Assembly: GCA_963665145.1 (NCBI GenBank)
Contig: OY762064.1
Coordinates: forward strand, 1,588,239-1,652,238
Direction of reading: 5' to 3'
Source of the DNA: Gammaproteobacteria bacterium
GTDB taxonomy: Bacteria; Pseudomonadota; Gammaproteobacteria; Steroidobacterales; Foliamicaceae
Length of the DNA stretch: 64,000 nucleotides
Part shown: piece by piece, positions 1 through 64,000 of the stretch
How the letters are laid out: the number at the start of each line of letters is the position of its first letter
How positions within the stretch are numbered: the first letter of the stretch is position 1
The notes under the pieces: model-generated
Databases searched by the model: none
Seen by the model: only the letters and a program-made list of their open reading frames with translations
Told to the model about the DNA's origin: nothing
Program-made: the position numbers and the translations under genes

Positions 1-616
1 GGCCGAACGGCGCGCGGAACTTGAGGCGTTCGCGAAGGCCGGCATGTCTGCGCCGTCCGCGGAATTGCCGGCGGGCGCCCCGAGTGGCGGTTACACGCGA
101 GTCCGGCTGGCCGGGCGTTACGCGACTGACCGGCAGGTCCTGTTGGACAACATGACGCATGAGGGACTCCGGGGATATCACGTGCTCACACCTCTTTACA
201 CGGAAAGCGGCGTGGTCCTGGTCAACCGGGGCTTTGTTGCGGCCGGCATGGACCGCTCGAAATTGCCGGAAGTCGCCATTGGCGAGGACCACCGGGAAGT
301 CAGCGGCCTGACGGCTCCGCTGTTTCGTCCCGGCCTTCGGCTGGAAGAGCCGTTGACAGGCGATTCATGGCCCCGCAGGATGATCTACCCCACCGCCGGC
401 CAGCTTCGCGAACTGATCGATCGCCGGCTTGCCGATCAACAGGTGTTGCTGGCCGACTCGGAGCCGGACGGCTTCATCCGCGCGTGGGTTCCGTACGGAC
501 TCACGCCGGAGCGGCACCTGGCCTATGCCGTGCAGTGGTACGGCCTTGCAGCAGCGGCGATCGGTATCTGGCTGGCCGTCACCATCAAACGCAGGAGAGC
601 GCGCAATGCGGTCTAA
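1..616 (+). CDS. SURF1-family cytochrome oxidase assembly protein, 5'-partial (frame stays open to window edge)
   Basis: ORF 44..616 has no in-frame stop back to nt 2. Motifs GYHVLTPL and VLVNRGFV plus a C-terminal TM helix (YGLAAAAIGIWLAV) are typical of SURF1/Shy1. Confidence 0.7.
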   Translation, partial: AERRAELEAFAKAGMSAPSAELPAGAPSGGYTRVRLAGRYATDRQVLLDNMTHEGLRGYHVLTPLYTESGVVLVNRGFVAAGMDRSKLPEVAIGEDHREVSGLTAPLFRPGLRLEEPLTGDSWPRRMIYPTAGQLRELIDRRLADQQVLLADSEPDGFIRAWVPYGLTPERHLAYAVQWYGLAAAAIGIWLAVTIKRRRARNAV

Positions 617-1181
617 GACGAAACAATTGCAGATCATTGCCGTAGCGGCGCTGTTCCTGGTGCCGGTGCTGATTGCCTGGTTCCTGTATTCGGGCTCGGC
701 CGGCACCCGGTTCGGCCAGGACGCCCACGGGCTGCTGGTTGACCCGCCGGTCGAACTCGGCGAAATGACCCTGCCGGCCGGAGGGGACGCAGGGCCCGAG
801 GCTCAGCTGACCGGCCGCTGGTCCTTCCTGTACCTTCAGCAGGGAACTTGCGAGCAAGCCTGCGAGGAGGCGCTGATCCGAATGCGCCAGGTCCGGCTGG
901 CGCTCGGCAAGGACGCGGACCGGGTGCAGCGCGTGTTCCTGCCGCTGGAAAACGACGCGGGTCGCGACAGGCTGACGGGGGCGTTTCCGGGTATGGCGTT
1001 CGTGCCGCAAGATTCACCGGGCCGGGCGGCGCTTCAGCAACGTATCGGACCCCGGCAGCCCGGGGAGATCCTGTTGGTGGATCCGCTCGGAAACCTGATC
1101 CTGAGCTACCCGCCGGGGCTGGACCCCGACGGCCTGTTCCGGGACGCAAAGCACCTGCTGAGACTGTCGAAGATCGGCTGA
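606..1181 (+). CDS. membrane-anchored hypothetical protein with CxxxC motif (thioredoxin/SCO-like?), follows SURF1
   Basis: Internal ATG at 606 of ORF 429..1181 gives MRSKTKQLQIIAVAALFLVPVLIAWFLY (an N-terminal TM anchor). A CEQAC motif is present. The start overlaps the SURF1 3' end by 11 nt. Confidence 0.5.
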   Translation: MRSKTKQLQIIAVAALFLVPVLIAWFLYSGSAGTRFGQDAHGLLVDPPVELGEMTLPAGGDAGPEAQLTGRWSFLYLQQGTCEQACEEALIRMRQVRLALGKDADRVQRVFLPLENDAGRDRLTGAFPGMAFVPQDSPGRAALQQRIGPRQPGEILLVDPLGNLILSYPPGLDPDGLFRDAKHLLRLSKIG

Positions 1182-1227
1182 CGCCAGTCGTTTCGCCTCA
1201 GCGGCACCAGGCCCGAGCCCGGCACTC

Positions 1228-3378
1228 ATGGATGCAAGCCATATTCTTGACCCTCTGAATACCGCTCAACGCGAGGCGGTCACGGCGGGCGAGCAGCCGG
1301 TGCTGGTGCTGGCCGGCGCCGGCAGCGGCAAGACCCGGGTGCTGGTGCATCGCGCCGCCTGGCTGGTCAGCGCGCACGGCGCATCGCCCTGGAACCTGTT
1401 CGCCGTGACCTTCACGAACAAGGCCGCCAACGAAATGCGCATGCGCATCGAGGCGCTTCTGCAGACACCGACCCGGCAGCTGTGGATCGGTACGTTCCAC
1501 GGCCTTGCGCACCGGCTGCTCAGACGGCACTACGGCGAGGCGGGCCTGCGCCAGGATTTCCAGATTCTCGACTCGACGGATCAGCTGCGACTGATCAAGC
1601 GGCTGCTGAAGGACGAACGGGTGGACGAACAGATGATTGCGCCCCAGTCGCTGCAGTACTTCATTTCCGGCGCCAAGGAAGCCGGGCTGCGCCCGGAGCA
1701 GGTGCCCGCCGGTTCGGCGCCCTACGGCGAGGAACGAAAGCAGCTCTACGAGCTCTATCAGCAACGCTGCGAAGCTTACGGGCTGGTGGACTTCGGCGAG
1801 CTGCTGGTGCGCTCGGCGTCACTATGGCAAGACAACCCGCAACTGCTGGCACGCTACCGTGAGCGCTTTCGCTGGCTGCTGGTGGACGAGTTTCAGGACA
1901 CCAACGGCATCCAGTACAGCTGGCTGAAGCAATTGGGCGGGACCACCGGCATACCGTTCGCCGTAGGCGATGACGACCAGTCCATCTACCGCTGGCGCGG
2001 CGCGCAGGTCGAGAACATCCGCCGCTACACGCGTGATTTCAAGGATGTGCGCATGGTCCGCCTGGAGCGCAACTACCGGTCCACGGCAACCATCCTCAAG
2101 GCCGCCAACGCGGTGATTGCAAACAACGCTTCGCGGTTCAGCAAGAAACTGTGGACCAGGGGCGACGAGGGTACGCCCGTGCGCCTTTTTGCCGCGTACA
2201 ACGAATGGGACGAGGCCAACCACATCGTGTCCCGTGTCCGCTCGCATTCCGGCGATTCCTTGAGCGAACTGGCGGTGCTCTACCGTTCCAACGTGCAGTC
2301 GCGGGTGTTTGAGGAAGCGCTGGTCGGCGCCGGCATCCCCTACCGGGTTTACGGCGGACTGCGCTTCTTCGAGCGGGCCGAGATCAAGAACGCACTGGCC
2401 TACCTTCGGCTGGTCGCCAACCGCGGCGACGACCCTTCCTTCGAGCGGGTGGTGAACAACCCGCCGCGCCGTATCGGCGAGGCCACCCTGCGCAGCGTCC
2501 GCGGCCATGCGAGGCGCAACAGCCTGACGATGTGGGATGCCGCCGGGCATGCCGAAAAGTACCTGAACGCCCGAGCCGCCGGTGCGCTCTGCGGCTTTCT
2601 CACCCTGATCGATTCTCTGGCGTCGCAGGTTGCGGACCTGGAGCTGGCCGAACAGGTAACTCGGGTGGTGCGCGGCAGCGGGCTGCCGGAACGCCTGGCG
2701 GCTTCCGGCAGCGAAACGGACCGGATGCGCGCCGACAATCTGGATGAGCTGGTCAACGCGGCGCAGATGATCGCAGATTCCATGCAGGAACAGCCGCTTT
2801 CGCCACTCAACGCCTTCCTGGCCCACGCGGCGCTGGAGAGCGGCGAGGACCGTGGCGGCGACAGCGAGGACGCCGTGCAACTGATGACCATGCACGCCGC
2901 CAAGGGGCTGGAATTCCCGGTGGTGTTCCTGACCGGAATGGAAGAAGGGCTGTTCCCCCACAGCCGCTCCATGCAGAACGAGGACGAGCTGGAAGAGGAA
3001 CGAAGGCTTTGCTACGTGGGAATCACCCGGGCCATGAAGGAGCTCCACCTGAGTTACGCGGAAGTCCGGCGGCTCAGGGGCCAGGAGCACCGCAACCGGC
3101 CTTCGCGCTTTCTTTCGGAAATCCCGGTGGAGTTGCTTGAGGAAGTGCGCCCGTCCCCCAACATCTCGCTTCCCGTGCGCATGGGCGGAGCGTCACAGGC
3201 GGACTCAAGTCCGGAGGCGGGACCGGGATTGGGTCAGCGCGTTACACATCCAAAATTCGGCGACGGGGTCGTGCTGAACCGGGAAGGCACAGGCGAACAT
3301 GCCCGCGTACAGGTGAACTTCGAGAAGCACGGACCAAAATGGCTTGTTGTGGCCTATGCACGCCTGGAATTGATATAG
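1228..3378 (+). CDS. uvrD: DNA helicase II UvrD
   Basis: 716 aa. Walker A is AGAGSGKTRV. UvrD/Rep/PcrA motifs are present throughout. The C-terminus KFGDGVV..VNFEKHGPKWLVVAYARLELI matches the characteristic UvrD tail. Confidence 0.9.
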   Translation: MDASHILDPLNTAQREAVTAGEQPVLVLAGAGSGKTRVLVHRAAWLVSAHGASPWNLFAVTFTNKAANEMRMRIEALLQTPTRQLWIGTFHGLAHRLLRRHYGEAGLRQDFQILDSTDQLRLIKRLLKDERVDEQMIAPQSLQYFISGAKEAGLRPEQVPAGSAPYGEERKQLYELYQQRCEAYGLVDFGELLVRSASLWQDNPQLLARYRERFRWLLVDEFQDTNGIQYSWLKQLGGTTGIPFAVGDDDQSIYRWRGAQVENIRRYTRDFKDVRMVRLERNYRSTATILKAANAVIANNASRFSKKLWTRGDEGTPVRLFAAYNEWDEANHIVSRVRSHSGDSLSELAVLYRSNVQSRVFEEALVGAGIPYRVYGGLRFFERAEIKNALAYLRLVANRGDDPSFERVVNNPPRRIGEATLRSVRGHARRNSLTMWDAAGHAEKYLNARAAGALCGFLTLIDSLASQVADLELAEQVTRVVRGSGLPERLAASGSETDRMRADNLDELVNAAQMIADSMQEQPLSPLNAFLAHAALESGEDRGGDSEDAVQLMTMHAAKGLEFPVVFLTGMEEGLFPHSRSMQNEDELEEERRLCYVGITRAMKELHLSYAEVRRLRGQEHRNRPSRFLSEIPVELLEEVRPSPNISLPVRMGGASQADSSPEAGPGLGQRVTHPKFGDGVVLNREGTGEHARVQVNFEKHGPKWLVVAYARLELI

Positions 3379-3424
3379 TGCGACCTGGTGTCGGATCACG
3401 ACACTGGCCGATGCGCTTGAACTA

Positions 3425-4807
3425 ATGAAAATTCTGATCCTCGGGGCCGGCGTCGTGGGCTCCACGACTGCCGAGCGTCTGTCCCGCGAGCCCGAAAACG
3501 AGATCACTGTGGTGGATCTCGACTCCAATATCCTGCGGGCCATTCACGAAAGAATGGATGTTCGCACCGTGGCCGGCCACGCTTCGCATCCCGCGGTGCT
3601 GGACCACGCCGGCGCCGGCGACGCGGACCTGATAGCGGCGCTCACCGGCAACGACGAGGTCAACATGGTGGCCTGCCAGGTCGTGCATTCACGCTACGGC
3701 GAACACGAACCGGGCGCCCGGACCCGCACCAAGATCTGCCGTCTGAGCTACACCCAGTACACCAGCGTGGATGCGCTGTTCGGGCCCGAGGGCCTGCCCG
3801 TCGAGGTGGTCATTGCTCCGGAAGACCTGATCACACGTTACGTGGAACAGGTCATTCGCTATCCCGGAGCGTTTCAGGTGCTTGAGTTCTCCGACGGCCG
3901 CGCACTCTTGCTGGGCGCGCGCGCCCAGACCGGATCATGGCTGGTGGGACGAACCCCGGCGGCACTTGCCGATCGCAAGATCACCGGCCGGATCGCGGCG
4001 GTTTACCGGGGCGGACGGCCCCGAACGGTCGACGGGCAAACCGTCATTGAAGACGGCGACGAGGTGTTCTTCATTGCCGGTGGCGAACACGTCAGGAAAC
4101 TGCTCGAAGCGCTAAGGCCCGAACAGCAGGAAGTGCGCAACGTCATGATCGCCGGAGGCGGCAACATCGGGCTGAAGGTGGCGGAGTCCCTGCAGAATCG
4201 CTTCCAGGTCAAGCTGATCGAGCGCTCCGCCAAGCGGGCCCAGCAAGTCGCCGAGCGGCTCAGCCGCGTCATCGTGCTGCACGGCGATGCCACCCACGAG
4301 GAGCTCCTGATCGAGGAGAACATCGAACGCATGGATGCATTCGTGGCGCTGATGAACGCCGACGAGGCCAACCTGCTCGCCGCCGGCCTGGCCAAGCGGG
4401 CCGGCTGCAAGCGCGTGATGGCGCTGGCCAACCGGCCAGCCTACGCCTCGCTGGCCGGGCAGATGGGGATCGACGTTCCGATCTCGCCCGACCAGATCAC
4501 GATCAGCGAGCTGCTTCGGCATATCCGCCACGGCGACGTCGTCAAGGTGCACTCGCTGCGCTTCGGCAGGGCCGAAGCCATCGAGGGCGTGGCCCATACC
4601 AGCGCCGGACGGAGAGCGCTGGTCGGGCGCGCGGTGGGCGAGATCAATCTGCCGCACGGCACATCGATCAGCGCGATCGTGCGCTCCGGCGAAGTGCTGG
4701 CGTTCAACCGGGACACGACGGTGCGTGATGACGACCACGTGATCCTGTTCATGACCAACCCGCGGGCCAAGGCCCAGGTCGAACAACTGTTCGAGAACGG
4801 CGCCTGA
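3425..4807 (+). CDS. trkA: Trk potassium uptake system NAD-binding subunit TrkA
   Basis: 460 aa. It has two Rossmann repeats (MKILILGAGVVG.. and NVMIAGGGNIGLKVA..) with RCK_C-like segments, giving the length and architecture of TrkA. Confidence 0.9.
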   Translation: MKILILGAGVVGSTTAERLSREPENEITVVDLDSNILRAIHERMDVRTVAGHASHPAVLDHAGAGDADLIAALTGNDEVNMVACQVVHSRYGEHEPGARTRTKICRLSYTQYTSVDALFGPEGLPVEVVIAPEDLITRYVEQVIRYPGAFQVLEFSDGRALLLGARAQTGSWLVGRTPAALADRKITGRIAAVYRGGRPRTVDGQTVIEDGDEVFFIAGGEHVRKLLEALRPEQQEVRNVMIAGGGNIGLKVAESLQNRFQVKLIERSAKRAQQVAERLSRVIVLHGDATHEELLIEENIERMDAFVALMNADEANLLAAGLAKRAGCKRVMALANRPAYASLAGQMGIDVPISPDQITISELLRHIRHGDVVKVHSLRFGRAEAIEGVAHTSAGRRALVGRAVGEINLPHGTSISAIVRSGEVLAFNRDTTVRDDDHVILFMTNPRAKAQVEQLFENGA

Positions 4808-4826
4808 AGCGGCACAGGGCACGGCC

Positions 4827-6278
4827 ATGCAATTTGCGCTAGTCGGCAGCGTTCTGGGGCGTCTGCTGATGCTGTTCAGCGTCACCATGCTGACCCCGGT
4901 TCCGGTAGACCTGTACTTCGGTGACGGGAGCTGGTCGGCGTTCGCGCTCAGTTTCGGAGCGGCCCTGACGGCCGGGTTCCTGATCTGGCTGCCGTTCCGC
5001 CGCACCGAAGGCGAGTTGAAACTGCGCGACGGCTTCCTGATCGTGGCCTTGTTCTGGGTGGTGCTGGGAAGCTTCGGCGCTGCGCCGCTGCATTTCGGCA
5101 CCGATCCGGAACTGTCGTTTACCGACGCCATGTTCGAGGCCATATCGGGGCTGACGACCACCGGCGCCACCGTCTTGACGGGACTGGACGAAATGCCCAG
5201 GGCAGTCCTCTACTACCGCCAACAGCTGCAATGGCTGGGGGGCCTGGGAATCGTCGTGCTGGCGGTGGCGGTGCTTCCCATGCTGGGAGTGGGCGGAATG
5301 CAGCTTTACCGCGCGGAGACTCCGGGACCGATGAAGGACAATCGGCTGACCCCGCGCATCAAGGAGACCGCCAAGGCGCTGTGGTACATCTATTGCGCAC
5401 TGACCGCGGCCTGCGGACTGGCCTATTTCCTGGCGGGCATGGACGTTTTCGACGCCGTTTCGCACGCCTTCTCCACCGTCGCCATCGGCGGTTTTTCGAC
5501 CCACGACGCCAGCTTCGCCCATTTCCCGCAGACCGGAATCCGGCTGATCGCGGTGGTTTTCATGTTTCTCGCCGGGATCAATTTCTCGCTGCACTTCGTC
5601 GCCTTCAACCGCCGGACCCTCGCAGGTTATTTAAGAGACGCGGAATTCCGCGCCTATGGCCTTACCCTGCTGGCGCTGTGCGTGATCGTCGTGGGCGGCC
5701 TGCTGGCCTGGGGCTGGTACAAGGACCCCCAGCTCGCGCTGATCGACGGCCTGTTCCAGTCCGTTTCCATCATGACGACTACGGGTTTCACTACCGCCGA
5801 CTTCTCGCTGTGGCCCGGCCTTATCCCGATGTTGCTGATCCTGTCCGCATTCATGGGCGGCTGCGCGGGGTCCACGGCCGGCGGCATGAAGTGTGTGCGC
5901 GTGCTGTTGCTGGTAAAGCAGGGCATACGGGAAGTGCGCCGGCTGGTGCATCCGAGCGCCGAGATACCGGTGACGCTGGGCGACACGCCGATCTCCACGC
6001 GCGTTGTTGATTCCGTGTGGGGCTTCTTTGCTGTTTACGTGGCCGTGTTCATCGTGATCCTGATCATTCTGGAAGCCGTGGGGCTCGATTCGCTGACCGC
6101 TTTCTCCGCGGTGGCGGCCACCCTCAACAACCTGGGACCGGGACTGGGCGAGGTTGCCTCGGGATACGGCGGTCTCGGTGTTACCGCCAAATGGGCCTGT
6201 ATCGTGGCCATGCTGCTGGGCCGCCTGGAGATCTTTACCTTCCTGGTGCTGTTGTCGCCGACCTTCTGGCGCCCCTGA
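4827..6278 (+). CDS. trkH: Trk potassium uptake system membrane subunit TrkH
   Basis: 483 aa polytopic membrane protein with repeated pore-loop motifs (SGLTTTGATV, TTTGFTT, NNLGPGLG), directly downstream of trkA. Confidence 0.85.
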   Translation: MQFALVGSVLGRLLMLFSVTMLTPVPVDLYFGDGSWSAFALSFGAALTAGFLIWLPFRRTEGELKLRDGFLIVALFWVVLGSFGAAPLHFGTDPELSFTDAMFEAISGLTTTGATVLTGLDEMPRAVLYYRQQLQWLGGLGIVVLAVAVLPMLGVGGMQLYRAETPGPMKDNRLTPRIKETAKALWYIYCALTAACGLAYFLAGMDVFDAVSHAFSTVAIGGFSTHDASFAHFPQTGIRLIAVVFMFLAGINFSLHFVAFNRRTLAGYLRDAEFRAYGLTLLALCVIVVGGLLAWGWYKDPQLALIDGLFQSVSIMTTTGFTTADFSLWPGLIPMLLILSAFMGGCAGSTAGGMKCVRVLLLVKQGIREVRRLVHPSAEIPVTLGDTPISTRVVDSVWGFFAVYVAVFIVILIILEAVGLDSLTAFSAVAATLNNLGPGLGEVASGYGGLGVTAKWACIVAMLLGRLEIFTFLVLLSPTFWRP

Positions 6279-6326
6279 CCGAGAGCATGGCCGGCAAACA
6301 AGATTGGAGCGAGGGGTGTTAATCGA

Positions 6327-6878
6327 ATGCTAAGGCTGGCCGCCTGGGTGGAAGGCCTGATTGTTCGAATCGGCCGGGCGGTCGCCTGGCTGGTCTTCAT
6401 CATGGCCGTCGTGACCTGCCTGGTGGCATTGCTGCGCTACGGCCTCAGCCTGGGCTGGATCTGGCTCCAGGAAACCATCACCTGGATGCACGCCGCGGTG
6501 TTCCTGCTGGCGGCGGGCTACACGCTGGCCCGCGACGGGCATGTGCGGGTGGACATCTTCTACCGGGGCATGAGCCCGAGACGCCAGGCGCTGGTCAACC
6601 TCTTCGGTTGCCTGATCTTCCTGTTGCCCCTTTCCGCAGGCCTGGTGGCGGTAAGTCTCGACTATGTGGAGACCTCGTGGCGGATACACGAGTCCTCGCG
6701 CGAAGCCGGCGGACTGGTCTATCCCTTCCCTTCGCTGCTGAAGACGCTGATCCCGGTAACGGGCGGGCTCCTCGGTCTGCAGGCGCTGGTCATCTCGGTA
6801 CGCTCCGCGGCCCTGCTTCTGGGCGTGAAAGACGCGCAAGGGGATACCACCGACAGTATTCCGGGGGCGGGAATCTAG
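6327..6878 (+). CDS. dctQ: TRAP transporter small permease (DctQ-type)
   Basis: 183 aa with four predicted TM helices. It lies immediately upstream (3-nt gap) of a DctM-type large permease. Confidence 0.75.
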   Translation: MLRLAAWVEGLIVRIGRAVAWLVFIMAVVTCLVALLRYGLSLGWIWLQETITWMHAAVFLLAAGYTLARDGHVRVDIFYRGMSPRRQALVNLFGCLIFLLPLSAGLVAVSLDYVETSWRIHESSREAGGLVYPFPSLLKTLIPVTGGLLGLQALVISVRSAALLLGVKDAQGDTTDSIPGAGI

Positions 6879-6881
6879 GCG

Positions 6882-8264
6882 ATGTACTGGCCGGCCTTCG
6901 CAATGTTCGCCTGCGTGGTGCTCCTGCTGCTGGCGGGCTTCCCGGTGGCCTTCACACTCGGCGGAACGGCATTGCTGTTCGCCCTGGGGGGCGCCCTGGC
7001 CGGCGTGTTCGACGTGTCGTTTCTGGGCACCATGCCCAACCGGCTGTTCGGGATCATGAGCAATGAGACCCTGGTGGCCGTTCCACTGTTCGTGTTCATG
7101 GGCGTGACCCTTGAGCGGGCCCACATCGCCGAGGACCTGCTGGACGCCTTGAGCCGCATGTTCGGCGGACTGCGCGGCGGATTGGGCATCGCCGTCATCA
7201 TCGTGGGCATGCTGCTGGCGGCCAGCACCGGCATCGTGGGGGCCACGGTCATCACCATGGGGCTGCTGGCGCTGCCCACCATGCTGAAGCGCGGCTACGA
7301 CCCGGCGGTGGCCACGGGCGTAATCAACGCTTCGGGCACGCTGGGCCAGATCATTCCCCCGTCGATCGTGCTGGTGCTGCTGGGCGACGTGCTTTCCTCC
7401 GCCTACCAGGAGGCCCAACTTGCCCAGGGCGTATTCGCCCCGCGGACCGTATCCGTAGGCGACCTGTTCATGGGCGCGCTCCTGCCGGGCCTGATGCTGG
7501 TCGGCTTGTACGCGGCCTGGATATTGACCCTGGCCGTGTTTCGTCCAGCATCCGTCCCCGCTCGCCAGGGCGCCGGTGAGAGTGGACAAGCGCCGGTGCG
7601 CCCGGTCCAGTTTCTGATGGCGCTCGCGCCGCCGCTGCTTCTGATCGCAGCGGTGCTCGGGTCGATCATACTGGGGCTGGCCACCCCCACCGAAGCTGCC
7701 GGCGTGGGCGCGGTCGGCGCAATGCTCCTGGCGTTTGCGCGTCGCGAACTGAACTTCAGGCGCATCGGCGAGATCTCCCGCACCACGGCGCGGGTCAGCA
7801 GCATGGTGTTCCTGATCCTGGTGGGCGCCTCGCTGTTCTCGCTGGTCTTTCGCGGCTACGGCGGTGACGAGGTGGTGCGCGAGTTCCTGATGTCCTTGCC
7901 CGGCGGAGTGTTCGGAGCGGTGGTGCTGGTCATGCTGCTGATGTTCCTGCTCGGGTTCGTGCTCGACTTCATCGAGATCACCTTCGTCGTGGTGCCGATC
8001 GTCGGGCCGGTGCTTTTGGCCATGGGTCTGGATCCCGTATGGCTGGGCGTGATGATCGCCATCAACCTGCAGACGTCCTTCCTTACGCCGCCGTTCGGTT
8101 TTGCGCTGTTCTACCTTCGCGGCGTGGCTCCGCCGGAGGTGCCCACGAGCGCGATCTACCGTGGCGTCATTCCGTTCATTGCCGTACAGATCGTGGCGCT
8201 TGCGCTGCTGGCGCTTTTCCCCGAGATCGCGACCTGGCTGCCCAAGGCGTTGTACGGAGGGTAA
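6882..8264 (+). CDS. dctM: TRAP transporter large permease (DctM-type)
   Basis: 460 aa polytopic membrane protein, DctM-like over its whole length (e.g. FVFMG...LERA, GTLGQIIPPSIVLV, LQTSFLTPPFGFALFYLRG). Confidence 0.85.
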   Translation: MYWPAFAMFACVVLLLLAGFPVAFTLGGTALLFALGGALAGVFDVSFLGTMPNRLFGIMSNETLVAVPLFVFMGVTLERAHIAEDLLDALSRMFGGLRGGLGIAVIIVGMLLAASTGIVGATVITMGLLALPTMLKRGYDPAVATGVINASGTLGQIIPPSIVLVLLGDVLSSAYQEAQLAQGVFAPRTVSVGDLFMGALLPGLMLVGLYAAWILTLAVFRPASVPARQGAGESGQAPVRPVQFLMALAPPLLLIAAVLGSIILGLATPTEAAGVGAVGAMLLAFARRELNFRRIGEISRTTARVSSMVFLILVGASLFSLVFRGYGGDEVVREFLMSLPGGVFGAVVLVMLLMFLLGFVLDFIEITFVVVPIVGPVLLAMGLDPVWLGVMIAINLQTSFLTPPFGFALFYLRGVAPPEVPTSAIYRGVIPFIAVQIVALALLALFPEIATWLPKALYGG

Positions 8265-8358
8265 GCCTCACGCGCTCCGTGTCGCCGCCGTGCGGTTGTA
8301 ATGCATGCAGAAACGCATTACTATTTCCACAAAATACCGAATAAAGTAAGGATGAGTC

Positions 8359-8616
8359 ATGGAGACGGCAAAAATCACCAGCAAGGGGCAAATTACGATT
8401 CCGAAAGCGGTCAGGTCGCGAATGGCCGTGGGCGCCGGCGACCGGCTGGCGTTCGAGTTTGATGGTAAGGGAGTCTTGCGCGTGTCGCCCCTGCGGGGCA
8501 CACAAGCCCCATTGCGGGGATTCCTCGCAGAGCACGTTGCAGGCAAGCAAGTCGGCGATGGCGGCATTCGGAGTGCCTTGCGCCTGCGAGCCGCCCGAAA
8601 GCACAAGCGGAAGTGA
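8359..8616 (+). CDS. vapB: AbrB/SpoVT-family antitoxin (VapB-like)
   Basis: 85 aa. KITSKGQITIPKAVRSRM is the AbrB/SpoVT swapped-hairpin signature. The 3' end overlaps the downstream PIN gene by 4 nt. Confidence 0.75.
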   Translation: METAKITSKGQITIPKAVRSRMAVGAGDRLAFEFDGKGVLRVSPLRGTQAPLRGFLAEHVAGKQVGDGGIRSALRLRAARKHKRK

Positions 8617-9011
8617 TTGCATTCGACACCAATCTTTTGCTGCGCCTGCTGTTGAACGACCACCCGGAGCAAGCGCGCAAAGCCGAGGAGCTTCTGCAAC
8701 GGACTGTGGCGGCAGCCGAGCGCGTTCTTTTGACGGACATTGTGTTGTGTGAGTTGGAGTGGGTGCTGGAAACGGTCTATAACTTTCGCAGAATCGAGAT
8801 CGTACGAACTCTGCGCCGGCTGCTTGCGGCCGACGAATTCGCATTCATGAATCGCGCCGCTGTGGCCGCCTCGATTGCGCAATACGCAAGCGGCAAGGCG
8901 GATTTTTCCGACTACCTGATTGGCGAGACCGCCTCGGCAGCCGGCTCGGTCACAACCTACACATTTGACCGCGAACTGGCGCGCAGCCCGGGTTTCAGCC
9001 GCACCGGCTGA
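8613..9011 (+). CDS. vapC: PIN-domain toxin (VapC-like)
   Basis: 132 aa. The N-terminal FDTNLLLRLL carries the first acidic PIN residue. Size and coupling to an AbrB antitoxin fit VapC. Confidence 0.8.
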   Translation: MIAFDTNLLLRLLLNDHPEQARKAEELLQRTVAAAERVLLTDIVLCELEWVLETVYNFRRIEIVRTLRRLLAADEFAFMNRAAVAASIAQYASGKADFSDYLIGETASAAGSVTTYTFDRELARSPGFSRTG

Positions 9012-9261
9012 GCGTCGCTACGCTCCCTTCACGGGGAGCGCGCAACCCCCGTCAGGGTAAACTCCAAACTGGACACTTCCATTTGTCCGGAACAGGCCCC
9101 AGGGACTTTTGATAGCCCACTGGTTGAATAGGATCATTTTAGGCTGAACCGCTCCCTCGCGCTGAAACGATTTGAGCAATAAAGGACGGCTGGGCTGGCG
9201 AACAAGGATGTGCTTATCAGCGTCCTTCAGCATGAGGGACCGAATCAGGCAGACATGCGGA

Positions 9262-9852
9262 TCAGGTCTTCCGTTTCAGCTCGAGAGTAATCGAGTTCTC
9301 ATCGGTTAACTCGCCATCGGTCGCGCTGCCCCAGCGGGTCGTAAGGCGATCCTCCCCGCGAAAAATGTACTCCCCGTGGCGCACCTCGCCATGAAAGATG
9401 TGTTCCGCCGTGTGGTCGTCATCAGGCAAAGGCTTGCCGGCAGCGCCTTCAAAGCTGAGATACAGGAAGTTCTCATCGTCGGTTAACCGCACCTGCGCTC
9501 GCGGCTGGTTGGCGGTTTCGCAGTAGTGCGTCAGGATCACCCGTTCGCCCTCGACCTGGTACATGTTGATCGATTCGTGGCCATCCGGGTTATCGGGAAA
9601 CACCCCCTCCATTACCATCGAGGCCCCGCCTGAGGGCGTGACCCGGAATCGGGAGACAATCACGCCGGTTTCCGCTCCGTTCTCATCCAGAAGCGCCCAA
9701 TCGCCTTCAAGCCTGGAAAGCCAGGCCATGATGTCCTTGGGCTGCCCTTCCCGAACGGCCGGTTTGTCGGCTGAGCCTTCCGCGCCCCCAGCCGCCGGGC
9801 CGAAGAAGAGGCCTGCGGCCACCAACGCCGCTCCAGCAATTGTATTTCTCAC
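9262..9852 (-). CDS. secreted hypothetical protein, last gene of the MacAB-type operon
   Basis: 196 aa with an N-terminal signal-like segment MRNTIAGAALVAAGLFFGPAAGGAEG. It lies 27 nt downstream of macB on the same strand. I could not name a family. Confidence 0.5.
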   Translation of the reverse strand: MRNTIAGAALVAAGLFFGPAAGGAEGSADKPAVREGQPKDIMAWLSRLEGDWALLDENGAETGVIVSRFRVTPSGGASMVMEGVFPDNPDGHESINMYQVEGERVILTHYCETANQPRAQVRLTDDENFLYLSFEGAAGKPLPDDDHTAEHIFHGEVRHGEYIFRGEDRLTTRWGSATDGELTDENSITLELKRKT

Positions 9853-9879
9853 TGCAATTCTCCTGTACGGTTATGTGAA

Positions 9880-11820
9880 CTAGTGCGCTGCCAGCGCCCT
9901 CACCGGGGGCATATCCGCCGCGCGCTGCGCGGGCGCAGACCCGAACACGAGCCCGGTCAATGTCGCGCATGACAAGCCAGTGAGCAGAATCGGGGTAGTA
10001 AACGCCACCAAAGTGACCCCGAAACTGTTGATTACGCTCCCCAGTCCAACCAGCAGCAGCAGGCCCGCAGCGCCGCCTAGAACGCATACGACGACCGCCT
10101 CGCAAACGAATTGCAGCCGAATGTCCATCGGACGCGCCCCGGTTGCCATGCGCAGACCGATTTCGCGCGTGCGCTCCGCAACCGATGCCAGCATGATGTT
10201 CATGACGCCGATGCCGGCAACCACCAGCGAAATTCCGCCAATACCTCCAAGAAGCAAGGTAAGAATCCTCCGGATGTTGTTTTCCACATCCCTGACCTCT
10301 GCCTGATTGATGATCTGAAACGCCGCATTACCATGCCGCTGCCTGAGCAGCGCCTCAATGGCCTCCTGCGCCGTTCTAACCTGATCCCCTTCGGACACCA
10401 TGACCCCAATCATGTCCAGGTTATCTCGGCGGAACAGGCGTGCCGCGCCGGTCATCAGCGGCACGTAAACGGACCGCGCCCGAAGATCGAAAGCGGCAAA
10501 GCGGGCTTCACTGCGCTTCAGCACTCCGATCACCTGATAGGGCACATCGTTGAGGAGGATGTGCTCTCCCACCGGGTTCACGTGCTGGTCAAACAGATTG
10601 TCGGCCAGCAGTCCTCCAAGAATGACTACGGGCGCGTATCGCTCGCTATGCTTCTTGCCGAAGAATACGCCCTGCCTTAAAGCAAGTCCGCGATCCTTCA
10701 TGGCTCGGCCGGTGGTCGCGGTGACTTGAGCAGACTCGGTCCTTGCGCCCGCAATCAGTGTTGCGCCGCCGCTCATTTCCGGCGTTACGGAAACCAGATT
10801 GGGAATCCGCCTGCGAATCGCCTCGGCGTCATCCAGAGTCAGGAGTGTGCGTTGTTCACCGAGTGCCGGCAGCACGGTTATGCTTGCTCCGCCCAATTGA
10901 CTGATGGCATCCAAGATTTCCCGCCGCACGCCTTCGGCCAGACCCAGCATGGCGGTGACCGAGAACACGCCGATTACTATACCCAGCAGCGTAAGCGAGG
11001 TGCGGAACTTGTTGTGGCGCAGGGAACGCAAGGCCGTGCGCACATTTTCCGCGAGAGGCAAGACGGGCGCCTGCGTGCGGGGCGGGGAAATCTCAGGCTC
11101 GGGGGCAGTTGAGATTCGGGACCGCGAGACGGAACCCGTATCAGCCATGATGCGGCCATCCAGCAACTCAATGCGCCGTTCCGCGTGGCGGGCGATTGAC
11201 GGATCGTGACTAACGACAATGATTGTTCGCCCTCGTTCGGACAGCGCGGCCAACTGCGCCATGATTTCGCTGCCGCTACGGGAGTCCACCGAACCCGTCG
11301 GCTCGTCCGCCAGCAACACCCCCCCGCCGTTCATAAGCGCTCTTGCGATAGCCACCCGCTGTTGCTCCCCGCCGGATAACTCGCTGGGATAGTGGCCAAC
11401 GCGATGCGACAGGCCCAGGCCAGCGAGCAATTCCTCGGCTCGCGCCCACCGAAGGCGCTTGCGCAGACCGGCATAAATTGCCGGCATCTCCACATTTTCC
11501 TGCGCCGTCGCCATTGGCAGGAGGTTGTAGGTCTGAAAAACAAATCCGAACTCCTCGCGGCGCAGGCGTGCCCGGACATTGGGATTGGACTCGTGAACTA
11601 GCTGGTCGGCGTAGTAATACTCGCCGCGGCTTGGCCGGTCGAGGCATCCGATGATATTCATCAGCGTTGTCTTCCCCGAGCCTGACGGCCCCATGATTGC
11701 TACGAACTCGCCCGCATGGATGTCCAGCGTCACGTCTCCAAGCGCTTTGATTCTGGTACTGCCAGACCTGTACTGCTGGGTGATGTCCCGCAGTGCAATG
11801 AGCGGCCGGTTGCCCATCAT
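9880..11820 (-). CDS. macB: MacB-type ABC transporter, fused ATPase-permease
   Basis: 646 aa. The N-terminal ABC domain has GPSGSGKTT, LSGGEQQRVAIARAL and LLADEPTG. The C-terminal part is an FtsX-like four-TM permease domain. Confidence 0.85.
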   Translation of the reverse strand: MMGNRPLIALRDITQQYRSGSTRIKALGDVTLDIHAGEFVAIMGPSGSGKTTLMNIIGCLDRPSRGEYYYADQLVHESNPNVRARLRREEFGFVFQTYNLLPMATAQENVEMPAIYAGLRKRLRWARAEELLAGLGLSHRVGHYPSELSGGEQQRVAIARALMNGGGVLLADEPTGSVDSRSGSEIMAQLAALSERGRTIIVVSHDPSIARHAERRIELLDGRIMADTGSVSRSRISTAPEPEISPPRTQAPVLPLAENVRTALRSLRHNKFRTSLTLLGIVIGVFSVTAMLGLAEGVRREILDAISQLGGASITVLPALGEQRTLLTLDDAEAIRRRIPNLVSVTPEMSGGATLIAGARTESAQVTATTGRAMKDRGLALRQGVFFGKKHSERYAPVVILGGLLADNLFDQHVNPVGEHILLNDVPYQVIGVLKRSEARFAAFDLRARSVYVPLMTGAARLFRRDNLDMIGVMVSEGDQVRTAQEAIEALLRQRHGNAAFQIINQAEVRDVENNIRRILTLLLGGIGGISLVVAGIGVMNIMLASVAERTREIGLRMATGARPMDIRLQFVCEAVVVCVLGGAAGLLLLVGLGSVINSFGVTLVAFTTPILLTGLSCATLTGLVFGSAPAQRAADMPPVRALAAH

Positions 11821-12959
11821 TCGTCCAAAAAAGCCGGAAGCTCTGGAGCCGACGGTTCCAGAATGCCGGCCACCACTGTCTCGCCCTCGGCCAGACCCGC
11901 CAGCACTTCGGCCTCCACCTCATTGCGTGCACCTACACGCACGGTGCGCTCCGTCAACTCTCCACTTTGATCCACGACGCGGACCGTGGCTTCGCGCTCA
12001 TCCGAGAAATTCAATGCGCCCAAGGTCACTTTCAATACGTCCGTCGCCAACCGGTCCACAAAGAACACCTTGGCCGTCATTCCCGGCAATAGCTCTCCAT
12101 CCGGATTTTCCACCGCCATAAACGCGTTAAACTGCGCCAGACCGTAAACTCCGCTCGGCCCTGTCGGAATCGGGGAGATTTTCTCCAGATGACCCGGCCA
12201 ACGGCGCTCGCCATCGGCGGGAATGGTGAAATAGGCTTCCATGCCTAAAGACAATCGGCGCATGTCCGCTTCGGACACCTTGGCGCTGACCCTGATCGTG
12301 CTCAGGTCCCCAATGCGAAGAATCACCGGCGCCAATTGGGCCGCATTGAGAGCCTGCCCTTCCTGGGCGTAGATGCTCACGACGGTTCCCCCTGAAGGCG
12401 CCACAATGTGCGTAAACTCTAAGTAGGCTCTCGCTTCCTCAAGGCTCGACCGAGCCTGTTCGATCTGCAGAAGATGGTGTTCCAGGTTGGTCTCGGTCTG
12501 GGCAAGGCCGACGACGGCGCGATCATAGTCTACTTCGGTAGTGGCCCGCGCCTGCATCAGGCGTTTCTGGCGCTCCAGTTCAGCTCGTGACAACGCGAGG
12601 CTCGCCTCGAGCGAACGAGTTTTAACTTGAAGCGATTGCAAGTTGGCTTCCGCGGAATCAGCCCTGGCTCGCTGAATCGAATCATCAATCTCGGCCAGCA
12701 AGTCGCCTGCCGAAATGATGTCTCCGAGTTGGACATACAGCTTTTCCAGTTGGCCCGATACCTGAGCCCCGATATCAATCAGATTACCCGCCTCCAGCGT
12801 GGCGGATGCGGCGATGGTGCGGTCTATGTCGCCTCGCGTGATCCTTGCGGTAAGCGGAGACGGCGGCTTGATATCTTCCGGCCAAAGAAACCATGTGGCC
12901 AGCACCGCCACGATGGCCAGCACCGCCACTTTTCGCCAGCGCTTCTGCAGCCAACTCAC
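11817..12959 (-). CDS. macA: HlyD/MacA-type periplasmic adaptor (membrane fusion protein)
   Basis: 380 aa with an N-terminal TM anchor, a long coiled-coil hairpin and beta-barrel regions. It overlaps the macB start by 4 nt (ATGA). Confidence 0.8.
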   Translation of the reverse strand: MSWLQKRWRKVAVLAIVAVLATWFLWPEDIKPPSPLTARITRGDIDRTIAASATLEAGNLIDIGAQVSGQLEKLYVQLGDIISAGDLLAEIDDSIQRARADSAEANLQSLQVKTRSLEASLALSRAELERQKRLMQARATTEVDYDRAVVGLAQTETNLEHHLLQIEQARSSLEEARAYLEFTHIVAPSGGTVVSIYAQEGQALNAAQLAPVILRIGDLSTIRVSAKVSEADMRRLSLGMEAYFTIPADGERRWPGHLEKISPIPTGPSGVYGLAQFNAFMAVENPDGELLPGMTAKVFFVDRLATDVLKVTLGALNFSDEREATVRVVDQSGELTERTVRVGARNEVEAEVLAGLAEGETVVAGILEPSAPELPAFLDE

Positions 12960-13005
12960 GGATATCAGGTTCCCTGCTCACGAATGCCCATCAGCATCCG
13001 CCAGA

Positions 13006-13275
13006 TCAGTCTCCGGCATTGTGCGATTGTTTCCAGCGCTTTCGGTAGCGGCGGCCCACAGTAAGCCACGCAAGCGTGGCGCCTCCAGCCAGAGATATTG
13101 CTTCGCTAAGTGGCTGATACCTCCCACTGCTTAAATCCTCCAGAGTAAGATTGCCGGCGGCCACCTGCAACGCCATCCCGATCCCTACAAGCAGGCCGGT
13201 AAGAACGTAGCCCAAACCTCCCACAAGCAAGAACAATACGCCGCAGCTAAACCACTCAGTTACCGACAATCTCAC
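13006..13275 (-). CDS. small hydrophobic membrane protein (hypothetical)
   Basis: 89 aa with Gly/Leu-rich TM segments and a basic C-terminus. It sits between the Cys-rich ORF and macA on the same strand. Confidence 0.35.
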   Translation of the reverse strand: MRLSVTEWFSCGVLFLLVGGLGYVLTGLLVGIGMALQVAAGNLTLEDLSSGRYQPLSEAISLAGGATLAWLTVGRRYRKRWKQSHNAGD

Positions 13276-13287
13276 GACCAGGCAAAC

Positions 13288-13572
13288 TCAAGGGCAATTA
13301 ATACAGGGGCCAATAATCGGCAATACCTTGAAGGAACCCACCAGGCCAAGAAGGCAAGCCGCAAGAGCTGCCTGCCAAGGCATTGGTATCGCAGTCCCCG
13401 TACAGTTCGGCCCTGTATAGGCTGTTACCCAAAATGCTAACGAGGCAGTGTCCGTGTCGACAGAGCAACCCGCACAATCGGCCGCCTGCGTGGTGGAGGC
13501 TGATCCCACTTCTCCAGCCCCGCCATCAGCTGCATTCAGAGGCGGCGTTAACAACATTGTGCAGACGCACAA
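13288..13572 (-). CDS. small Cys-rich secreted/anchored protein (hypothetical); true start uncertain
   Basis: Multiple Cys in the predicted mature part (CAGC, NC, CINC and others) and a hydrophobic C-terminal segment. A convincing signal peptide (..SRVVAGISLLCVCTMLLTPPLNA/AD) appears only if translation starts upstream of the annotated TTG. Confidence 0.35.
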   Translation of the reverse strand: MCVCTMLLTPPLNAADGGAGEVGSASTTQAADCAGCSVDTDTASLAFWVTAYTGPNCTGTAIPMPWQAALAACLLGLVGSFKVLPIIGPCINCP

Positions 13573-13834
13573 AAGGCTAATACCAGCAACTACTCTTGAA
13601 AGAATGGTTCTATTCTCCTTTCCAGACCGATGTGATTATAAGTCGCACGCGAGTTGGTGAAGTGGCAGAACCCGTCAGAGGTGTTTGCGCTGTGGGGTAT
13701 TTCGGTTGGTTTTGCATGGCGCGGGGATTTCCCCGCGGATGGAAGGCGGACCGGGCTTTGCTGGGTTTGGATAAGGCCTTTATTGAGGTCTGCCGGGTTC
13801 TTGGGCCGGCAACTACGGGCGAGGAAGCGGTTGT

Positions 13835-14236
13835 GTGACGGGCCGTGGCGGCCGTGAGGCGAAAGCACTCTCCGGCGGCCCGGCGGATGAGCATGGGCAA
13901 GTCGTATCTTGCGGGGGGTTGAGCCGGGAACTGCACCAGGCGCGGACGGCCTATCGGCACACCCGGGAACCGGCGCGGTGCTTTAGCAACTTCCGCTATC
14001 GCACCCGCAAGAGCTGGTCGAGGTCCCGGCGGGTGGTGCGCAAGGCCTGGCTGTCGTTCTCCGAGTCCTACCCCTACGCCAACACCTTCGCCCGGATCCT
14101 GGCCAATCTGCGCACTCATCCGCCCGAAATACCCCACCCGGGCGCAAACGAACATAACTCCAGGCCGCCTGACCCGTTCGCAACCGAGAAAATACCGATT
14201 ACAACCTCACACAGGGCCGTTCAGGGCAATCGGTGA
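13835..14236 (+). pseudogene. IS1380-like transposase relic (internally deleted)
   Basis: The translated fragment FSNFRYRTRKSWSRSRRVV followed directly by SESYPYANTFARILANLR resembles a mid-region and a C-terminal block of IS1380-family transposases joined together. There is no intact ORF. Confidence 0.4.
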
Positions 14237-14247
14237 CGGATGCCGGC

Positions 14248-15147
14248 CTACACCACCGCCCTGGAGCGGAATCGCCACATGGCAAGCAGCAGGTAAATCA
14301 CGGTCAGGTCCAGGGCATAGACCGTGAGGATTCCGACTTCTCCCCATCCCAGCAAGGTTCCGCTGGCGGCGAATTGCTCGGACACATCGTATGGCCCGTA
14401 GGAAGGAAGCAGGAAGGTCAGGTAGTAGAAGGGATTCTCGGGCCGCAGAAAAAACGTCAACCAGTCGGCCTGGATGAAAAACGCCAGAACGCCCGCAAAC
14501 GCCGGGTGCATGATCGTGGAGAGCACAAGCGCCAGCGAGCCGTAGATCAGACACTGGCAGAACAACAGCCATGGCGCGTAGCGGATCGCAGGCACGCTGT
14601 CGAGCTGATGCATCTGCGTAAATATCACCATCGTAATCCCGATCAACACCGAGTAAGCCAACAGGACCGCCATGGCGCCGGAATACTTCCCCAGCAGGAA
14701 TTGCCACCGCGCAACCGGTTTGGACAGGACCATCGTGATTGCGCCGCTGCGCACGTCGGTGGAAACCGCCGTAGCGCCAATGAACAAGGCTACCAAAACG
14801 CCGCCGAAGGTCGTGAAGCCATAAAAAACGCTGAGCAATTGAGTTCCTATGCCCTGCATGCTCCGACGCATGTCCTCGCGCTGCTCTTCGTCCATGTCGG
14901 CTTGCGCCTGCTCCATCGCCTCCCGAATCGCCTGGGCGTCCGGTGAATCCTTGATTATTTCCTGATCCGCCGACTCGACCGCAGGTGCGCTCTGCGAGAC
15001 CTGATTCATCGCTTTGCTCGTTTGCGTCAGGGAGAATGAGAGGATCACCGTAACAATCAGCAGAACCAGCATCAGCGCCAGTAGCAGGCGCCGATGCAGC
15101 AGCGCCCTGATGTTGTCCGCGGCGATCAGGAATACGTTTCTCACGCC
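14248..15147 (-). CDS. ABC-2 type transporter permease
   Basis: A GTG at 15147 is preceded by GGAG and overlaps the ATPase stop (GTGA). The roughly 300-aa polytopic membrane protein begins VRNVFLIAADNIRALL, typical of the ABC-2 family. Confidence 0.7.
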   Translation of the reverse strand, partial: GVRNVFLIAADNIRALLHRRLLLALMLVLLIVTVILSFSLTQTSKAMNQVSQSAPAVESADQEIIKDSPDAQAIREAMEQAQADMDEEQREDMRRSMQGIGTQLLSVFYGFTTFGGVLVALFIGATAVSTDVRSGAITMVLSKPVARWQFLLGKYSGAMAVLLAYSVLIGITMVIFTQMHQLDSVPAIRYAPWLLFCQCLIYGSLALVLSTIMHPAFAGVLAFFIQADWLTFFLRPENPFYYLTFLLPSYGPYDVSEQFAASGTLLGWGEVGILTVYALDLTVIYLLLAMWRFRSRAVV

Positions 15148-15869
15148 GACCTGCTCCTGCCAATGGTGTCGAAAAAGAGATCTTCCAGCATCCGGGTAGT
15201 TACCTCGCCCCACTCTCCAAGGTTTTCCAGGCGCTTCAGCTCGCCCTCGTGCAGGATGGCCACGCGGTCGCATACGGAACCCACTTCCGAGAGGATGTGC
15301 GATGAAATGAACACGGATTTACCCTGCTGCTTGAGCTTGAGAACAATGTCGCGGAAATCGCGCCGGCCCACGGGGTCGAGATTGGAGGTCGGCTCATCCA
15401 GGATCAGCAGTTCCGGGTCGTTGACCAGAGTCTGGGCCAGACCCAGGCGCTGCACCATGCCCTTGGAGTACTTGGAAATCTTGCGGTCGGCGGCATCCTG
15501 CAGGCTCACGAGTTCGAGCAATTCCTCGGCCCGCTCCTTACGGTCCGCTGCCGCGACACCGGCGAGTCCGGCGTAGAACTCCAGCAGGCGCCGGCCGGTG
15601 TAATAGGTGTGCAGGTTGACGCTCTCCGGCAGGTAACCCAGGCGCGCTCGATGATCGGTGCCGGCGACCGGCTGATCGAACAGGAACGCGCTACCCCCAT
15701 CCGGGCGGATGAAATTCAGCAGCAGTTGAATGGTGGTGGACTTGCCAGCGCCGTTCGGCCCGATAAAGCCGAATACCTCCGCCGCGTCGACCTGAAGATC
15801 CAGGCCCTGCAAGGCCACGGTACCGCCCTTGTAGGTCTTGGCCAGGTTCGCGGTGCGGATGACGCTCAT
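15141..15869 (-). CDS. ABC transporter ATP-binding protein
   Basis: Start at the internal ATG 15869 (MSVIRTANLAKTY..). Walker A GPNGAGKST, signature YSKGMVQRLGLAQTL and Walker B LLILDEPT are present. Confidence 0.85.
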   Translation of the reverse strand: MSVIRTANLAKTYKGGTVALQGLDLQVDAAEVFGFIGPNGAGKSTTIQLLLNFIRPDGGSAFLFDQPVAGTDHRARLGYLPESVNLHTYYTGRRLLEFYAGLAGVAAADRKERAEELLELVSLQDAADRKISKYSKGMVQRLGLAQTLVNDPELLILDEPTSNLDPVGRRDFRDIVLKLKQQGKSVFISSHILSEVGSVCDRVAILHEGELKRLENLGEWGEVTTRMLEDLFFDTIGRSRSA

Positions 15870-15873
15870 ACGC

Positions 15874-16539
15874 CTAGGATTGCTCGTCTGGAGCAAAGAT
15901 CGATTCCTCGAACGGGACGAAGAACGCTTCATTGTCCTGCGTCAGGTCTTCCAGCAAGGCCTGCAGCCGCTTGTTTCGCTGCTCGGCAAGCCCGCGGAAG
16001 GGGGGATAGCCCACCTCGATGTGCTCCACACGGCCGTCCATTCCGACGATGACCAATTGCGGGATCCCCCGCACTCCGTAGGCGCCGCTGATTTCTTCGT
16101 CTTCATCCATGACCACCCGCACGGCAAACTCCATGTCGTCAACAAAATCGCGAACGAGGTCCGGGTTTTCGCCCACGTTGACGGCCAGGATCGTTGCTCC
16201 GCGCTCATCGAAACGGTCGTTCAGGTCCTCCAGCGCAGGCATGCTCTGAATACACGGCCCGCACCAGGTCGCCCAGAAATCCAGTACTACGACTTCGCGA
16301 TCACGAAAATCCGACAGCGTTACTTGCGAACCATTGAGGTCAATCGCGCTAAAGTCCGGAATCTCTTCGCCCACCGTCAGGTTTCCCGATTGCTCCACCG
16401 TTCCGCCACCGGTCAATTCGGCCATCGGAGCCATCTTCACCTTGACTTCGTAGTGGACCCAGACGGTGATCGCCGCGAACAGGACTCCCGCCACAATCCA
16501 GATGATCCGTCGCCTGCCCACGCCGTATACGGTCCCCAC
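15874..16539 (-). CDS. TlpA/ResA-like thiol:disulfide oxidoreductase (redoxin), membrane anchored
   Basis: 221 aa with an N-terminal TM helix, the WATWCGPC active site and the RGIPQLVIV cis-Pro region. Confidence 0.8.
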   Translation of the reverse strand: MGTVYGVGRRRIIWIVAGVLFAAITVWVHYEVKVKMAPMAELTGGGTVEQSGNLTVGEEIPDFSAIDLNGSQVTLSDFRDREVVVLDFWATWCGPCIQSMPALEDLNDRFDERGATILAVNVGENPDLVRDFVDDMEFAVRVVMDEDEEISGAYGVRGIPQLVIVGMDGRVEHIEVGYPPFRGLAEQRNKRLQALLEDLTQDNEAFFVPFEESIFAPDEQS

Positions 16540-16576
16540 TAGAATAGGCGGCTCATTCTACACAGCGGGGGCGCAC

Positions 16577-18019
16577 ATGAAACCGATTCGCCGCACCTGG
16601 AAGGTCACGTCCATTGCGGTCGTCACGCTGGCGCTCCTGGCGCCGGCGGCCATGCCGGCTGAACCCGGACCGTCGACTCTGGTCGATGCCCGAAACGACG
16701 AGGCCGTTGCCCTGGCCATGGATCTGTTCGAGTATGCCGAACTCGGCTATCTCGAGACCCGAAGCACCGAACGGCTCGCAGGCTATCTTGAGAGCAGCGG
16801 CTTCACCGTCGAGCGCGGTGTGGCCGGCATCCCCACCGCGTTCGTTGCCGATTGGGGGCACGGCGGCCCGGTGATCGGTATTCTTGCTGAATTCGATGCC
16901 TTGCCCGGACTGTCGCAGGCGGCGGTGCCGCATCGCGAGCCCGTCGCTTCCGATGAACCGGGACACGCCTGCGGTCACCACCTTTTCGGCAGCGCTTCGG
17001 CCACGGCGGCCACGGCAATCGCGGCCTGGCTTGCGAGCACGGGGACTTCCGGGACCGTGCGGGTCTATGGCACGCCGGCGGAAGAGGGCGGATCCGGCAA
17101 GGTGTATCTCACGCGGGCCGGACTGTTTGACGACGTGGACATCGTGCTGCACTGGCATCCGTCCGACCGCAACGTCGCCGGCCCGGAGAGCAGCAACGGC
17201 AACAAGTCCGGACGCTTCCGGTTTCACGGAATCGCAGCGCACGCCGCGTCATCGCCCGAACGGGGGCGTTCCGCGCTGGACGGCGTGGAGGCGATGAACT
17301 ACATGACCAACCTGATGCGCGAACACATGCCCTCCACGGCCCGGCTGCACTACGTGATCACCGACGGCGGCCAGGCGCCGAACATCGTTCCGGAGACCGC
17401 CGAGGTCTATTACTACGTTCGACATCCCCAGCCTGAAATGGTGGTCGAGTTGTTTGAGCGGGTCGTGGCCGCGGCCGAGGGCGCCGCTCTCGGGACCGGC
17501 ACCCGGATGGAATACGAGGTGATGCACGGCAACTTCCCGCTGTTGCGCAACGACGTCCTGGCCGAGGTGTTCCATGGCCACCTGGAACGCCTGGGTGGCG
17601 TCGAATACGACGAAGCGGAAATGGCATTCGCGACCACTCTGAGAGAGTCACTGTTTGGTGATCTTCGTCCGCTCGAGACCAGAAACGAGATCGAGCCCTT
17701 CGAGTTCCGCCAGAGAATGGGCTCCACGGACGTCGGCGACGTAAGCTGGATCGTGCCCACGGCGGGATTCGGCACGGCGACCTGGGTGCCCGGCACGCCG
17801 GCCCACAGTTGGCAGGCGGTCGCGGCCGGCGGCATGAGCATTGGCCACAAGGGCATGATGCTGGCGGCCAAGGTGCTCGCCGAGACCGCCCGCGACCTTT
17901 ACACGGATGCCGAACTCATCGCCAGGGCCAAAGCGGAATTCGAGGACCGGCGCGGTCCGGACTTTGTATACCGGCCCCTGCTCGGCAACCGCGAGCCGCC
18001 TCTCGACTACCGCAAGTAG
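16577..18019 (+). CDS. M20-family amidohydrolase (AbgB/hippurate-hydrolase-like), secreted
   Basis: ATG at 16577 (MKPIRRTWKVTSIAVVTLALLAPAAMPA is a signal peptide). Motifs include HACGHH and GTPAEEGGSGK. Confidence 0.8.
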   Translation: MKPIRRTWKVTSIAVVTLALLAPAAMPAEPGPSTLVDARNDEAVALAMDLFEYAELGYLETRSTERLAGYLESSGFTVERGVAGIPTAFVADWGHGGPVIGILAEFDALPGLSQAAVPHREPVASDEPGHACGHHLFGSASATAATAIAAWLASTGTSGTVRVYGTPAEEGGSGKVYLTRAGLFDDVDIVLHWHPSDRNVAGPESSNGNKSGRFRFHGIAAHAASSPERGRSALDGVEAMNYMTNLMREHMPSTARLHYVITDGGQAPNIVPETAEVYYYVRHPQPEMVVELFERVVAAAEGAALGTGTRMEYEVMHGNFPLLRNDVLAEVFHGHLERLGGVEYDEAEMAFATTLRESLFGDLRPLETRNEIEPFEFRQRMGSTDVGDVSWIVPTAGFGTATWVPGTPAHSWQAVAAGGMSIGHKGMMLAAKVLAETARDLYTDAELIARAKAEFEDRRGPDFVYRPLLGNREPPLDYRK

Positions 18020-18089
18020 ATTCCCAACGCACGGTGTTGCCTTTCGAGCGCAACCACATCGACCTCCAATTTCGGATGATCGCAGATTC

Positions 18090-18368
18090 TCACTCTTGCA
18101 CTCCGGAACCGGGGTCGCGTTCCAGACGGTCATGCGTTTCCGGCGGCTGGCCTCCTTTTCGTTTGAGCAGGCGCTGCGCGGCATCAATATCTGCGCTCGA
18201 GCCGTGCGTCGCAAAGAACTCGGCGGTCTTCATCGCTGAAATTTTCTCGGCCACGGCCGTATTCACGAATTGATTGATGCTGGTGCCTTCCTCCCTGCAC
18301 ATGTTGGCCACGGCTTTTTTCAAGGACCTCGGCAGCCGCAAGGGATATGTACTGATTTGTTTCTTCAT
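18090..18368 (-). CDS. ribbon-helix-helix (Arc/CopG/HicB-C-like) antitoxin
   Basis: Internal ATG at 18368 gives MKKQISTYPLRLPRSLKKAVANMCREEGTSINQFVNTAVAEKI, a classic RHH pattern. It overlaps the upstream PIN gene by 4 nt. Confidence 0.65.
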   Translation of the reverse strand: MKKQISTYPLRLPRSLKKAVANMCREEGTSINQFVNTAVAEKISAMKTAEFFATHGSSADIDAAQRLLKRKGGQPPETHDRLERDPGSGVQE

Positions 18369-18796
18369 ATCGAAATGCTCCTCAATGCCTCCTGGGGCGA
18401 CAACATTGCAACTCCGAAACGCTTGGGGACCTCCCCGAAATCCCGCCTGTTGAAAGTTACCAGGCCATGGGCATTGCCATTGATTGCCGCTTCCAGCACC
18501 ATCTCGTCGGCCGGATCGCGCAGCTGAGGACGCCAGAGAAACCGCGCCTCCACCGGTTCCGCGACACTGCACAGCGCTGAGATAACGGTCTCAATTTCCG
18601 CCTCGCTCAATCCTGAAACGATCCGCTGAGCCGGTTCCCGGCATACCGATTCGTATTCCAGCGCGAGAGCAACGGACAACAACAGCGTGAAGTCCCGCCG
18701 CAATGCTCGCTCAAGCAGCATTGCCGAGGCGCCTGCCGGACTGCGCAGACCTGCAACAATCACATTGGTATCCAGAAGCACACTTACAACTTGCAA
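18365..18796 (-). CDS. PIN-domain toxin (TA-system PIN family); start codon uncertain (TTG 18796 or GTG 18781)
   Basis: VLLDTNVIVAGL at the N-terminus, about 140 aa. It is coupled to an RHH gene located downstream rather than upstream. Confidence 0.75.
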   Translation of the reverse strand: MQVVSVLLDTNVIVAGLRSPAGASAMLLERALRRDFTLLLSVALALEYESVCREPAQRIVSGLSEAEIETVISALCSVAEPVEARFLWRPQLRDPADEMVLEAAINGNAHGLVTFNRRDFGEVPKRFGVAMLSPQEALRSISI

Positions 18797-19033
18797 CTCC
18801 CTGCCACCGATACTCTGACGTGCGCTCTACTCGTATAACCTATTGTAATAGTTCTTTTATTCCCTGTTTCCCCATTGCTCGCCCCCTTGCATAGACGCCA
18901 CAATTGCGCTCTAATACGCCCTGAATTCACCCCGGCCGCTTTCGAATCGCTTACGGTCATTTGGCGCTGCCGAACCCGCTCCCGGATCGAACGCGGCCCC
19001 CGACCCCCGGTTTTCGGCTCAACGAACCACGCC

Positions 19034-20206
19034 ATGCCCCAACGCCAGTACCGAGCCCTCACCAAGCGTATCGTGGACCGCCTTGCCGTCGACGGCAAGG
19101 ACGCGGTCTTCTGGGACCGGGAGCTGCCGGGCTACGGGGTCCGGGTCTATCCGTCAGGCGTCAAAGTATACGTGGTGCAAACCCGGTGCAACGGCAAGTC
19201 CAGGCGCGTGACGGTCGGCCGCCATGGCGAGATCGCGCCCGACCAGGCCCGCAAGGAGGCCGTGAAGATCATCGCGCGCATCAAGGCCGGATTGTCTCCG
19301 GTCGAGGCCGAACCGGCACCCCCGCCGACGGTCGCCGACCTCGCCGGGCGTTACCGGCGCGAGTACGTCGCAATGCACTGCAAGCCGAACACGGTGAAGC
19401 ACTACGGCCTGATGCTGGCCAAGCACATCGTGCCGGGCCTTGGGGAGTTCGAGGTGGCGGAGGTGGAGCGCAAGGACATCCTCAGGTTCCAGTTCGAGCT
19501 GAGCGACATGCCCACGGTCGCGAACCGGTGCGTGGACATCATGGTCAAGATGTTCTACTTGGCCGAACTCTGGGAGATGCGCCCGCCCGGCCGCAACCCC
19601 TGCAAGTCGGTGCGGCGCTACAAAGTGGCGCGGCACAAGGAGCGGTTCCTGACGCCGAAGGAACTGGCGCGGCTCGGCCGGGTGCTTGAGACCGCGCCCG
19701 CGGAGCGTCTGGCTTCCCGGCACTCTGCAGCGGCCATCCGGCTTTTGATCCTGACCGGGTGCCGGAGGAACGAGATCATGGGGCTGGCCTGGGACGATCT
19801 CGACTTCGAGGCCGGCGAGATGCGGCTGAGGGATAGCAAGACCGGCGGACGGGTGGTCCCGATGCCGCCGCCCGCTGCGGAGGTGCTGGCCGACCTGCCG
19901 GGGGTCGAGGACAATCCGTGGGTGTTTCCGGGGCGCAGGAAGGGCGCCCATCAGGTCAACATCAACGACTCCTGGGACCGCGTGCGCAAGCGCGCCCGCC
20001 TTGACGGGGTGCGGCTTCACGATCTGCGCCACACGTTCGCCTCCCGCGCGCTCGCGATCGGCGAGGGTTTGCCAATGATCGGCGCATTGCTCGGGCACCG
20101 CAAGATCGAGACGACCGCGCGCTACGCGCATCTGGCCCGCGAATCCATCCAGGCGTCCACCGCCAAGGTCGCCGACAGCATCGGTGCGGACATCCTGGCG
20201 GACTGA
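19034..20206 (+). CDS. tyrosine integrase 1 (P4-type with N-terminal arm-binding/DUF4102-like domain)
   Basis: ATG 19034. The N-terminus reads DAVFWDRELPGYGVRVYPSGVKVYVVQTR. The catalytic set is intact (LTGCRRNE, HDLRHTFAS, LGHRKIETTARYAHL). Confidence 0.9.
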   Translation: MPQRQYRALTKRIVDRLAVDGKDAVFWDRELPGYGVRVYPSGVKVYVVQTRCNGKSRRVTVGRHGEIAPDQARKEAVKIIARIKAGLSPVEAEPAPPPTVADLAGRYRREYVAMHCKPNTVKHYGLMLAKHIVPGLGEFEVAEVERKDILRFQFELSDMPTVANRCVDIMVKMFYLAELWEMRPPGRNPCKSVRRYKVARHKERFLTPKELARLGRVLETAPAERLASRHSAAAIRLLILTGCRRNEIMGLAWDDLDFEAGEMRLRDSKTGGRVVPMPPPAAEVLADLPGVEDNPWVFPGRRKGAHQVNINDSWDRVRKRARLDGVRLHDLRHTFASRALAIGEGLPMIGALLGHRKIETTARYAHLARESIQASTAKVADSIGADILAD

Positions 20207-20209
20207 CTC

Positions 20210-21415
20210 ATGGCGAAGCTCGCACGCAGGTCCATTTCCAGACGCACGGTGGAGTCGCTGCCGGTCGGCGAGCGCGAGGCGGTCTACTGGGATTCGGCGC
20301 TCTCGGGGTTCGGAGTGAGGGTTTACCCCTCAGGTTCGAAGGTCTACCTGGTTCAGACCCGCGCGGGCGGCACATCCCGGCGGCTGGCCGTGGGACGGCA
20401 CGGACTGATTACGGCGGAGCAGGCGCGGCGCAAGGCGGCCCAGCTCATCGCGGACATCAAGGCCGGCAACCAGCCCGACCTGCACAACGGAGCCGGGCGG
20501 GTGGACGCCGGGCCCAGGCTGACCGAGGTTGCGGAGCGGTTCATGACCGAGCATGTCGCGGTGCGCTGCAAACCCACCACGGCCCGGCATTGCCGAAACA
20601 TCCTCGACCGTCACCTGCTGCCGGCGCTGGGCGGCGTTCGCCTTGGAGCCATCGGGCGCGAGCGCGTGGCGTCGCTGCACTACAGCCTGCACAAGACGCC
20701 CGTCATGGCGAACAAGGTGGTGGACCTGCTCTCGCGGCTGTTCAACATGGCCGAGCTTTGGGGGATCGCGCCCGAGGGCGGCAATCCCTGCCGCTTCGTG
20801 CGCAAGTACAAGGAGCGCCCGCGGGAGCGCTTCCTCACCGACGAGGAGTTCCAGCGCCTCGGCCGTGTGCTGGGCGAAGTCGAGGCCGAGGGCAAGGTGC
20901 ATTCCAGTGCGGTCGCGGCGTTACGGCTGCTGATGCTGACCGGGTGCCGCAAGAGCGAGATCCTGACGCTGCGCTGGGAGGACGTGGATCTGGAGGCCGG
21001 GGAGCTTCGGCTGCCGGATGCCAAGACGGGCGCGCGGTCGGTGGCGATATCCCCGTCGGCGCGCCGCGTGCTCGCGGGGTTGCGGCGCCTGCCGGACAAT
21101 CCCTGGGTCATTACCGGCACCAGGCCCGGCCGGCATTTCCGCAATCTCAACAGCACCTGGCTCGTAATCCGGGACCGCGCGAAGCTGAACGACGTGCGCA
21201 TTCACGATCTGAGGCACAGCTTCGCGTCGCGCGCCCTGGCGCTGGGTGAGAGCCTGCCGATGATCGGCAAGCTGCTCGGACACCGAAAAGTGCAGACCAC
21301 GGCGCGTTACGCGCACCTGGCGCGGGACTCGGTGAAGGCGTCGGCGGCGCGCGTGGCCGAGAGCCTGCGGGCGGATCTCGCCGGCCGGACCGATACCGCG
21401 CCTTCCGGCCCATAA
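20210..21415 (+). CDS. tyrosine integrase 2 (paralogue of integrase 1, 3 nt downstream)
   Basis: 401 aa with the same architecture: AVYWDSALSGFGVRVYPSGSKVYLVQTR, LTGCRKSE, HDLRHSFAS, LGHRKVQTTARYAHL. Confidence 0.9.
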   Translation: MAKLARRSISRRTVESLPVGEREAVYWDSALSGFGVRVYPSGSKVYLVQTRAGGTSRRLAVGRHGLITAEQARRKAAQLIADIKAGNQPDLHNGAGRVDAGPRLTEVAERFMTEHVAVRCKPTTARHCRNILDRHLLPALGGVRLGAIGRERVASLHYSLHKTPVMANKVVDLLSRLFNMAELWGIAPEGGNPCRFVRKYKERPRERFLTDEEFQRLGRVLGEVEAEGKVHSSAVAALRLLMLTGCRKSEILTLRWEDVDLEAGELRLPDAKTGARSVAISPSARRVLAGLRRLPDNPWVITGTRPGRHFRNLNSTWLVIRDRAKLNDVRIHDLRHSFASRALALGESLPMIGKLLGHRKVQTTARYAHLARDSVKASAARVAESLRADLAGRTDTAPSGP

Positions 21416-21685
21416 GCGCCGCCGCCGAACGGCGATTCCAACGCGGTCCCCTGGCCACCGCAAGCCCACACGCATTACGCTTGACGTAAGCCTCCTGCGC
21501 CGCTGACGAGCGGCGCTTCGCCGGCCCGCAATCCCCGCACGCCGAGGCGGCGCTCATGGGCGATTTTCGCCGCCTGCCGGCCTTGCGCCACGGAGAGCAG
21601 AGTCTGGCCGGGAGCCGGGCGGCGTGCGGCGCTCCGGGAGAGGGGCGCAGCCGCCGTTCCCTTTCACCGGACCCGGAGGAGCACC

Positions 21686-22012
21686 ATGCAGGCGGCACTC
21701 GCACCGCGCGGCGACGCGCGCACCTATCTCACTCACTTTGTCGGCGACGGCCTGGAAGACGACCGGTACGTCGTGGAGACGTACCGATCCCTCGCCAATG
21801 GCGAGATTATTCCCGTCCATGCCGACGGTTCCAGGCCCAGGGGCCGACGCAAGGCGCTGGGCCGGATCCTGCCCTTGAAGGCCGTGGAGAAGCTGCGCCC
21901 GGCGCGCGACGAGATCATCATCGCGACCGGGGTGACGTTGCGCAATTGTGGGCTACAAAGGTGGGGTTGGCGCGCCCTGTCAATTTTCGTCGAGCGGCGC
22001 CAGAAGGGCTGA
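21686..22012 (+). CDS. conserved hypothetical protein (108 aa), module gene 1
   Basis: It has a paralogue at 47062..47388 of identical length, with the shared blocks MQAxLAPRGDARTxLTHFVG and LKAVEKLRPARDEIIIATG. GGAG lies upstream. Confidence 0.55.
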   Translation: MQAALAPRGDARTYLTHFVGDGLEDDRYVVETYRSLANGEIIPVHADGSRPRGRRKALGRILPLKAVEKLRPARDEIIIATGVTLRNCGLQRWGWRALSIFVERRQKG

Positions 22013-22096
22013 CGCACGCGCCCTGGGACGTCCTGCCGTCGCAGGGACGGCCGTACATCTCCCCGACCGATCGGTACTGCAATTGGAGGCGCCATC

Positions 22097-23107
22097 ATGC
22101 CCATCAGCGATCCCGATATCCGCAAGGCGAGCGACCGCGAGCGGTTCCGGAGGCGGATCGAACAGCGCAAGGCGCTGGGATTGTGTCCCCGCTGTGGAGT
22201 CCGGCCTCCGGCTTCCGGGCTGAGCCTGTGCGATCCCTGTTCCGAAAAGCGCAGGGCCTCGGAGCGGGCCCGCGACGCCCGGAGGCGGGCCGCCGGCATC
22301 CAGCGCCCCCGCAACGTCGCCGCCGAACGGGCGAGAGACCGGCAGCGGACCGCCGAGCGGATCGCGCGGGGGGTCTGCACGAAGTGCGGCGCCTGCCGGC
22401 CCGAGCCCGGCCGCCGGCTGTGCGAGGCGTGTTCAGAAAAGCGCCGCGAGTACGACCGCACCCGATACGCCGAAGCTCGCGACCGGGGGGAACTCTACGG
22501 CGGCAAGAACCCTGAGGCCAAACGCAAGGCCGGGCGGGCCGCCAGCGCCCGGCGCCGTCGTAACCGGATCGCCGCCGGGCGCTGCACGCGCTGCGGACAG
22601 GGGTCCGCGCCGGAGGGGAGCACAGTCTGCGTATCTTGTCTCGAAGCCCGCCGGGTCGCGGAGCGGGAACGATACCGCGCCCGCCGCGCCAAGGGCCTTT
22701 GCGTGATCTGCGGGCAGACGGCCTTTGCGGGCGAGGCCCGCTGCGGGGTCTGCGCTACCGTCGAGCGCGAGCGGCGCGACAGGAGCACCAAGAACGCCCG
22801 CAGCCGGCAGCGGTATTGGGAACGGCGGGCCGCCCACCGCTGCACGGACTGCAACCAGCCGAGCTTCGGGGCATCGAGGTGTCCAGAGTGCGCGAAGCGC
22901 TCGTACGAGCGCTCCGATCACGTGCGCGGGATGCCGGTGTATCCGCCGAGCTTCGCCGTGATCCTCGTCGAGACCGAGGAGTGTCTGGCGACTTTCGACG
23001 ACGAGATGGACGCGGCCGCGTTCATCGCGTTCGAGAACCTGTCCAGGCACGAGGTTGAGGTGGTCCGCGACGCCCACCCGCTTGCGACCCTCGTCGGCTG
23101 GGAATGA
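22097..23107 (+). CDS. five-fold tandem zinc-ribbon (CxxC-N-CxxC) repeat protein, module gene 2
   Basis: 336 aa. The five units are CPRCG..CDPC, CTKCG..CEAC, CTRCG..CVSC, CVICG..CGVC and CTDCN..CPEC, each followed by an Arg-rich helix. A paralogue lies at 47474..48490. Confidence 0.6.
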   Translation: MPISDPDIRKASDRERFRRRIEQRKALGLCPRCGVRPPASGLSLCDPCSEKRRASERARDARRRAAGIQRPRNVAAERARDRQRTAERIARGVCTKCGACRPEPGRRLCEACSEKRREYDRTRYAEARDRGELYGGKNPEAKRKAGRAASARRRRNRIAAGRCTRCGQGSAPEGSTVCVSCLEARRVAERERYRARRAKGLCVICGQTAFAGEARCGVCATVERERRDRSTKNARSRQRYWERRAAHRCTDCNQPSFGASRCPECAKRSYERSDHVRGMPVYPPSFAVILVETEECLATFDDEMDAAAFIAFENLSRHEVEVVRDAHPLATLVGWE

Positions 23108-23236
23108 CGCGGCCGGCCCGGCACAGTCCGCGCCGCCGTGCGCGGTTTAAGACGTCTGGCCGTCCCGCCGCCCGCAGCGGTCGCCTTGCTCCACGCGGAT
23201 ACGGATGGCCGACCAGCCGGGTGCAGGCGCAGGAAC

Positions 23237-23437
23237 ATGCCGATGATGTTCGATACTCTGCCGGCCGAGGTCGATTTTGTGTGGGTCGCCAAGTCCCTGC
23301 CCGGGGGCGTACTGCATCGCATCGCCACCGCTGCCGAGGGCCTGGACTGTTCCATCCGCGCCGCGATGATCGCGGTGATCCTCAGCAATGCGCTATGCCT
23401 CGGCGACCGCCTGGGCTTCAGGCTCGGCCAATGCTGA
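23237..23437 (+). CDS. possible small protein (66 aa) present only in module copy 1
   Basis: Internal ATG of ORF 23138..23437. Third-position GC bias looks coding. It lies in a roughly 490-bp segment absent from copy 2. No family was recognised. Confidence 0.3.
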   Translation: MPMMFDTLPAEVDFVWVAKSLPGGVLHRIATAAEGLDCSIRAAMIAVILSNALCLGDRLGFRLGQC

Positions 23438-23640
23438 GACGCCGGGGTGGTGCTGGCCGCCCGGGGGCGGCACCAGCCTGGGCGGTGACCGTTGCCGCGA
23501 ACGGAATCGCCGGCGGCCGGCTGACCCGTAGCGTCTCCTACCTGCCGCTGGCGTTGCCGCCGCATTTCCTTCTCCGCGCGGCGCGGGCAATCCCGCCCTC
23601 GGTCCCACGCCGCCACTGTCCCCGGAGGGCGAGTTTCGCG

Positions 23641-23679
23641 CGTGCCGGGCGAACGCCCGGAAGAGGAGAGGGAGAAGGG
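23641..23679 (+). promoter_or_regulatory. conserved leader element A (GC hairpin CCGGGCGAACGCCCGG + polypurine AGAGGAGAGGGAGAAGGG)
   Basis: The same element recurs at 48537-48575 and in part at 49465-49495. Each copy ends 37-39 nt before the ATG of a small ORF. Confidence 0.35.
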
Positions 23680-23718
23680 CTCCCCCCGTCCCGGGCGCGA
23701 TCACCAAAGGAGACTTGC

Positions 23719-23895
23719 ATGTACGCACCCGACACCGACTACGACCCCATCCCCGCAGACACCGGGCAATTGCTGAGCGACCTCGGCATTGACATCAACG
23801 CCGTGCGCGAGACCCTCGCCGACGACGTGGCGCGGTACTGTCCCGACCGCGAGGTCGCCGAGACCGGGAGTTGGAGGGAAGCCAGAGAAGGATGA
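23719..23895 (+). CDS. conserved small protein (58 aa), module gene 3
   Basis: AAAGGAGA lies before the ATG at 23719. The paralogue at 48613..48789 shares PDTDYDPIPAxTGQLLxDLGIDxNAVRETLADD...SWREAREG. Confidence 0.5.
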   Translation: MYAPDTDYDPIPADTGQLLSDLGIDINAVRETLADDVARYCPDREVAETGSWREAREG

Positions 23896-23975
23896 ACGGA
23901 CGAGGGGCCGGAGAGAGACTCCGGTTCCCGGCCGTTCGCATACCCATCACATCAATTAGCAGAAGGAGAATCAAC

Positions 23976-24437
23976 ATGAGCTTTGGACTCAACCGCGCAG
24001 AAGTCATCGGCCGCCTCGGCGCCGACGTAACCGTCAATCACCTGACCTCGGGGGGCCGTGTCGCAAATCTCAGCATCGCCACCGACGAGAGCTACCTCGA
24101 TCGCACTTCCGGCGAGCGCGTCGACCGCACCGAGTGGCACCGTGCCGTGACGTTCCAACCTGGGCTGGTGGACATGCTGGTCAAGAACGCCAGGAAGGGC
24201 CGGCTGGTCTATGTCGCGGGCAAGATGCAGACCCGTCGCTGGCGCAAGGAGGGAGAAGACTCCGACCGGTTCTCGACCGAGATCCTGCTGGTCCCCGGTT
24301 CCCGGATCCAGTTCCTGGATCGGCCGGGTACCGTCAACGGCAACGGCGCGCAGGCCGCGCCCGAGGCGGCGGCTACAGATTCGGCCGGGACGGACGGCGG
24401 CGACGCCGATCCGAACATGAACCAGATCCCGTTTTGA
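23976..24437 (+). CDS. ssb: single-stranded DNA-binding protein
   Basis: GAAGGAGA lies before the ATG at 23976. OB-fold signature: NRAEVIGRLGADV..., TEWHRAVTF, QTRRWRKEGEDSDRFSTEI. It has a Gly/Ala-rich tail ending in the acidic tip ..DPNMNQIPF. Confidence 0.85.
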   Translation: MSFGLNRAEVIGRLGADVTVNHLTSGGRVANLSIATDESYLDRTSGERVDRTEWHRAVTFQPGLVDMLVKNARKGRLVYVAGKMQTRRWRKEGEDSDRFSTEILLVPGSRIQFLDRPGTVNGNGAQAAPEAAATDSAGTDGGDADPNMNQIPF

Positions 24438-24463
24438 GGCTGCGCCTCTCCCGTCCCCGGAAA

Positions 24464-24496
24464 GGGCTGGTGTTTCGTCACCAGCCCTTTTCTTTT
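24464..24496 (+). terminator. Rho-independent terminator after ssb copy 1
   Basis: GGGCTGGTG-tttcgt-CACCAGCCC is a perfect 9-bp stem followed by TTTTCTTTT. Confidence 0.75.
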
Positions 24497-24791
24497 GTAG
24501 CGGAACAGGAGTCCTTCCACTCCGGAACTGCAAGTGCCCCTCGCCAGCGCGGTGCCAGCGGAACCGGCCAGGGGAGGCTGTGCCCAGCCCAAACAATAGC
24601 TCCTCCCGTCTCATGCCCATCGTCCCACACGGGCTCACTGCGCCAACCCCTTACGGGGTCCTCCACTTCGTTGCGGCCGCTTCGCGGTGACTCCGTTGCG
24701 CGCGCGTGAACCAATAGGCATAAGCCGGGATGCGCTTCCGGCGATAAGGGCCAATCGGCTTAACTCTCAACTTCATCAAGGAGACACTCTG

Positions 24792-25718
24792 ATGTTCGAT
24801 ATCGATTCCATGCACACCCAACAAGCACAATCCCCCACCGCAGTGATCTGCGAGAACGCGGCGCTCTACGGAGTCACGCCCGAACGCGATGAGTTCGACC
24901 CCAGGGACATCTGGGACCGCGACGAGGCCGTAACGGCGATCGGCGAAGCGTTCCGCATCCTCGCAGAGAACGTCACACCGGACGGCGTCCAGCTCGCCGA
25001 CGAACGAGAACACCTGCTCTGGGGGTTCGTGAACACCCTCAACGCCCAGGTGAGAAGACTCGACCGCCGCATCGATAAACTCACGCCCAAAATGCGCGAC
25101 CTGCAGAACGCGCAGGACGGCTCCGAAGTCAAGGCCCGCGAACTCGAACTCACCACCGACCGCGCACGCCACCTCGGCGACCGCCGCGACGCGTTCGAGA
25201 CCCTGCGGGATACAGTGGCCGAACAGTACCGCAACGCGACCGGCAGCACCTGGCGTCCGCGGCGCGGCAGCCACACCAGCCAGACCCGCAAGCTCACCTC
25301 GGCGGCGATCGACGCCCGCGACTTCCAGCGCGCACGCAAGGACCGCGAGATGCAGGCGCACCTGCCCGAGGGCACCCTGATCGCCGTCACCGGCGGCAAG
25401 CACCTCAAGGACTGCAACGCCGTCGCCCGCAGCCTGGAGAAGGTCCGCGCCAAGTACAACGACATGGTGCTGGTGCATGGCGGCGGCCCCGGCGTCGAGA
25501 AGATCGCTGCTCAGTGGGCCGAACGCAACGAAGTGCACCAGATCGTGTGCAAGCCGGACTGGAACCGTCACGGACGGGCCGCACCGTTCCGCCGCAACGA
25601 CGAGCTGCTGAATCTCCTGCCGAAGGGCGTCATTGCTTTCCCCGGCAGTGGGATTACCGACAACCTCATCGACAAGGCCGAGTCATTGGGCATCCCGGTG
25701 ATGCGGGCCGCTGCGTAG
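24792..25718 (+). CDS. fusion protein: N-terminal helical/coiled-coil domain + C-terminal DUF2493 (SLOG/YspA-like) domain, module gene 5
   Basis: ATG 24792. The C-terminal 110 aa (LVHGGGPGVEKIAAQWAERNEVHQIVCKPDWNRHGRAAPFRRNDELL..VIAFPGSGITDNLIDKA) match my memory of DUF2493 proteins of ICEs. A paralogue lies at 50049..50966. Confidence 0.7.
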   Translation: MFDIDSMHTQQAQSPTAVICENAALYGVTPERDEFDPRDIWDRDEAVTAIGEAFRILAENVTPDGVQLADEREHLLWGFVNTLNAQVRRLDRRIDKLTPKMRDLQNAQDGSEVKARELELTTDRARHLGDRRDAFETLRDTVAEQYRNATGSTWRPRRGSHTSQTRKLTSAAIDARDFQRARKDREMQAHLPEGTLIAVTGGKHLKDCNAVARSLEKVRAKYNDMVLVHGGGPGVEKIAAQWAERNEVHQIVCKPDWNRHGRAAPFRRNDELLNLLPKGVIAFPGSGITDNLIDKAESLGIPVMRAAA

Positions 25719-26513
25719 CAGCCAGCGCGGCAACGGGTCGCGTCGTTCCACCGGCGCGGCCCGTTCCGTTCCTTCGACACGAACCGCTACGGTGGCGCGA
25801 TCAACGCCGCGCCGACGACCTGCAATGCCCGCTGCGCGTGGCCCTGCACTTGCGCCATCAGTTCGTGCCGTGCCCGCCGTCACCGCGTCGGCCTCGCTCG
25901 TCCTCGCCGGCTGCGCCGGCATCGGCCATCGCCTCGGCGCATTGCCGATGCGCTTCGTGCGGATGCCGGCGCCGGCTTCGCCGTGCACCGGATCGCGCAC
26001 GTTCCTCCGCACAGGTGCGGACGGCAGTGACGGTCCCGGTGCGCACCGGCCTGTGCACCTCGCCATGCACTCGTGTCCGGCCAAGTGCACACGCCATCGC
26101 TGCCTGGCCGTGCACCGCCTTCGGCGTCACGGCCAGCGAGACTGAGACGGCCAGTGCGGCCGGCCCGCCGTTCTCGCCAGCCCGCAACGCGGAATCCGCC
26201 GCAGATATCCTGAAAGTGTCTGGTAATACGCGGTGAGCGGGACGTACTACACCGTACTACGCCCCGGTTCTCCAGAGAACCGCCGATGCTCCCAGAGCAT
26301 CATTGCCGCCTTGCCCGCGCTGGAGACGCCACGTCCGCTTCCTGGATTGAAACCCGGATCCGAGCGCCGGTTCGCGGCCCGAAGCCCAAATAGGCTCCGC
26401 CCTATCCCGACTGCTCAAGCGCCGCTTGGGCTAAACCGTTGAGTCACAACGGCTTCCCATTTCCATCGGTTGAACTTCTCCCTTGAATCCCCTCTCGACG
26501 GCGGAGCCGGATC

Positions 26514-26531
26514 ACCGTCACACCCCACGCA
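26514..26531 (+). repeat. 18-bp exact direct repeat ACCGTCACACCCCACGCA (left copy)
   Basis: The identical 18-mer occurs at 51680-51697. The flanks diverge on both sides apart from a short CGGAG 4-5 nt upstream. Confidence 0.9.
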
Positions 26532-26721
26532 CCGATGGTGCAGTGAGCGAGACCCCACGGGCCTGCGCTCTTCGGAAGATTTCCGTTATATGTCAGCAGG
26601 ATAGACCGAGTTCGGCCTATCGCCGCGATCCGCCGCGCGGGGCGCGTTGCCTGTTCAAAGCCGCCGTTTTGTTCCCTTGAGACGAACGGCGCCCGAGGAA
26701 ACAGACAACGGAGACACGCTC

Positions 26722-27861
26722 ATGCACATTCAAGCCACTATCAACGAGCGGACGCTTCGCCGTACATTCCGGGAGAAAAAACCCGGACGGTACGGCCTGA
26801 TCGTCATCGACCGGGACCTGCCCGCCTTCGGTTTCACGGTCGCAAAGAACGGAACAAAGACCTTCTTCGTCCGAGCTCCACGCCCGGTCGGCGCACCGAA
26901 AACCATCCTCGGCACGGCCGACGACATAACCGCCGCCGAGGCCCGCGAGATGGCCGTCGCCACCATCGCGCCCGCCAAGGCCGAGCGCGAGACCGGCCCG
27001 CGGTTCGCCGACTTCGTCGACGAGTTCATGCGCCGCCAGGCGCGGCTCTGGAAGCCGTCCACCCGCCAGTGCAACCGCCACCTGCTCGACCGCTACCTCC
27101 TGCCGTTCTTCGGCGCGATGCCTGTCGCAAAGATCGGCCGCGCCGATGTGCGCCGCTGGTTCGATTCCCTGAGCGCCACGCCCGCCAGCGCCAACCGGGC
27201 CCTGCCGGTGCTGTCGGTGATGATGCGCCAGGCGGAACTGTGGGATTTCCGGCCCCAGGGCTCCAATCCCTGCCGCAACATGCACCGCTACAAGACCGCG
27301 CCGCGCGAGCGGTTCCTTTCGGTCGAGGAACTCAAGCGCCTCGGGTTCGTGCTCGACCATGCCGATGACAGTCAGGCAGCCGCCGCGATCCGGCTGCTGC
27401 TGTTCACCGGCGCGCGGTTGTCGGAAATCACGGCGCTGCGGTGGGACTGGATACGCGGCACTCGCGCGGTGCTCCCGGACTCCAAGACCGGGCCGAAAGC
27501 GATCCAGCTTCCGCCGCCCGCCAGGGCGGTGCTGAACGCTCTGCCGCGTGACAGTGAATATGTGTTCCCGAATCCGGCGGGCGACGCTCCCATGAAGAAC
27601 CTCGGGTACCGCTGGTTGAAGCTGCGCGATCTCACCGGACTGGACGATGTGCGCATCCACGACTGCCGGCATACGTTCGCCTCCCACGCCGTCATGAGCG
27701 GCCTCGACCTCTATACCGTCGGAAGGCTGCTGGGTCACGCCGACATCGCCTCGACCGAGCGTTACGCCCATCTGGCCGACGAGCACATCCGCGCCGCGGC
27801 GGGGCGCATCTCCGGCATCGTCCACGGGGCCATGACCGGCAGCGCCAAGGAGGGAAAATGA
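26722..27861 (+). CDS. tyrosine integrase 3
   Basis: ATG 26722 after AACGGAGA. Motifs: LFTGARLSE, HDCRHTFASH, LGHADIASTERYAHL. Confidence 0.9.
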   Translation: MHIQATINERTLRRTFREKKPGRYGLIVIDRDLPAFGFTVAKNGTKTFFVRAPRPVGAPKTILGTADDITAAEAREMAVATIAPAKAERETGPRFADFVDEFMRRQARLWKPSTRQCNRHLLDRYLLPFFGAMPVAKIGRADVRRWFDSLSATPASANRALPVLSVMMRQAELWDFRPQGSNPCRNMHRYKTAPRERFLSVEELKRLGFVLDHADDSQAAAAIRLLLFTGARLSEITALRWDWIRGTRAVLPDSKTGPKAIQLPPPARAVLNALPRDSEYVFPNPAGDAPMKNLGYRWLKLRDLTGLDDVRIHDCRHTFASHAVMSGLDLYTVGRLLGHADIASTERYAHLADEHIRAAAGRISGIVHGAMTGSAKEGK

Positions 27862-29297
27862 TGAGCGGCGGCAAGCACCGCTTCCGGTTGACCGTGAAGG
27901 CCATCGCTGCCGCGAAGCCGGGGGCGATGGAACGCACCCTGTGGGACACCCAGCTGGCGCACTTCGGGGTTCGGGTGCAACCCTCCGGGGTCAAGTCCTA
28001 CATCATCCAGACCCGCGTTAACGGGCGCATGCGCAAGATCACGCTCGGGCGGTTCCCTGAACTGTCGCTGGACGCGGCACGGCGCGAGGGCGCGGCCGTG
28101 CTCGCCCGCCTGTGGAGCGGCGAGGACGTGAAGCCGGCGCGGAAGAACAGGGCGCCGCTGTTCCGGGATTTCGCCAAGCGCTACCGTGAACGGCGGCGGC
28201 ACCGTTGGAAGCCGTCCTCGCTCGAAACCCACGACATCTACATGCGCAACCGGCTGATGCCGGCCTTTGGCCGGATGCGGCTCGACGCCATCGACCATGC
28301 GCGCGTTTCCGCCTGGTTCGATGCCGCCAGTGTGGACAAGCCCGGCGCGGCCAACCGCGCCTTCGAAATCCTGCGCGCGATGCTGAAGACGGCCCGCCAG
28401 TGGGGAGACATCGGAGAACACGTCCCCGACGCCTGCGCCAATATCGTCAAAAACCCGAGAAGGCACGTCGCGCGTTTTCTGAACCGCGGGGAACTCGAAC
28501 GGCTCGGTGCCGTCCTGGACGCGCACCAGGCCGAACAGCCGTGGCGGGTCGCCGCGGTCCGGCTGCTGACGCTCACCGGCGCGCGCCTGTCGGAGATCCT
28601 CAACCTCAAGTGGGAGGAGGTCGGCGAGTTGGATGCCGACGGCGCCAGCGCCCGTCTCGAAGACTCCAAGACCGGGCCGCGCACGGTCTGGCTCGGGCCG
28701 GAGGCGGCCAACGTGCTCGCCGCCCTGCCGCGGGCGGAAGAGGCCGCGCGGGTGTTCCCGGGAAATCTCACGCCGGGCCGGTTCTACAGGTTCTGGGTCG
28801 GCATCCGGGAGGAAGCCGGGCTGGCCGGGCTGCGGATCCACGACTGCCGCCACACCTGGGCCTCGCAGGGCGTCATGAACGGCGTCGGGCTGACCACCGT
28901 CGGGCGGCTGCTCGGACACCGCCAGCGCGAAACCACGGCAATCTATGCGCACCTCGACGATGCCGCGCTTTACGACGCCGCCGCGCAGGTCGCGAACGTC
29001 ATGGCCCGTGTAATGGATTTCAAGGAGACGGCACCTGAATTGCCTCACGATGAAGAACAAAACGGTGAGAAACGCGATCAATCACTCCTTTTGAATTCAC
29101 GGGAGAGGCCAGCCGATTCTCCGAATCTCTCTAAGACGAAGAGCGAACTCGGAACGTCCTGCAGGAAGGGCGAAGACATCACCGAAGAGCTTCTCCGACA
29201 ACGGAAGTTCGAGCAGTTGGTGCGACCAACCGGAGCCGAACCCCCTGCAACAGGCGCGCCCGGCAACCAACGTCCCGCGCCGCTCGATTGGCTGTGA
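27858..29297 (+). CDS. tyrosine integrase 4 (overlaps integrase 3 by 4 nt) with a roughly 90-aa low-complexity C-terminal extension
   Basis: 479 aa. Motifs: LWDTQLAHFGVRVQPSGVKSYIIQTR, LTGARLSE, HDCRHTWAS, LGHRQRETTAIYAHL. The tail after about residue 390 has no integrase similarity. Confidence 0.85.
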   Translation: MMSGGKHRFRLTVKAIAAAKPGAMERTLWDTQLAHFGVRVQPSGVKSYIIQTRVNGRMRKITLGRFPELSLDAARREGAAVLARLWSGEDVKPARKNRAPLFRDFAKRYRERRRHRWKPSSLETHDIYMRNRLMPAFGRMRLDAIDHARVSAWFDAASVDKPGAANRAFEILRAMLKTARQWGDIGEHVPDACANIVKNPRRHVARFLNRGELERLGAVLDAHQAEQPWRVAAVRLLTLTGARLSEILNLKWEEVGELDADGASARLEDSKTGPRTVWLGPEAANVLAALPRAEEAARVFPGNLTPGRFYRFWVGIREEAGLAGLRIHDCRHTWASQGVMNGVGLTTVGRLLGHRQRETTAIYAHLDDAALYDAAAQVANVMARVMDFKETAPELPHDEEQNGEKRDQSLLLNSRERPADSPNLSKTKSELGTSCRKGEDITEELLRQRKFEQLVRPTGAEPPATGAPGNQRPAPLDWL

Positions 29298-29420
29298 CTG
29301 GGCCCATAGGCTTCACTGCCCCGGAACCGTTGACGGGAAAGCTGTCGCCATGGCCTATTTCAAGCGAACACGCGTCGGATCTGGGCTACCAGCCCCTGAA
29401 CTCAATCGAGCGGAATCGGC

Positions 29421-30608
29421 TCAGGTCGATCGCATCCGCTCGGCCCTCGACAGTTTCTGCAACACGCCTTTGATCCGACCCACCGCTTCATCGATGTCGT
29501 CATCGCTTGTGGCGAAGCCGAGACTAAAGCGGATGGAGGATTCAGCCTCGTCACAACTCAGGCCGATTGCTCTCAGGACATGCGAAGGTTCCGGTATGCC
29601 CGACGTGCAGGCCGAACCGGTCGAGGCTGCGACATGCGGCTGCAAAGCGACCAGTATGTCGTGGGCCGCGAATCCCACGAACCCGATATTCGCGTTGCCG
29701 GGATGTCGGGATTGCCCCTCCGGGCCATTCATAGTGATCGGCCAAGCAAGTCGCCTCAGACCGGTAACGAACCTGTCTCTCTTGCGGCGCAACTTCTTAC
29801 GCCGATTTTCGGCGGTCGCGTCCGTAAACATGTCTGCGGCTACGCCCATGCCAACGCAAAGCGGGATGGGCACCGTGCCCGAGCGCAAACCGTTCTGCTG
29901 GCCGCCGCCGTAGATCAGCGGTTCGATCCGGTCTTGAAGTTCCCGTGCAATATAAGCGGCTCCTATTCCCTTCGGCCCGTACATCTTGTGTGCTGAAATA
30001 CTGAGAATATCGACGTATTCGGCGAATGAACTCAGCTCAATTGCGACCGGTGCTTGTGCCGCGTCGCAGTGAAATGCGGCACCGTAGTTCCTTGCGACCT
30101 TTGATAGACGCTTGATATCCTCAATCGTTCCGATTTCGTTATTCACGGCCATGATCGATACAAGAAGAACATCGTCATCCAACGATTCTTCAAGCGTTGA
30201 CGCTTCGATAAAACCCTTCGAGTCAACTGGCAGGAGTTCGACTTTCAAGCCTAGCCGTTCTTCAATCGCGCGCCCCGCGGCCAGGACGCATTTATGCTCG
30301 GCGGCGCTGACCAGCACACGCCGGCGCATGCCGCCGCGCGCGCGGCGCGCGAGCCCCAGCAAGGCGAGGTTGTTCGCTTCGGTCGCCCCCGAAGTGAAGA
30401 TGATTTCATCGGCGTCCGCACCGATCAAGCGTGCGACTCGGGCGGCGGCCTCGTCCACGGCGCGCAATGTTTCCCATCCGAGGGCGTGATCGACGGAATG
30501 CGGATTGCCGAACGATTCAGTGAAATACGGCGTCATTTCGGCAAGAACACGCGAATCTAACGGCGTGGTCGCCTGATGGTCGAGATATATGGTGTCTCTA
30601 ATTCTCAT
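29421..30608 (-). CDS. sspA: cysteine desulfurase (IscS/NifS/DndA class), SspA-type
   Basis: 395 aa. The PLP-lysine region is LSISAHKMYGPKGIGA and the active-site Cys loop is GSACTSG. It is divergently placed next to sspB-like genes. Confidence 0.8.
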   Translation of the reverse strand: MRIRDTIYLDHQATTPLDSRVLAEMTPYFTESFGNPHSVDHALGWETLRAVDEAAARVARLIGADADEIIFTSGATEANNLALLGLARRARGGMRRRVLVSAAEHKCVLAAGRAIEERLGLKVELLPVDSKGFIEASTLEESLDDDVLLVSIMAVNNEIGTIEDIKRLSKVARNYGAAFHCDAAQAPVAIELSSFAEYVDILSISAHKMYGPKGIGAAYIARELQDRIEPLIYGGGQQNGLRSGTVPIPLCVGMGVAADMFTDATAENRRKKLRRKRDRFVTGLRRLAWPITMNGPEGQSRHPGNANIGFVGFAAHDILVALQPHVAASTGSACTSGIPEPSHVLRAIGLSCDEAESSIRFSLGFATSDDDIDEAVGRIKGVLQKLSRAERMRST

Positions 30609-30695
30609 TTAGCCTCAATAGCATAGACGCTGAAATCCCTGAGCTTACCCTCCTGCCGGCATCGGCGTGTTTCTGGGGCACGCCTCCAGGTCCAA

Positions 30696-30725
30696 TTGAC
30701 CATAGCACGCCATTCGGGCTACAGT
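30696..30725 (+). promoter_or_regulatory. possible sigma70-type promoter for sspBCD (TTGACC-18 nt-TACAGT)
   Basis: These hexamers were read directly in the 152-bp divergent sspA/sspB intergenic region. The spacer is one nt longer than optimal. Confidence 0.25.
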
Positions 30726-30760
30726 CGAGCTGGAGGCATCATCCAGTAGCCGAGGCACCA

Positions 30761-31723
30761 ATGGCGCGCGGACCACTTTTTCAAGACACCTACAGCCCGC
30801 AGTTTTCGGGCCATGAAACCTTCCCGCTTCGTTACGGGTGGCTGAAAAAGTCGTATGACCGTGTTGCAGAGACCGAACACGAAGAAGAGAACAGGACTCT
30901 GTGTTGGGATGATGACGCCATTGCGCGATTCGGCGTCGGCAAGAACATGGTCGCCTCAATGCGCCATTGGGCGAAGGCGGCGAGCATCATAGAAGAACCG
31001 GCGATCAATGCCGTCAGAACGACTGAACTCGGACGAAAGTTAGTGAGCAACAATGCCGGGTTCGATCCGTATATGGAGCATCCCGCGACCCTGTGGCTGA
31101 TACATTGGCAATTGGCAGCCTATCCCAAAAAGACGACATGGTTCTGGGCGTTCAGTCACTTCCCGGCAATTACGTTCGAGCGGGACCATTTCGTGAAAAA
31201 GCTCGACTGGCTTGCGAAAGATCGCAATTGGTCGCGGGTGGCGACCACGACCATTAGAAACGATGTTGCGTGCTTTATCCGCACCTATGTTGCGCGTGCA
31301 CCATCGGGGAGAACCGGCCATGATGATGCGCTAGAATCGCCCCTCACCGAGTTGGGCCTAATAAAGCCAGTCGGAAAGAAAGACATATTCCGCTTTGTGC
31401 GCGGCCCGAAATCCACCTTGGGCGACGGCGTGTTCGCCTACGCCCTGACCGATTTCTGGTCGCGGTATTCTCCTGATGCGGCGACGCTCGCTTTCGAGGC
31501 CATCGCGCATGCGCCTGGCGCGCCGGGTCGTGTGTTTTGCCTGGATGAAAACGATGTTGCTGACCGGCTCGCTGCTCTCGACGACGCGACGGGCGGCGCA
31601 CTGCAATGGTCCGAGACCGCGGGGTTGAAGCAGGTCGTCCGCAACGTCAAAATCGACGGCGACACCAGATTCAAATGGCTGCCTATGGATTACGGCAGCG
31701 CCGCCCAAAGGGAGGCTGCGTAA
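30761..31723 (+). CDS. sspB: DUF4007-family protein, SspB-type
   Basis: 320 aa. The N-terminal FSGHETFPLRYGWLKKSYD is the block I associate with DUF4007/SspB. Its stop overlaps the next ATG (TAATG). Confidence 0.75.
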   Translation: MARGPLFQDTYSPQFSGHETFPLRYGWLKKSYDRVAETEHEEENRTLCWDDDAIARFGVGKNMVASMRHWAKAASIIEEPAINAVRTTELGRKLVSNNAGFDPYMEHPATLWLIHWQLAAYPKKTTWFWAFSHFPAITFERDHFVKKLDWLAKDRNWSRVATTTIRNDVACFIRTYVARAPSGRTGHDDALESPLTELGLIKPVGKKDIFRFVRGPKSTLGDGVFAYALTDFWSRYSPDAATLAFEAIAHAPGAPGRVFCLDENDVADRLAALDDATGGALQWSETAGLKQVVRNVKIDGDTRFKWLPMDYGSAAQREAA

Positions 31724-34700
31724 TGCCATTGAACAAACATGTCCGCATAGCACGCCGCTTTTTGAGGTCGATCCGGATTGACACCGATCTTGGAGAGACC
31801 TCGGCTCTTGAAGGATTTATATGCCCGCAATCTTCAGCCGACGTACTCGCGACGATGGCGCGGCATGTAGCTGAGACCGGACAAGGCGCGTTCACATGGA
31901 CCGGCCCTTACGGCAGCGGCAAGTCGAGCCTTGTCGTCGCGCTCGCGGCATTGCTGAATGGGAATGCCGGATTGCAGGGGCAGGCGGGGAAGCTGTTCGG
32001 CCGCAAGCTGACTGGTGACATTCACAGGGCGATGCCGACCGGCAGGAAGGGATGGCGCGTCGTTCCCGTGGTCGGCCGCCGCGACAACCCCGTGGCGGTC
32101 ATCGGCGAGGCCGTGCATAAATCCGGGATCCTGTCGCGCCGGCCGCACGGCGGCTGGTCCGAGCAAGAACTGATCGACACGCTGGTCGATGCGGCGGCGG
32201 AAAAATCGAAGACGCATGGCGGGCTCGTACTGTTCATTGACGAAATGGGCAAGTTTCTGGAAGCCGCCGCGCAGGACGGCTCTGACATCTACGTTCTTCA
32301 ACAGCTCGCCGAAACGGCCTCGCGCAGCGGTGGGCGGTTGCTGATCGTCGGCATCCTGCACCAGGCATTCGAGGAATACGCCCATCGGCTCTCCCATGAG
32401 AAGCGCGACGAATGGGCGAAGATTCAGGGGCGGTTCATCGACCTGGTCGTCAACACCGCCGGTGAAGAACAGATTGAGTTGATCTCCCGCGCCATCGAGA
32501 GCGATCCCTGTCCACGGAAATTCCACCGGCTTGCCGCGACGGTCGCAAATTTCGCCCGGCGCGATCGCGTCGGCGACGCGCAACGGCTCGCGTCGATGCT
32601 TGAGGCTTGCTGGCCCTTGCATCCCGTCGTAGCCTGCCTTCTCGGGCCGATATCGAGACGGCGCTTCGGCCAGAACCAGCGCAGTATCTTCGGGTTTCTG
32701 AATTCGTCGGAGCCCCACGGGTTTCGAGACTTTCTGAACACTGCCGGTGACGATGCGCTCTACGGGCCGGATCGGCTCTGGGATTACCTGCGGGCGAATC
32801 TCGAACCTTCGATTCTCGCGTCGCCTGACGGGCACCGTTGGGCGCTGGCGGCCGAGCCGCTGGAGCGCTGTGAGGCCATCGGCGGCAACGAACTCCATAT
32901 CAGCCTGCTCAAGACCATCGCGGTCATCGACCTGTTCAAGGAGCGCTCCGGCCTCGTCGCGCGGTTCGACCTGCTGCGAAGCTGCTTTCCGAGAGAGACT
33001 GTCACGACGCTGGAAAATACTCTTTCCGACCTCGACACTTGGTCGTTCACGACGTTCAAGAAGTTCCTCGACGCGCATGCCATCTTCGCCGGAAGCGATT
33101 TCGATATCGACCGGGCCGTGCGTGGCGCGCTCGACGACATTGACGAGATCGATTTTGCGGAGCTGAAACACCTGGCGGGGTTGCAGCCGATTCTCGCTAA
33201 GCGCCACTACCATAACACCGGCGCTTTGCGTTGGTTCGATGTCAACATCGTGCCTGTCAGCGAGCTGGAGCGCGTCGCGGCCGGATTCGCGTCTGAGAAC
33301 GGCGCAATCGGTCAGTTTCTTCTCGCAATCCCGACGGATGGGGAGAGCCAGCAGCTTGCGGAAAAGCTGTGCCGCAAGGCAGCACGGCACAGCGACGCGT
33401 GGGATATCGTTGTCGGCATCTCCAAACGGTCGTGGGCCATCGTGCCGCTGGCGCGTGAACTTTTTGCCCTCGACAGCGTCGGCAACGACCACCCCGAACT
33501 GGCCGGGGACAGTGTCGCGCGACGCGAAGTGTCCGCCCGGCTGGCGACGCTGCAAGCTTTGCTTGAATCCGAGTTTCACAAGGCCTTCGACAACGCCCTG
33601 TGGTTCCGCAAGAATCACCAGCCCAAACACCTGCGGCAAGCGGACCTGAACAGCGTTGCGTCCGAACTTGCAGACAAGCGCTACGATGCGTGCCCGCGCC
33701 TGCACAACGAACTTCTTAACCGGCACAAGCCGTCCAGCAACGCCATTGCCGCGCAGAACACCCTGCTGCGGAACATGGTGCTGAACGAAGGGACGGACCG
33801 GCTCGGCATCAAGCGGTTCCCGGCGGAAGGCGGGCTGTTCGCGTCGATACTTGAAAAGACAGGCCTTTATGCGAATCCCGGTAACGGGTGGCGTTTCGTC
33901 TCTCCCACCGAGGACGACGACGATCCGTGCCGTCTCGCCCCTGTGTGGCAAAAGGCGCTCGACCTTTTGAAACGGAATGCAGACCGCACCGTCGCAGTCT
34001 CGGAAATCTTCGATGAGTGGCGCAAACCACCCTATGGCGTCAAAGACGGGTTGATGCCGATTCTCGCCGTCGCGTTCATTTTGTCGCAACGCGACAAACT
34101 CGCCGTCTATCGCGAGGGAATATTCCAGGCGCGGTTCGACGATGTTGATGTCGATTATCTTGCGAAGGATGCTGGCGCGATCCAGTTGCGCTGGATGAAC
34201 CTGACCGATGTTTCTCGCCGCCTGTTGTCCGATATGGCGAAAGTCGTGCGCGCGCTCGACAGCGAAAACAAACTCGTGCACTTGGAGCCGCTTGATGTCG
34301 CGCGCGGCCTTGTCGCAATTTTCGACCGACTGCCGCAATGGACCCGGCGGACGATGCGCTTGTCCGCCAATGCGGTTCATGTCCGCGATATCTTCAATCG
34401 AGCGAATGATCCGAACAAGTTCCTATTCGACGATATTCCGGCGACGCTCGGCGAAGACCTTTCATCCGCTAAGGGCGAGGACCTTGGCCACGTGGTCGCG
34501 AGCGTTCGCGGCGGGCTTGAGGAGCTGGTGCATGCCTATCCGGAGATGCTGAACCGTTTGCGCGACATCATGCTCGCGGAATTGCAGGTTCCGAACGCTT
34601 CGCCGGAATCGCTCGCGGAGTTGCGCGACCGGGCCGAAAACATAAGGCAACTTGCCGGAGATTTTCGGCTGGATGCGTTTATCGTCCGGCTGTCCGCCTT

Positions 34701-35115
34701 CGACGGGACCGACGAGAGCTTCGAGGGGATTGCCAGTCTCGCCACCAACAAACCGCCGCGCGACTGGGTCGATCCCGACCTTGACCGCGCCGCGATCGAG
34801 CTTGCCGACCTGGCGCAGAAGTTCACACGTGCCGAGACCTATGCGCGCGTCAAGGGGCGTCCGGAGAAGCGGCAGGCAATGGCCGTGGTGATCGGCATGG
34901 ACGGCCGACCCGCGCCGCTCCTGGAGGAATTCGACATAGCCGACTCGGACCGCGCCGCCGTGAACGAGTTGATCGAACGCGTCGCCTCAGCCCTCAACGA
35001 ATCCGACACGACTCGCCGCAGCATCATCCTCGCCGCGCTGGCGGAACTCAGCACGCGATACATGCATGCGCCGGAACGGACCAAAAAGAACCGGGAAGAA
35101 AGAGCCGCATCTTGA
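31723..35115 (+). CDS. sspC: large P-loop ATPase, SspC-type
   Basis: ATG at 31723 (MPLNKHVRIARRF..), about 1130 aa. Walker A is TGPYGSGKSS and Walker B is LVLFIDEMGKF. The position between the DUF4007 and PAPS-reductase genes matches ssp clusters. Confidence 0.7.
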   Translation: MPLNKHVRIARRFLRSIRIDTDLGETSALEGFICPQSSADVLATMARHVAETGQGAFTWTGPYGSGKSSLVVALAALLNGNAGLQGQAGKLFGRKLTGDIHRAMPTGRKGWRVVPVVGRRDNPVAVIGEAVHKSGILSRRPHGGWSEQELIDTLVDAAAEKSKTHGGLVLFIDEMGKFLEAAAQDGSDIYVLQQLAETASRSGGRLLIVGILHQAFEEYAHRLSHEKRDEWAKIQGRFIDLVVNTAGEEQIELISRAIESDPCPRKFHRLAATVANFARRDRVGDAQRLASMLEACWPLHPVVACLLGPISRRRFGQNQRSIFGFLNSSEPHGFRDFLNTAGDDALYGPDRLWDYLRANLEPSILASPDGHRWALAAEPLERCEAIGGNELHISLLKTIAVIDLFKERSGLVARFDLLRSCFPRETVTTLENTLSDLDTWSFTTFKKFLDAHAIFAGSDFDIDRAVRGALDDIDEIDFAELKHLAGLQPILAKRHYHNTGALRWFDVNIVPVSELERVAAGFASENGAIGQFLLAIPTDGESQQLAEKLCRKAARHSDAWDIVVGISKRSWAIVPLARELFALDSVGNDHPELAGDSVARREVSARLATLQALLESEFHKAFDNALWFRKNHQPKHLRQADLNSVASELADKRYDACPRLHNELLNRHKPSSNAIAAQNTLLRNMVLNEGTDRLGIKRFPAEGGLFASILEKTGLYANPGNGWRFVSPTEDDDDPCRLAPVWQKALDLLKRNADRTVAVSEIFDEWRKPPYGVKDGLMPILAVAFILSQRDKLAVYREGIFQARFDDVDVDYLAKDAGAIQLRWMNLTDVSRRLLSDMAKVVRALDSENKLVHLEPLDVARGLVAIFDRLPQWTRRTMRLSANAVHVRDIFNRANDPNKFLFDDIPATLGEDLSSAKGEDLGHVVASVRGGLEELVHAYPEMLNRLRDIMLAELQVPNASPESLAELRDRAENIRQLAGDFRLDAFIVRLSAFDGTDESFEGIASLATNKPPRDWVDPDLDRAAIELADLAQKFTRAETYARVKGRPEKRQAMAVVIGMDGRPAPLLEEFDIADSDRAAVNELIERVASALNESDTTRRSIILAALAELSTRYMHAPERTKKNREERAAS

Positions 35116-35951
35116 AAGCCGAAAACGTGAAACATGTTCTGGGGCTCTCTGGCGGCCGCGACAGCGCGGCTCTTGCCGTCTATATGCGGCAACATCACCC
35201 AGAGATGGAGATAGAGTATTTCTTTACGGACACCGGCAAGGAACTGCCTGAGGTCTATGAATTCCTCGGGCGTCTTGAAGGATTTCTCGGGCAGGAAATC
35301 CGCAAACTGAATCCCGACCGCGACTTCGACTTCTGGCTCAAGCAGTACAATAATTTCCTACCCTCGCCCCAAGCGCGCTGGTGCACACGGCAGCTCAAGC
35401 TCCGCCCGTTCGAACTCTGGCTGCGTCCGATGCTCGAAGACGGCATAACTGTCTACAGCTATGTCGCGATCCGCAGCGATGAGGCATACAGGGCGGGCTA
35501 TGCCTCGAAACACGACAACCTAGTCATCAAGCTGCCATTCAAGGATACGGGCATAGACAAGCCCGGTGTTCTCGAAATTCTCGACGGCGCGGGCCTTGGC
35601 CTGCCCAAATACTACGAATGGCGCACGCGTAGCGGTTGCACGTTCTGTTTTTTCCAGCAGAAGATCGAATGGGTGCGGCTCAGAGAGCGGCACCCAGAAG
35701 CGTTCGAGGAAGCCAAGGCGTACGAGAAGGATGCCGTGGAACATGGTTCGCCGTTCACTTGGAGCCAGGGAGAATCGCTGGAAGAGTTGGAGCAGTCCGA
35801 GCGGATCGCGCAGATTAGGGCCGATCACGCGGACCGTCTAGCGCGCATGCGCGCAAAGGTTCAGTCGAATCCCCTGAGACCGGACAGCGAGCCTCTGGAT
35901 ATTGATGATCTTTACGGTCAGGCGAAGAGTTGCCTGGCATGTCACAAATGA
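35112..35951 (+). CDS. sspD: PAPS-reductase/ATP-pyrophosphatase family protein, SspD-type (DndC-like)
   Basis: 279 aa with the PP-loop LGLSGGRDSAA and the Cys clusters CTFCFF and CLACHK. The TTG start overlaps the sspC stop by 4 nt; an alternative GTG lies a few codons downstream. Confidence 0.8.
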   Translation: MKAENVKHVLGLSGGRDSAALAVYMRQHHPEMEIEYFFTDTGKELPEVYEFLGRLEGFLGQEIRKLNPDRDFDFWLKQYNNFLPSPQARWCTRQLKLRPFELWLRPMLEDGITVYSYVAIRSDEAYRAGYASKHDNLVIKLPFKDTGIDKPGVLEILDGAGLGLPKYYEWRTRSGCTFCFFQQKIEWVRLRERHPEAFEEAKAYEKDAVEHGSPFTWSQGESLEELEQSERIAQIRADHADRLARMRAKVQSNPLRPDSEPLDIDDLYGQAKSCLACHK

Positions 35952-35993
35952 CCGCAGCCGAGTCGAAGAATGATTGCAACGAGGGCATAAGAA

Positions 35994-36521
35994 TTGAGTT
36001 TCGATCTGCTCAGAGATTTTGCGAATGAAGCGAACCGGGAAATCGGCGCCTTCCAGCTCCGCTTCATCTTGTCGCCCGACAAGATGCGGCGGGACAACTA
36101 CGATTTTCAAGAACTGAACTGGGACTCCATTCACTTCGGCGACGACGCTGAAATCGAGAAAATTCCAGCCGACAAACGGGGCGTCTATGCGCTCACCATT
36201 TGTCATCCGAGCAAGGTTCTGCCGCCGCACGGATATGTCATTTACATCGGTATCGCCGGGCGACGATCGGATCGACCGCTTCGAGAGAGATACAAAGATT
36301 ATCTGAACGAAAGGCGTATCCAGAAAAAACGACAGCCTCTGGCCTATGCGATCGGAAATTGGCAGCACGTACTTCGGTTTTACTTCGCGCCCGTCGATGA
36401 CGGGTTTTCATCCGAAGACCTCGAAAATCTGGAAGAACAAATGAACACGGCGCTTATACCGCCTTACTCTTTCGGCGACCTAGAGGCTGACACCAAGCGC
36501 AAAAGGAAGGCGTTTCCCTGA
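35994..36521 (+). CDS. hypothetical protein with GIY-YIG-like motif pair
   Basis: 175 aa from a TTG start (alternative internal ATG at residue 31). The stretch KRGVYAL...GYVIYIGIAG...LRERYKDYL resembles GIY/YIG/Arg spacing but with a longer insert. Its stop overlaps the next ATG (TGATG). Confidence 0.45.
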   Translation: MSFDLLRDFANEANREIGAFQLRFILSPDKMRRDNYDFQELNWDSIHFGDDAEIEKIPADKRGVYALTICHPSKVLPPHGYVIYIGIAGRRSDRPLRERYKDYLNERRIQKKRQPLAYAIGNWQHVLRFYFAPVDDGFSSEDLENLEEQMNTALIPPYSFGDLEADTKRKRKAFP

Positions 36522-37792
36522 TGGCAGAAAAAAAGAAATCGCTTGATCCGATAGTGTTGCCCGCTCTTCGCGGAATCATGGGCGACTGGATATATTACAC
36601 ATGCCTGATGGATATCGGCGAACTGAGTAAAAGGGTGCGCTATGCCAAAGAAGTGCATAGTAACAAGCTGCTTTCCGACATGATACAGCGCAAGCTCAGG
36701 AGTGGGCGCGCCGCCCAGATTGCACAGTATCTCGAAGACCAGCCTGAAAGACTCTTCAACGCTTTGGTCGTCGCAACCTACGACGGGCAGCCGAACTGGC
36801 ATGCATTGAACGACGTGAAGAGCAGGACCAAGGACGGTGAGTTGGAAGGCCTGGACGACGACACGATTGCATCGGTCGGCTTCCTGACGCTCCGGGGAAA
36901 TGAAAAGCTGTTCGCTCTCGACGGGCAACACAGGCTCGCGGGAATCAAGAAGGCCATTCACGGCGGCATCAACCAGGACCCCTATGACGAGGTCTCGGTG
37001 ATTTTCGTCGGACACCGGGATACGAGTAAAGGGCTTGAGCGCACGCGCCGCCTCTTCACAACGTTAAACAAGACTGCAAGACCCGTCACGAAGGGCGAGA
37101 TCATCGCGCTCGACGAAGACGATGTCATGGCGATTTGCGCGAGGCGACTTATCGAGCAGACCAAACTTTTCGAGGGCAAAAGGATAGCGTTTGTGGCAAG
37201 CAACAACATACCGACCGCGAATACGACCGCCTTGACCACGATTGCCAATCTCTACGATGTCCTCACGATATTGTTTACCAACGCGCAATCCGACCTGAAT
37301 AAGCAGAAGGCCGATTTGCAGCGGGTACGTCCCGATGACGAGACGCTGGACAAATATTTCAAGTTCGCGGAAACCTATTTCCTTCAACTCAGAAAGAATT
37401 TCAAAGCGCTAGACGAATTTTTTGGCGCGAAAAACACCGACCCGGTGGTCAAGAAGTATCGCGGCAGCCACGGGGGACATGTGCTCTTCCGTCCGATCGG
37501 ACTGGAAATCATGACCCGTGTGATCGCCCGCTTCACAAAGGATATGAGCCTAGGGCGGGCCGTCAATCTTGCGGCCAAGCTGCCTGACAGCCTGAATGAA
37601 GAGCCGTTTCAGTGGCTTATGTGGGAGCCGAACAAGAAGATCATGCTCAATGGCCACAAGGTGACAATTCGTGAAGTTCTTTTGTACATGGTCGGAAAGA
37701 ATGCAAGAAACTACACCAAAGCGACATTGCTGGAGAGGTATCAAAGAGAAACCGGCGACCAAACGGCGGAACTCCCGGACACAATCTGGTGA
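36521..37792 (+). CDS. DGQHR-domain protein (DndB-like/ParB-like fold)
   Basis: 423 aa with a literal DGQHRLAGIKKAI motif in the FALDGQHR context and DndB-like length. Confidence 0.8.
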   Translation: MAEKKKSLDPIVLPALRGIMGDWIYYTCLMDIGELSKRVRYAKEVHSNKLLSDMIQRKLRSGRAAQIAQYLEDQPERLFNALVVATYDGQPNWHALNDVKSRTKDGELEGLDDDTIASVGFLTLRGNEKLFALDGQHRLAGIKKAIHGGINQDPYDEVSVIFVGHRDTSKGLERTRRLFTTLNKTARPVTKGEIIALDEDDVMAICARRLIEQTKLFEGKRIAFVASNNIPTANTTALTTIANLYDVLTILFTNAQSDLNKQKADLQRVRPDDETLDKYFKFAETYFLQLRKNFKALDEFFGAKNTDPVVKKYRGSHGGHVLFRPIGLEIMTRVIARFTKDMSLGRAVNLAAKLPDSLNEEPFQWLMWEPNKKIMLNGHKVTIREVLLYMVGKNARNYTKATLLERYQRETGDQTAELPDTIW

Positions 37793-37881
37793 ATACGTAT
37801 GCCGCCAAGCGGACGGGCGAGAATGCATACGAACGACTTGAATAGGAAAGGTCAGGTTCTTGCGCCCGCCATGAATGAACC

Positions 37882-39540
37882 ATGACCAGATCGACCGACA
37901 CGCCGGACGCCGCACCGGGCATCGCCCTTCAAACCTTGCTGCGCAACGCCAAGGCAAAGGCATTGCGGGAGGTAATCGGTCCGTCGATCGTGGATACGCT
38001 CCTGGGGCTCGACCCGGAACTGGATTCCGGCACCCGGCTCGGAGAGCTTGCTGCCAGCCTCCTCGAACCCTCCGAAGCATTGCGCGACCCGGAGATGCGC
38101 GACCGCATCATCCGCATGTTGCCATTACCGAAGGCGCGCGAACTGGGCGGGCACTTCGGCGTTATGGACGGTCGTACGCTCTACGATGATCTCAGCGTCG
38201 CCGCCGCAGAACCCGCGGGGCTGGCTGTAATGTACTCTTTCTTCGGAGTGGTGCGAGACGTTCGCGCGCCGGCGCACACGTCCCCGAATGCCATGACGGC
38301 GGCTGCCGGTTACGCGCTGTTCGATCACCAGCGTGCCGCTGCCGAGCGTGTCATGCACGCGCTGACCGACACGACGCGCAAGGTCATTCTTCATATGCCC
38401 ACCGGTGCAGGCAAGACCCGCACGGCAATGCACATCGTGGCCGAACATCTGCGCCGGAGCGAACCGACCGTCGTCTGCTGGCTGGCCCAGAATGCGGAAC
38501 TTCTCGACCAGGCCGCCGACGAGTTTGAGAACGCATGGCGTTTCCTCGGAAACCGGGAAACCGGACTCATCCGCTTCTGGGGACACAGGAGACCGGATGT
38601 TCTCGACATGCAGGACGGTGTGATCATTTCCGGCCTCGCCAAGATGTCCGCGCTCGACAACCGCGACCCCGCAACCCTGCTGCGTTTGGCGGACCGCGTC
38701 TCGTTGACGATAATCGACGAGGCCCATCAGGCCATTGCGCCGACCTACGCGGCGATCCTCACCGCCCTCTACAGCAAACGTCCGCGCAACGCTTTGCTGG
38801 GGCTGACGGCGACGCCCGGAAGAAGCTGGTCGGATATCGGCGAGGACCGCAAGCTCTCGGACTATTTCAACGGCCGTAAGGTCACGCTCGAAGTCGAGGG
38901 GTACGACGACCCGGTGACCTTCCTGATCGACCAGAATTATCTTGCACGGCCGATCTTCCGCACCCTCAATTCCGATGCGGGTCTCAAGCTGAGCGAGAAC
39001 GATGTAAATGCGCTCTCGACCGCAATCGACGTGCCGGAGCAGATTCTGGAACGTCTGGGTACCGACACGCAGCGCAACCTGAAAATTCTGTCCGCCGTCG
39101 AAGACCTGATGACGCGGCACCGTCGAGTCATCGCATTCGCGCCCTCTGTAGAAAATGCGCGCATGCTTACGGCAATCTTGTCCATACGCGGACACGAAGC
39201 ATTCGTCGTGACGGGTCAAAGCAATGCGGCAGAACGCGATAGAATAATTAAGCGTTTCAAAAGTAAAGATAATCGCGCAATGGTGGTTGTAAACTACGGT
39301 GTTTTGACCACCGGATTCGACGCGCCCGCGACGAGCGCCGCCGTAATCGCGCGACCGACACGATCACTTGTTCTTTACAGCCAGATGGTCGGCAGGGCGA
39401 CACGCGGAACACGTGCCGGTGGAAATGACGAGGCCGAGATTGTAACAGTTGTCGATCCGCACTTGCCCGGCTTTGGCAACGTTGCCGACGCATTCAAGAA
39501 CTGGGAGGACGTTTGGGATGAGCCTGACAGATGCTGCTGA
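37882..39540 (+). CDS. superfamily-2 DEAH-box helicase
   Basis: 552 aa. Motif I is HMPTGAGKTRTA, II is IIDEAHQA, III is LTATPGR and VI is QMVGRATRG. It has a roughly 170-aa N-terminal extension of unknown type. Confidence 0.85.
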   Translation: MTRSTDTPDAAPGIALQTLLRNAKAKALREVIGPSIVDTLLGLDPELDSGTRLGELAASLLEPSEALRDPEMRDRIIRMLPLPKARELGGHFGVMDGRTLYDDLSVAAAEPAGLAVMYSFFGVVRDVRAPAHTSPNAMTAAAGYALFDHQRAAAERVMHALTDTTRKVILHMPTGAGKTRTAMHIVAEHLRRSEPTVVCWLAQNAELLDQAADEFENAWRFLGNRETGLIRFWGHRRPDVLDMQDGVIISGLAKMSALDNRDPATLLRLADRVSLTIIDEAHQAIAPTYAAILTALYSKRPRNALLGLTATPGRSWSDIGEDRKLSDYFNGRKVTLEVEGYDDPVTFLIDQNYLARPIFRTLNSDAGLKLSENDVNALSTAIDVPEQILERLGTDTQRNLKILSAVEDLMTRHRRVIAFAPSVENARMLTAILSIRGHEAFVVTGQSNAAERDRIIKRFKSKDNRAMVVVNYGVLTTGFDAPATSAAVIARPTRSLVLYSQMVGRATRGTRAGGNDEAEIVTVVDPHLPGFGNVADAFKNWEDVWDEPDRCC

Positions 39541-41353
39541 GTCGCAAAGGCTCGACGGAGAAATCATTCCGCCCGAACTGGCCGTGAAGGCCATGCGCGA
39601 CAGCGGCTACAAAAACACCGCACACGCTCTCGCCGAACTGATCGACAATTCCGTCCAGGCGAACGCAAGCCATGTCGAGGTGATCTGCCTTGAAGAGTAT
39701 CGGAAGGTCAACGAACGCGCCAGCCGCAGGATTCAGGCAATCGGCACCCTCGACAATGGCGACGGTATGACGCCTGAGACGCTGCGTCTCGCCCTTCAGT
39801 TCGGGAACGGCACGCATCTGACGGACCGGAAGGGTATCGGCCGTTTCGGCATGGGGCTACCAAACTCGTCGATATCGCAGTGCCGCCGGGTCGAAGTCTG
39901 GACATGGCAAAACGGCCCCGACAACGCCATGTACTCCTATCTCGATGTAGATGAAATTGAAGGTCGGCGGCTGTATGCGGTTCCGACTCCCGCGCACAAA
40001 CCGATGCCCGATGAATGGCGCGCTTGTTCCGACAACGTCGACACGACCGGCACGCTCGTTCTCTGGACAAACTTCGACGATCATCGCCTGAGCTGGCGCG
40101 GCGCGCCGGCGACGCTGCGCCATACGGAATCGCTTGTCGGGCGCATGTACAGGAAGTTCATCGACAACGGTCGCCTGTCCATCCGACTCTTGGCATTGCT
40201 CGAAGACAAGGATGAACCGACCTTCGACGAATCGGTGCGCGTCAACGACCCGCTCTACCTGATGCGGAATTCATTGACCCCGGTCCCGTTCGACATCGAT
40301 CCGATGTTTCAGCCCTGGGGCGACGCGGACGAGGTGTTCTCTATCGATTACGACGGTGCAAAGCACGATGTCGTGGTCCGCATGAGCTGGGCGCGGGAAG
40401 AGACCGTGCCGGATGACAGAAGCGACCGCGGCTCAAAACCTTACGGAAAGCACGCTGCCAAGAATATCGGCCTTTCCATCGTCCGAGAGGGCCGCGAGCT
40501 AGACCTCGATCCTGCCTGGACCAACAGCTACGATCCGACCGAACGATGGTGGGGCGTCGAGGTCGAGTTTCCCTCGACGCTCGACGAGGTGTTCGGCGTT
40601 ACGAACACCAAACAAAGCGCCACGGTCTTCTCGCATATGGCCCAGTTCGATTGGAAGGCCGAGGCCAATTCCGGCGAATCGCGGTCGGAGTTTCAGGAGC
40701 GCATACAGGGCGAGGGCGATCCGCGTGCGATTCTGCTGCCCATCGTCGATCACATACGCGACCAGATTCAGGAGGTGCGCAGGCGCCTCAAGAAACAGAA
40801 TGTCGGACGCCGGACGAAAGAAGACCGGCATGACAAGCCTGACGTTTCCGACCTAGCCACGACAAAATTTCGCGAACGCGCTGACCAGGGACACGAGACG
40901 GAGTCGGACCACGAAGAGTTCACGGAAGAGGACCGCGACAATCTCGAGAAGGATCTCACCGAGGACAAACAATACCGGCAGGATGTCGCCCATGAAATCG
41001 CCCAAGCGACATTCACGCGCAAGCGTAAGGTCCTGTTTCTTGAAAAGGCGATGGAAGGCTACGCCTTCTTCAATGTTGAGCACAAACAGGGTGGAGTGAC
41101 CCAGGTTGTTTTCAACAGCGATCACCCCTTTTACGACCAGCTCATAGAATCGCTTCGGCCCCAGATCGGCGAAGAAACCGACGCCGAGTTGATGGAGCGG
41201 ATACACACGGCGGCCGACACGCTAGAATTGTTGTTTGCTGCCTGGGCGCGCTACGAGATGGAGGAATTGCGCCACAAGAACCGGCTGTTCGAGATGCGGC
41301 AGGAATGGGGAAAGATGGCGCGCTTCTTCCTCACGGAAGAGGACGACGAATGA
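39518..41353 (+). CDS. GHKL-superfamily ATPase (HATPase_c_3/MORC-like)
   Basis: ATG 39518 after GGGAGGA, overlapping the helicase 3' end by 23 nt. Bergerat-fold boxes are ELIDNSVQA (N), LDNGDGM (G1) and GRFGMGL (G2). The C-terminal region is acidic and helical. Confidence 0.8.
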   Translation: MSLTDAAESQRLDGEIIPPELAVKAMRDSGYKNTAHALAELIDNSVQANASHVEVICLEEYRKVNERASRRIQAIGTLDNGDGMTPETLRLALQFGNGTHLTDRKGIGRFGMGLPNSSISQCRRVEVWTWQNGPDNAMYSYLDVDEIEGRRLYAVPTPAHKPMPDEWRACSDNVDTTGTLVLWTNFDDHRLSWRGAPATLRHTESLVGRMYRKFIDNGRLSIRLLALLEDKDEPTFDESVRVNDPLYLMRNSLTPVPFDIDPMFQPWGDADEVFSIDYDGAKHDVVVRMSWAREETVPDDRSDRGSKPYGKHAAKNIGLSIVREGRELDLDPAWTNSYDPTERWWGVEVEFPSTLDEVFGVTNTKQSATVFSHMAQFDWKAEANSGESRSEFQERIQGEGDPRAILLPIVDHIRDQIQEVRRRLKKQNVGRRTKEDRHDKPDVSDLATTKFRERADQGHETESDHEEFTEEDRDNLEKDLTEDKQYRQDVAHEIAQATFTRKRKVLFLEKAMEGYAFFNVEHKQGGVTQVVFNSDHPFYDQLIESLRPQIGEETDAELMERIHTAADTLELLFAAWARYEMEELRHKNRLFEMRQEWGKMARFFLTEEDDE

Positions 41354-41354
41354 T

Positions 41355-42302
41355 ATGGCAGTTGTCCCTCCCGGCGACGGTATTCTCGAACTGCTCAGGG
41401 CCGCAAACGACCGGGTGATCATAGCAGCGCCGTACATCAAATCCCCGACGCTGCGCCGGTTGCTAAACGTCATTCCCGAGGCGGTGTCGGAGTGCATCTG
41501 CGTCACGCGCTGGCTTCCCGAAGATATCGCCTCCGGCGTCTGTGATCTCGAAATCCTCGACGATCTCACCCACGCGCGGGGCGGACGGCTTCTAGTGCAT
41601 CCACATCTGCATGCAAAATACTACTCTAACGGACACCAGACGCTTGTCGGCTCGGCCAACCTGACGGCGCGCGGCCTTGGTTGGCACAAACTATCCAATG
41701 TCGAAATATTGGTCGCACTTCCGGCCGATTTTGGAGGGCTCGTTGAATGGGAACAATCGCTGCTGGGTTCGGGTGTAGAGGGCACAGTTCAGTTGCGTGA
41801 CCAGATTCGCCGGCAATCGAAACTGCTGAAACAGGCCGGGGCTCTTCGCGGCGTTCCGGAAGTTGAAGAGAAAACCTTCGATCAAGAAGATCCCTCACTG
41901 TGGATACCACAGTGTCCGGCCCCGGAACGTCTCTGGGAAGTCTATCGCGGGCATGGCGCCGATACGATGGTGAGCAGTGCGTTCGAAGCGGCACAGGAAG
42001 ACCTTGCGGTATTGTCTTCTCCGCCGGGACTTACGCGTGATTTGTTCACGGCCTATGTAGCCGGAATATTGAAACAGATGCCATTGCTCACCGAGATAGA
42101 CAAACTGGCAGCAGTCGGTTTGACGGACGCGAAAGCACACGAGTTTTTGGCCGATCGACTAGGAAGTACGGATCACGAAATCGAATATGGCCAGGTCTGG
42201 CGCGTCGTCAAACAGTGGCTTGTTCACTTCTTCCCCGAAACCTATCGGCTCGAAACTGGCCAGGAAGTTCTAGTCAAAGGTCGTGAACTGCCGCGCCACT
42301 GA
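41355..42302 (+). CDS. PLD-superfamily (single HKD, Nuc/NgoFVII-like) putative nuclease
   Basis: ATG 41355, one nt after the GHKL stop. The HKD-type motif is HPHLHAKYYSNGHQTLVGSANLTARG. About 315 aa with a C-terminal region of unknown fold. Confidence 0.75.
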   Translation: MAVVPPGDGILELLRAANDRVIIAAPYIKSPTLRRLLNVIPEAVSECICVTRWLPEDIASGVCDLEILDDLTHARGGRLLVHPHLHAKYYSNGHQTLVGSANLTARGLGWHKLSNVEILVALPADFGGLVEWEQSLLGSGVEGTVQLRDQIRRQSKLLKQAGALRGVPEVEEKTFDQEDPSLWIPQCPAPERLWEVYRGHGADTMVSSAFEAAQEDLAVLSSPPGLTRDLFTAYVAGILKQMPLLTEIDKLAAVGLTDAKAHEFLADRLGSTDHEIEYGQVWRVVKQWLVHFFPETYRLETGQEVLVKGRELPRH

Positions 42303-42324
42303 CAGGAGCGTTTCTTTTCCTGTC
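42301..42324 (+). terminator. weak hairpin after the PLD gene (GACAGGA-10 nt-TCCTGTC)
   Basis: A 7-bp stem read directly from the sequence. The U-tract is weak and interrupted. Confidence 0.3.
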
Positions 42325-42821
42325 CATGAAAACATGATTTTGGTGCTTTGGACGAGTCTGGTCATGCTGTCGTGAACTGAATCCCGCTTGCCGCGGGTGT
42401 CGGCGACTTAGCATCGATCGGTCGTGCATGCGACTACTTACGGCCCCCATTTTCATGGCCGCACAATTCGGAAATCAGGCTCCACGTTGCATCAAGCTCT
42501 GTCTAACTTTGCGCTATTCACGATTGAATCCAACCACGGGTTTGAAGAAATCTGGCCGGGGTTGCGGCAGCACAACATTGAAAAGCCGCAGCGTAGTTAC
42601 GTTGAGCTCACGCAACATGTGAAGGCAACGCGTAAAGACTGAATCAGGAAAGAAGAGGAAACGCTTGACGTGACTAGGCAGCATGCGCCGCGATCGTTCC
42701 GGCCAGTTTGTCTGTCCTTGTGCTTGGCTCAGCGACAAAGGCAGCCCGGGATTTAAGTTACGCGAGGGTGCCTAAGTAAGCAAACTGACTGCTTCACCAG
42801 CCTCAATAGGATTCAAAATCG

Positions 42822-43904
42822 ATGAACAACCCCTATAGTCCCGAACAGAAAAAGTGGCTTAATGATCTTCAGGAACATTACCGATCCGTGACCAACGGCA
42901 TCTGCATGGCAACTATCCGGCTTGGTGGCGAAAGTTCCACGGAGCCATGCGAAGGTCCAATTGGACGCCGTCACGCAATCGCGAAGAGGCACCTGAAACT
43001 GATTGCGGAATGCAATGCCCAAATTCGAGCCATTAGGGAGACTGGGACATTTGCGAAATGGCCGGAGCGGGAAGATGATCTTCGACTTGTGCCTATCAGT
43101 CGGTTCAGCGCGGGCCGGTGGTCCTGCCAGAGGCACGACGAGAGGTTCGGGGGCATCGACGCACAAGAGATTGATCTCTCGGAACCCGAGAATTTGTTTA
43201 AGGCGGTCTACCGTGTAGTCCTACGCCAAAACCATCTAATGCTGGCCCGCTGGAATGCGTTTTTCGGCATGACCCAAACCGCGGAAGGATGGAATCTTTT
43301 CAAGGAAACAGCATTCGAGAGGACGTTAAGCGACGAAGAAGCGACCAAGGCGGAAGCCGCATGGAGGGATGAAACACACGCGGTCATGAGGAAGATGCGC
43401 GATCTTGAACGGCGATTGAGGCTACAAGATTGGAACTCCCTTGAATTCCGCGCGCTCCTGGTGGCATCCAATCCCAAAGCGGCGGGATGGGGTTGTCTCA
43501 TGATGAAGTTTGACTTGAGCGGTTTGCGCGCCGATGATCCACGAAGACATTGGGACCACCATATCGAATTAGGCTACATTATTGTGATTCCTCAACAAGA
43601 GGGACATGCCATCATCACCGCCTGTGAGCCAGAAACTCAATTTCGCGTACCAGAGATCGTAAAAATTCACAGATTTATGCCGGTGCGCACGAACCCCAAC
43701 GAACCGCACACGGCTGAAGCACTTTTGAAGCGCGGGCTTTCGCAAAGGATCTGGGAACTCAACGAAATTGGCATGTGCGAATCACTCTATCAATCCTGGT
43801 CGGATGCAGAACGAAACGAAGTTAAGGCCTGGATGAAGAAAAGGGGATCGCGCCAACCCACGCTGTTGAAACAGGCTTTGAATTCTCTTCCTAGTTTTCT
43901 CTGA
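42822..43904 (+). CDS. orphan hypothetical protein (360 aa), visibly lower GC
   Basis: A clean ORF preceded by a roughly 520-bp AT-richer spacer. His/Cys-containing N-terminal blocks (GRRHAIAKRHLKLI, WSCQRHDERFGGID). I could not assign a family. Confidence 0.5.
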   Translation: MNNPYSPEQKKWLNDLQEHYRSVTNGICMATIRLGGESSTEPCEGPIGRRHAIAKRHLKLIAECNAQIRAIRETGTFAKWPEREDDLRLVPISRFSAGRWSCQRHDERFGGIDAQEIDLSEPENLFKAVYRVVLRQNHLMLARWNAFFGMTQTAEGWNLFKETAFERTLSDEEATKAEAAWRDETHAVMRKMRDLERRLRLQDWNSLEFRALLVASNPKAAGWGCLMMKFDLSGLRADDPRRHWDHHIELGYIIVIPQQEGHAIITACEPETQFRVPEIVKIHRFMPVRTNPNEPHTAEALLKRGLSQRIWELNEIGMCESLYQSWSDAERNEVKAWMKKRGSRQPTLLKQALNSLPSFL

Positions 43905-44030
43905 CCTAATCGCGCGAGAAATTTTGTTCGCCAACTTCGCGCAGAACCCCATGCACCGCCCAAGGACGCGCTGGAAATCCTCCGCTACTTGGGGCAGCCA
44001 TTACATGACTGTGCACTTGTCCATCACAGC

Positions 44031-45623
44031 CTACGGTGCAACCTTCTCGAAGAGATTCGCCTGTTCCTCATCGCGCGGCAAATCCACCTCGGGCATCAGC
44101 TTCGCGACCGCTTCGGCCGGTACATTCCCGAGCTCCTTCGGCTCCAGCTTGTGTAATCCACCGCCGTAAACACGTCCCTCCCCAAGCATCGCCTTAGGAC
44201 AAATCTGATTCAGAATCTTCCACATTTGCCGTCTCAGTTCCGGCCGAGCTACCAGAGCCTGATGTAGCGGCCTCGATGGGTATAGCATCAAGTACACGTT
44301 CGCCGCTGTTGCCCGTGAATTATTCAATATGAAGCGGAAAGATCGCCCATTCTTCTTGTCGCTTCGGCCGAGATAGGTGCAGACGAAAGGTGCCGGGGGC
44401 CGGTTTTCCTGCATGTACCAGCGCTTTCGATGGCGACAGATGTAGCGATCTGCAATTCCCTCTTGCTTACCCTCCTCTAAATACGCCCACAAATTCGGAA
44501 AGCGATTCTTGATTTCCTCTTCGGCCCACGGTGGATCTAGCAGAAACAATCGGCGCTCCAGCACCGGATTACCGCTCCGATCACCCTTGACTTCATCCTC
44601 TGTCAAATAGCGTGGACTCGGCAGGATCGGTTTGAAGGCTTCCATCGGAAGTCCGCGGCGAGCAATCTCCTGCGACGACAGGATGAAGTAACGGTTATTG
44701 CCAGTAGCCAAACCCCGCTTGATCTTGAAGAAGTCGCCGAGTACTGGCCCATTGTTTTTCTCGTGCCTTTCCTTCGCCGGATAGCGTGTCCATTTTGGAT
44801 CGTGGCGCAATGTCTGCGCTGGTATTAGCCGCTCCAGCTTCGGTCGTTCCAACGTGCCACCATAGCTGAATCGCACTTGGTGATCTTCTTTCGGAGCCTG
44901 GTTGCGGAACCAGACTACTGCGGACGACACAAGTGCGTCACCGAACTGCACATCGTTGGGGTCGAAGCGATGAATGTGGAGAAGCGTCACCCTGTTCAGC
45001 AGGTAGTGCTTCACGGCGACACCGTAATTCACGTCCATGAACTCGCTCGGGATCAACCACCCCGCCAATCCGCCTTCCGCCATCCACGGGTGGCTCAAAC
45101 CCAAAAAATAGCAGTAGAGCCCTGCAAGCCCGTTGATCTCCACGCCGCAGGAATTCAGCGTCTCTTGCCTCAACCGTTTCTTCTCGACATTGACAATATG
45201 GTGATGCCGAACATAGGGCGGATTACAGATGACAAGGTTGAACCTGTCCCCAGCCTTCGGCACCTCAGACCGGGTAAAGTCCATTAGGCGGAGATCAAGC
45301 CCGGTGTTCCCCCATAGTCTTGCCGCTGGCCGACCGTAATGCGGGTCGATTTCGTAGCCCACGGCAGAGCGAATACAAGTCTGTGGAAACACGCTCAGCA
45401 ATGCGGAATAGAACGAGCCCGTTCCAAAGGCCGGGTCCATAAACCTTATGTCCTCGTTCGCTCCGAGTTGCCTCTGCGCATATCGCTGTATATCCGCAGC
45501 CAGCCCGGACGGTGTCGCAAATTGACCCATACGGTTGCGCATCTGTACGTCTCGACCTGTGTCCAGATCACGTTGCAATGCGATCCGCCGAGCTTCCAAG
45601 TCTGTAACTGTTGCCCTATTCAC
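44031..45623 (-). CDS. N6-adenine DNA methyltransferase (gamma class, Eco57I/TaqI-like catalytic domain + target-recognition domain)
   Basis: 530 aa. Motif I is FMDPAFGTGSF and motif IV is VICNPPYVRHH. Confidence 0.85.
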   Translation of the reverse strand: MNRATVTDLEARRIALQRDLDTGRDVQMRNRMGQFATPSGLAADIQRYAQRQLGANEDIRFMDPAFGTGSFYSALLSVFPQTCIRSAVGYEIDPHYGRPAARLWGNTGLDLRLMDFTRSEVPKAGDRFNLVICNPPYVRHHHIVNVEKKRLRQETLNSCGVEINGLAGLYCYFLGLSHPWMAEGGLAGWLIPSEFMDVNYGVAVKHYLLNRVTLLHIHRFDPNDVQFGDALVSSAVVWFRNQAPKEDHQVRFSYGGTLERPKLERLIPAQTLRHDPKWTRYPAKERHEKNNGPVLGDFFKIKRGLATGNNRYFILSSQEIARRGLPMEAFKPILPSPRYLTEDEVKGDRSGNPVLERRLFLLDPPWAEEEIKNRFPNLWAYLEEGKQEGIADRYICRHRKRWYMQENRPPAPFVCTYLGRSDKKNGRSFRFILNNSRATAANVYLMLYPSRPLHQALVARPELRRQMWKILNQICPKAMLGEGRVYGGGLHKLEPKELGNVPAEAVAKLMPEVDLPRDEEQANLFEKVAP

Positions 45624-46586
45624 CTACAATCCAAACTCCGCGAAATCGTGGATGCGGTGCTCCCAAACCCAGTCGATACCTTCCGCCGCCTCGTAACCGA
45701 GATAGCCGCTGTCGAAATACCCGCACAGGAATAATACGAAGCGCACATTGTTACCGTAGGTTCGGCGCAACTGGCTCATTTTCGCCGCTTCTTCCTTGCG
45801 TCTCTTGTTGACGTTTGTGAAGTCTCCTGCCGATTTTGCCTCGATAAGCAACGGCAGCTCACCAACCTTGGCGGTCTTGGCCATAACGACCGCGTCCACA
45901 GGGATATTGATGTTCTTGTCCGTTCCTTCCTGGGCGACGGGTACGTTGAGACGAAACGAGTATGTCCCAGGCTTCATCTCATCAAACTTCGTGCCTTCGC
46001 CGGAAGGAAGGTTCGTATACCCCAATGTCGCCAGCCATTCGCCAATGGCTTCGAGCTGACGCTTCTCCTGAGCATTGCGGATGATGGGATTCGCAACGGC
46101 TCCGCACAAACGATCAGCCACGATCGTCGCAGCTCTATACAGCTCCTTTTCGGACGGTTCGTTGCGGCGCTCCAACCACACGAAGACATCGGGATCGGCC
46201 ATCGTCTCGATTATCTTCCCCATCTTTTCTAAGTCTATGTCCAGTTTGTTCCTCGGCATCCGTGGCGGCATCCTGTCGTACTTCTCCATCGACTTGACCA
46301 AGTTCCCCGAGACCCCGGCAAGACCAATCAGCCGGTCTACGGCCAACGGCGGACAAGTGGACATCCGCAAGGTAGGCAACACCGAGGGTTTCGTCTTTAG
46401 CAGTTCTGGCCCTACGTTGGTCAGGTTCTTGGTCGCCTTCAGCGTCGCCTCGACATCCTCTGTGGTCTTTACTCGCGTCGCCCGGTATGCCTCCGGTGCA
46501 AATCGCATGAACCAGTCGTTGTACATATCCACCGACAGCGCAATGTCTTCCTTCCACCGATCCGGTTTATCCCTGTTGGCAGCCAT
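45624..46586 (-). CDS. type II restriction endonuclease, XamI-like
   Basis: About 320 aa, abutting the methyltransferase gene with no gap. The N-terminal block KPDRWKEDIALSVDMYNDWFMRFAPEAY resembles what I recall of the XamI (RE_XamI) family; this assignment is from memory only. Start is ATG 46586 or GTG 46589. Confidence 0.6.
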   Translation of the reverse strand: MAANRDKPDRWKEDIALSVDMYNDWFMRFAPEAYRATRVKTTEDVEATLKATKNLTNVGPELLKTKPSVLPTLRMSTCPPLAVDRLIGLAGVSGNLVKSMEKYDRMPPRMPRNKLDIDLEKMGKIIETMADPDVFVWLERRNEPSEKELYRAATIVADRLCGAVANPIIRNAQEKRQLEAIGEWLATLGYTNLPSGEGTKFDEMKPGTYSFRLNVPVAQEGTDKNINIPVDAVVMAKTAKVGELPLLIEAKSAGDFTNVNKRRKEEAAKMSQLRRTYGNNVRFVLFLCGYFDSGYLGYEAAEGIDWVWEHRIHDFAEFGL

Positions 46587-46774
46587 CACTTGCGCTTCTT
46601 TGTCTGCACGTCCCGACTAGCCTGCCGGCAAAGATCCCAAACTTCCACGAATAGGCCGTTCAGCCGCACGTTCCGCATTGCTGCTTCTTTATTGAAATCA
46701 ACGGCCGTCTGCCTAGTTAGCCGGATTCCAATTACCTGTGTCGATTGGCCCTTTTTCCATCCGACTGCTCACTA
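46586..46774 (-). CDS. possible small ribbon-helix-helix controller-like ORF upstream of the restriction gene; no canonical start for the full domain
   Basis: The minus-frame translation ..QVIGIRLTRQTAVDFNKEAAMRNVRLNGLFVEVWDLCRQ.. has an RHH beta-strand and helix pattern, and its stop overlaps the REase ATG by 1 nt. The only ATG (46678) would give 30 aa. Confidence 0.25.
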
Positions 46775-47061
46775 TCGTTCTTGGTGTAGGCATTGTTTGT
46801 CGACAAGTCGAAAGATGTCAAGCGTTTTCGGTGGACTCGTTCGAACACATTGCCAATCCACACAACCTACTGCCACCGGTGATTATTTTCTTACGCTAAT
46901 CCGATCATCCGCAAGGCCGTCACGTCCCCTGCCGTAAATGCCGCCTTTTCGTCCCCTGCACAGCCCGAAGAGAGCGAGTCCGGCCGGTAGCGGGGCGGCG
47001 GGCGGCGCTCCGGGGGGCGCTGCCGCCGTTCCCTTTCCCCTGACACAAGGAGCACGGCACG

Positions 47062-47388
47062 ATGCAGGCGACACTCGCACCGCGCGGCGACGCGCGCACT
47101 TTTCTCACCCATTTCGTCGGCAGCGGTCTTGTTGACGACCGCTATGTCATCCAGCGGTACCGGTCCCAGGCGGACGGCGACATTGTTCCTGTCGACGCCA
47201 ATGGCGCCAGACCGAAGGGCCGGCACCGACCCCGCCCAACCATCGCCTCGCTGAAGGCGGTCGAAAAGCTGCGCCCGGCCCGCGACGAGATCATCATCGC
47301 GACGGGGATCAAGCTGCGCAATTGTGGAGTACAGATCTGGGGCTGGAGAAGTCTGGGTCTTTTCGTCGAGCGCCGCCAGAAGGGCTGA
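47062..47388 (+). CDS. conserved hypothetical protein (108 aa), module gene 1 copy 2
   Basis: Paralogue of 21686..22012 with the same length. Confidence 0.55.
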   Translation: MQATLAPRGDARTFLTHFVGSGLVDDRYVIQRYRSQADGDIVPVDANGARPKGRHRPRPTIASLKAVEKLRPARDEIIIATGIKLRNCGVQIWGWRSLGLFVERRQKG

Positions 47389-47473
47389 CCGGCACGCACC
47401 TGGGACGTGCCGCCGGCCCGCTGCCGGGGGGGCGTCCTGCCGTCCCGACTTCCACAGCTTCCGGAGACGCCAT

Positions 47474-48490
47474 ATGCCCTACAAGGATCCTGAGCGCCGG
47501 GCGCGCGACCGCGAGCGGATCGCACAGCGCACTGCCGAGCGTCTCGCCGCCGGCCTTTGTCCCAAGTGTGGTCAACGCCCACCCCAACCCGGGCGGCGTA
47601 ACTGCGCGCCCTGTGCCGAGAGGGCCCGTGCCGCCGGCCGTGCACGGGATGCACGATTGCGCGCCGCCGGCCAACCGCGGCGGAACAGGGAGCGGGCTCG
47701 CGCGTACGAGCGGGGGCGGGTCCGCCGGCAGGCCGCCGACCGTATCGCCCGGGGCGTCTGCACCAAGTGCGGGACAGAGCGTGCCGAGTCCGGCCTCCGC
47801 CTTTGCGCGCCCTGTGCTGAGAAACGCCGCGCATGGGACCGGGCCCGATACCGGGCGGGCAAAGCCGCCGGCGCGCTTTATGGCGGAGCCAATGTCGATG
47901 CAAAGCGCCGCATCGCCCGCATCGCCAGCGCGAAACGCCGCAACGCGCGCGTCGAAGCCGGCCTGTGCCGACGCTGCGGCCGCCAGCCTCCCGTCGAAGG
48001 CGGCGCCACCTGCGCGCCGTGCCGGGAGACCCGGCAGGCGGCGGAGCGCGCACTGTACGCATCCCGGAAGGCCGCCGGCCTTTGCACCCGCTGCGGGGGA
48101 CCGACAACCGACAGCGTTCCCCAGTGCGCGCCCTGCATCGTGCTCGAAGCCGAGCGCCGCCGGCCCGAGCACAAGAACGCCCGGAGCCGGCAACGGTACT
48201 GGGAACGGAGGGCGGCCAGCCGCTGCACGGACTGCAATGCGCCGAGCTTTGGAGCCTCGCGATGCCCCACGTGCGCCGAACGCTCGTACGAGCGCTCCGA
48301 CTTCTTCCGCGGCATCCCCGTGTGGGATCCCAGTTATACGGTGATCGAACTTGCCACGGGGGAGACTCACGGCCCGTTCGATTCCGAAGCCGAAGCCGTC
48401 GCCGAGCTGGCCTTCGCCGGCCTTTCGTTCGACGAGGTCGAGATCGTCAACGACGCGCCGGTCACGGCGCGGCTGACCGGCTGGGCCTGA
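47474..48490 (+). CDS. five-fold tandem zinc-ribbon repeat protein, copy 2
   Basis: ATG 47474 (MPYKDPERRARDRERIAQR..). The five CxxC..CxxC units are CPKCG/CAPC, CTKCG/CAPC, CRRCG/CAPC, CTRCG/CAPC and CTDCN/CPTC. Confidence 0.6.
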   Translation: MPYKDPERRARDRERIAQRTAERLAAGLCPKCGQRPPQPGRRNCAPCAERARAAGRARDARLRAAGQPRRNRERARAYERGRVRRQAADRIARGVCTKCGTERAESGLRLCAPCAEKRRAWDRARYRAGKAAGALYGGANVDAKRRIARIASAKRRNARVEAGLCRRCGRQPPVEGGATCAPCRETRQAAERALYASRKAAGLCTRCGGPTTDSVPQCAPCIVLEAERRRPEHKNARSRQRYWERRAASRCTDCNAPSFGASRCPTCAERSYERSDFFRGIPVWDPSYTVIELATGETHGPFDSEAEAVAELAFAGLSFDEVEIVNDAPVTARLTGWA

Positions 48491-48536
48491 GCGGTCCTCA
48501 TTCGTCGGGCGGGGGGTCCTGAGTTCGAGGATAGCG

Positions 48537-48575
48537 CGTGCCGGGCGAACGCCCGGGAGAGGAGAGGGAGAAGGG
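48537..48575 (+). promoter_or_regulatory. conserved leader element B (hairpin + polypurine tract)
   Basis: Near-identical to 23641-23679. It ends 37 nt before ATG 48613. Confidence 0.35.
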
Positions 48576-48612
48576 CTCCCCGTCCCGGGCGGACCCACGA
48601 AGGAGGTATCCC

Positions 48613-48789
48613 ATGTTCACACCCGACACCGACTACGACCCCATCCCCGCAGCCACCGGCCAATTGCTGAACGACCTCGGCATTGACGTAAACGCCGTGC
48701 GAGAGACTCTCGCCGACGACCGGGCCCGGCGCTGTCCCGAACACGAGGTCCGGGAAATCGAGAGTTGGAGGGAAGCAAGAGAAGGATGA
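48613..48789 (+). CDS. conserved small protein (58 aa), copy 2
   Basis: GAAGGAGG lies before the ATG. Paralogue of 23719..23895. Confidence 0.5.
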   Translation: MFTPDTDYDPIPAATGQLLNDLGIDVNAVRETLADDRARRCPEHEVREIESWREAREG

Positions 48790-48870
48790 GCGGACGAGGG
48801 TCCGGAGAGAGACTCCGGTTCCCGGCCGTTCGCCCACCCATCGTCATTACGTAGCAGAAGGAGAATCAAC

Positions 48871-49329
48871 ATGAGTTTTGGATTGAATCGCGCGGAAGTC
48901 ATCGGCCGCCTTGGCGCTGACGTCACGGTCAACCACCTGGTATCGGGGGGCCGTGTGGCCAACCTCAGCATCGCCACCGACGAGTCGTACATCGACAAAG
49001 GCGGCGAGCGCGTCGACAAGACCGAGTGGCACCGCATCGTTACCTTCCAGCCCGGGCTGGTGGACATGCTGGTCAAGAACGCGAGGAAGGGCCGGCTAGT
49101 CTACGTCGCGGGCAAGCTGCAGACGCGGCGCTGGCGCAAGGACGGCGAGGACGCCGACCGATTCTCGACCGAGATCCTCCTGGCGCCCGGTTCGCGGGTC
49201 CAGTTCCTGGACCGACCGAACGGCAATAGTGCGGCGACCGAAGCCGGCGAGCCGGCCAACGGTTCCGCCATGCCGGCGGACGCCACGGCGCAGGCGGACG
49301 GCAGGCAGGGCGATCAGATCCCCTTCTGA
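48871..49329 (+). CDS. ssb: single-stranded DNA-binding protein, copy 2
   Basis: 152 aa. The OB-fold region is nearly identical by eye to copy 1, and the C-terminal tip is ..GDQIPF. Confidence 0.85.
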   Translation: MSFGLNRAEVIGRLGADVTVNHLVSGGRVANLSIATDESYIDKGGERVDKTEWHRIVTFQPGLVDMLVKNARKGRLVYVAGKLQTRRWRKDGEDADRFSTEILLAPGSRVQFLDRPNGNSAATEAGEPANGSAMPADATAQADGRQGDQIPF

Positions 49330-49352
49330 TCTCGCTTCCGCTTACGCCCGAA

Positions 49353-49385
49353 GGGGGCCGGTGCTTCGTCGCCGGTCCCCTTTTT
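49353..49385 (+). terminator. Rho-independent terminator after ssb copy 2
   Basis: GGGGGCCGGTG-cttcgt-CGCCGGTCCCC is an 11-bp stem with two G-U pairs, followed by TTTTT. Confidence 0.7.
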
Positions 49386-49464
49386 CATGCAGGCGGCTTC
49401 GAGCCCGCACCGCACCGTTCGGGATTCGCAACCGTCTATGCGGGGGAGGAGGAGAGTAGCTCGG

Positions 49465-49495
49465 CCACGGCGAACCGCGCGGAGAGGAGAGGGAG
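49465..49495 (+). promoter_or_regulatory. conserved leader element C (partial hairpin + AGAGGAGAGGGAG)
   Basis: A third copy of the polypurine leader. It ends 37 nt before ATG 49533. Confidence 0.3.
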
Positions 49496-49532
49496 TACCG
49501 CCGCGCCCGCATCGGACCACCGGGAGAAACCC

Positions 49533-49760
49533 ATGAGCGACGTCACCTTCAAGCGGGCCGGCCCGCACGAATCCCGCATCTACACAGACGGCGACTGCAT
49601 CGGCGACATCTATCGCATGGACGACATCCTCCGCCCGGGTGTGCATGTCTACGTCATTCACTTGTTCGAGGACTGGCGGGGACCGAAGCGCGTCCACGAC
49701 CGGCGGCGCATCCGCGAGGTGGCCCAGCACCTGCTCGATACGCACCCGTTCTACGGGTAA
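49533..49760 (+). CDS. small hypothetical protein (75 aa) present only in module copy 2
   Basis: It is preceded by the same leader element as the 58-aa genes. No family was recognised. Confidence 0.4.
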   Translation: MSDVTFKRAGPHESRIYTDGDCIGDIYRMDDILRPGVHVYVIHLFEDWRGPKRVHDRRRIREVAQHLLDTHPFYG

Positions 49761-50048
49761 CCGGAGTGGAATAAAGCGTTGCGTTCCAGATCGGCAGCGC
49801 CAGCCTGCTGCGCACTGGGTTTGCGGGAAGAGAACGGGGTCGTGAAACCAAAAAGCTCCTCCCGACATAGGCCCATTGTCACACACGTGCTCACTGCGCC
49901 AACCCCTTCGGGGTCCTCCACTGTGTTCCGGCCGCTTCGCGGTGACTCCGCTGCGCGCGCGTGAGACAACAAACCTATGTCGGGAAACGCTCTTCCGGCA
50001 ATGCGGGCCATCGGGCCCAACTCTCAACTTCGTTAAGGAGACACTCTA

Positions 50049-50966
50049 ATGTTCAATTACGACACCCATCAAGCCATCTCCCCCACCGCCGTCATCTGCG
50101 AGAACGCCGCGCTCTACGGCGCAAAGCCCGAACGAGGCGAGCACGACCCCAGGGCCATCTGGGACCGCGACGGCGCCATAGACGCTGCGACGCAGGCGTT
50201 CGCGATCCTGGCCGAGGGCATCGCCCCCGACGGGGTGCAGCTGGCCGACGAACGAGAGAGCCTGCTCTGGGGCATCGTCAACGCCTTCGACGCCCAGGTG
50301 AGAAGGCTCGACCGCAGCGTCGATAAGCTCATCCCCCAACTGCGCGACCTCGAACGCGCCCAGGACGGCACCGAGATCAACGCCCGAGAGTTGGAACTGC
50401 GCACCGAGCGCGCGCAACACCTCGGGGACCGGCGCGACGCCTTCGAGGCAATGCGCGACGCGCTGGCCGAGCAGTACCGCGACAACACGGGCAGCACCTG
50501 GCGCCCGCGGCGCGGCAGCCACGTCAGCCACACCGGCAAGCTGACCTCCGCGGCGATCGACGCCCGCGACTTCCGCCGCGCGAAGAAGGACCGCGAGATG
50601 AACGCGCACCTGCCCGACGGCACGCTGGTCGCCATCACCGGCGGCAAGACCGTCACGGACTGCGACGCCGTCAACCGCAGCCTCGACCGCGTCCGCGCCA
50701 AGTACCGTGACATGGTGCTGGTGCACGGCGGCGGACCCGGCGTGGAGAAGATCGCCGCGCAGTGGGCCGAACGCAACGAAGTGCACCAGGTCGTGTGCAA
50801 GCCGGACTGGAACCGTCACGGACGGGCCGCACCGTTCCGCCGCAACGACGAGCTGCTCAATCTCCTGCCCAAGGGCGTCATCGCCTTCCCCGGCTCAGGC
50901 ATCACCGACAACCTCATCGACAAGGCCACCTCACTCGGCATCCCCGTCCAGAAGATCGCGGCGTAG
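50049..50966 (+). CDS. N-terminal helical domain + DUF2493 (SLOG-like) fusion, copy 2
   Basis: 305 aa. Paralogue of 24792..25718 with a near-identical C-terminal domain. Confidence 0.7.
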   Translation: MFNYDTHQAISPTAVICENAALYGAKPERGEHDPRAIWDRDGAIDAATQAFAILAEGIAPDGVQLADERESLLWGIVNAFDAQVRRLDRSVDKLIPQLRDLERAQDGTEINARELELRTERAQHLGDRRDAFEAMRDALAEQYRDNTGSTWRPRRGSHVSHTGKLTSAAIDARDFRRAKKDREMNAHLPDGTLVAITGGKTVTDCDAVNRSLDRVRAKYRDMVLVHGGGPGVEKIAAQWAERNEVHQVVCKPDWNRHGRAAPFRRNDELLNLLPKGVIAFPGSGITDNLIDKATSLGIPVQKIAA

Positions 50967-51679
50967 TCCGCGACCCGCCAACGGGCCGCGCCGACCCGCT
51001 TGGCGCGGCCCGTTCCTCGATCCCGTCACAATCCAGCAGGGCGGCGCCACGCCTCACGGGTCCATGCACTTCGCACATCACCTGTGACGGCTTCGCCGTT
51101 CACCTCCATCCGCAGTGCCATCCGCACTGGTGCCGCAAATGGTGTCGATCGTCCCGCGGACGCTGCCGCCGCCGCGTCCGCCCGTGGGCTTCGCACGACG
51201 GCCGGCACCTCCGTCGGCATTGCCTACTTCGGCCCGTGCAACCGCAATCGCGTCCTCGCGGCTGACGCCGCGGTAACGTGTGTGTCATAGACCTCTGCGC
51301 GTGCGGTAACAGGTGAACGCCGATATCTTCCCCAGCAACACCACCGCTGTCCACGTTCCCTGCTGCGCTGAGGGAACATGTGCAACGCGTCCACTGGGTG
51401 TGCGGAACATGTGAGACGAATCTTCTGCGCTGAGGGAACAATCCGGGTCCGCGCCCGCAACCGGTGCGCCCTGTGTGATGCACAGCACCGCGCCCTTCCG
51501 TTGCGCGCCCCGTTCTGTTACCTTGGCCCGCGAACGGCAACGCGGAACGTGCTCGATGATCGCGGTCCGGTCGTCTCGCTCAATCGCCGCGGCGGCTCCA
51601 AATCCTTGATTTGCCGGCGTTTCAGGCGGTGGTGGTGTGCAGGGCTCCTTTGCCCAATTTCGACTCCATTCGGAGTTTT

Positions 51680-51697
51680 ACCGTCACACCCCACGCA
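51680..51697 (+). repeat. 18-bp exact direct repeat ACCGTCACACCCCACGCA (right copy)
   Basis: Identical to 26514-26531. Confidence 0.9.
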
Positions 51698-51788
51698 GTT
51701 CCTCTGCGGTGTGTGCCAAGCGCGCGCCTGTCCCGCAGTCCTGTGCGATCTCAGCGATATGGAACGCCTCGGCGTTGATGGGCCGAGT

Positions 51789-51905
51789 GTATGCTCTGAG
51801 CATACGCGGGGATTTCCTCTGTGTTCCAAGGACTTGCGGAATGACGTATGCTGACAGCATACGTTTCCTTTAAGGGCCGATCCTATGTGTATGCTCATGG
51901 CATAC
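51789..51905. promoter_or_regulatory. three palindromic GTATGC-N5-GCATAC sites (operator array or oriT-like) upstream of the MobC-like gene
   Basis: The sites are 51789-51805 GTATGCTCTGAGCATAC, 51844-51864 ACGTATGCTGACAGCATACGT (a perfect 21-bp palindrome) and 51889-51905 GTATGCTCATGGCATAC. Confidence 0.55.
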
Positions 51906-52000
51906 CCATAAATGGGTCCTGCAAAGACAGTTCAAGCCGTCAGCTGCGATGATCGCGGCCGCGTTCAGCCCTGCGAGTGCACCACTTTGGAGGCAAGTCC

Positions 52001-52390
52001 ATGAACGAAAACGAGTCCGAAAATGCAAAGTCCGACCAGATTCCAGCCGGAAAACAGCCCCAACCGCGAGTGCCCCGCTCCATCCGGTTCTCCGATTCCG
52101 AGTGGGCTTGTATCGAAAAGGAAGCCAAGGCCCGCGGAATGACCGCTGCGGAGTTTGTGCGCCACGCCGCGGTCAGCCTCACCGCTGGCACGCTCAGTCA
52201 GAATCCTCCACAGCTCCCGCCGGAAATCGTCGCCCAGGTCGAGCGTATCTATCGCGGCGTCTATCTGATCTCCACGCTCAAACGCGACGAAATGATCCGC
52301 GCGGGACGGCAGGACGAATGCGACCAGATCACAAAGAACGCCCGGGATTCGCAGGATTCAATCCGGAATGCGGCTTCGGCGCAAAGTTGA
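52001..52390 (+). CDS. ribbon-helix-helix protein, MobC-like (relaxosome accessory / regulator)
   Basis: GGAGG lies before ATG 52001. RSIRFSDSEWACIEKEAKARGMTAAEFVRHAAV fits the MobC/RHH_1 pattern. Confidence 0.55.
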   Translation: MNENESENAKSDQIPAGKQPQPRVPRSIRFSDSEWACIEKEAKARGMTAAEFVRHAAVSLTAGTLSQNPPQLPPEIVAQVERIYRGVYLISTLKRDEMIRAGRQDECDQITKNARDSQDSIRNAASAQS

Positions 52391-52439
52391 TTACCGGTGG
52401 ACAGCATAGCGTAGTGGCGCCCCGACGCCCGGCGACTCC

Positions 52440-52655
52440 TCAGCTATCAGCCCGCTCATAAGGTCCCAGCAAGCGTTCGCCCTCAAAGTGAATGACATGA
52501 GTGGGCGCATCCGCGCACCAAATTTCCTTCTCCCGGGAGATGTCCACGAGATATCGATCCATCACTCCGCAATCTTGAAGGGCTGTGACGTAGACCAGAC
52601 CTGGTGGCGCCTCAGAGAACAAGTTGGCCAGCTCGTTGTGGCGTTTTGCGTCCAC
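52440..52655 (-). CDS. hypothetical small protein (71 aa)
   Basis: An ORF with no recognisable family in a moderate-GC region. Confidence 0.25.
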   Translation of the reverse strand: MDAKRHNELANLFSEAPPGLVYVTALQDCGVMDRYLVDISREKEIWCADAPTHVIHFEGERLLGPYERADS

Positions 52656-52906
52656 CGGCCCGTTCCCTGACCTCCAACAAATAACGCTTCGCTTTGTTCA
52701 TAGCCCGGAAGTGCCCACCAAACCGGGGCACTCCAACTCGTACAAAAACTCTCCACAAGACTCTTGACATGACCGTATGCCCAACTCAAAATATGGCCAC
52801 ATTCGCCCCTTGGCAGTACGTCGCGCCCCCAGCCTGCCGCTTCGGATTTTGGTTGGTGATCATGGTTGTGGCCGATCCCTTGGGGCTTTTTTCTTGACTT
52901 GCCTAT

Positions 52907-54098
52907 CTAGCAGCCTGTTGAAAAAGTCGGATTGACGGATAATACGGTAACGGACGGTTGAGGGTTGTTGAGATGCGTGGTGCGGTTGATTCTCAGGTGG
53001 CGATGTTCAGCTATGTGGACTTGGAGTCGCGGATTTCGGCCCGGCATCCGATTCGTTTGATTCGTCGGATTGTGGATGAGGCTTTGAGGGAGATGGAGCC
53101 GGCTTTTGCGCGGATGTATGCGGATCGAGGCCGGCCTTCGATTCCGCCGGAGCATTTGCTTCGCGCGCTGCTGTTGCAGGTTTTGTATACGGTTCGCTCC
53201 GAGCGTTTGCTGATGGAGCGGATTGATCATGATTTGCTGTTCCGCTGGTTTGTGGGCTTGGGGATGGACGATCCGGTATGGGACCACTCGACCTTTTCGA
53301 AGAACCGGGACCGGATGCTGGGTTTTGGATTGGACGGTCTTTTGTTTGAGGCGGTGAAGAGGCAAGGGCATGCCAAGCGGCTGCTGTCGCGGGATCATTT
53401 CAGCGTGGATGGGACGCTGATCGAAGCGTGCGCGTCGATGAAGTCGTTTCGGCCGAAGGACGAAGCGGACGGGGATGGCGGGGACTTTCATGGGCACAAG
53501 CGGCGTAACGCCACGCATGCTTCGGTCACGGACCCGGAGGCGCGGCTGTATCGCAAGGGCCAAGGCAAGGAGGCCAAGCTAAGTTTCATGGGTCATGTGC
53601 TCACGGAGAACCGCAGTGGTTTGATTGTGGGCGCGGCGGTGACGAAGGCGGGGGGGCGCGAGGAATGGAAGGCGGCGCTGGCGTTGTTGTCCAAGCAGCC
53701 TCGACGTTCGCATCGCACGGTGGGGGCGGACAAGGGCTACGATGTGGATGCATTTGTCACACCCTGCCGCGAGCTGGGGGTCACGCCGCATGTGGCAGCG
53801 CGGCGCTCGGGGGGCGGATTGACGGCCGAACGACGCGTCACGCCGGTTACCGGGTGAGCCAGCGCAAGCGCAAGCAGGTGGAGGAGCCGTTCGGCTGGAT
53901 GAAGACCTACGGCTTGCTCGGCAAGCTGCGCCACCGCGGGCTGGCGGAACTCGGCGATATGTTCATCGAGCGCCCGACGGGTGGATGGAAAAGCGGTGGA
54001 CACACCCAATGGCGAAATCTCTCGACGGCACGGCTGTCGCTCCGTTCCCAACAGCATCACAACTCGACCAAAATCAGCGTTTTTCAACAGGCTGCTAG
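52907..54098 (+). mobile_element. IS5-family insertion sequence with 19-bp perfect terminal inverted repeats
   Basis: IRL is 52907-52925 CTAGCAGCCTGTTGAAAAA and IRR is 54080-54098 TTTTTCAACAGGCTGCTAG. It encloses a DUF772 + DDE transposase reading frame. Confidence 0.8.
52973..54060 (+). pseudogene. IS5-family transposase, frameshifted at a G6 run (53809-53814) and degenerate at the 3' end
   Basis: Frame A reads MRGAVDSQVAMFSYVDLESRI...HVAARRSGG. It continues in another frame as ..IDGRTTRHAGYRVSQRKRKQVEEPFGWMKT. The expected C-terminal block is not recovered in one frame. Confidence 0.7.
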
Positions 54099-54143
54099 GT
54101 GTTGGTACCCGCCTGTGGAGACCTCCCTCGATGTCAGACTTTC

Positions 54144-54450
54144 CTACGCTGAAAAATCGCGGCCCCCGCGTAGCGTTACCATCGGCGGCGCAAACGCATG
54201 CACCGCCATCGCATCGATTTCTCCCGGCCCCGGTATCTTCATCAGGCACCGCGGCTCCACTTGGTCACTCACAACGGATCGTATCCGCTTGTCGAGTTCG
54301 GCGATCCGGTCGACCGGCAATCCCGTAGCGGGCACCACCCGTTCAGGGAGCGTGGCCGCGTTCTCGGTGAACACCCGCCACAGTCGCTTGATGATGGCTG
54401 GGTCGCCTCCACTATCGCCGCCGCGTCGAGCGCATCGCTCTTCTGCCGGT
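54144..54450 (-). pseudogene. IS110-family transposase internal fragment
   Basis: The translation ..LMKIPGPGEIDAMAVHAFAPPMVTLRGGRDFSA is the helix-hairpin-helix block of IS110-family transposases. It abuts the IS5 right end, and no N- or C-terminal parts are present. Confidence 0.5.
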
Positions 54451-54578
54451 TCATCGACCTGCGCTCGTCGCCAAGCGCGCGGGACCTGGAATGCACTACG
54501 GGCGAATGGAATTGCCACTTTGAATGTCTGTCCCTGCGAACATATTTCACAATCCTGTCTCAATTCCGGGGTTACGAC

Positions 54579-55628
54579 ATGAAGATCGAGACTATCGCAG
54601 TAGCCGTTCCGTCGCGCCGAATATCCAACAAGGACGTGTTGGACAGAATCGGTTCCGAGAGCACGCTTTTGTCCACGTCCCAAATGACGGCAGTCAAGCG
54701 AAAGGTAAAGCGCATGCTTGAAATATCTGGATCAAAATATCGCTTCGTGCGAGATCTGACAGAGCACGAACAGGCGCATACGCTCATCTGTTCGGCTAGC
54801 GAGCAGAGCATGCAAGTTACGGAAGTGTCGCCATCAGAGATCGATGTGTTGATATATTGCGGAGTCGGACGGGGGCTTCTAGAGCCGGCTAATGCTTATG
54901 TTTACTCGGCAGAGTTCGCCATGTCTTGTCAGTGTTTTGACGTAGCCGATGGCTGTATGAGTTGGGTCCGAAGCGCCCAGGTGGCGTGGGGGTTGTTTCA
55001 GAGCGACGACGACGTGAATCGCGTGCTGGTGGTGAACGGCGAGTTCAACGCCTTCGAGCACGGATATCCTGACAATTTCAACATAGAGGAGCCAGGACAG
55101 CTTGATTACAAATTCCCGACCTATACTATAGGAGAGGCGGCTACAGCCACAATATTTTCTCGTTCGAACAGGGACTGGAGATTCCACTTCAGGACCATTC
55201 CGGAGTCTGTCGACTTGTGCAGTATCCCGTTACCTCGCTATGAGCAATTTGTGGGTCTGCGGCATCAAAAGATTGGCGTTGCCGGCACCTTGAACTTCGC
55301 GGCTTTCGGGTCAACGATGTTTGAAATCGCGGACAAAGCACTAGTCGAACTGGTCAATTACACTCTTCCAGGGGAGAGGGATGTCGATATCTTTTTCCCT
55401 CATGCAGCGTCAAGTAACTTCTACAAGCGCTTGCGTAAGAACCTCAACGTGAATCCGGCTTTGATATACACCGACGTATACCCGCGCTATGGCAACATTG
55501 TTTCTGCAACCATTCCTATGGCGATAAAGTGTGCAGTTGATGAAGGCAGGATGAGTCAGGGTGATATGGTGTGCCTTGCCCCCGCGAGTGCCGGTATGGT
55601 AGTGGCAACGTGTCTGTTCGAGTTCTAG
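54579..55628 (+). CDS. 3-oxoacyl-ACP synthase III (FabH-like KASIII)
   Basis: ATG 54579 (MKIETIAVAVPSRRISNKDV). Active-site Cys context is DVADGCMSW, the His region is FFPHAASSN and the Asn region is YGNIVSATIP. About 349 aa, visibly lower GC. Confidence 0.8.
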   Translation: MKIETIAVAVPSRRISNKDVLDRIGSESTLLSTSQMTAVKRKVKRMLEISGSKYRFVRDLTEHEQAHTLICSASEQSMQVTEVSPSEIDVLIYCGVGRGLLEPANAYVYSAEFAMSCQCFDVADGCMSWVRSAQVAWGLFQSDDDVNRVLVVNGEFNAFEHGYPDNFNIEEPGQLDYKFPTYTIGEAATATIFSRSNRDWRFHFRTIPESVDLCSIPLPRYEQFVGLRHQKIGVAGTLNFAAFGSTMFEIADKALVELVNYTLPGERDVDIFFPHAASSNFYKRLRKNLNVNPALIYTDVYPRYGNIVSATIPMAIKCAVDEGRMSQGDMVCLAPASAGMVVATCLFEF

Positions 55629-55992
55629 CAGCCCGTGGCAGAAATGACTTCTGATCGGATTCTGGTTGTTCCGGGGCGCGGGCGTTGGAGTGCGGTGCGC
55701 AACGACGAGAATTCGGGACTGTAAGTGGGCCACGGAAGGGTTTACCGCTCTGTCGCGTAAGGAACATGTGTAGGGCCTGACGTCCCCCCGGCATTTCGCG
55801 TATATAAAGGTCGTGCCCGGTGCGAGGCCGAAAGTTTCGTTGGTGTCAATGCACCCCGACTGTAAGTGTGGCCCGGACCGTGATCGGCTTGGAGTCCCTG
55901 ACGGCGCGGCTTGCCGCGACCTCGTATGTAAGAGTGAATTTCCAGCTGCGGTCCACCGGGCACGACCGGAGTGGATTGTCGGAGGTGAAAAG

Positions 55993-56100
55993 ATGGGACG
56001 CAAGAGGCAGCAGGCGATGCAGTTGGTGCATCCGAACTACGCAGGTATCGATGTTGGGAAGAGCTCGCACTACGTGGCAGTGGCCGAGACGGCGGCGGAG
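55993..56100 (+). pseudogene. IS110-family transposase N-terminal fragment
   Basis: MGRKRQQAMQLVHPNYAGIDVGKSSHYVAVAE matches the N-terminal DEDD block and then loses similarity. Confidence 0.35.
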
Positions 56101-56498
56101 CGTCTACAGCGACAAATGGAATGGACGCCTCCCGCACTGATGTTCGACGTCCGAGGGCCGCCCCGGACCGGTTGACGTGGAAATCGTAGATTACCACTAG
56201 ACATATATGGTCCGCCCCGTGTTTGCGGCAGGTGGGCTGGTGTGATGGTCAAGATGGGGTGGGTTGCTGACATATATCCGGCCTCTGGTATGGGAATCAT
56301 CGACTCCCGGGCCCTGATGGGATCCGCACACGCCAGCCTCAACATTATGGCGGTCTCGAAGACCCATGCCTAGCACAGGCTCTTGGCGTGCCGGTCTGAC
56401 CCGTTTCACCATCACTCTTGCTGCACTGCGCGCAACCGTGGGCAGACTTCGCTGCCTCAGAAAAAGGGTTGGGCGTACCGTCATCGCGCATCGTCTCC

Positions 56499-57500
56499 TC
56501 AGGCGGCCGGAGCCCGAGGTTCGGCTACAAAGTCCGCTTCCTTGGCCAGGATGGCCCAGGCGGTACGGGCGTTCTTGTTGGCCAGCGCCACGCCCGCGAC
56601 GTTGCGCCCGCGGCGCTGCTCCAACTCGCTGGCCCACTTCCGGCGCCGATCCTGGTGCTTTCCGGCACACCGAAGCACCGAGCGCGCACCGTGGATGAGC
56701 AGTTGTCGCAGATACTTGTCGCCGGTGGTGCGCTGGCGAGGAACCAGACCCAAAAAGGCCGATAGCTCGCGCCCGTTCTGAAAATGTGACCCGTCGCCCA
56801 CCGCCGCCACCAGCGCCGTGGAGGTCATCGGGCCAATGCCGGGAATCTGCTGAAAGCGACGGCAGGCCGACACTTGCCGACTGACCGCCTCAATCTGCGT
56901 ATCGAACGCCTTCACCCGTTCATCCAGGCGCCTCAGTTCATCGGCCAAGTCCGAGATCAGCGCACGGCCTTCCGCCGGCAACTCATTGTCCGCGTCCTCC
57001 AAGACCTCACCGAGCCGCTTGAGCATGGGGCTGAGCCCCTTCGGCAACGCCACTCCATACTCCAGCAAGAACCCATGAATCTGGTTGCCGTGTGCAGTGC
57101 GATCCTTGACCGTCAACTGCCGCGCCCGGTGCAACTGCTGAAGATGCTGCGAAGCTACCGGCTTAACGCCCACAAAACGCATCGAAGGACGACCCGCGGC
57201 CTCCACAATCGCATCGGCGTCGTTGACGTCGTTCTTGTTCGACTTGACATACGGCAAGACAAACTAGGGACTCATCAGCCGAGCCGTATGTCCGCGTCCT
57301 TGCGCAAAACGGCCCCAGTGGTGCGCGCTGCCGCAGGCCTCCAGCGCCACCTCGCAAGGAACCGGCAGCTTGGCCAGATACGAACGCAGTCCCGCCCGAC
57401 CCAAGCGCTTGCGCTCCACGACGCGGTCAGAGGCATCCACCGCCGTGACGTGAAACACCCGCTTGCCCAAATCAATCCCCACTCGTGTAATCTTGTCCAT
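56499..57500 (-). pseudogene. IS110-family transposase with an in-frame TAG (57264-57266)
   Basis: MDKITRVGIDLGKRVFHV...RLMSP*FVLPYVKSNKNDVNDADAI... The two track ORFs are one gene split by a single stop where family members have Gln. Confidence 0.8.
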
Positions 57501-57652
57501 GGCCCGCTCCTTTTCAGCGAAATGAAAACACTTCATTCTGGCCTTCGAGGCCGTCGAAAGGGGGCGGACCATCCCATTATTATGGCCTTTCGCCGCGTTG
57601 TTGCGTGAGTAGGAAGTGGCGGGAGGCCATAATGTCTAGGTAGAGGCGGAAC

Positions 57653-57844
57653 ATGCGCGAACCCATTCATCCTAGCGAGACGTTGCGCGAGGATCTCGAT
57701 GCGCTCGGCAGGAGCGAGGCGCCGGCGAACCACATCACTGAGATTCTCAATGGACCGATGGCTCATGTCAGCGCATGCGCCGCCCCGTTCATGATTCGCG
57801 CGGCATGTTGGCATAGTGATGACTCGATTCTGGACGTTCCCTAA
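57653..57844 (+). pseudogene. degenerate HigA-like antitoxin remnant
   Basis: IHPSETLREDLDALG...ITEILNG resembles the N-terminus of HigA-type HTH antitoxins, but the HTH is not conserved. Confidence 0.25.
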
Positions 57845-57916
57845 CGGAATTCCGTAACCAACGGAAATATAGGAATAAATTCGCTGTAGGATCACTCATA
57901 CAACTGAATCCGCAAG

Positions 57917-58693
57917 GTGTATCGGCACATTGAGCGCTGGCGCAACCAGGCGATCGAGGGCGAGTGTTGCTATGTGTATTTGGACGGCATGGCGTTAAAG
58001 CGCAGCTGGGGCGGTGAGATCAAGAACGTATCGATCCTGGCGGCGATCGGCGTGGATGAGGGCGGCTACCGGCGGGTCCTGGGCGTTGCCGAGGGTCACA
58101 AGGAGGACAAGGCCGGCTGGCTTCAGTTTCTCAAGCACCTGAAGAAGCGCGGCTTGTCCGGGGTTCGTCTGATCGTTTCGGATGCCTGCCTGGGTTTGGC
58201 TGAGGCCGCCGCGGAAGTCTTTCCGGATGCCGACTGGCAGCGCTGCGTGGTGCATTTCTACCGCAAGGTGTTCTCGCATGTACCGCGAAGAAAGGTCCGC
58301 CAGGTGGCCGCCATGCTGAAGGCGATCCATGCCCAGGAGAGCCGTTCAGCGGCCAGGGTCAAAGCCCAGGACATCATTGACATGCTCAAGGCGATGAAGC
58401 TCTCCCAAGCTGCGGAGCTCGTCGCCAAAGCAATCGAGGAGACGTTGACGTATTACGCCTTCCCCTCCCAGCATTGGATCAAGTTGAAAACCATCAATCC
58501 GATGGAACGATTGTTACGCGAGGCGCGCCGGCGAACCAAGGTGGTCGGCACCTTCCCGGACGGGCAATCGGCGCTGATACTGGTGGCCGCGAGGCTACGT
58601 CACGTCTCAACGACCCAATGGGGCTCGCGCAAATACATGAATGTCGTGTTGCTCAAGGAGATGGACAAGGAAGTCGTCTTCGCGGCAGCCTGA
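57917..58693 (+). pseudogene. IS256-family (Mutator-type) transposase, 5'-truncated
   Basis: WRNQAIEGECCYVYLDGMALKRSWGGE...RCVVHFYRKV...NPMERLLREARRRTKVVGTFPD covers only the C-terminal two-thirds or so. Confidence 0.75.
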
Positions 58694-58905
58694 AGAAGTG
58701 ACCGGGACCACCGCTAAATCGGAAAGTGCGAGAGATTCTTGACACTTCCCCAACAGGATGGACCGGCAATACAAGTTCGCCAATCCGAGGTGCGCAATCC
58801 TGAGCCGAAACAAATGCGAAAGTTATGGTCGAATAAAACAGAGAATACGCCGCCGAGTTGTTCCCGGAAATCAACAAGCGCGCATACAGGCGGGTTGGCC
58901 AGTCA

Positions 58906-60423
58906 TCAAACCTCAATGTACTTCGAGAAATCCTTGAGCATTGAAAAGAACGCCGAGTGATCCGTGATAACCCGAGGCATCTTGTATTGATCACCAATAG
59001 TTCCCTTTTGCGCCATCCAACTGAGGAATGCCCCACGGCGCACCAAGCGCACTTCGGGCACCAACAATCCGATCTTGTCGCCTCTATGAATCCGGTAATC
59101 TAGGTTGAGTTGCAAGAGGATCGAATCTATGCAGCTTGCCAACCGCATTGCGTCCGCTTTGTCTGCCGTGCTAACCAAATACACGTGACGACCTCGGCCT
59201 TGATATTGGGCATCTAGGATGGGGCCCACAGCGTACTCTTCGATCGTGACGGATTGCTCTGTTGCGGCGGACCTCACAGCTTTATCGATTTCTTCGGCTG
59301 ACAAATGCTCGCCGAATACGGACAGAGTCTGCGATGTCCGTCCGGTAACAAGTAGTCTGGGCGGCTCACGGTCGATGAACCGTACTATGTCACCCAATAT
59401 ATATGCAAAGAGTCCTGCGCACGTTGTAAGCACGATCGCATAATCTTGGCCAACTTCCACATCCTCGATCCAGTGACGAGTCGGATGTTTTTTGCCCAGC
59501 TCGTTCACTGGGATGAATTCATAGAAAATGTCGCCGCTCAGATTCAGACGCATACCATTCCCCGATCCTACATCTTCGATGGCGATAAAGCCTTCAGAAG
59601 CCGTGTAGAGCTCCAGCCGCTTAGCCCCCGTCTCAATGAGAAAGTCCTTGAATCGCGCATCGTAAATGTCCCACGCCATACCGCTGTGAATCAGAAGCTC
59701 CAGATGTGGGAACGGTTTTCGATCGTCACAGATCTTGTACATCTGTTCCAACAACACGATCATCCAATTCGGCAATCCTCCCCAAACAGTGATCGGTTCG
59801 CTGAAGCAACCGTCTATAACGCGGTCGATCCTCTTGCTCCATTGCTGTAGACTCGTGATTTCGTCAGACGGCCATGCAAACGGGTTGGTCCAAAGTTTGC
59901 GGGTCTTCGCAGAAAGACCGGACATCTTGCCGCTAGAAATACCTGGAGCAAGTCTCGTTAGCGAGGTCGTAGCGCCCATTAGAAACACCTTGCCGGATAG
60001 CAACCGGGACTCGGGCTCGTTGATTGTATGAAAAACAAGGGCGTCCAAGGCAGCACGTCTATTGCTGGCCAACAATCTTTCCGTCACCGGCAGGTACTTC
60101 GTGGATCCAGTGGTAGTTCCTGACGATTCGGCAAACAGCTTTGTCAAACCTGGGCTTGTGATGTTCAGATGTCTAGGGAACGGTGCCGCCCACCAACTGT
60201 GCCAGAAGTCCTCATACGTGGCGACGGGCACGGCCTCCTGGAAGTCCCTGATCGTGCGGATGGACCTGAATCCATGCGCTCGCCCGAAATCCGTATCGGC
60301 GGACCACTGCAGCAATCGTAGCAGTGTATCCCGTTGCGCCTCGCAGGGCCGCGTGTTTCGTAGCTGGCGTATGCGGCGACGCGCATACAGTCTGAGAGCC
60401 TGGCTCATATATGTCATCGGCAC
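58906..60423 (-). CDS. GH3-family (auxin-responsive-promoter family) adenylating enzyme homologue
   Basis: 505 aa. The N-terminal region ..FGRAHGFRSIRTIRDFQEAVPVATYEDF.. and overall length resemble bacterial GH3 (PF03321) proteins as I recall them. Lower GC. Confidence 0.7.
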   Translation of the reverse strand: MPMTYMSQALRLYARRRIRQLRNTRPCEAQRDTLLRLLQWSADTDFGRAHGFRSIRTIRDFQEAVPVATYEDFWHSWWAAPFPRHLNITSPGLTKLFAESSGTTTGSTKYLPVTERLLASNRRAALDALVFHTINEPESRLLSGKVFLMGATTSLTRLAPGISSGKMSGLSAKTRKLWTNPFAWPSDEITSLQQWSKRIDRVIDGCFSEPITVWGGLPNWMIVLLEQMYKICDDRKPFPHLELLIHSGMAWDIYDARFKDFLIETGAKRLELYTASEGFIAIEDVGSGNGMRLNLSGDIFYEFIPVNELGKKHPTRHWIEDVEVGQDYAIVLTTCAGLFAYILGDIVRFIDREPPRLLVTGRTSQTLSVFGEHLSAEEIDKAVRSAATEQSVTIEEYAVGPILDAQYQGRGRHVYLVSTADKADAMRLASCIDSILLQLNLDYRIHRGDKIGLLVPEVRLVRRGAFLSWMAQKGTIGDQYKMPRVITDHSAFFSMLKDFSKYIEV

Positions 60424-60955
60424 CCCCTTTCACTTCTCGCCCGATAATTACGGGCGTAGATTGACGTTAGCTGTGAGTATCGCGTCCCAACTTGCGTGTC
60501 ACGTCGAACTAAGGATGGGAACTCAGAATAGGAAGGTCACATCCGCGGGGCGCGAAATTTCAAATGCAGCTGGTTCTTGCATGAAAGTAAGCCTACATCA
60601 AATCCCTGACTACTGTCCGGGAAAGAGGTGGACCCCATGCGTTGCACAACTTGGCAGCAAGAATAAGGTGTGGTCGGGTTGTTGTAGATGAATGCTGCCG
60701 ATGATACGCGCGAGTTCGGATATGCGCACTCAGCGCTGCTGCGCAGATTTGCTTTGTGCCGCTTAAGCCGAGGAGTGAACGGTCGCGCGGAACCCGTGAG
60801 CCGCCGGTCATTGATGGCCGGAAGCGTGCTTCCAGCCATGCCGAACCCGGTAGCCGCGGGTTGGGTCGCGTCACCTGAAGGGCCGTAGCGCAGCGAAGGA
60901 GCCGCGTAGCGGCTTGACGCGGCGCGAGCCGTGGCGATAAGGCTGGTCGCGTTCA

Positions 60956-61044
60956 TCACGCAGCTTGCCTCAGCAGCGGCTGCGCATAGGTCTCAAACGG
61001 GGTCCGCCCACCAGGCTCGAATGAGGACGCTCCCGGTTGTATAA
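60956..61044 (-). pseudogene. 3'-terminal relic of an rve-type (IS3/IS481-like) integrase
   Basis: The minus-strand translation contains LYNRERPHSSL, then after a frame change GGRTPFETYAQ. Nothing upstream is retained. Confidence 0.3.
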
Positions 61045-61074
61045 CTCGACTCTCGAACACCGACAGTACCGGTG

Positions 61075-61708
61075 AGCGCAGGGTTCTCTACGAGTTCCAC
61101 CCCTGGGCGGGTCGGGATGTCAGCATAGATCAAGTGGTTGCCAGAGGTGGCGTTTCCGTAGCCCGCTGTCGGCTGCCCGGCAACTCGCCTGGTCTTCCGC
61201 TGGAGTTGCCATTGTGCATGTTCGATCGGCTGGCTTGCTCGGCGGTTCGTAGACAGGAGCGTGCGCAAGTCGATTGGATCGCGCTCCAAGCATTGCAGGA
61301 TCTTTTGTCCCAGGTGGTCCGCGACGATGGGGGTGATAGTGACTTCCCCCCGGCGGCTTGTGATCAGCGTTCAGACTTGCGGTCTGGTGACCGAAGTCAA
61401 GGAGCCGATCATGTACCCATCCCGCCCGAAGTCCATCCAGTTCGTTCTGTTCGATCCTCCGGACCGCAGCCGCCCGCTGAACACGCCGCAATGGCGGAGT
61501 CTGCCGCCGCGAACGCGCCGGCGGGCGATTGTCCTGATGGCCCGGTTGTTTCTGGAACATTGCCGGGCCGATGCCGGCGAAGCCGGAGCGGGGGCCAGCG
61601 AGGCGCGCCGGAGCCAGGAGAGCGGTGATGTCTGACAAGCTCCAACGCCATCATCTGCAACGCAAGGCGATCCTGTATATTCGCCAGTTGTCCGTTCATC
61701 AGGTCCTG
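61075..61708 (+). pseudogene. remnant of a serine-recombinase-type element (two small upstream ORFs plus the first ~27 codons of a large serine recombinase)
   Basis: MSDKLQRHHLQRKAILYIRQLSVHQV (ATG 61628) is the typical N-terminus of large serine recombinases and ends abruptly near 61705. The upstream frames (..YEFHPWAGRDV.., MYPSRPKSIQFVLFDPP..) lack clear starts. Confidence 0.35.
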
Positions 61709-63381
61709 CCGATGTGCGGCGCCTTTCGCGTACCCCGTCCACGCATCTGCCGGTAGAGGATCGTGCTGCGCGTGAATCGCGCCATGACGAGACTCACTAC
61801 TTCCGGGCAGTCGAAACCCGTATCCAGCATGTTCACGCTGACGAGTATCTTCGGAAAGTCCTCATCCTTGAAGCGTTTGACGATAGCACCCGCGTCGGGC
61901 GCTGGGCCGCCGCCGACATCGCTCACTACGAAATCCGCGTAGCGCACGGTAGGGTGCGGCTTCAGGTCTGCGAAATGCTGGTCGAACATTTCCGCCAACG
62001 TCTCGGCGTGCCGCCGTGTCACAGCGAAGACGATGGTCTTTCCCCAGGCGGGCCAGCGCCTACCGCCGTCCCTGCCCATGAAGCCCTTTTCGTGTGCGTC
62101 GCGAAACTCCCGGACCAGGGCGCGATTACGCTCAGGTATCGTGAATTTGCGCTCCAGGGCGCGCGGATCCACCGTGATCGAATCCGAGTCGGAGAACAGT
62201 ACCTGGAACTCTTCTCGCGTTTGCCTGTCCATCGTGGTCCAGTCGAGTTCGTCGCGGCGGACCGCAAAGCCGTCTTCGGCGGCGGTTTTCACCGTCATCG
62301 CCTTGTAGATGCGGTAGGGCACCAAGTGGCCCTCCTCGACTGCCTGTCGCAACAGATATTGGAAGGTCGGCTCGGCTAGTTCGAAGAACCGCAGCGTATC
62401 GCGCACGAAAAGGCCGTCCTCCGGATCGGGGAGCTGATCCGCGTCGATCGTACAGGGCGTGGCCGTCAGCCCGAGCTGAATGCCGTCGAAGTGCCGCAGC
62501 ACACCGCTCCATTTGCCGTAGATCGAGCGATGGCATTCGTCGGTGATGACTAGATCGAAGTATCCCGGGGAAAGATCGCGGTATTCCGCAATCATGGTTT
62601 GCAGCGTCGCTATCGTGATGCGCTTGGCGCGGTCGAAGCCGCGGCCGGGCCGTAGAACGTGGCAGGGATAATCACGGAGATGATCGGTAAAGGCGTCCTC
62701 GGCCTGCCGCGCCAATGCAATCCGGTCGACAAGGAACAGGACGCGGGTGACGATGCCCGCCTCGAACAATCGCTTGATGAAAGCCGCAGCCGTACGCGTC
62801 TTGCCGGTTCCCGTGGCCATTTCGACCAGCAGCTTGCGCCGTCCGTTCGAGACTTCGGCGGACAGCGCCTCGATACACTCAATCTGATAGTCGCGATCGA
62901 CGATCTCCCGGTCGATTACGACCGTCGACAGGTCGCGGCGGATCCGGCGCGCGGCGATCCGTCGTTCGAGGTCGTCCTGAGCATAAGAGCCCGCGATCTT
63001 GCGCGCGTGGGCGTCAGTCTCGCGATCGAGGAATCGCACTTCCTCTCCGTTCGACAAGAAGACGAACGGCACGCCGAGCTGTTCGGCGTAGTGCCGTCCT
63101 TGGTCTTGTGCTGTTATCGGATCGGCGCTCGCGCGCTTGGCCTCCAGCGCTGCCATGGGCCGGCCCTGGCGGTCGCAGGGCACATAGTCGGCCTGCGTGC
63201 CGTCGGGCAACGCGTGCTCGAACAGGACGCTTGAACCATCGGTCAGGTTCCAGCCAGCGTCCTTTAGCAGAGCATCAATCTTGACGCGCGCGAAGGCTTC
63301 GGTCGTGCCGCTCATCCAATCGTCCAGGGATTGACGAGCTTGATACAAATGAAGTATTTCGTTTTCAATTCCCATAAACAA
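61699..63381 (-). CDS. HsdR-like helicase/nuclease (type I R-subunit N-terminal PD-(D/E)xK domain + ResIII SF2 helicase), apparently 3'-truncated
   Basis: 560 aa. The nuclease block is ADYV..AALEAKRAS. Motif I is MATGTGKTRTA, II is VITDECHRS, III is LTATP and VI is QMRGRGTR. The ORF ends 10 codons after motif VI at the junction with the recombinase relic. Confidence 0.7.
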   Translation of the reverse strand: MFMGIENEILHLYQARQSLDDWMSGTTEAFARVKIDALLKDAGWNLTDGSSVLFEHALPDGTQADYVPCDRQGRPMAALEAKRASADPITAQDQGRHYAEQLGVPFVFLSNGEEVRFLDRETDAHARKIAGSYAQDDLERRIAARRIRRDLSTVVIDREIVDRDYQIECIEALSAEVSNGRRKLLVEMATGTGKTRTAAAFIKRLFEAGIVTRVLFLVDRIALARQAEDAFTDHLRDYPCHVLRPGRGFDRAKRITIATLQTMIAEYRDLSPGYFDLVITDECHRSIYGKWSGVLRHFDGIQLGLTATPCTIDADQLPDPEDGLFVRDTLRFFELAEPTFQYLLRQAVEEGHLVPYRIYKAMTVKTAAEDGFAVRRDELDWTTMDRQTREEFQVLFSDSDSITVDPRALERKFTIPERNRALVREFRDAHEKGFMGRDGGRRWPAWGKTIVFAVTRRHAETLAEMFDQHFADLKPHPTVRYADFVVSDVGGGPAPDAGAIVKRFKDEDFPKILVSVNMLDTGFDCPEVVSLVMARFTRSTILYRQMRGRGTRKAPHIGRT

Positions 63382-63512
63382 CTGTTTTAAAGTTTCTTTA
63401 ATTCTCGCCGGAAAATGCCGTAAGCATTTCGGAAGCGGTTTGGGGTGAACAGTTGTGCCCTGCTGCGTACTTCTGTCGTGGTAAATGTTTCTCCAGCCGT
63501 GCGATCATTGAG

Positions 63513-64000
63513 CTAGCAGCCTGTCGGACTTAGGGGCTGTATTTTCTTACAATGGGTTCGGTCCAAGCGATGGGGTAATCGAGATGCCGAAGTTTGTGGA
63601 GCGGGATTCGAGCCAAGCCTACCTTTTGCCTCCGGACCTTCGCGAGTGGGTTGCGTCGGACGACTTGGCGCATTTTGTTCTGGAGGCGGTGGAGCGGGTT
63701 CCGATGGAATCGTTCAAGGTGAACGAGCGGGGGACCGGTTCGGCGCAGTATCACCCCCGGATGATGCTGGCGCTTTTGATTTACTGCTATGCGCACGGGA
63801 TATTCGGTTCGCGTCGGATCGAGCGGGCGACGTATCGGGACATCGGCGTTCGGTATGTGACAGCGAACTGTCATCCGGATCATGACACGATCTGCACGTT
63901 TCGGCGGGAGAACTTCGAGGCGGTGGGGGAGGCGTTTTTGCGGGTATTGCTGATGGCGCGGGAGTTGCAGTTGCTGAAGGTGGGCACGGTGAGCGTGGAC
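63513..64000 (+). mobile_element. left end of an IS1182/IS5-superfamily element (continues beyond the window)
   Basis: The terminal sequence CTAGCAGCCTGT resembles the IS5-family IR at 52907. It is followed by a transposase ORF. Confidence 0.6.
63584..64000 (+). CDS. IS1182-family transposase, 3'-partial (open to window end)
   Basis: My own translation from ATG 63584 is MPKFVERDSSQAYLLPPDLREWVASDDLAHFVLEAVERV...YHPRMMLALLIYCYAHGIFGSRRIE.., the typical IS1182 N-terminus. It is absent from the ORF track because no stop is reached. Confidence 0.75.
   Translation, partial: MPKFVERDSSQAYLLPPDLREWVASDDLAHFVLEAVERVPMESFKVNERGTGSAQYHPRMMLALLIYCYAHGIFGSRRIERATYRDIGVRYVTANCHPDHDTICTFRRENFEAVGEAFLRVLLMARELQLLKVGTVSVD

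Follow-up and report, generated by a model that had tools for sequence, protein, structure and literature searches.

The 64,000-nucleotide stretch of DNA analyzed here (the window) is probably best explained as two nested or accreted mobile elements, each driven by a co-inherited, catalytically competent pair of tyrosine integrases, for which a mixed tetramer appears the likeliest mechanism. An earlier note had described four tyrosine integrases in two co-oriented pairs, and all four open reading frames (ORFs) proved to be real, intact, and on the + strand. The spacing given was also correct, with a 3-nt gap between Int1 and Int2 and a 4-nt overlap between Int3 and Int4, and no terminator-like sites were found on the + strand between the partners of a pair.

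19034-20206, + strand: Int1, first-position (A-type) arm-type tyrosine integrase, 390 aa
20210-21415, + strand: Int2, second-position (B-type) arm-type tyrosine integrase, 401 aa
26722-27861, + strand: Int3, C-type, gene 1 of the second pair, divergent arm domain, 379 aa
27858-29297, + strand: Int4, D-type, gene 2 of the second pair, 479 aa

The start of Int1 was placed at ATG 19034, as homologs of 389 to 390 aa match 100% of this query; the ORF itself opens at TTG 18875. The Int3 ORF opens at TTG 26647, and its homologs are 380 to 382 aa, while Int4 ends in a variable C-terminal tail of approximately 100 aa. Using Pfam, all four proteins matched Phage_integrase (PF00589; E values of 1e-18 to 1e-25), placing them in the tyrosine recombinase superfamily. 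Arm-DNA-bind_3 (PF13356) passed its cutoff in Int1, Int2, and Int4, which have the arm-type (P4-like, DUF4102) architecture of an arm domain followed by a core-binding domain. The window copy of Int3 gave no significant arm-domain match in Pfam, and about half of its close homologs have a precomputed PF13356 match. The SAM-like core-binding domain PF14659 matched all four integrases and exceeded its cutoff in Int3 and Int4 only. The description of one N-terminal motif common to the four holds only in part for Int3, the N terminus of which is FGFTVAKNGTKTFFVRAP. The catalytic contexts are intact, as had been reported: R, E, K, H-x-x-R-H, H, and Y align in Int1 to Int4, and none of the four clades shows any variation in R-E-K-H-R-H-H-Y (57, 54, 16, and 13 homologs). 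Neither member of either pair has lost a catalytic residue, and both partners of each pair are predicted to be functional and catalytically competent.

Pairing recurs in every related locus that could be scored. An Int2-type gene follows the full-length Int1-type gene in 55/55 related loci, where a full Int2-type gene lies within 150 nt in 40, is disrupted in 13, is displaced by an insertion in 2, and is missing in none; an Int4-type gene follows the Int3-type gene in 11/11. Integrases sharing 70 to 85% identity were identified in Alpha- and Gammaproteobacteria, Binatia, Bryobacterales (Acidobacteriota), and Thermodesulfobacteriota, nearly all relatives being metagenome-assembled genomes, in which repeated elements can be misassembled. 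Within the window, Int1 and Int2 share 50.6% identity and all other combinations share 36 to 39% (36% for Int3 and Int4), in agreement with the description of 1 and 2 as close and of 3 and 4 as more diverged. In a neighbor-joining tree on p-distances, built without bootstrap and not settling the deep position of the Int3 and Int4 clades, the first-position clade of the Int1/2 family was sister to the second-position clade. A-type and B-type proteins are 52% identical, each clade contains three matching subfamilies, and identity within subfamilies is 62 to 86%. Int3-like and Int4-like proteins formed their own deep clades, approximately 35 to 37% identical to everything else; the orthology suggested between Int1 and Int3 and between Int2 and Int4 was not borne out, and the two pair families appear to be separate lineages that arose separately. 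The distance matrices of the partners are correlated (r = 0.95 for 43 pairs of the Int1/2 family and r = 0.97 for 11 pairs of the Int3/4 family), and the partners are under similar purifying selection, with dN/dS values of 0.14 to 0.18 for Int1 and Int2 and 0.15 to 0.34 for Int3 and Int4. The pairs are therefore old, an early duplication having been followed by co-divergence across at least three subfamilies, and are not recent private duplications. Neither of the refuting conditions given in the earlier note, private duplication or loss of catalytic residues, was borne out. Positions fixed in both the A and B clades yet differing between them number only three (H115R, V133L, and K172R), all in the core-binding domain; for readers of different half-sites this is little divergence, a point against a heteromer.

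The left end of the Int1/Int2 element was located in the 5′ end of a PIN toxin gene.

18090-18374, − strand: weak HicB-like antitoxin candidate, small ORF downstream of the PIN gene (Pfam HicB, E = 6.6e-4, below cutoff)
18365-18796, − strand: PIN_3-family toxin gene, target of the Int1/Int2 element (PF13470, E = 3e-20)
18762-18775, + strand: junction (attL) of the Int1/Int2 element; its sequence, ACATTGGTATCCAG, is that of the L-D-T-N-V codons in reverse complement
18776-19033, + strand: element-side leader, from the junction to Int1 (blastn to related loci)

The small ORF at 18090-18374 is part of the target toxin-antitoxin operon and lies outside the element. Homology to an empty ortholog (locus L021) ends at 18775, and the first seven or so codons of the PIN gene (18776-18796, with a TTG start) come from the element. 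In L021 the orthologous PIN gene is uninterrupted, with its own N terminus and operator, and the toxin-antitoxin pair is intact; the orthologous pair in L009 is occupied by the element. Same-genome copies that are approximately 99% identical lose homology exactly at ACRTTSGTRTC, and this junction motif, rare and almost absent elsewhere, lies 246 to 382 nt upstream of intA in 31 loci as well as in the window. Intact PIN ORFs of 130 to 143 aa adjoin the junction in at least 29 loci, and 9/9 of those tested belong to PF01850 or PF13470, above cutoff. The leader, which includes a block (18883-18958) conserved in many loci by blastn, is presumed to be the promoter and arm-site region. Taken together, these comparisons indicate that diverse PIN toxin genes receive Int1/2 elements in their 5′ end, at the codons for the catalytic D-T-N-V motif. 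Each element supplies a start codon and 3 to 7 N-terminal codons of its own, which keeps the PIN frame open. As the D-T-N-V motif is common to many unrelated PIN genes, each genome offers many landing sites, and several near-identical element copies per genome were found. The PIN junction is not shown by the deeper subfamilies A2/B2 and A3/B3. Neither the window nor any 10-kb flank yielded the right end of the Int1/Int2 element, so only one side has a documented excision-competent end.

Downstream of Int1/Int2 lies a backbone that is partly duplicated in the window by the Int3/Int4 element (E2).

21585-25765, + strand: backbone module A, with ORFs of 108, 336, and 99 aa, SSB, DUF2493/YAcAr, and a terminal conserved hairpin (Pfam)
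23871-24437, + strand: SSB of module A (Pfam)
24687-25718, + strand: DUF2493/YAcAr protein of module A (Pfam)
25766-26513, + strand: spacer from module A to the Int3/4 attachment core, belonging to the backbone that received E2
46970-51016, + strand: module A′, second backbone copy, at the right end of E2 (self-blast; Pfam SSB and YAcAr)
51977-52390, + strand: NikA-like or Arc-like small DNA-binding protein of the backbone (Pfam NikA-like, E = 1.3e-6; PHROG Arc-like)

The boundaries of module A recur in L118, L010, L033, and L038 and in module A′, which shares 68 to 85% nucleotide identity with module A by self-blast. The true start of the DUF2493/YAcAr gene is probably near 24790. The spacer is contiguous and 84% identical in L118, an empty-site locus, and is also present in L085 and L086. 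Three GTATGC-N-GCATAC palindromes (approximately 51790-51905) precede the NikA-like gene, which in L118 lies directly after module A. As this gene and SSB are the only transfer-related genes of the window, its element copies look like mobilizable or decayed elements. Elsewhere, the pair in L081 is followed by the F-type conjugation genes TraL, TraE, TraK, TraB, and TraC, an S24 repressor, and an HTH_17 protein, and conjugation genes lie within 10 kb of pairs in only a few loci.

E2 is 25.2 kb in length (26514-51697), is delimited by an 18-nt direct repeat at 26514 and 51680, and adjoins the DUF2493 gene of the backbone.

26514-26531, + strand: attL of E2, left 18-nt direct repeat, ACCGTCACACCCCACGCA
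29421-41353: E2 cargo 1 (padloc SspA to SspD, E = 1e-108 to 0; Pfam)
29421-30608, − strand: SspA (padloc, 1e-128)
30761-31723: SspB (padloc, 2e-108)
31606-35115: SspC (padloc, E = 0)
35112-35951: SspD (padloc, 5e-136)
36521-37792: DndB-like protein
37882-39540: PbeA-like helicase
39449-41353: GHKL ATPase
44031-46589, − strand: E2 cargo 2, type II methyltransferase (44031-45623) and XamI-family restriction endonuclease (45624-46589)
51680-51697, + strand: attR of E2, right 18-nt direct repeat, within the near-palindrome CACACCCCACGCAG-TTCCT-CTGCGGTGTGTG

At the empty site in L118, sequence corresponding to 24543-26444 of the window is joined directly to that of 51683-52377 via a single core, and the right flank of E2 is identical to the flank of this site. 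The left repeat overlaps a 13-bp palindrome, GCACCGATGGTGC (26529-26541), which is retained in 17/17 loci with compensatory changes. The core TCACACCCCAC-GCACCnnnGGTGC lies approximately 200 nt upstream of Int3 and precedes Int3/4 in every locus, homology beginning at the core in L087 and L095. The Int3/4 family recombines at this core, giving the 25.2-kb insertion in the window. Because E2 carries its own backbone module and core copy at its right end, it regenerates a target for more insertions, and tandem accretion and nested insertions occur in this mobile-element array. Its first cargo clusters an SspA cysteine desulfurase, SspB (DUF4007), an SspC ATPase, and a PAPS-reductase-like SspD, which together identify an SspABCD phosphorothioate defense system. 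A partner restriction module, SspE or SspFGH, was not clearly identified, as padloc gave only DndB-like, PbeA-like, and MzaB-like matches. E2 shows phosphorothioate and restriction defense genes moving as a discrete 25-kb, site-regenerating unit and is one concrete route to the building of defense islands.

XerC and XerD, two catalytic paralogs that form one heterotetramer on an asymmetric core and each carry out one pair of strand exchanges, are the best mechanistic analogy for the pairs in the window, and Xer proteins are the solved structures closest to Int1 in sequence. They differ in that they lack an N-terminal arm-binding domain, perform host housekeeping, usually have unlinked genes, and work with FtsK at dif. 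Identity with XerC/XerD was rejected, as TIGR02224 and TIGR02225 scored 47 to 75 bits against cutoffs of approximately 330 and the arm domain is present. Single P4-like (Arm-DNA-bind_3/DUF4102) integrases share the architecture, the catalytic motifs, and the position at the element edge reading inward. Classical P4-like integrases work singly, most often at the 3′ end of a tRNA or tmRNA gene, whereas those described here come in pairs, with the 5′ end of a protein-coding gene family as target. No tRNA or tmRNA was detected in the 64-kb window (ARAGORN, 0 genes; Rfam, 0 hits), the junctions falling instead within the 5′ end of the PIN gene and in an intergenic palindromic core. In sequenced plasmids, the nearest relatives (at most 45% identity) are single integrases. 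Integrative conjugative elements (ICEs) carry an integrase, a complete type IV secretion system, a relaxase, and a coupling protein inside their att sites. Recombinase-in-trio (RIT) elements share a tightly packed, co-oriented set of tyrosine recombinase genes conserved in Alpha- and Betaproteobacteria; the three genes of an RIT keep a fixed order (A-B-C) with little cargo, if any, compared with two genes and large cargo here. An RIT (ritA-ritB-ritC) was rejected, as each unit has two recombinase genes and the next ORF encodes a 108-aa protein or the opposite-strand SspA. No evidence was found for a 2.4- to 2.9-kb pair moving alone; an apparent 2,859-bp unit common to L022 and L026 stops where a transposon has inserted. 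The likening of the pairs to RIT or multipartite ICE systems stands as an analogy only, because the features that define those systems were not found together here. The repair of a split target gene by element sequence, a principle described previously (PMC4383910), is common to P4-like islands and ICEs and the window element.

Tn554 also moves site specifically using adjacent tyrosine recombinase genes, both of which are needed for movement (PMC3414803; PMC10214605), and it and its actinobacterial relatives share this adjacency with the window pairs. Elements of this type encode one ordinary recombinase, one long recombinase (>600 aa), and the small TnpC, whereas both members of the window pairs are of ordinary size and arm type. 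A Tn554-like identity was rejected on the lengths of 390, 401, 379, and 479 aa and the lack of a conserved small third gene with the pairs, Int2 homology ending by 21429 in all loci. SE (intA-tfp-intB-srap) and GInt (ginABCD) elements likewise depend for recombination on a left-end operon of several recombinase-family genes. Their core comprises four genes, one of which, between or after the integrases, encodes a recombinase-like protein lacking RHRY; they have short terminal inverted repeats and are not mobilizable; the window pairs comprise two catalytic genes with none intervening and have direct-repeat att sites, with conjugation or mobilization genes in some members. This identity was rejected because the 3-nt gap and the 4-nt overlap leave no intervening gene and both partners are catalytic. 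No published description of paired integrases of this type was found. The lambda and P4 site-specific integrases are textbook single-protein systems, mined as genome-engineering tools, and a large, widespread family with two always co-inherited integrases would add a new architecture, the arm-type counterpart of XerC/XerD.

We propose that two integrative elements share the window, one of them nested inside the other or accreted to it, and that each would be driven by its own co-transcribed arm-type (P4-like) integrase pair. Both partners would come together at the attachment sites in a single mixed tetramer, like XerC/XerD, with each integrase type binding one half of an asymmetric core and catalyzing one pair of strand exchanges. 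Co-inheritance and the precedents of XerC/XerD, Tn554, SE, and GInt make it likely that the partners work as one heteromeric recombinase. A strict A-then-B order, tight spacing, and 0/55 solo full-length A genes fit such an obligate partnership better than a division of labor, in which separate homotetramers would act on different sites or in different directions, one integrating and the other excising, for example, or one serving att sites and the other resolving multimers or arrays. FimB and FimE divide switching directions, and with full catalytic sets each partner here could act by itself; arrays and nested insertions of the elements occur, very few positions are clade specific between A and B, and near-identical copies per genome suggest that the excised form replicates, giving multimers in need of resolution. 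However, Int1/2 pairs showed no second type of conserved site nearby, and Tn554, SE, and GInt need all of their recombinases for one reaction (PMC10214605); we consider a division of labor unlikely.

Less probable by a clear step is that one partner is the recombinase and the other an accessory, namely, an architectural arm-binding or directionality factor that keeps its catalytic residues by descent and does not cleave in vivo. The degenerate arm-binding domain of Int3 would suit such a role, and SE and GInt systems include a noncatalytic recombinase-derived protein, but those proteins have lost the RHRY motif, whereas the catalytic residues here are invariant over deep divergence in four clades and dN/dS is equal between partners, which is unexpected if catalysis is dispensable. 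Accidental adjacency, by recent local duplication or by two separate elements landing side by side, might be expected of a mobile-element array with tandem accretion, yet it is refuted by the comparative data and retains next to no credibility: pairing is seen in >60 loci of several phyla, the co-phylogeny gives r values of at least 0.95, Int1 and Int2 are only 51% and Int3 and Int4 only 36% identical, and the clades are position specific. As the earlier note had argued, the recurrent arrangement, the co-divergence, and the catalytic residues and similar purifying selection in both members show that the pairs are not accidental.

Beyond the heteromeric recombinase favored above, a more far-reaching proposal, which we put forward only tentatively, is that the pairs are obligate heteromeric arm-type integrases of a kind undescribed for the lambda/P4-like group. 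The Int1/2 type would read D-T-N-V DNA, making any PIN gene in any phylum a landing pad, and the second type would build defense-island arrays by re-creating its target. Recognition of PIN-motif DNA would explain both the many copies per genome and the occurrence of 70 to 85% identical integrases across phyla. The target is unusual, being the conserved catalytic-motif coding DNA of a multicopy toxin family instead of a tRNA gene, and this choice offers a simple explanation for the multicopy, cross-phylum spread. A toxin gene also has its promoter and start codon put under the control of a mobile element, and toxin expression could be coupled to the presence of the element; in the window, the promoter of the whole PIN/antitoxin operon has been replaced by the element.

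The window carries four tyrosine recombinase genes in two co-oriented pairs, an arrangement described in the earlier note and on which the ORFs and the Pfam matches agree:

19034-20206, + strand: Int1, tyrosine recombinase ORF
20210-21415, + strand: Int2, tyrosine recombinase ORF starting 3 nt after Int1
26722-27861, + strand: Int3, tyrosine recombinase ORF
27858-29297, + strand: Int4, tyrosine recombinase ORF with a 4-nt overlap with Int3

All four proteins matched Pfam Phage_integrase, and an alignment located the catalytic Arg, Glu, Lys, His-x-x-Arg-His, His, and Tyr in each, in line with the intact catalytic contexts reported earlier. The architecture said to be shared by all four was recovered for Int1, Int2, and Int4, which scored above the cut-off for Arm-DNA-bind_3, but not for Int3, whose arm domain is divergent, though its N terminus is alignable. 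Int1 and Int2 share 50.6% identity and every other combination 36 to 39%; thus, the greater divergence of Int3 and Int4 also stood, and the Int3 arm domain was the only part of the earlier observation that did not. All four integrases fell short of the curated cut-off of every NCBIfam recombinase family, with scores against the NCBIfam Xer and integron integrase models far under threshold. Their domain content places all four in the tyrosine recombinase superfamily and, less clearly for Int3, among the arm-type (P4-like) integrases. The 64-kb window gave no match to tRNA, tmRNA, or any other Rfam family, and a promoter/terminator scan returned no promoter-like sites and no excess of terminator-like sites over chance. 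The C-terminal tail of Int4 (28990-29297; approximately 100 amino acids) is of low complexity and not conserved in homologues, which range from 332 to 483 amino acids in total length.

A scan with Int1, using one genome per species, identified 79 loci, all in metagenome-assembled genomes (MAGs) and, by record titles, from Alpha- and Gammaproteobacteria, Binatia, Bryobacterales, Thermodesulfobacteriota, and others, with several Int1-type loci often present in one genome. In nearly all 79, the Int1-like gene had an Int2-like gene after it in the same orientation. Among the 55 loci with a full-length Int1-type gene, to which a strict pairing score was applied, the Int2-type gene was full length and within 150 nt in 40, adjacent but disrupted in 13, displaced by an insertion in 2, and absent in none. 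For Int3-type loci, drawn from three genomic contexts and a metagenome scan, an Int4-type gene lay directly 3' of the Int3-type gene in all 11 with enough sequence, so the paired arrangement sought in other genomes was found for both pairs. These comparative data come almost entirely from MAGs, with flanks of up to 10 kb.

To place the four proteins, 152 integrases from related loci and the window were aligned and a neighbour-joining tree was built, which carries no bootstrap or other support values and does not settle the deepest branching. First-position (Int1-type, or A-type) genes formed one clade of 57 sequences with three subfamilies, and second-position (Int2-type, or B-type) genes formed its sister clade of 54 sequences with three matching subfamilies, indicating that one old duplication, followed by divergence as a pair, gave rise to Int1/Int2. 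A clade of solitary integrases fell outside both. A-type and B-type proteins are approximately 52% identical, compared with 62 to 86% inside a subfamily. Int3-like (n = 16) and Int4-like (n = 13) proteins formed two more deep clades, approximately 35 to 37% identical to each other and to all others; the tree therefore gave no sign of the orthology between Int1 and Int3 and between Int2 and Int4 that had been envisaged. In two distant pairs (L099 and L100), the first gene grouped with Int3 and the second with Int4. Partner distances were strongly correlated for A/B (Pearson r of 0.95 across 43 pairs; 0.94 in the closest subfamily alone) and for Int3/Int4 (r of 0.97 across 11 pairs). Against close relatives, dN/dS was 0.14 to 0.18 for Int1 and Int2 and 0.15 to 0.34 for Int3 and Int4. 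From the position-specific clades and this co-divergence, both pairs are old and not recent private duplications.

The left end of the Int1/Int2 element was located from same-genome copies of approximately 99% identity, in which homology breaks sharply 382 nt upstream of intA, the Int1-type gene. The breakpoint reads ACRTTSGTRTC, then GAAAAGACAACTC, and its opposite strand translates as ..L-F-D-T-N-V, the catalytic motif at the N terminus of PIN-domain nucleases. Of the 79 loci, at least 29 have an intact ORF of 130 to 143 amino acids running leftward from the breakpoint, and all nine of those tested were PIN (PF01850) or PIN_3 (PF13470) proteins above cut-off. The PIN bodies are diverse, and each element lineage has its own version of the few codons ahead of the Asp. 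Thirty-one loci and the window have the junction motif where it is expected, and elsewhere in those loci it is almost absent. The target region of the window comprises the following:

18365-18796, minus strand: target PIN_3 gene
18090-18374: HicB-like antitoxin candidate (weak match), after the PIN_3 gene

At one related locus (L021), the orthologous toxin-antitoxin pair is uninterrupted, and homology to the window ends at 18775. The PIN gene there has its own N terminus (MRFVLDTNV) behind a palindromic operator, unlike those of the window and L009, in which the N termini and upstream sequence are element derived. Judged from the sequences, L021 and the window represent the empty and occupied forms of the left junction. 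In one lineage the ACRTTSGTRTC bases vary with the target while the sequence rightward is constant, which places the crossover at or just beside the Asp codon. Candidate half-sites of this core are ACGTTGGTGTC and the element-side GACAACTCA; the element side weakly matches the target side in inverted orientation (GTTGGTGTC ... GACAAC). A core with such asymmetry would suit a two-protein recombinase. In two Alphaproteobacteria MAGs (L014 to L018, L022, and L026), at least four Int1/Int2 copies of approximately 99% identity reside in different PIN genes of one genome, and integrases 70 to 85% identical were found in MAGs assigned to several phyla. These near-identical copies and cross-phylum integrases imply recent spread and some step that increases copy number.

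Rightward of the Int1/Int2 pair, Int2 homology is over by 21429 in every locus, and homology of the backbone that follows, termed module A (21585-25765), starts at 21576-21599 in four independent loci, no more than about 200 nt past the pair in the window and L010. Module A contains, in order, a 108-amino-acid ORF, a 336-amino-acid ORF, a small ORF, SSB, and a DUF2493/YAcAr protein, of which only the last two were recognized in Pfam, NCBIfam, and PHROGs. The DUF2493/YAcAr ORF (24687-25718) is listed as 343 amino acids, and 120 homologues are almost all 305 to 309 amino acids; its true start probably lies about 35 codons downstream. At L081, genes for an S24-family repressor, an HTH_17 protein, and the F-type transfer proteins TraL, TraE, TraK, TraB, and TraC come after the pair; thus, at least some Int1/Int2 elements are probably conjugative. 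Only a few loci had transfer genes within 10 kb. No convincing right end was detected by exact and degenerate motif searches, short-word blast, or local alignment of the attL region to candidate ends, nor at 55.6 to 56.5 kb or at the module A end in L003 and L005. The window right of 52.9 kb is crowded with insertion-sequence fragments. The remnants at 52958-58693 comprise DUF772/DDE, a split IS110-family gene, and a truncated Mutator-family transposase, with a KAS III-like gene among them and a GH3-family gene (58906-60423) beyond them. The backbone element probably lost its right part to this run. Left-flank synteny with the Ca. Foliamicus locus L082 (MacB, HlyD, and AhpC) was considered and dropped, as no nucleotide similarity was present.

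The Int3/Int4 pair lies in a second element, termed E2. Approximately 200 nt upstream of Int3, all Int3/Int4 loci carry a core consisting of TCACACCCCAC, a palindrome (5 bp, 3 nt, 5 bp), and AGAGAGCGAGG, the outer sequences being candidate half-sites. The 13-bp palindrome (26529-26541) is perfect in all 17 loci compared (the window and L082 to L097), with compensatory changes at three of the five pairs, and may serve as a symmetric binding site for a protein or form a hairpin in single-stranded DNA. In L087 and L095, which have no module A upstream, homology to the window starts exactly at the core. The 18-mer ACCGTCACACCCCACGCA occurs at 26514-26531 and 51680-51697; outside homologous genes, the window has just one other direct repeat of at least 18 nt. 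In a Candidatus Foliamicus genome (L118), module A and the spacer, 84% identical to window positions 24543-26444, lead through a single core into sequence matching 51683-52377, including the NikA-like gene; the right flank of this core is identical to that of the window's second repeat. As L118 joins both flanks via one core, 26514-51697 is a discrete 25.2-kb insertion, with the following contents:

26722-29297, inside 26514-51697: Int3 and Int4
within 29421-41353: SspA, SspB, SspC, and SspD, a complete phosphorothioation cluster (padloc E 1e-108 to 0)
within 29421-41353: DndB-like, PbeA-like helicase, and GHKL-ATPase genes
44031-46589: type II methyltransferase and XamI-family endonuclease
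46970-51016: module A', the second module A copy, followed by a spacer and core of its own

With module A' and a core at its right end, E2 re-creates the kind of site that it used. The order of module A, core, Int3/Int4, and variable defence cargo also occurs in L082, L083, L084, L085, L090, and L094. Cargo directly after Int4 differs in related loci and is again defence related (type I restriction-modification, MmeI-like or EcoRI methylase, GmrSD, and Schlafen/AlbA). Nearly all Int3/Int4 loci have a conserved inverted repeat, GCCGTTTTGTTCCC ... GGGACGAACGGC, immediately 5' of the Int3 ribosome-binding site (26640-26720 in the window); it may be a regulatory structure or operator. Three GTATGC-N-GCATAC palindromes (51790-51905) upstream of the NikA-like/Arc-like gene (51977-52390) look like backbone operators or an origin-of-transfer region.

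Each pair is therefore two genes always inherited together, with purifying selection on both and active sites intact, and each pair family is tied to its own junction sequence; for one of them, a complete insertion with direct repeats and a matching empty site was found. We consider it reasonably probable that the partners co-act, probably as heteromers, both proteins acting together within one recombination complex. This is inferred because no solo genes occur, gene order is fixed, spacing is tight, the partners co-diverge, and precedents exist. XerC and XerD form a heterotetramer. In Tn554, SE, and GInt elements, all recombinase genes are needed for one reaction (PMC3414803, PMC10214605). 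Counting against joint action, just three positions fixed in both clades differ between A-type and B-type proteins, all in the core-binding domain.

Alternatively, each partner might have a role of its own, for example one in integration and the other in excision, or one in multimer resolution, a reading we consider possible but doubtful. That one partner is a non-cleaving accessory appears improbable. The catalytic residues do not vary in any of the four clades, one or two partial sequences excepted, and the check for catalytic loss raised by the earlier note found them kept by both members of both pairs. Adjacency by accident, set beside an Int2-type partner missing from none of the scored loci, is very hard to credit. 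Joint action remains our preferred reading.

The pairs are not Xer, RIT, Tn554-like, SE, or GInt systems, as a defining feature of each was tested for and found lacking. The bipartite module (BIM) of Cupriavidus was likewise rejected as an equivalent, as it consists of one recombinase and an SMC-like protein and not of two recombinases. In a plasmid collection, identity to the closest relatives does not exceed 45%, and the two inspected stand alone, unlike the pairs of the window. A general survey of integrative and conjugative elements (ICEs) goes no further than saying that some encode at least two integrases, the significance of which it gives as unknown. Full-text literature searches found no description of tandem or paired arm-type integrases or of PIN/vapC genes as an integration target, although absence there is no proof. 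On these grounds, the two-integrase module is judged undescribed and its target unusual, while the chemistry and element logic are ordinary.

In the A2/B2 subfamily, a deeper branch of Int1/Int2-type pairs (L049 to L063), the PIN junction motif is lacking, and a third integrase, oppositely oriented, often lies approximately 0.6 to 2 kb upstream; in L049 and L054 of this subfamily, the two integrase genes are the sole common sequence. Such sharing, together with the 2,859 bp that alone are common to L022 and L026, hinted at a self-contained, RIT-like "duo" element of 2.4 to 2.9 kb, which may exist in the A2/B2 subfamily but was rejected for L022, where the common stretch stops at the end of a transposon of 7.15 kb with 65-nt terminal inverted repeats. 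This segment (L022 positions 12470-19618) has perfect repeats and carries a Mu-like transposase, a ThsB-TIR gene, and, 0.7 kb past an Int1/Int2 pair, an Int3/Int4-like pair (41 to 46% identity), showing that an integrase pair can itself be transposon cargo.

Follow-up and report, generated by a model that had tools for sequence, protein, structure and literature searches.

The window, that is, the whole 64,000-nucleotide stretch of DNA analysed here, contains two diverged copies of a five-gene module, which sequence comparison with other genomes shows to be the conserved backbones of two related integrative elements, acquired independently and stacked head to tail. Element A, the putative resident, whose outer limits are provisional, consists of a pair of integrase genes followed directly by module 1, and element B of an overlapping pair of tyrosine-recombinase genes, a variable defence cargo and module 2. 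We consider it probable that the stacking of A and B, the insertion of B at a core site and a proposed role of the module in entry as single-stranded DNA together make up the best explanation of the locus.

Two module copies of separate origin

Module copies 1 (21593-25767, + strand) and 2 (46970-51016, + strand) were defined by blastn, Pfam and Ka/Ks, and compared by a self-blastn of the window, a separate repeat search and Ka/Ks. Self-blastn yields three collinear blocks, in which 21593-22940 matches 46970-48323 at 68.2% nucleotide identity, 23622-24326 matches 48518-49218 at 85.0% and 24595-25767 matches 49851-51016 at 81.3%; the same block pairs are recovered by the repeat search at 77-89% identity. 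The homology starts at about 21590 and 46970, and not at 21480 and 46880 as the earlier note had placed it, and fades at 25767 and 51016. All five gene pairs are intact, with 55-84% amino-acid identity and dN/dS of 0.23-0.53: p108 (21686-22012 and 47062-47388; 72%, dS 0.83, dN/dS 0.23), the Zn-ribbon repeat protein ZnR (22097-23107 and 47474-48490; 55%, 1.18, 0.36), p58 (23719-23895 and 48613-48789; 79%, 0.23, 0.53), SSB (23976-24437 and 48871-49329; 84%, 0.59, 0.23) and the DUF2493 protein YAcAr (24792-25718 and 50049-50966; 79%, 0.43, 0.36). The ZnR of copy 1 is identical to P0121. Two stretches of about 520 bp are each found in one copy only, the one in copy 1 with an optional 99-aa ORF (23138-23437), the one in copy 2 with an optional 75-aa ORF (p75, 49533-49760). 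The non-coding leaders of the copies are 73-88% identical, a conservation at least as high as that of synonymous sites in the flanking genes, and the longest identical run measures 67 bp (25543-25609 and 50791-50857), followed by runs of 33, 32 and 30 bp. The G+C content of the modules is 64-72%, as against 52-64% in the cargo of element B. The collinear duplication of a five-gene module, in copies that are clearly non-identical and yet similar at the nucleotide level in their leaders, as the earlier note had described it, is corroborated by these values.

The closest relatives of the two copies are found in other genomes. Copy 1 shares 97% amino-acid identity in p108, 92-95% in SSB and 95-97% in YAcAr with loci L003, L004 and L087, and copy 2 shares 99% in SSB, 96% in YAcAr and 83% in ZnR with locus L008, whereas the two copies share only 55-84%; each is closer to foreign modules than to its neighbour. 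At the nucleotide level, copy 2 and L008 are 87-100% identical in most 150-column windows and 73-82% identical in five, and the module of L008 is a mosaic. A segmental duplication of the 4-kb block in situ, followed by long divergence and a later insertion of integrases and cargo, would account for the collinearity, divergence and direct orientation of the copies, but it is very improbable, since each copy is far closer to modules of other genomes than to its neighbour (94-99% amino-acid identity as against 55-84%). It is further contradicted by the five-fold spread of dS between the genes (0.23-1.18), by the location of copy 2 within a unit that has perfect att-like repeats and an integrase pair to itself, and by the same stacking in unrelated genomes. 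Of the two origins considered in the earlier note, ancient duplication in situ is therefore unsupported, and separate acquisition of two related elements is favoured by the closer foreign modules and by the unit that encloses copy 2.

Structure of the two elements

In element A, intA1 (19034-20206, + strand; start taken as the ATG at 19034, the longest ORF running from 18875) encodes a tyrosine recombinase with an arm-binding domain (Pfam Phage_integrase 1e-25, Arm-DNA-bind_3 6e-11) and the catalytic signature R..K..HxxR..H..Y. It is followed by intA2 (20210-21415, + strand), identified by Pfam and alignment, whose product is 51% identical to that of intA1. No att repeat for element A was found in the window: neither a B-type core (with up to three mismatches) nor a direct repeat of at least 12 nt connects the sequence preceding intA1 with any other part of the window.

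Element B covers 26514-51679 (25,166 bp counting one core) and is bounded by perfect 18-bp direct repeats. Core 1, ACCGTCACACCCCACGCA at 26514-26531 (+ strand), forms the attL-like left junction, with the dyad GCACC-gat-GGTGC after it; core 2, again ACCGTCACACCCCACGCA, at 51680-51697 (+ strand), forms the attR-like right junction, after which comes the dyad GCAG-ttcct-CTGC. Two exact matches of the 18-mer occurred in none of 100 shuffles. The integrase genes intB1 (26722-27861, + strand, the longest ORF beginning at 26647; Pfam and catalytic residues) and intB2 (27858-29297, + strand; Pfam and alignment) overlap by 4 nt, and in the alignment all four integrases of the window retain the catalytic residues.

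The cargo of B (29421-46589, assigned by Pfam and PADLOC) comprises SspABCD with partner genes and a XamI restriction-modification system. Its genes encode SspA (29421-30608, - strand), SspB (30761-31723), SspC (31606-35115), SspD (35112-35951), a 175-aa unknown protein, a DndB-like protein (36521-37792), a helicase (37882-39540), a GHKL ATPase (39449-41353), a PLD-like protein (41235-42302), an unknown protein (42822-43904), an Eco57I-like methylase (44031-45623, - strand) and the XamI endonuclease (45624-46589, - strand). Contrary to the earlier note, some defence genes of the window lie outside the interval between the copies, with a PIN gene (18365-18796) on the side of copy 1 and, beyond copy 2, a BsuBI/PstI endonuclease fragment (52440-52655) and an HsdR-like gene (61699-63381).

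Insertion of element B at a conserved core site

The core site occupied by element B is a conserved one and lies about 0.8 kb downstream of YAcAr in element A. The sequence CACACCCCACGCA occurs with at most one mismatch in about 30 loci, nearly always 0.4-0.9 kb downstream of a YAcAr gene, and a covarying dyad follows the core in 20 of 29 distinct instances (shuffle mean 0.9). The core is also where homology breaks: conserved homology of the integrase-proximal arms starts exactly there in five loci, backbone homology between copies in the same genome ends there, in 12 loci the match to the spacer that follows the module runs out at 51697/51698, and in eight others homology with the RHH side begins at 51677-51684. 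Locus L087 is uninterrupted, matching 26425-26531 up to the core and then continuing like 51698-51810; at the level of sequence, B is thereby shown to interrupt, exactly at the core, the order YAcAr, core, RHH seen in L087. In locus L088, from an independent metagenome, the region corresponding to 22658-29305 is collinear, with a module 1-like copy, the core and the intB pair at 88% nucleotide identity (the intB1 homologue, in the same position, at 92% amino-acid identity), and past 29305 it carries a different cargo (type I RM, HEC-05-like and PDC-S23). The junction of module 2, core and RHH side is confirmed by L008, and L059 represents a clean single element between housekeeping genes, in the order core, intB pair, cargo, module, core. 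The metagenome scan yielded neither an excised circle nor an exact empty site of this particular element.

These junctions bear on a misjoining of two strains or genomes through their shared module during assembly or binning. The window is apparently derived from a MAG, and repeats are classic points of misassembly; such an artefact is nonetheless extremely unlikely, as copies of 68-85% identity with a longest common run of 67 bp are too different to mislead an assembler, and both junctions of B coincide exactly with the 18-bp repeat. In addition, the assemblies of L088 (module 1, core, intB) and L008 (module 2, core, RHH) reproduce the junctions, and do so independently since the sequences differ (88% identity for L088). 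The view of the earlier note that the copies reflect neither an artefact nor a recent duplication is supported.

Past the last core of the array lies a unit (51790-52390, + strand) of three palindromes, GTATGC-N5-GCATAC, at about 51790, 51846 and 51889, and a gene for a NikA-like ribbon-helix-helix (RHH) protein (51977-52390, + strand; Pfam 1.3e-6, 28.9 bits against a cut-off of 27). The RHH gene is found 300-450 nt past the core in most loci; it lies outside the core-delimited B, and excised B would be without it. Relaxases such as TrwC are known to recombine two origins of transfer, and the core could alternatively be the nick site of such an origin, B having entered by relaxase-mediated oriT-oriT recombination. 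This would agree with the position of the core about 300 nt upstream of the RHH gene and its palindromes, with the oriT-like arrangement of a short inverted repeat adjoining a highly conserved stretch, and with the retention of the core without a nearby integrase in L087 and L008. We regard it as unlikely, because a distance of about 120-200 nt always separates the integrase pair from the core, the integrase-proximal arm starts at the core in the usual attP-int layout, L059 has a core at both ends and no RHH gene, and the scanned ORFs of the window yielded no relaxase. The oriT and att roles of the core are not mutually exclusive.

Returning to insertion by the integrases, we propose that IntB1 and IntB2 act jointly, in the manner of XerC/XerD, and would recombine the core of circular B with its identical counterpart at the end of A. 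The same pair could excise B again, with loss of the defence genes. Deletion of the interval by homologous recombination between the copies, as suggested in the earlier note, is plausible in view of the mosaic L008 module, but it would be secondary given the 67-bp maximum of identity; site-specific excision at the 18-bp cores is plausibly the more direct route.

Putative function of the module

A long imperfect hairpin is predicted on the minus strand of the leader between SSB and YAcAr, at 24598-24736 in copy 1 (single-sequence fold and alifold) and at 49854-49991 in copy 2 (inverted repeat I1, ssDNA fold and alifold). Alifold of 13 sequences gives -43.5 kcal/mol with 46 pairs, nine of them compensatory, for the minus strand, and -27.6 kcal/mol with 23 pairs, one compensatory, for the plus strand. 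The minus-strand structure contains 114 G.T cells, as against 7 that would be so on the plus strand, and the preference is seen in two leader subfamilies that differ in sequence. The copy 2 hairpin has z = -3.15 as ssDNA, and that of copy 1 is unexceptional alone (z = -1.7). No sigma-70-like (-35/-10) hexamers were detected in the hairpin or its vicinity.

Transfer as single-stranded DNA is suggested by the hairpin together with the genes for SSB and the NikA-like RHH protein. We hypothesise that the module serves establishment or DNA processing on such entry, a role indicated by the canonical IPF tail of SSB, by the membership of YAcAr in the Smf/DprA-LOG (SLOG) superfamily and its codirectional position upstream of mobC-relaxase on Hyphomicrobiales plasmids, by the preference of the hairpin for the template strand, and by the RHH gene with operator-like palindromes adjoining the core. 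The minus strand may be nicked near the core or the RHH region, in which case the module would be first to enter the recipient. In the plasmids concerned (L001, pUSP2 of Aminobacter, and L002, of Methylocystis), the order is ParB, strawberry-notch, toprim, DUF2493 ... ParA, MobC, relaxase, and the full-length YAcAr homologue (308 versus about 313 aa, 43-46% identical over the whole length) is likewise transcribed toward a mobC-type gene; the plasmids lack p108, ZnR and p58, however, and the window lacks ParB, Sbno, toprim and relaxase.

The leading regions of conjugative plasmids carry ssb together with single-strand promoters or ssi sites (F Frpo, ColIb-P9). The module resembles them in its SSB gene, in the direction of all its genes toward the presumed origin and in its hairpin, but it belongs to an integrated element, and neither -35/-10 hexamers nor a known anti-restriction or SOS-inhibition family, including the ardA, psiB and klcA types, were detected in it. 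A Foldseek comparison of p108, ZnR, p58 and p75 with the PDB returned no match.

The module could instead provide the core functions of replication or hijacking for a phage satellite-like island, either P4-like or PICI-like, whose spread would rely on capsids and not on conjugation. P4-like satellites are small, with a conserved backbone and hotspots of defence cargo, features shared by the present elements, which also have P4-type integrases with Arm-DNA-bind_3 and an SSB gene. This is nevertheless improbable: families for primase, helicase, capsid, terminase-small or packaging redirection were not found, none of p108, ZnR, p58 and p75 matches a PHROG, the only wider homologue, YAcAr, occurs on conjugative plasmids beside mobC-relaxase, and the RHH protein matches NikA/MobA-type models.

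For conjugative spread, the element would depend on a helper system, since relaxase and mating-pore genes are missing (no relaxase or T4SS domain in any scanned ORF of the window). As described by Ares-Arroyo et al. (2026, bioRxiv 10.64898/2026.01.13.699239), iOriT or IME hitchers are genomic islands that possess an oriT but no genes for a relaxase or a mating pore. The present elements are similar in being integrase-bearing islands without such genes, with defence genes clustered near the presumed transfer origin and large families crossing species boundaries. They differ in that any oriT is putative, represented only by the RHH gene, palindromes and conserved core, and in that the family lies outside the nosocomial species studied there.

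A family of accreting elements

The unit of integrase pair, cargo, module and core, often stacked, recurs in many MAGs, and module, core and RHH gene together in over 80 loci, the MAGs concerned belonging to several phyla. None of the 242 p108 homologues has a Pfam domain or a name beyond 'hypothetical protein', and 180 relatives occur in GTDB species representatives, again of several phyla. The cargo varies and is rich in defence genes, with McrBC, type I RM, Cas3, AbiE, DruA and OLD among those observed; PADLOC matched 143 families among 82 cargo ORFs.

Elements with several recombinases are known (XerC/XerD pairs, recombinase-in-trio, strand-biased circularizing elements), and share adjacent paralogous tyrosine recombinases with all catalytic residues kept, presumably acting as a hetero-complex. 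Here there are two genes, not three, both products have P4-type arm-binding N-termini, and the ends are direct repeats of the core, not terminal inverted repeats. Site-specific accretion into tandem arrays is likewise known, from CIME-ICE in streptococci and SXT/R391 arrays, in which the integrase of an incoming element recombines with an att site beside a resident relative, related backbones form direct repeats separated by att copies, and homologous exchange between copies yields hybrids. The present family is different in its target, the end of its own backbone (YAcAr-RHH) and not a host tRNA or housekeeping gene, in its two paralogous integrases per unit, in its mostly defensive cargo and in hosts that span several phyla. 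We conclude that a known process, the accretion of integrative elements, acts here in an apparently undescribed element family.

The two module copies belong to different lineages

The module, made up of the genes for p108, the Zn-ribbon repeat protein (ZnR), p58, SSB and the DUF2493 protein (YAcAr), with optional ORFs of 99 and 75 aa (p99 and p75), lies twice on the plus strand, and the earlier note had described this arrangement as a collinear, non-identical five-gene duplication. This description is confirmed by the self-comparison of the window, in which copy 1 and copy 2 are joined by three collinear matches, namely 21593-22940 with 46970-48323 at 68%, 23622-24326 with 48518-49218 at 85%, and 24595-25767 with 49851-51016 at 81%, the left limits of homology being near 21590 and 46970, respectively; a repeat search of the window retrieved the same pairs at 77-89%. 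The pairwise identities and Ka/Ks ratios, a comparison that the note had recommended, range from 55 to 84% aa and from 0.23 to 0.53 and reveal no near-identity. According to the codon-based comparison, the SSB pair shares 84% aa (dS 0.59, dN/dS 0.23), the p58 pair 79% (dS 0.23, dN/dS 0.53), the YAcAr pair 79% (dS 0.43, dN/dS 0.36), the p108 pair 72% (dS 0.83, dN/dS 0.23) and the ZnR pair 55% (dS 1.18, dN/dS 0.36), and all ten module genes of the window remain intact, with purifying selection acting on them. Between the copies, leader identity is 73-88%, the longest identical run is 67 bp, and each copy has a private insertion of ~520 bp, which holds a 99-aa ORF (23138-23437) in copy 1 and a 75-aa ORF (49533-49760) in copy 2. 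The motif GGCGAAC(G)CCCGG-AGAGGAGAGGGAG, a small perfect hairpin followed by a purine tract, was observed at 23622-23685, 48518-48581 and 49443-49506, positions that precede p58 in each copy and, in copy 2, also the 75-aa ORF; it may constitute a shared regulatory or ribosome-binding leader.

Two origins were considered for this pair, an ancient duplication in place, which had been left as an alternative, and the separate acquisition of related elements. Copy 1 is closest to modules in the related loci L003, L004 and L087 (p108 97%, SSB 92-95% and YAcAr 95-97% aa), and copy 2 to that of L008, a Candidatus Foliamicus MAG (Gammaproteobacteria), with 99.3% aa for SSB, 95.7% for YAcAr and 83.5% for ZnR. 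Since the best foreign relatives reach 94-99% aa and the two copies share only 55-84% with each other, duplication in place is excluded and separate acquisition is upheld. L008 resembles copy 2 over most of its length (87-100% nt in most 150-column windows of a sliding comparison), with short patches nearer to copy 1 in the 5' part of p108 and in the p58 leader; this mosaic indicates that module lineages exchange segments, the same kind of homologous event that the note had envisaged, here over evolutionary time. The duplication is therefore best explained as the accretion of two related integrative elements, a process that is itself known.

Element B was inserted at an 18-bp core

The sequence ACCGTCACACCCCACGCA occurs exactly twice in the window, at 26514-26531 (core 1) and 51680-51697 (core 2), with no third copy in the window even at three mismatches, and none of 100 shuffles gave two matches. 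Between the cores lie integrase pair B, the cargo and module 2, which together constitute element B. Sequences to the left of both cores show a weak likeness over ~130 nt and those to the right are unrelated; intB1 and intB2 begin ~190 nt after core 1, and in five loci the homology upstream of intB1-type genes begins exactly at the core. L087 is a contig of a related sample and represents a homologue from another strain: its YAcAr is 97% identical (aa) to that of copy 1, and spacer, core and the sequence upstream of the NikA-like ribbon-helix-helix (RHH) gene follow without an insert. It resembles window 26425-26531 nearly base for base up to the core and then window 51698-51810, and is in effect an uninterrupted target, from which it follows that element B (25,166 bp) was inserted at the core between a resident YAcAr gene and the RHH gene.

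Both junctions of element B are independently reproduced, which bears out the claim that the arrangement is not an assembly artefact. On the left, metagenome contig L088 is collinear with 22658-29305 at 88% nt, through a module 1-like copy, the core and the intB pair, and carries a different cargo beyond it (type I restriction-modification and other defence candidates); on the right, the match of L008 (51039-52117) spans module 2, core and RHH gene. Neither a circular junction nor an exact empty site of element B was found among the public metagenome contigs scanned with the core, and 11 of the 25 exact 18-mer matches in such contigs (loci L095-L110) lack family genes in their neighbourhood and seem to be due to chance, so that the 18-mer by itself is not diagnostic.

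Within the family, about 30 loci have the core CACACCCCACGCA with no more than one mismatch, nearly always 0.4-0.9 kb after the YAcAr stop codon. The last three core bases open a short dyad whose arms covary (GCAG/CTGC, GCATC/GATGC, GCACC/GGTGC), which is found in 20 of 29 distinct core instances as against a mean of 0.9 in shuffles. In comparisons of family loci with the window, homology stops at 51697/51698 for 12 loci and sets in at 51677-51684 for 8 others, which identifies the core as a site at which left and right partners reassort throughout the family. For the resident element A, which comprises integrase pair A and module 1, homology among intA-type arms begins near 18860; the window was searched for an att repeat of this element and none was detected, the region upstream of intA1 containing neither a core-like sequence nor a repeat of at least 12 nt. 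All four integrases (intA1, 19034-20206; intA2, 20210-21415; intB1, 26722-27861; intB2, 27858-29297) combine a P4-type arm-binding domain with the complete catalytic signature (R, K, HxxR, H, Y), at 36-51% mutual identity. No tRNA or tmRNA target was found in the window or in 21 of the 22 related loci scanned, the one locus with tRNA genes (L086) having three of them 9-12 kb upstream of its core; at gathering thresholds, the window contains no Rfam family.

The island and the Ssp cargo of element B

Housekeeping genes (UvrD, TrkAH, TRAP transporter, MacB/HlyD, ABC transporters, M20 peptidase) occupy positions 1-18000. A PIN-domain toxin gene on the minus strand (18365-18796), with a small ORF upstream (region 18100-18796), marks the left edge of the island, immediately ahead of integrase pair A, and PIN/FitA pairs also precede modules in the related loci L006 and L007. 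Module 1 follows integrase pair A and is itself followed by integrase pair B, after which the cargo of element B is ordered SspA, SspB, SspC, SspD, DndB-like protein, helicase, GHKL ATPase, PLD-like protein, Eco57I-like methylase and XamI endonuclease, and then module 2. The four Ssp proteins are present together, with PADLOC scores of 1e-128 for SspA, 2e-108 for SspB, E = 0 for SspC and 5e-136 for SspD, and in the stretch 29421-42302 they are followed by a 175-aa protein of unknown function, the DndB-like protein, the PbeA-like helicase, the GHKL ATPase and the PLD-like nuclease. In PADLOC, the genes downstream of SspABCD match only the DndB, PbeA, MzaB and DrmC models, and none matches the SspE or SspFGH models. 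The DndB-like/PbeA-like/GHKL/PLD-like set may be an unusual restriction partner for the phosphorothioate system.

The RHH gene (51977-52390) comes after module 2, and the stretch to its right contains remnants of restriction enzymes as well as IS elements and an HsdR-like gene. The first of these is a C-terminal BsuBI/PstI-type restriction endonuclease fragment on the minus strand (52440-52655), from a family that also adjoins the RHH gene in L003; an IS5-like transposase gene (52958-53857) comes next, and IS110- and Mutator-family transposase fragments lie further on (56499-58693). The HsdR-like gene (61699-63381, minus strand) is 82-84% identical (nt) to HsdR cargo just upstream of modules in the loci L006/L022, L040 and L055, and this likeness indicates that the island reaches the end of the window and shares cargo with other family members. 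A third module just past the window end, suggested by analogy with the HsdR-PIN-FitA-p108 order of L006, was considered and dropped, the last 160 nt matching a different context in L008.

A family of elements with variable cargo

A scan of one genome per species returned 180 relatives, often with several copies per genome, and 79 family loci were fetched from MAGs labelled Alpha- and Gammaproteobacteria, Candidatus Binatia, Bryobacterales, Rhodothermales and Candidatus Palauibacter; the isolate labels RHO, Plut and MH-Pat suggest, by their names alone, sponge or coral projects. In a tblastn map, the order p108, ZnR, (p99), p58, SSB, (p75), YAcAr, 0.7-1.3 kb of spacer and RHH gene is constant in more than 40 loci, and copies within one genome are homologous from 100-200 bp upstream of p108 to the core. 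The integrase pair is found 4-9 kb upstream of p108, with variable genes between, in L019, L045, L059, L066 and L079, directly after the YAcAr gene, as in the window, in L016, L021, L056, L084 and L088, and 2.7 kb downstream of the YAcAr gene in L038. L059 is a clean single unit amid housekeeping genes (core, intB pair, cargo, module, core), and L016 and L015, adjacent on one contig, repeat the layout of the window with p108 starts 24.1 kb apart, as compared with 25.4 kb here. The cargo includes McrBC, type I RM, PIN/FitA, Cas3 (type I-C), AbiE, Dcm/Vsr, DruA and OLD; 82 cargo ORFs from 71 loci matched 143 PADLOC families (E <=1e-10), mostly restriction enzymes. In the loci L010-L016, from one MAG lineage, 3-6 kb of extra DNA splits the module between the p99 slot and p58, and this gap is a second cargo hotspot, inside the backbone. 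The module of L087 (175-1150) adjoins the gene for ribosomal protein S20, and the 6.7-kb contig contains neither integrase nor cargo upstream of it.

The protein record P0121 is identical to ZnR of copy 1 and P0128 is the ZnR of the L087 module, and the records of P0128 and P0178 suggest at least a third module in the source genome; exact-sequence look-up returned no record for either YAcAr protein or for P0121. When the whole module was compared with the plasmid database, no plasmid was found to carry it, the only match being the C-terminal part of YAcAr at 64-67% nt in 328 plasmids. Recombinase-in-trio and strand-biased circularizing elements differ in having three adjacent tyrosine-recombinase-fold genes, whereas two are present per set here. 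The literature searched (DUF2493 full text, tandem integrases, sponge symbiont defence elements) contained no description of this element family nor, apparently, of the target site that it carries or of its paired integrases.

The proteins of the module have few recognisable relatives. Nearly all of the 242 homologues of p108 are exactly 108 aa long, with no Pfam domain and no name beyond 'hypothetical protein', and the 213 homologues of ZnR are unnamed apart from a few such labels. No relatives of known function were found by sequence for p108, ZnR, p58 and p75 (Pfam, NCBIfam, PHROGs), nor anything for p99 in NCBIfam or PHROGs. The AlphaFold2 model of p108 has a pLDDT of 62.7; Foldseek against the PDB gave nothing below E = 0.7, and a PDB profile search matched designed repeat proteins only. 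The model of ZnR is good (pLDDT 87) and predicts five helix - Zn knuckle - helix repeats with a small alpha/beta domain, for which PDB sequence and fold searches yielded no neighbour.

Possible transfer as single-stranded DNA

It can be hypothesised, tentatively and as a reading that we consider less likely than not in its entirety, that the module, a 13-18-nt core and an integrase pair define an undescribed, self-targeting integrative family that is spread across phyla, carries interchangeable anti-phage cargo, stacks at resident cores and moves as single-stranded DNA without a relaxase of its own. The spread would encompass Alpha- and Gammaproteobacteria, Ca. Binatia, Acidobacteriota, Gemmatimonadota and Rhodothermales; a newcomer would integrate into the conserved core at the end of a resident relative, giving rise to arrays; and the elements would move as hitch-hikers of foreign conjugation machinery, the strand that bears the hairpin serving as template.

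The hairpin in question, of ~140 nt, lies in the SSB-YAcAr leader and is common to both window copies and eleven relatives. The predicted fold favours the minus strand (-43.5 kcal/mol, 46 pairs, 9 compensatory) over the plus strand (-27.6 kcal/mol, 23 pairs, 1 compensatory), and the minus-strand structure includes 114 G.T cells, as compared with 7 cells in which the plus strand would have G.T, counts that are biased in favour of the structures, which were derived from the very alignments counted. A second leader subfamily of different sequence has the same predicted preference (-50.9 versus -33.5), the leader upstream of p58 a weaker one (-30.8 versus -21.2), and no convincing conserved fold was found in the leaders upstream of p108, between p108 and ZnR and between p58 and SSB. 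A strong intrinsic-terminator-like hairpin, with a 14-bp stem and a T tract, directly follows SSB of copy 1 (24459-24492, plus strand), so that transcription of the YAcAr gene probably starts separately, within the leader that bears the hairpin.

The module genes all lie on the plus strand and run towards the core and the RHH gene, the minus strand being their template; if this strand were nicked close to the core, a recipient would first receive the YAcAr gene, the hairpin and the SSB gene, the same order of entry as in plasmid leading regions. SSB matches its Pfam family at 1.4e-20 and has a C-terminal IPF tail of the usual type, and YAcAr is placed by Pfam in the SLOG (Smf/DprA-LOG) group. 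Full-length YAcAr homologues (43-46% identity) are encoded on Hyphomicrobiales plasmids in a ParB - strawberry-notch - toprim - DUF2493 block, where the gene precedes mobC-relaxase by several kb and has the same orientation. The RHH gene product has a NikA-like Pfam match of 28.9 bits (cut-off 27); in most loci the gene follows the last core, and its products fall into two sequence classes with the common motif IR(F/V)(S/T)..W..IE. Just upstream of it (51790-51905) stand three evenly spaced palindromes, GTATGC-N5-GCATAC, with similar repeats in related loci; they probably serve for binding, as operators or as sites of a relaxosome type. The features near the core comprise the RHH gene, the palindromes and the dyad, and none of the known oriTs was matched.

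Several observations stand against transfer as single-stranded DNA. Pfam scans of 70 ORFs, which included nearly all those of at least 200 aa in likely coding frames, detected no relaxase, mating-pore or type IV secretion gene in the window; Pfam, NCBIfam and PHROG searches of the module found no anti-defence or SOS-inhibition gene of the ardA, psiB or klcA type; no sigma-70-type -35/-10 site was found on either strand of 21400-26700 or 46800-52100, a consensus that may not fit the promoters of these organisms; and the RHH gene lies outside the core-delimited element B. It is possible that the hairpin is instead an antisense RNA or a priming site, or that the module serves a satellite-type life style.

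Implications

The simpler, practical message is that the duplication is real, is not an artefact and is the product of a known process of element accretion. Four conserved proteins without an assigned function (p108, the five-fold Zn-ribbon protein, p58 and p75) come with the family, as do a two-integrase recombination system whose site is short and defined and a DNA hairpin with a strand bias, which is a candidate for single-strand promoter or priming activity. If the wider hypothesis is true, these elements would transport complete defence systems from one to another of distantly related co-resident bacteria, the defence cargo seen in them comprising Ssp, restriction-modification, McrBC, CRISPR-Cas3 and AbiE. 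Defence islands would then grow by the stacking of elements at a self-carried site and not at a host gene, which would provide a mechanistic explanation for both the clustering of defence genes and the quick turnover of islands; in the present genome, a single integrase-mediated excision would strip 25 kb of immunity.

Follow-up and report, generated by a model that had tools for sequence, protein, structure and literature searches.

Candidate 25.2-kb integrative element with paired integrases at the docking site of a resident SSB/DUF2493 module

Positions 26518–51697 of the window (the whole 64-kb stretch of DNA analysed) most probably form a 25.2-kb site-specific integrative element that was inserted at the module-1 site and rebuilt its docking site, a reading with an estimated probability of about 80% on the basis of sequence comparison. 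The element would consist, in order, of a core, a 190-bp arm, two integrase genes (IntA and IntB), defence cargo, an SSB/DUF2493 module (module 2), a 0.66-kb arm and a second core. The cargo would combine SspABCD and its restriction partner with a XamI restriction-modification pair. The predicted insertion target is the core copy that terminates a resident SSB/DUF2493 module (module 1), and insertion would have split module 1 from the small RHH gene that normally comes next. Because the far-end module, arm and core are carried along, the same docking site would be recreated and further islands could stack, as in the tandem arrangements of other genomes. Several features of an integrative element are found together: a tyrosine recombinase near one end, a direct identical core at both ends, and homology breaks with an unoccupied analogue. 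The coordinates of the locus are listed in Table 1.

Table 1. Features of the candidate element and its surroundings (positions in the window).
Feature	Position	Strand	Description
Integrase pair 1 and upstream region	18762–21415	+	Int1 19034–20206, Int2 20210–21415; separate P4-type pair; Pfam
Resident docking platform	21490–26513	+	Module 1 and arm B (about 25771–26513); Pfam
Module 1 genes	21686–22012; 22097–23107; 24687–25718	+	orf108; zinc-ribbon ORF; DUF2493; also SSB; Pfam
Left 18-mer	26514–26531	+	Core TCACACCCCACGCA 26518–26531; candidate attL-type, resident module-1 arm/inserted element; identity boundaries in L053–58, L063–65, L051
Element-side arm (P') between core and IntA	26532–26721	+	Starts with half-conserved CCGATGGTGC
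IntA (integrase 3)	26722–27861	+	379-aa tyrosine recombinase, weak arm-binding domain; Pfam Phage_integrase (PF00589) 4.8e-18
IntB (integrase 4)	27858–29297	+	479-aa tyrosine recombinase, Arm-DNA-bind_3 domain; Pfam (PF00589)
Cargo: SspA (-), SspB, SspC, SspD	29421–35951	.	DNA phosphorothioation genes; PADLOC, Pfam
Cargo: DndB-like protein, SF2 helicase, HATPase_c_3 protein, PLD-like nuclease	36521–42302	+	Pfam
Cargo: type II restriction-modification pair	44031–46589	-	Eco57I-type methylase (Eco57I 2.9e-11), XamI endonuclease (RE_XamI 2.5e-120); Pfam
Module 2	46964–51020	+	orf108 47062–47388, zinc-ribbon ORF, SSB 48871–49329, DUF2493/YAcAr 50049–50966; Pfam
Arm A, left of right core	51021–51679	+	CTGCGCTGAGGGAACA twice, at 51363 and 51425
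Right 18-mer	51680–51697	+	Core 51684–51697; candidate attR-type, module-2 arm/RHH flank
RHH-type flank	51698–52390	+	Palindromes GTATGC-N5-GCATAC 51789–51805, 51845–51863, 51889–51905; small RHH-like gene 52003–52390

The repeat that marks the two ends, ACCGTCACACCCCACGCA, occurs as two exact copies on the + strand of the window, and no further copy with up to three mismatches was found on either strand. Between the left copy and the IntA start (26722) there are 190 bp. The right copy begins 713 bp past the stop of the DUF2493 gene (50966), and the first palindrome lies ∼90 bp beyond it. An earlier note on this DNA had described the same two copies, with distances of ∼190 and ∼710 bp to the neighbouring genes and the right copy placed ahead of the palindromes, all of which these measurements reproduce. 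An exact 18-mer alone proves nothing here because a census of exact direct repeats of at least 18 nt across the whole window yields 21 pairs. Eighteen of these lie within the duplicated module and one is a match between the int3 and int4 paralogues; the ACCGTCACACCCCACGCA pair is left with a single unexplained companion (7950/27340). Moreover, the 18-mer is not independent of the module, since it is collinear with it (offset of 25,166, compared with 25,249 where the module last matches) and forms the conserved end of the 0.7–0.8 kb arm that trails each module and has otherwise diverged. The note's view that the repeat is not simply part of the duplicated module needs correction on this point. 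Neither a tRNA nor a known RNA was found at the 18-mer site.

The shared site was defined from 29 unique family junctions in a comparison set of about 30 related loci. It consists of the 14-nt core, 11 of whose 14 positions are invariant, and a looser 10-nt stretch, yCnnnGrTGC (+1 to +10), and conservation is at background level from ∼10 nt right of the core. By this consensus, the 18-mer starts with 4 nt that belong to the arm, and the shared site is the 14-nt core plus the degenerate 10 nt. The core is always located 0.6–1.4 kb downstream of an SSB/DUF2493 (YAcAr) module in these loci, and the Int-type junctions have exactly 204 nt between the core start and the IntA start in more than 10 loci. 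Both 18-mer copies are element-family sequence; they do not represent a naive chromosomal target that was duplicated. Immediately right of the right copy, the 10 bases GTTCCTCTGC retain only the TGC of the consensus. The element would still be competent for excision, and the poor match at these 10 bases may impair it.

Homology between relatives breaks exactly at the core at both ends. On the left, L051 has 91.6% identity to the window from position 26493 rightwards and differs in its left arm and module. One related element is found in six places (L053–58) that are 100% identical over at least 12.7 kb; the identical block starts inside the core, spans IntA, IntB and the cargo and extends into the next module. 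A second multi-copy relative, found in three places (L063–65), is likewise 100% identical rightwards from the same core boundary. The left flanks are unrelated throughout L053–58, and unrelated or diverged across the two sets. In L055, a C/A polymorphism at core position 8 travels with the left flank, which places the crossover right of this position. On the right, L029, L039 and L044 match at 89–91% up to exactly 51697 and then continue into another RHH allele, and the homology to L002, L006, L012 and L023 stops at the same base. In L059, a chromosomal aldo/keto reductase gene starts (ATG) 22 nt past the core, and L061 combines the same arm with a different flank. In comparisons of related loci, site-specific recombination junctions are recognised by such limits of homology or identity, and the location of both copies at these limits supports their proposed assignment as attL and attR. 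A unit that begins with the module (module-arm-core-IntAB-cargo) was also considered, since every locus has a module ahead of IntA, and was rejected because the 100% identity blocks start at the core and continue into the downstream module.

In the L060 locus, a module of the module-1 type (84.6% identity) leads through arm B and a core variant into the RHH gene without interruption. By comparison, L060 is an unoccupied equivalent of the site, from a different genome and not the same species, and L010 exhibits a similar arrangement. Thus, the uninterrupted order of module 1, 18-mer and mobC that the earlier note had proposed to look for in relatives is found by analogy, and the L060 arrangement favours the first of its two models, in which the element was inserted ahead of a MobC region that had followed module 1. 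Every Int-type junction seen already has an arm on its left side, and primary insertion into a naive chromosome is seen only from the right side (L059). The arrangement shared with L024 and L050 could reflect descent rather than repeated insertion. Head-to-tail units are observed in the window (module 1-arm-core followed by a full unit), in L055 and L056, where a unit is inserted behind the cargo or module of another unit, and in L006, where two arm-core copies lie 2.2 kb apart; the relatives are mostly metagenome contigs, in which joins at repeats can be assembly errors.

The IntA start was set by alignment with L050 and L024, and more than 10 loci have annotated IntA orthologues of 380 aa. 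The IntA and IntB genes overlap by 4 nt, IntB directly follows IntA in every locus compared, and the catalytic domains of both are complete (Pfam). At E<1e-30, more than 1300 homologues of IntB are found. The window and all loci compared contain just two recombinase genes in each unit, and no excisionase was identified for the element. The overlapping integrases would act jointly, each binding one of two dissimilar half-sites, and IntB would additionally bind the arm repeats. The P' arm is kept, together with the distance between core start and IntA, in L024, L050, L051 and L053, and arm A is kept in L002, L006, L012, L018, L022, L023, L029, L039 and L044. Module 2 shares 77–89% nucleotide identity with module 1, and its left boundary is common to L018, L022, L023 and L050. 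The resident platform (module 1 plus arm B) has 84.6% and 82.6% identity to L060 and 90% identity to L050. Within the cargo, PADLOC identified SspA (1e-128), SspB (2e-108), SspC (E=0) and SspD (5e-136), and gave weaker matches to DndB, PbeA, MzaB and DrmC in the 36521–42302 segment, which is probably the restriction partner of Ssp.

The 18-mer could instead be a functional site of the region downstream of the module, such as an origin-of-transfer nick site or an operator, that was doubled with the module, with breakpoints produced by relaxase-mediated or homologous recombination and not by the integrases. Collinearity with the duplicated module is in line with such an origin, as is the resemblance of the module to conjugative-plasmid gene sets, with DUF2493 beside toprim and strawberry-notch genes. 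The spacing between the core and the RHH flank is also fixed: the palindromes at +106, +162 and +206 from the core keep their spacing in L018, L030 and L010, and homologues of the RHH-like gene follow the core in more than 12 loci, with a TraI-type helicase behind the RHH homologue in L028 only. However, a relaxase is absent from the window and from most relatives. The RHH-like gene, which had been named MobC-like, has no Pfam family match at E up to 1, and that name is provisional. The invariant distance of IntA/IntB from the core in more than 10 loci, the 100% identity blocks that begin at the core and contain the integrases, and base-precise boundaries across differing arms, which are not expected from homologous recombination, make a functional site of this kind unlikely.

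The second model of the earlier note is improbable. It would bring two full elements (Int1-Int2-module 1 and Int3-Int4-cargo-module 2) to a single chromosomal att site by tandem accretion, with a degenerate third core left of integrase 1. In its favour, Int1-Int2 has a module directly behind it here and a RadC-type module start directly behind it in L076/77, and the family often shows tandem stacks such as those in L055 and L056. At 18022–18055, just past a peptidase stop, there is also a weak core-like match, CCCAACGCACGGTGTTGCC..TCGAGCG, but it does not rise above background in a window-wide scan, and the lack of a third 18-mer copy at up to three mismatches bears out the failure to find a convincing one left of integrase 1. 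Relatives of integrase pair 1 are bounded elsewhere than at the core, beside tRNA-Phe (L066–75) or within the 5' end of vapC (L076/77, where identity begins at the equivalent of window position 18762), so the missing third copy poses no problem for insertion of a single element at the module-1 site. Modules without a left integrase abut chromosomal genes in L050, L054 and L057. A chance 18-mer in GC-rich DNA, for which the unexplained 7950/27340 pair and the 23 matches in a 596-Gb genome-wide scan (near the ∼17 estimated for chance) could speak, is refuted by the same-family arm beside the matches, since at least 8 of the 23 genome matches and ∼17 of the 25 metagenome matches share the left arm and element family, and shuffled sequences give an expectation of 0.03.

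The candidate element resembles P4-type integrase islands and integrative mobilizable elements (IMEs) in its integrase with an arm-binding N-terminal domain near one end, its short identical core at both ends, its repeated arm motifs and its accessory (defence) cargo. It differs in carrying two overlapping integrase genes instead of one and in its target, which is the module end of the same element family rather than a tRNA gene and is regenerated. In the tandem accretion and cis-mobilization of the ICESt1/ICESt3 family, site-specific recombination joins related elements head to tail at the att site of a resident element, and integrase-less remnants keep att sites (Pavlovic et al. 2004). The present units share this stacking, but the taxa and recombinases differ, no conjugation genes are seen, and stacking is apparently the rule, with a new docking site 0.6–1.4 kb downstream of each DUF2493 gene.

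Paired recombinases have precedents. Tn554 requires both of its tyrosine recombinases, and its family encodes TnpA, TnpB and a third gene, tnpC, and inserts without terminal repeats; by description, the analogy is limited to the pairing of recombinases in one mobile unit. Tn6283 (SE-type) also contains two tyrosine recombinase genes in one mobile unit, with an arm-binding domain in IntA, an IntB of 731 aa and terminal C/C' motifs with a variable spacer; its circular form derives from one specific strand (PMC5991714). Compared by description, the present unit has fixed-core direct-repeat ends and adjacent, overlapping genes for proteins of 379 and 479 aa, and a Tn6283-type assignment was rejected on the IntB size, gene overlap and ends. 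GInt/RIT elements were rejected because they require three consecutive tyrosine recombinase genes and two are present, and BIM elements provide no paired-integrase precedent because the published system pairs one recombinase with an unrelated protein. Integron platforms similarly place a fixed recombination site beside recombinase genes and form arrays of gene-carrying units, which here are mostly defence units. However, the present units are 10–25 kb with their own integrases and promoters, lack attC-type hairpins, and encode P4-like integrases rather than IntI.

No description of this two-integrase island family was found in the literature searched. Members occur in Alpha- and Gammaproteobacteria and Binatia. 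A tentative generalization, given somewhat less than even odds, is that two-integrase stacking islands form a very large family across phyla and dock specifically at a ∼24-bp site ending the SSB/DUF2493 block of mobile elements, that each island brings a fresh block and site and thereby builds expandable defence arrays, and that the two integrases share out the work at two dissimilar half-sites. Such a family would amount to a self-propagating landing pad, integron-like but for whole 10–25 kb islands. If correct, the reading would give a widespread and apparently undescribed defence-island family base-precise ends, a 14+10-nt site and two candidate recombinases, together with a testable two-recombinase system with asymmetric half-sites. 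It would also account for the arrays of restriction, Ssp, CRISPR-Cas and toxin-antitoxin systems beside SSB/DUF2493 modules in uncultured bacteria. For annotation, the 45-kb 'island' would become a resident platform, a discrete 25.2-kb element and older material on the right. In the plasmid collection, the arm and core have no match and only the DUF2493 gene matches; among viral contigs, the sole match is a chance match whose flanks are the same as those of a Cupriavidus locus (L007).

The 18-mer ACCGTCACACCCCACGCA occurs in two exact copies on the + strand, as the earlier note had read, and no further copy with up to three mismatches is present elsewhere in the window. The number of copies expected in shuffled sequence is 0.03. 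A census of the window yielded 21 pairs of exact direct repeats of at least 18 nt. Eighteen of these fall within the 4-kb SSB/DUF2493 (YAcAr) gene block that is duplicated as modules 1 and 2 (∼21.6–25.8 kb versus 47.0–51.0 kb); the others are the 18-mer pair, one pair between the paralogous integrases 3 and 4 (IntA and IntB) and one pair at 7950/27340. Because of these 21 pairs, the 18-mer by itself is suggestive of att sites and not decisive. The pair CTCGGGTTCGTGCTCGAC (7950–7967 and 27340–27357) is common to the dctM gene and intA, probably by chance. The 18-mer had been regarded as not simply part of the duplicated module, a view that the alignment contradicts: the repeat is collinear with the module copies (offset of 25,166 versus 25,249 at the last module match). 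The 0.7–0.8-kb stretches between each module and its 18-mer (arms B and A) exhibit only short collinear identity islands in pairwise alignment. No tRNA gene or Rfam family was detected anywhere in the window.

Features of the window, in window coordinates
Feature	Position	Strand	Remark
Chromosomal genes (UvrD, TrkAH, TRAP transporter, MacB/HlyD, M20 peptidase)	1–18019		
VapBC toxin-antitoxin pair	18090–18796	−	
Integrase pair 1 (Int1, Int2)	19034–21415		
Module 1 (orf108, zinc-ribbon ORF, SSB, DUF2493/YAcAr)	∼21.5–25.8 kb		
Arm B	∼25771–26513		
Left 18-mer	26514–26531	+	
IntA	26722–27861		
IntB	27858–29297		4-nt overlap with IntA
SspA-D	29421–35951		PADLOC E 1e-108 to 0
DndB-like, helicase, HATPase, PLD set	36521–42302		
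XamI-type restriction-modification pair	44031–46589	−	
Module 2	46964–51020		
Arm A	51021–51679		
Right 18-mer	51680–51697	+	
Three palindromes	51789–51905		
Small RHH-like gene	52003–52390		
IS elements and assorted genes	right of 52390		

A scan of 596 Gb of genomes returned 23 single matches to the 18-mer, compared with an estimated chance expectation of ∼17, and a metagenome scan added 25. At least 8 of the 23 genome matches and ∼17 of the 25 metagenome matches are non-chance: they share the same arm to the left of the 18-mer, plus the same SSB/DUF2493 module where the locus extends far enough, and differ from one another to the right. Three arm types end in the 18-mer, namely type A (...CGGAGTTTT, as at the right copy), type B (...GGCGGAGCCGGATC, as at the left copy) and a third. 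Loci found via integrase homologues contain other arms and have only the last 14 nt in common. Across 29 unique junctions, 11 of the 14 positions of this core, TCACACCCCACGCA, are invariant; the next ten bases follow the looser consensus yCnnnGrTGC, and conservation is at background further right.

The DNA to the right of the core falls into three classes among the related loci (L numbers). In class 1 (window left copy, L024, L050–L057 and L063–L065), a conserved 190-nt arm is followed by IntA-IntB, and the core start always lies 204 nt from the IntA start. Class 2 (window right copy, L018, L010, L029/39, L030/37/47, L025/27/28, L026/48, L033 and L060) contains the RHH gene and palindromes at fixed distances of +106, +162 and +206. 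Class 3 comprises other DNA, including a chromosomal aldo/keto reductase gene in L059, where 22 nt separate the core and the ATG. The window palindromes (GTATGC-N5-GCATAC) lie upstream of the RHH gene, and their distances from the core are kept in L018, L030 and L010; they are likely operators of the RHH protein. Arm A contains a 16-nt direct repeat, CTGCGCTGAGGGAACA (51363–51378 and 51425–51440), with two similar copies in the L059 arm, and these repeats are candidate arm-type integrase binding sites.

In these relatives, mostly metagenome contigs in which joins at repeats can be artefacts, homology breaks at the core for both window copies. At the right copy, L029, L039 and L044 are 89–91% identical to the window over up to 4.2 kb, stop exactly at 51697 and continue into the RHH flank of another allele; other loci of that allele (L030, L037 and L047) align with the window RHH region at ∼71%. 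At the left copy, L051 is 91.6% identical to the window from 26493 rightwards, and its left side has another arm and another module, one that includes toprim. L024 and L050 share the left junction of the window, perhaps by descent. Five contigs from a single sample carry, in total, six loci that encode the IntB protein P0044. From TCTCACACC... rightwards, these loci match one another at 100% over at least 12.7 kb, a block that spans IntA, IntB and a methylase/HATPase/Mrr-helicase cargo and reaches into the next module. On the left they have unrelated flanks, either a RadC/SSB/toprim/DUF2493 block, an orf108-type module or cargo with a HigBA pair at its end. Core position 8 is C in L055 versus A in the other P0044 copies, and the variant goes with the left flank, which places the exchange to the right of that base. 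For a second element (P0053, three places), 100% identity starts at most 6 nt before the core, and the arms differ by scattered substitutions. These breakpoints show that all four half-sites (arms A and B, the Int-type arm and the RHH flank) are joined to varied partners, always at the core.

The uninterrupted order of module 1, site and RHH gene, which the earlier note had proposed to look for, is found in L060, a related locus that is not from the same species. Module 1 matches L060 at 84.6% identity across 4.5 kb, and arm B, as far as 26541, at 82.6%; the core variant of L060, TCACACCGGACGCA, is directly followed by an RHH gene 76% identical to 52064–52317. L010 is a more distant example of this order. 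The sequence comparisons thus support, with a probability of roughly 0.8, the interpretation of the 18-mers as attL and attR of an element inserted between module 1 and the RHH gene. As a single finding, such an attL/attR pair is an ordinary kind of feature.

The alternative, tandem accretion of two elements at one site, requires a third core copy to the left of Int1 and is not supported. Int1-Int2 again leads into a module start in L076 and L077, which leaves this model a low probability, but no core with up to three mismatches is found left of Int1 (a look-alike at 18022–18055 is weak and at background), and relatives of pair 1 are bounded elsewhere. Int1 and Int2 share just ∼36–39% identity with IntA and IntB. 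In L066–L075, pair-1 relatives form the right end of variable islands and directly abut a tRNA-Phe gene (∼12400–12480 in L066); these islands represent one species, sampled many times. L076 and L077 are 94% identical to Int1, and their integrase pair is followed by a RadC gene. Identity between these two copies starts inside the first codons of vapC genes that differ between the two loci (∼9746–9766), equivalent to window position 18762. The pair-1 unit thus starts within the first ∼10 codons of a vapC (PIN) gene in the window (18762–18796) and in two contexts with different PIN genes, which suggests another kind of element, with the 5′ end of vapC as its target and with a sequence that restores the vapC start.

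For the element inserted between module 1 and the RHH gene, the extent of the mobile unit is indicated by the same identity blocks. A DUF2493 gene precedes IntA in every locus. A module-arm-core-IntAB-cargo unit was ruled out, as the identity blocks start at the core and run through the cargo into the downstream module. In L059 and L061, the downstream module ends in an arm and core, followed by unrelated DNA. By these comparisons, the unit is core-IntA-IntB-cargo-module-arm-core, in agreement with the earlier drawing of integrase pair 2, cargo and module 2 between the repeats. The arm that is always present on the left means that integration takes place where a resident module ends, and since each element carries its own module, arm and core, it recreates the docking site. 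Units are stacked in L055, in L056 and in L060 with L051. The latter two lie ∼10.5 kb apart on one contig, where an RHH-led segment with type I-C CRISPR-Cas between two core sites is followed by an IntAB unit with SspBCD; such arrays therefore gather several kinds of defence system.

The comparison thus shows a core that is fixed and at which partners reassort, flanked on both sides by element-side arms, and, at a constant distance from it, two overlapping (ATGA) and intact genes for tyrosine recombinases. IntA and IntB would work together, as a hetero-complex, at two half-sites that differ in sequence (left, TCACACC...; right, ...GrTGC), and IntB, which has an Arm-DNA-bind_3 domain, may also bind repeats in the arms, for example CTGCGCTGAGGGAACA. 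As in L018, the right copy has a right half-site that retains only TGC of the consensus. Given that no recognisable excisionase turned up either, the element may be unable to leave its present position.

In how it works, the arrangement resembles both a P4-type genomic island and the tandem accretion known from elements of the ICESt1 type. The element is not of the Tn6283 type, in which IntB is 731 aa long, the termini bear C/C′ motifs with a variable spacer, and circularisation is strand-biased. It is not a BIM (one recombinase and an unrelated protein), a GInt or RIT (three recombinases each) or an integron. The literature searched, with incomplete coverage and thus as weak evidence of novelty, yielded no description of two-integrase elements targeting the end of a DUF2493 module, and the family looks undescribed. 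The name MobC-like, previously given to the RHH-like gene, is not backed by any family model. Conjugative plasmids of Alphaproteobacteria carry similar DUF2493 genes beside toprim and strawberry-notch genes, so transfer-associated gene sets are a possible origin of the SSB/DUF2493 module.

Upstream of IntA and of the gene that opens each module, at a distance of 40–60 nt, lies the motif GCCGCCGTT(CC or TTTGTTC)CCTT (21650, 26660 and 47022), which may be a shared promoter or operator. Arm A holds a related motif, CGTTCTGTTACCTTG (51511). Each module has a sharp left boundary, where a GC-rich stem-loop (GAGTCTGGCCGG...) precedes the GCCGCCGTT motif. To the right of the RHH gene, the island material is decayed and includes an IS5-family element bearing 27-nt inverted repeats (52907–54098), a second related transposase at the window end (63520–64000) and IS110 and IS256 fragments (56.5–58.7 kb). 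L006 contains two arm-core copies just 2.2 kb apart (cores at 2902 and 5118, oriented with the 18-mer on the + strand). A homologue of the window res-type helicase (61699–63381, − strand) adjoins these copies, so the window sequence to the right of the RHH gene may belong, as cargo, to another unit whose end lies past the window.
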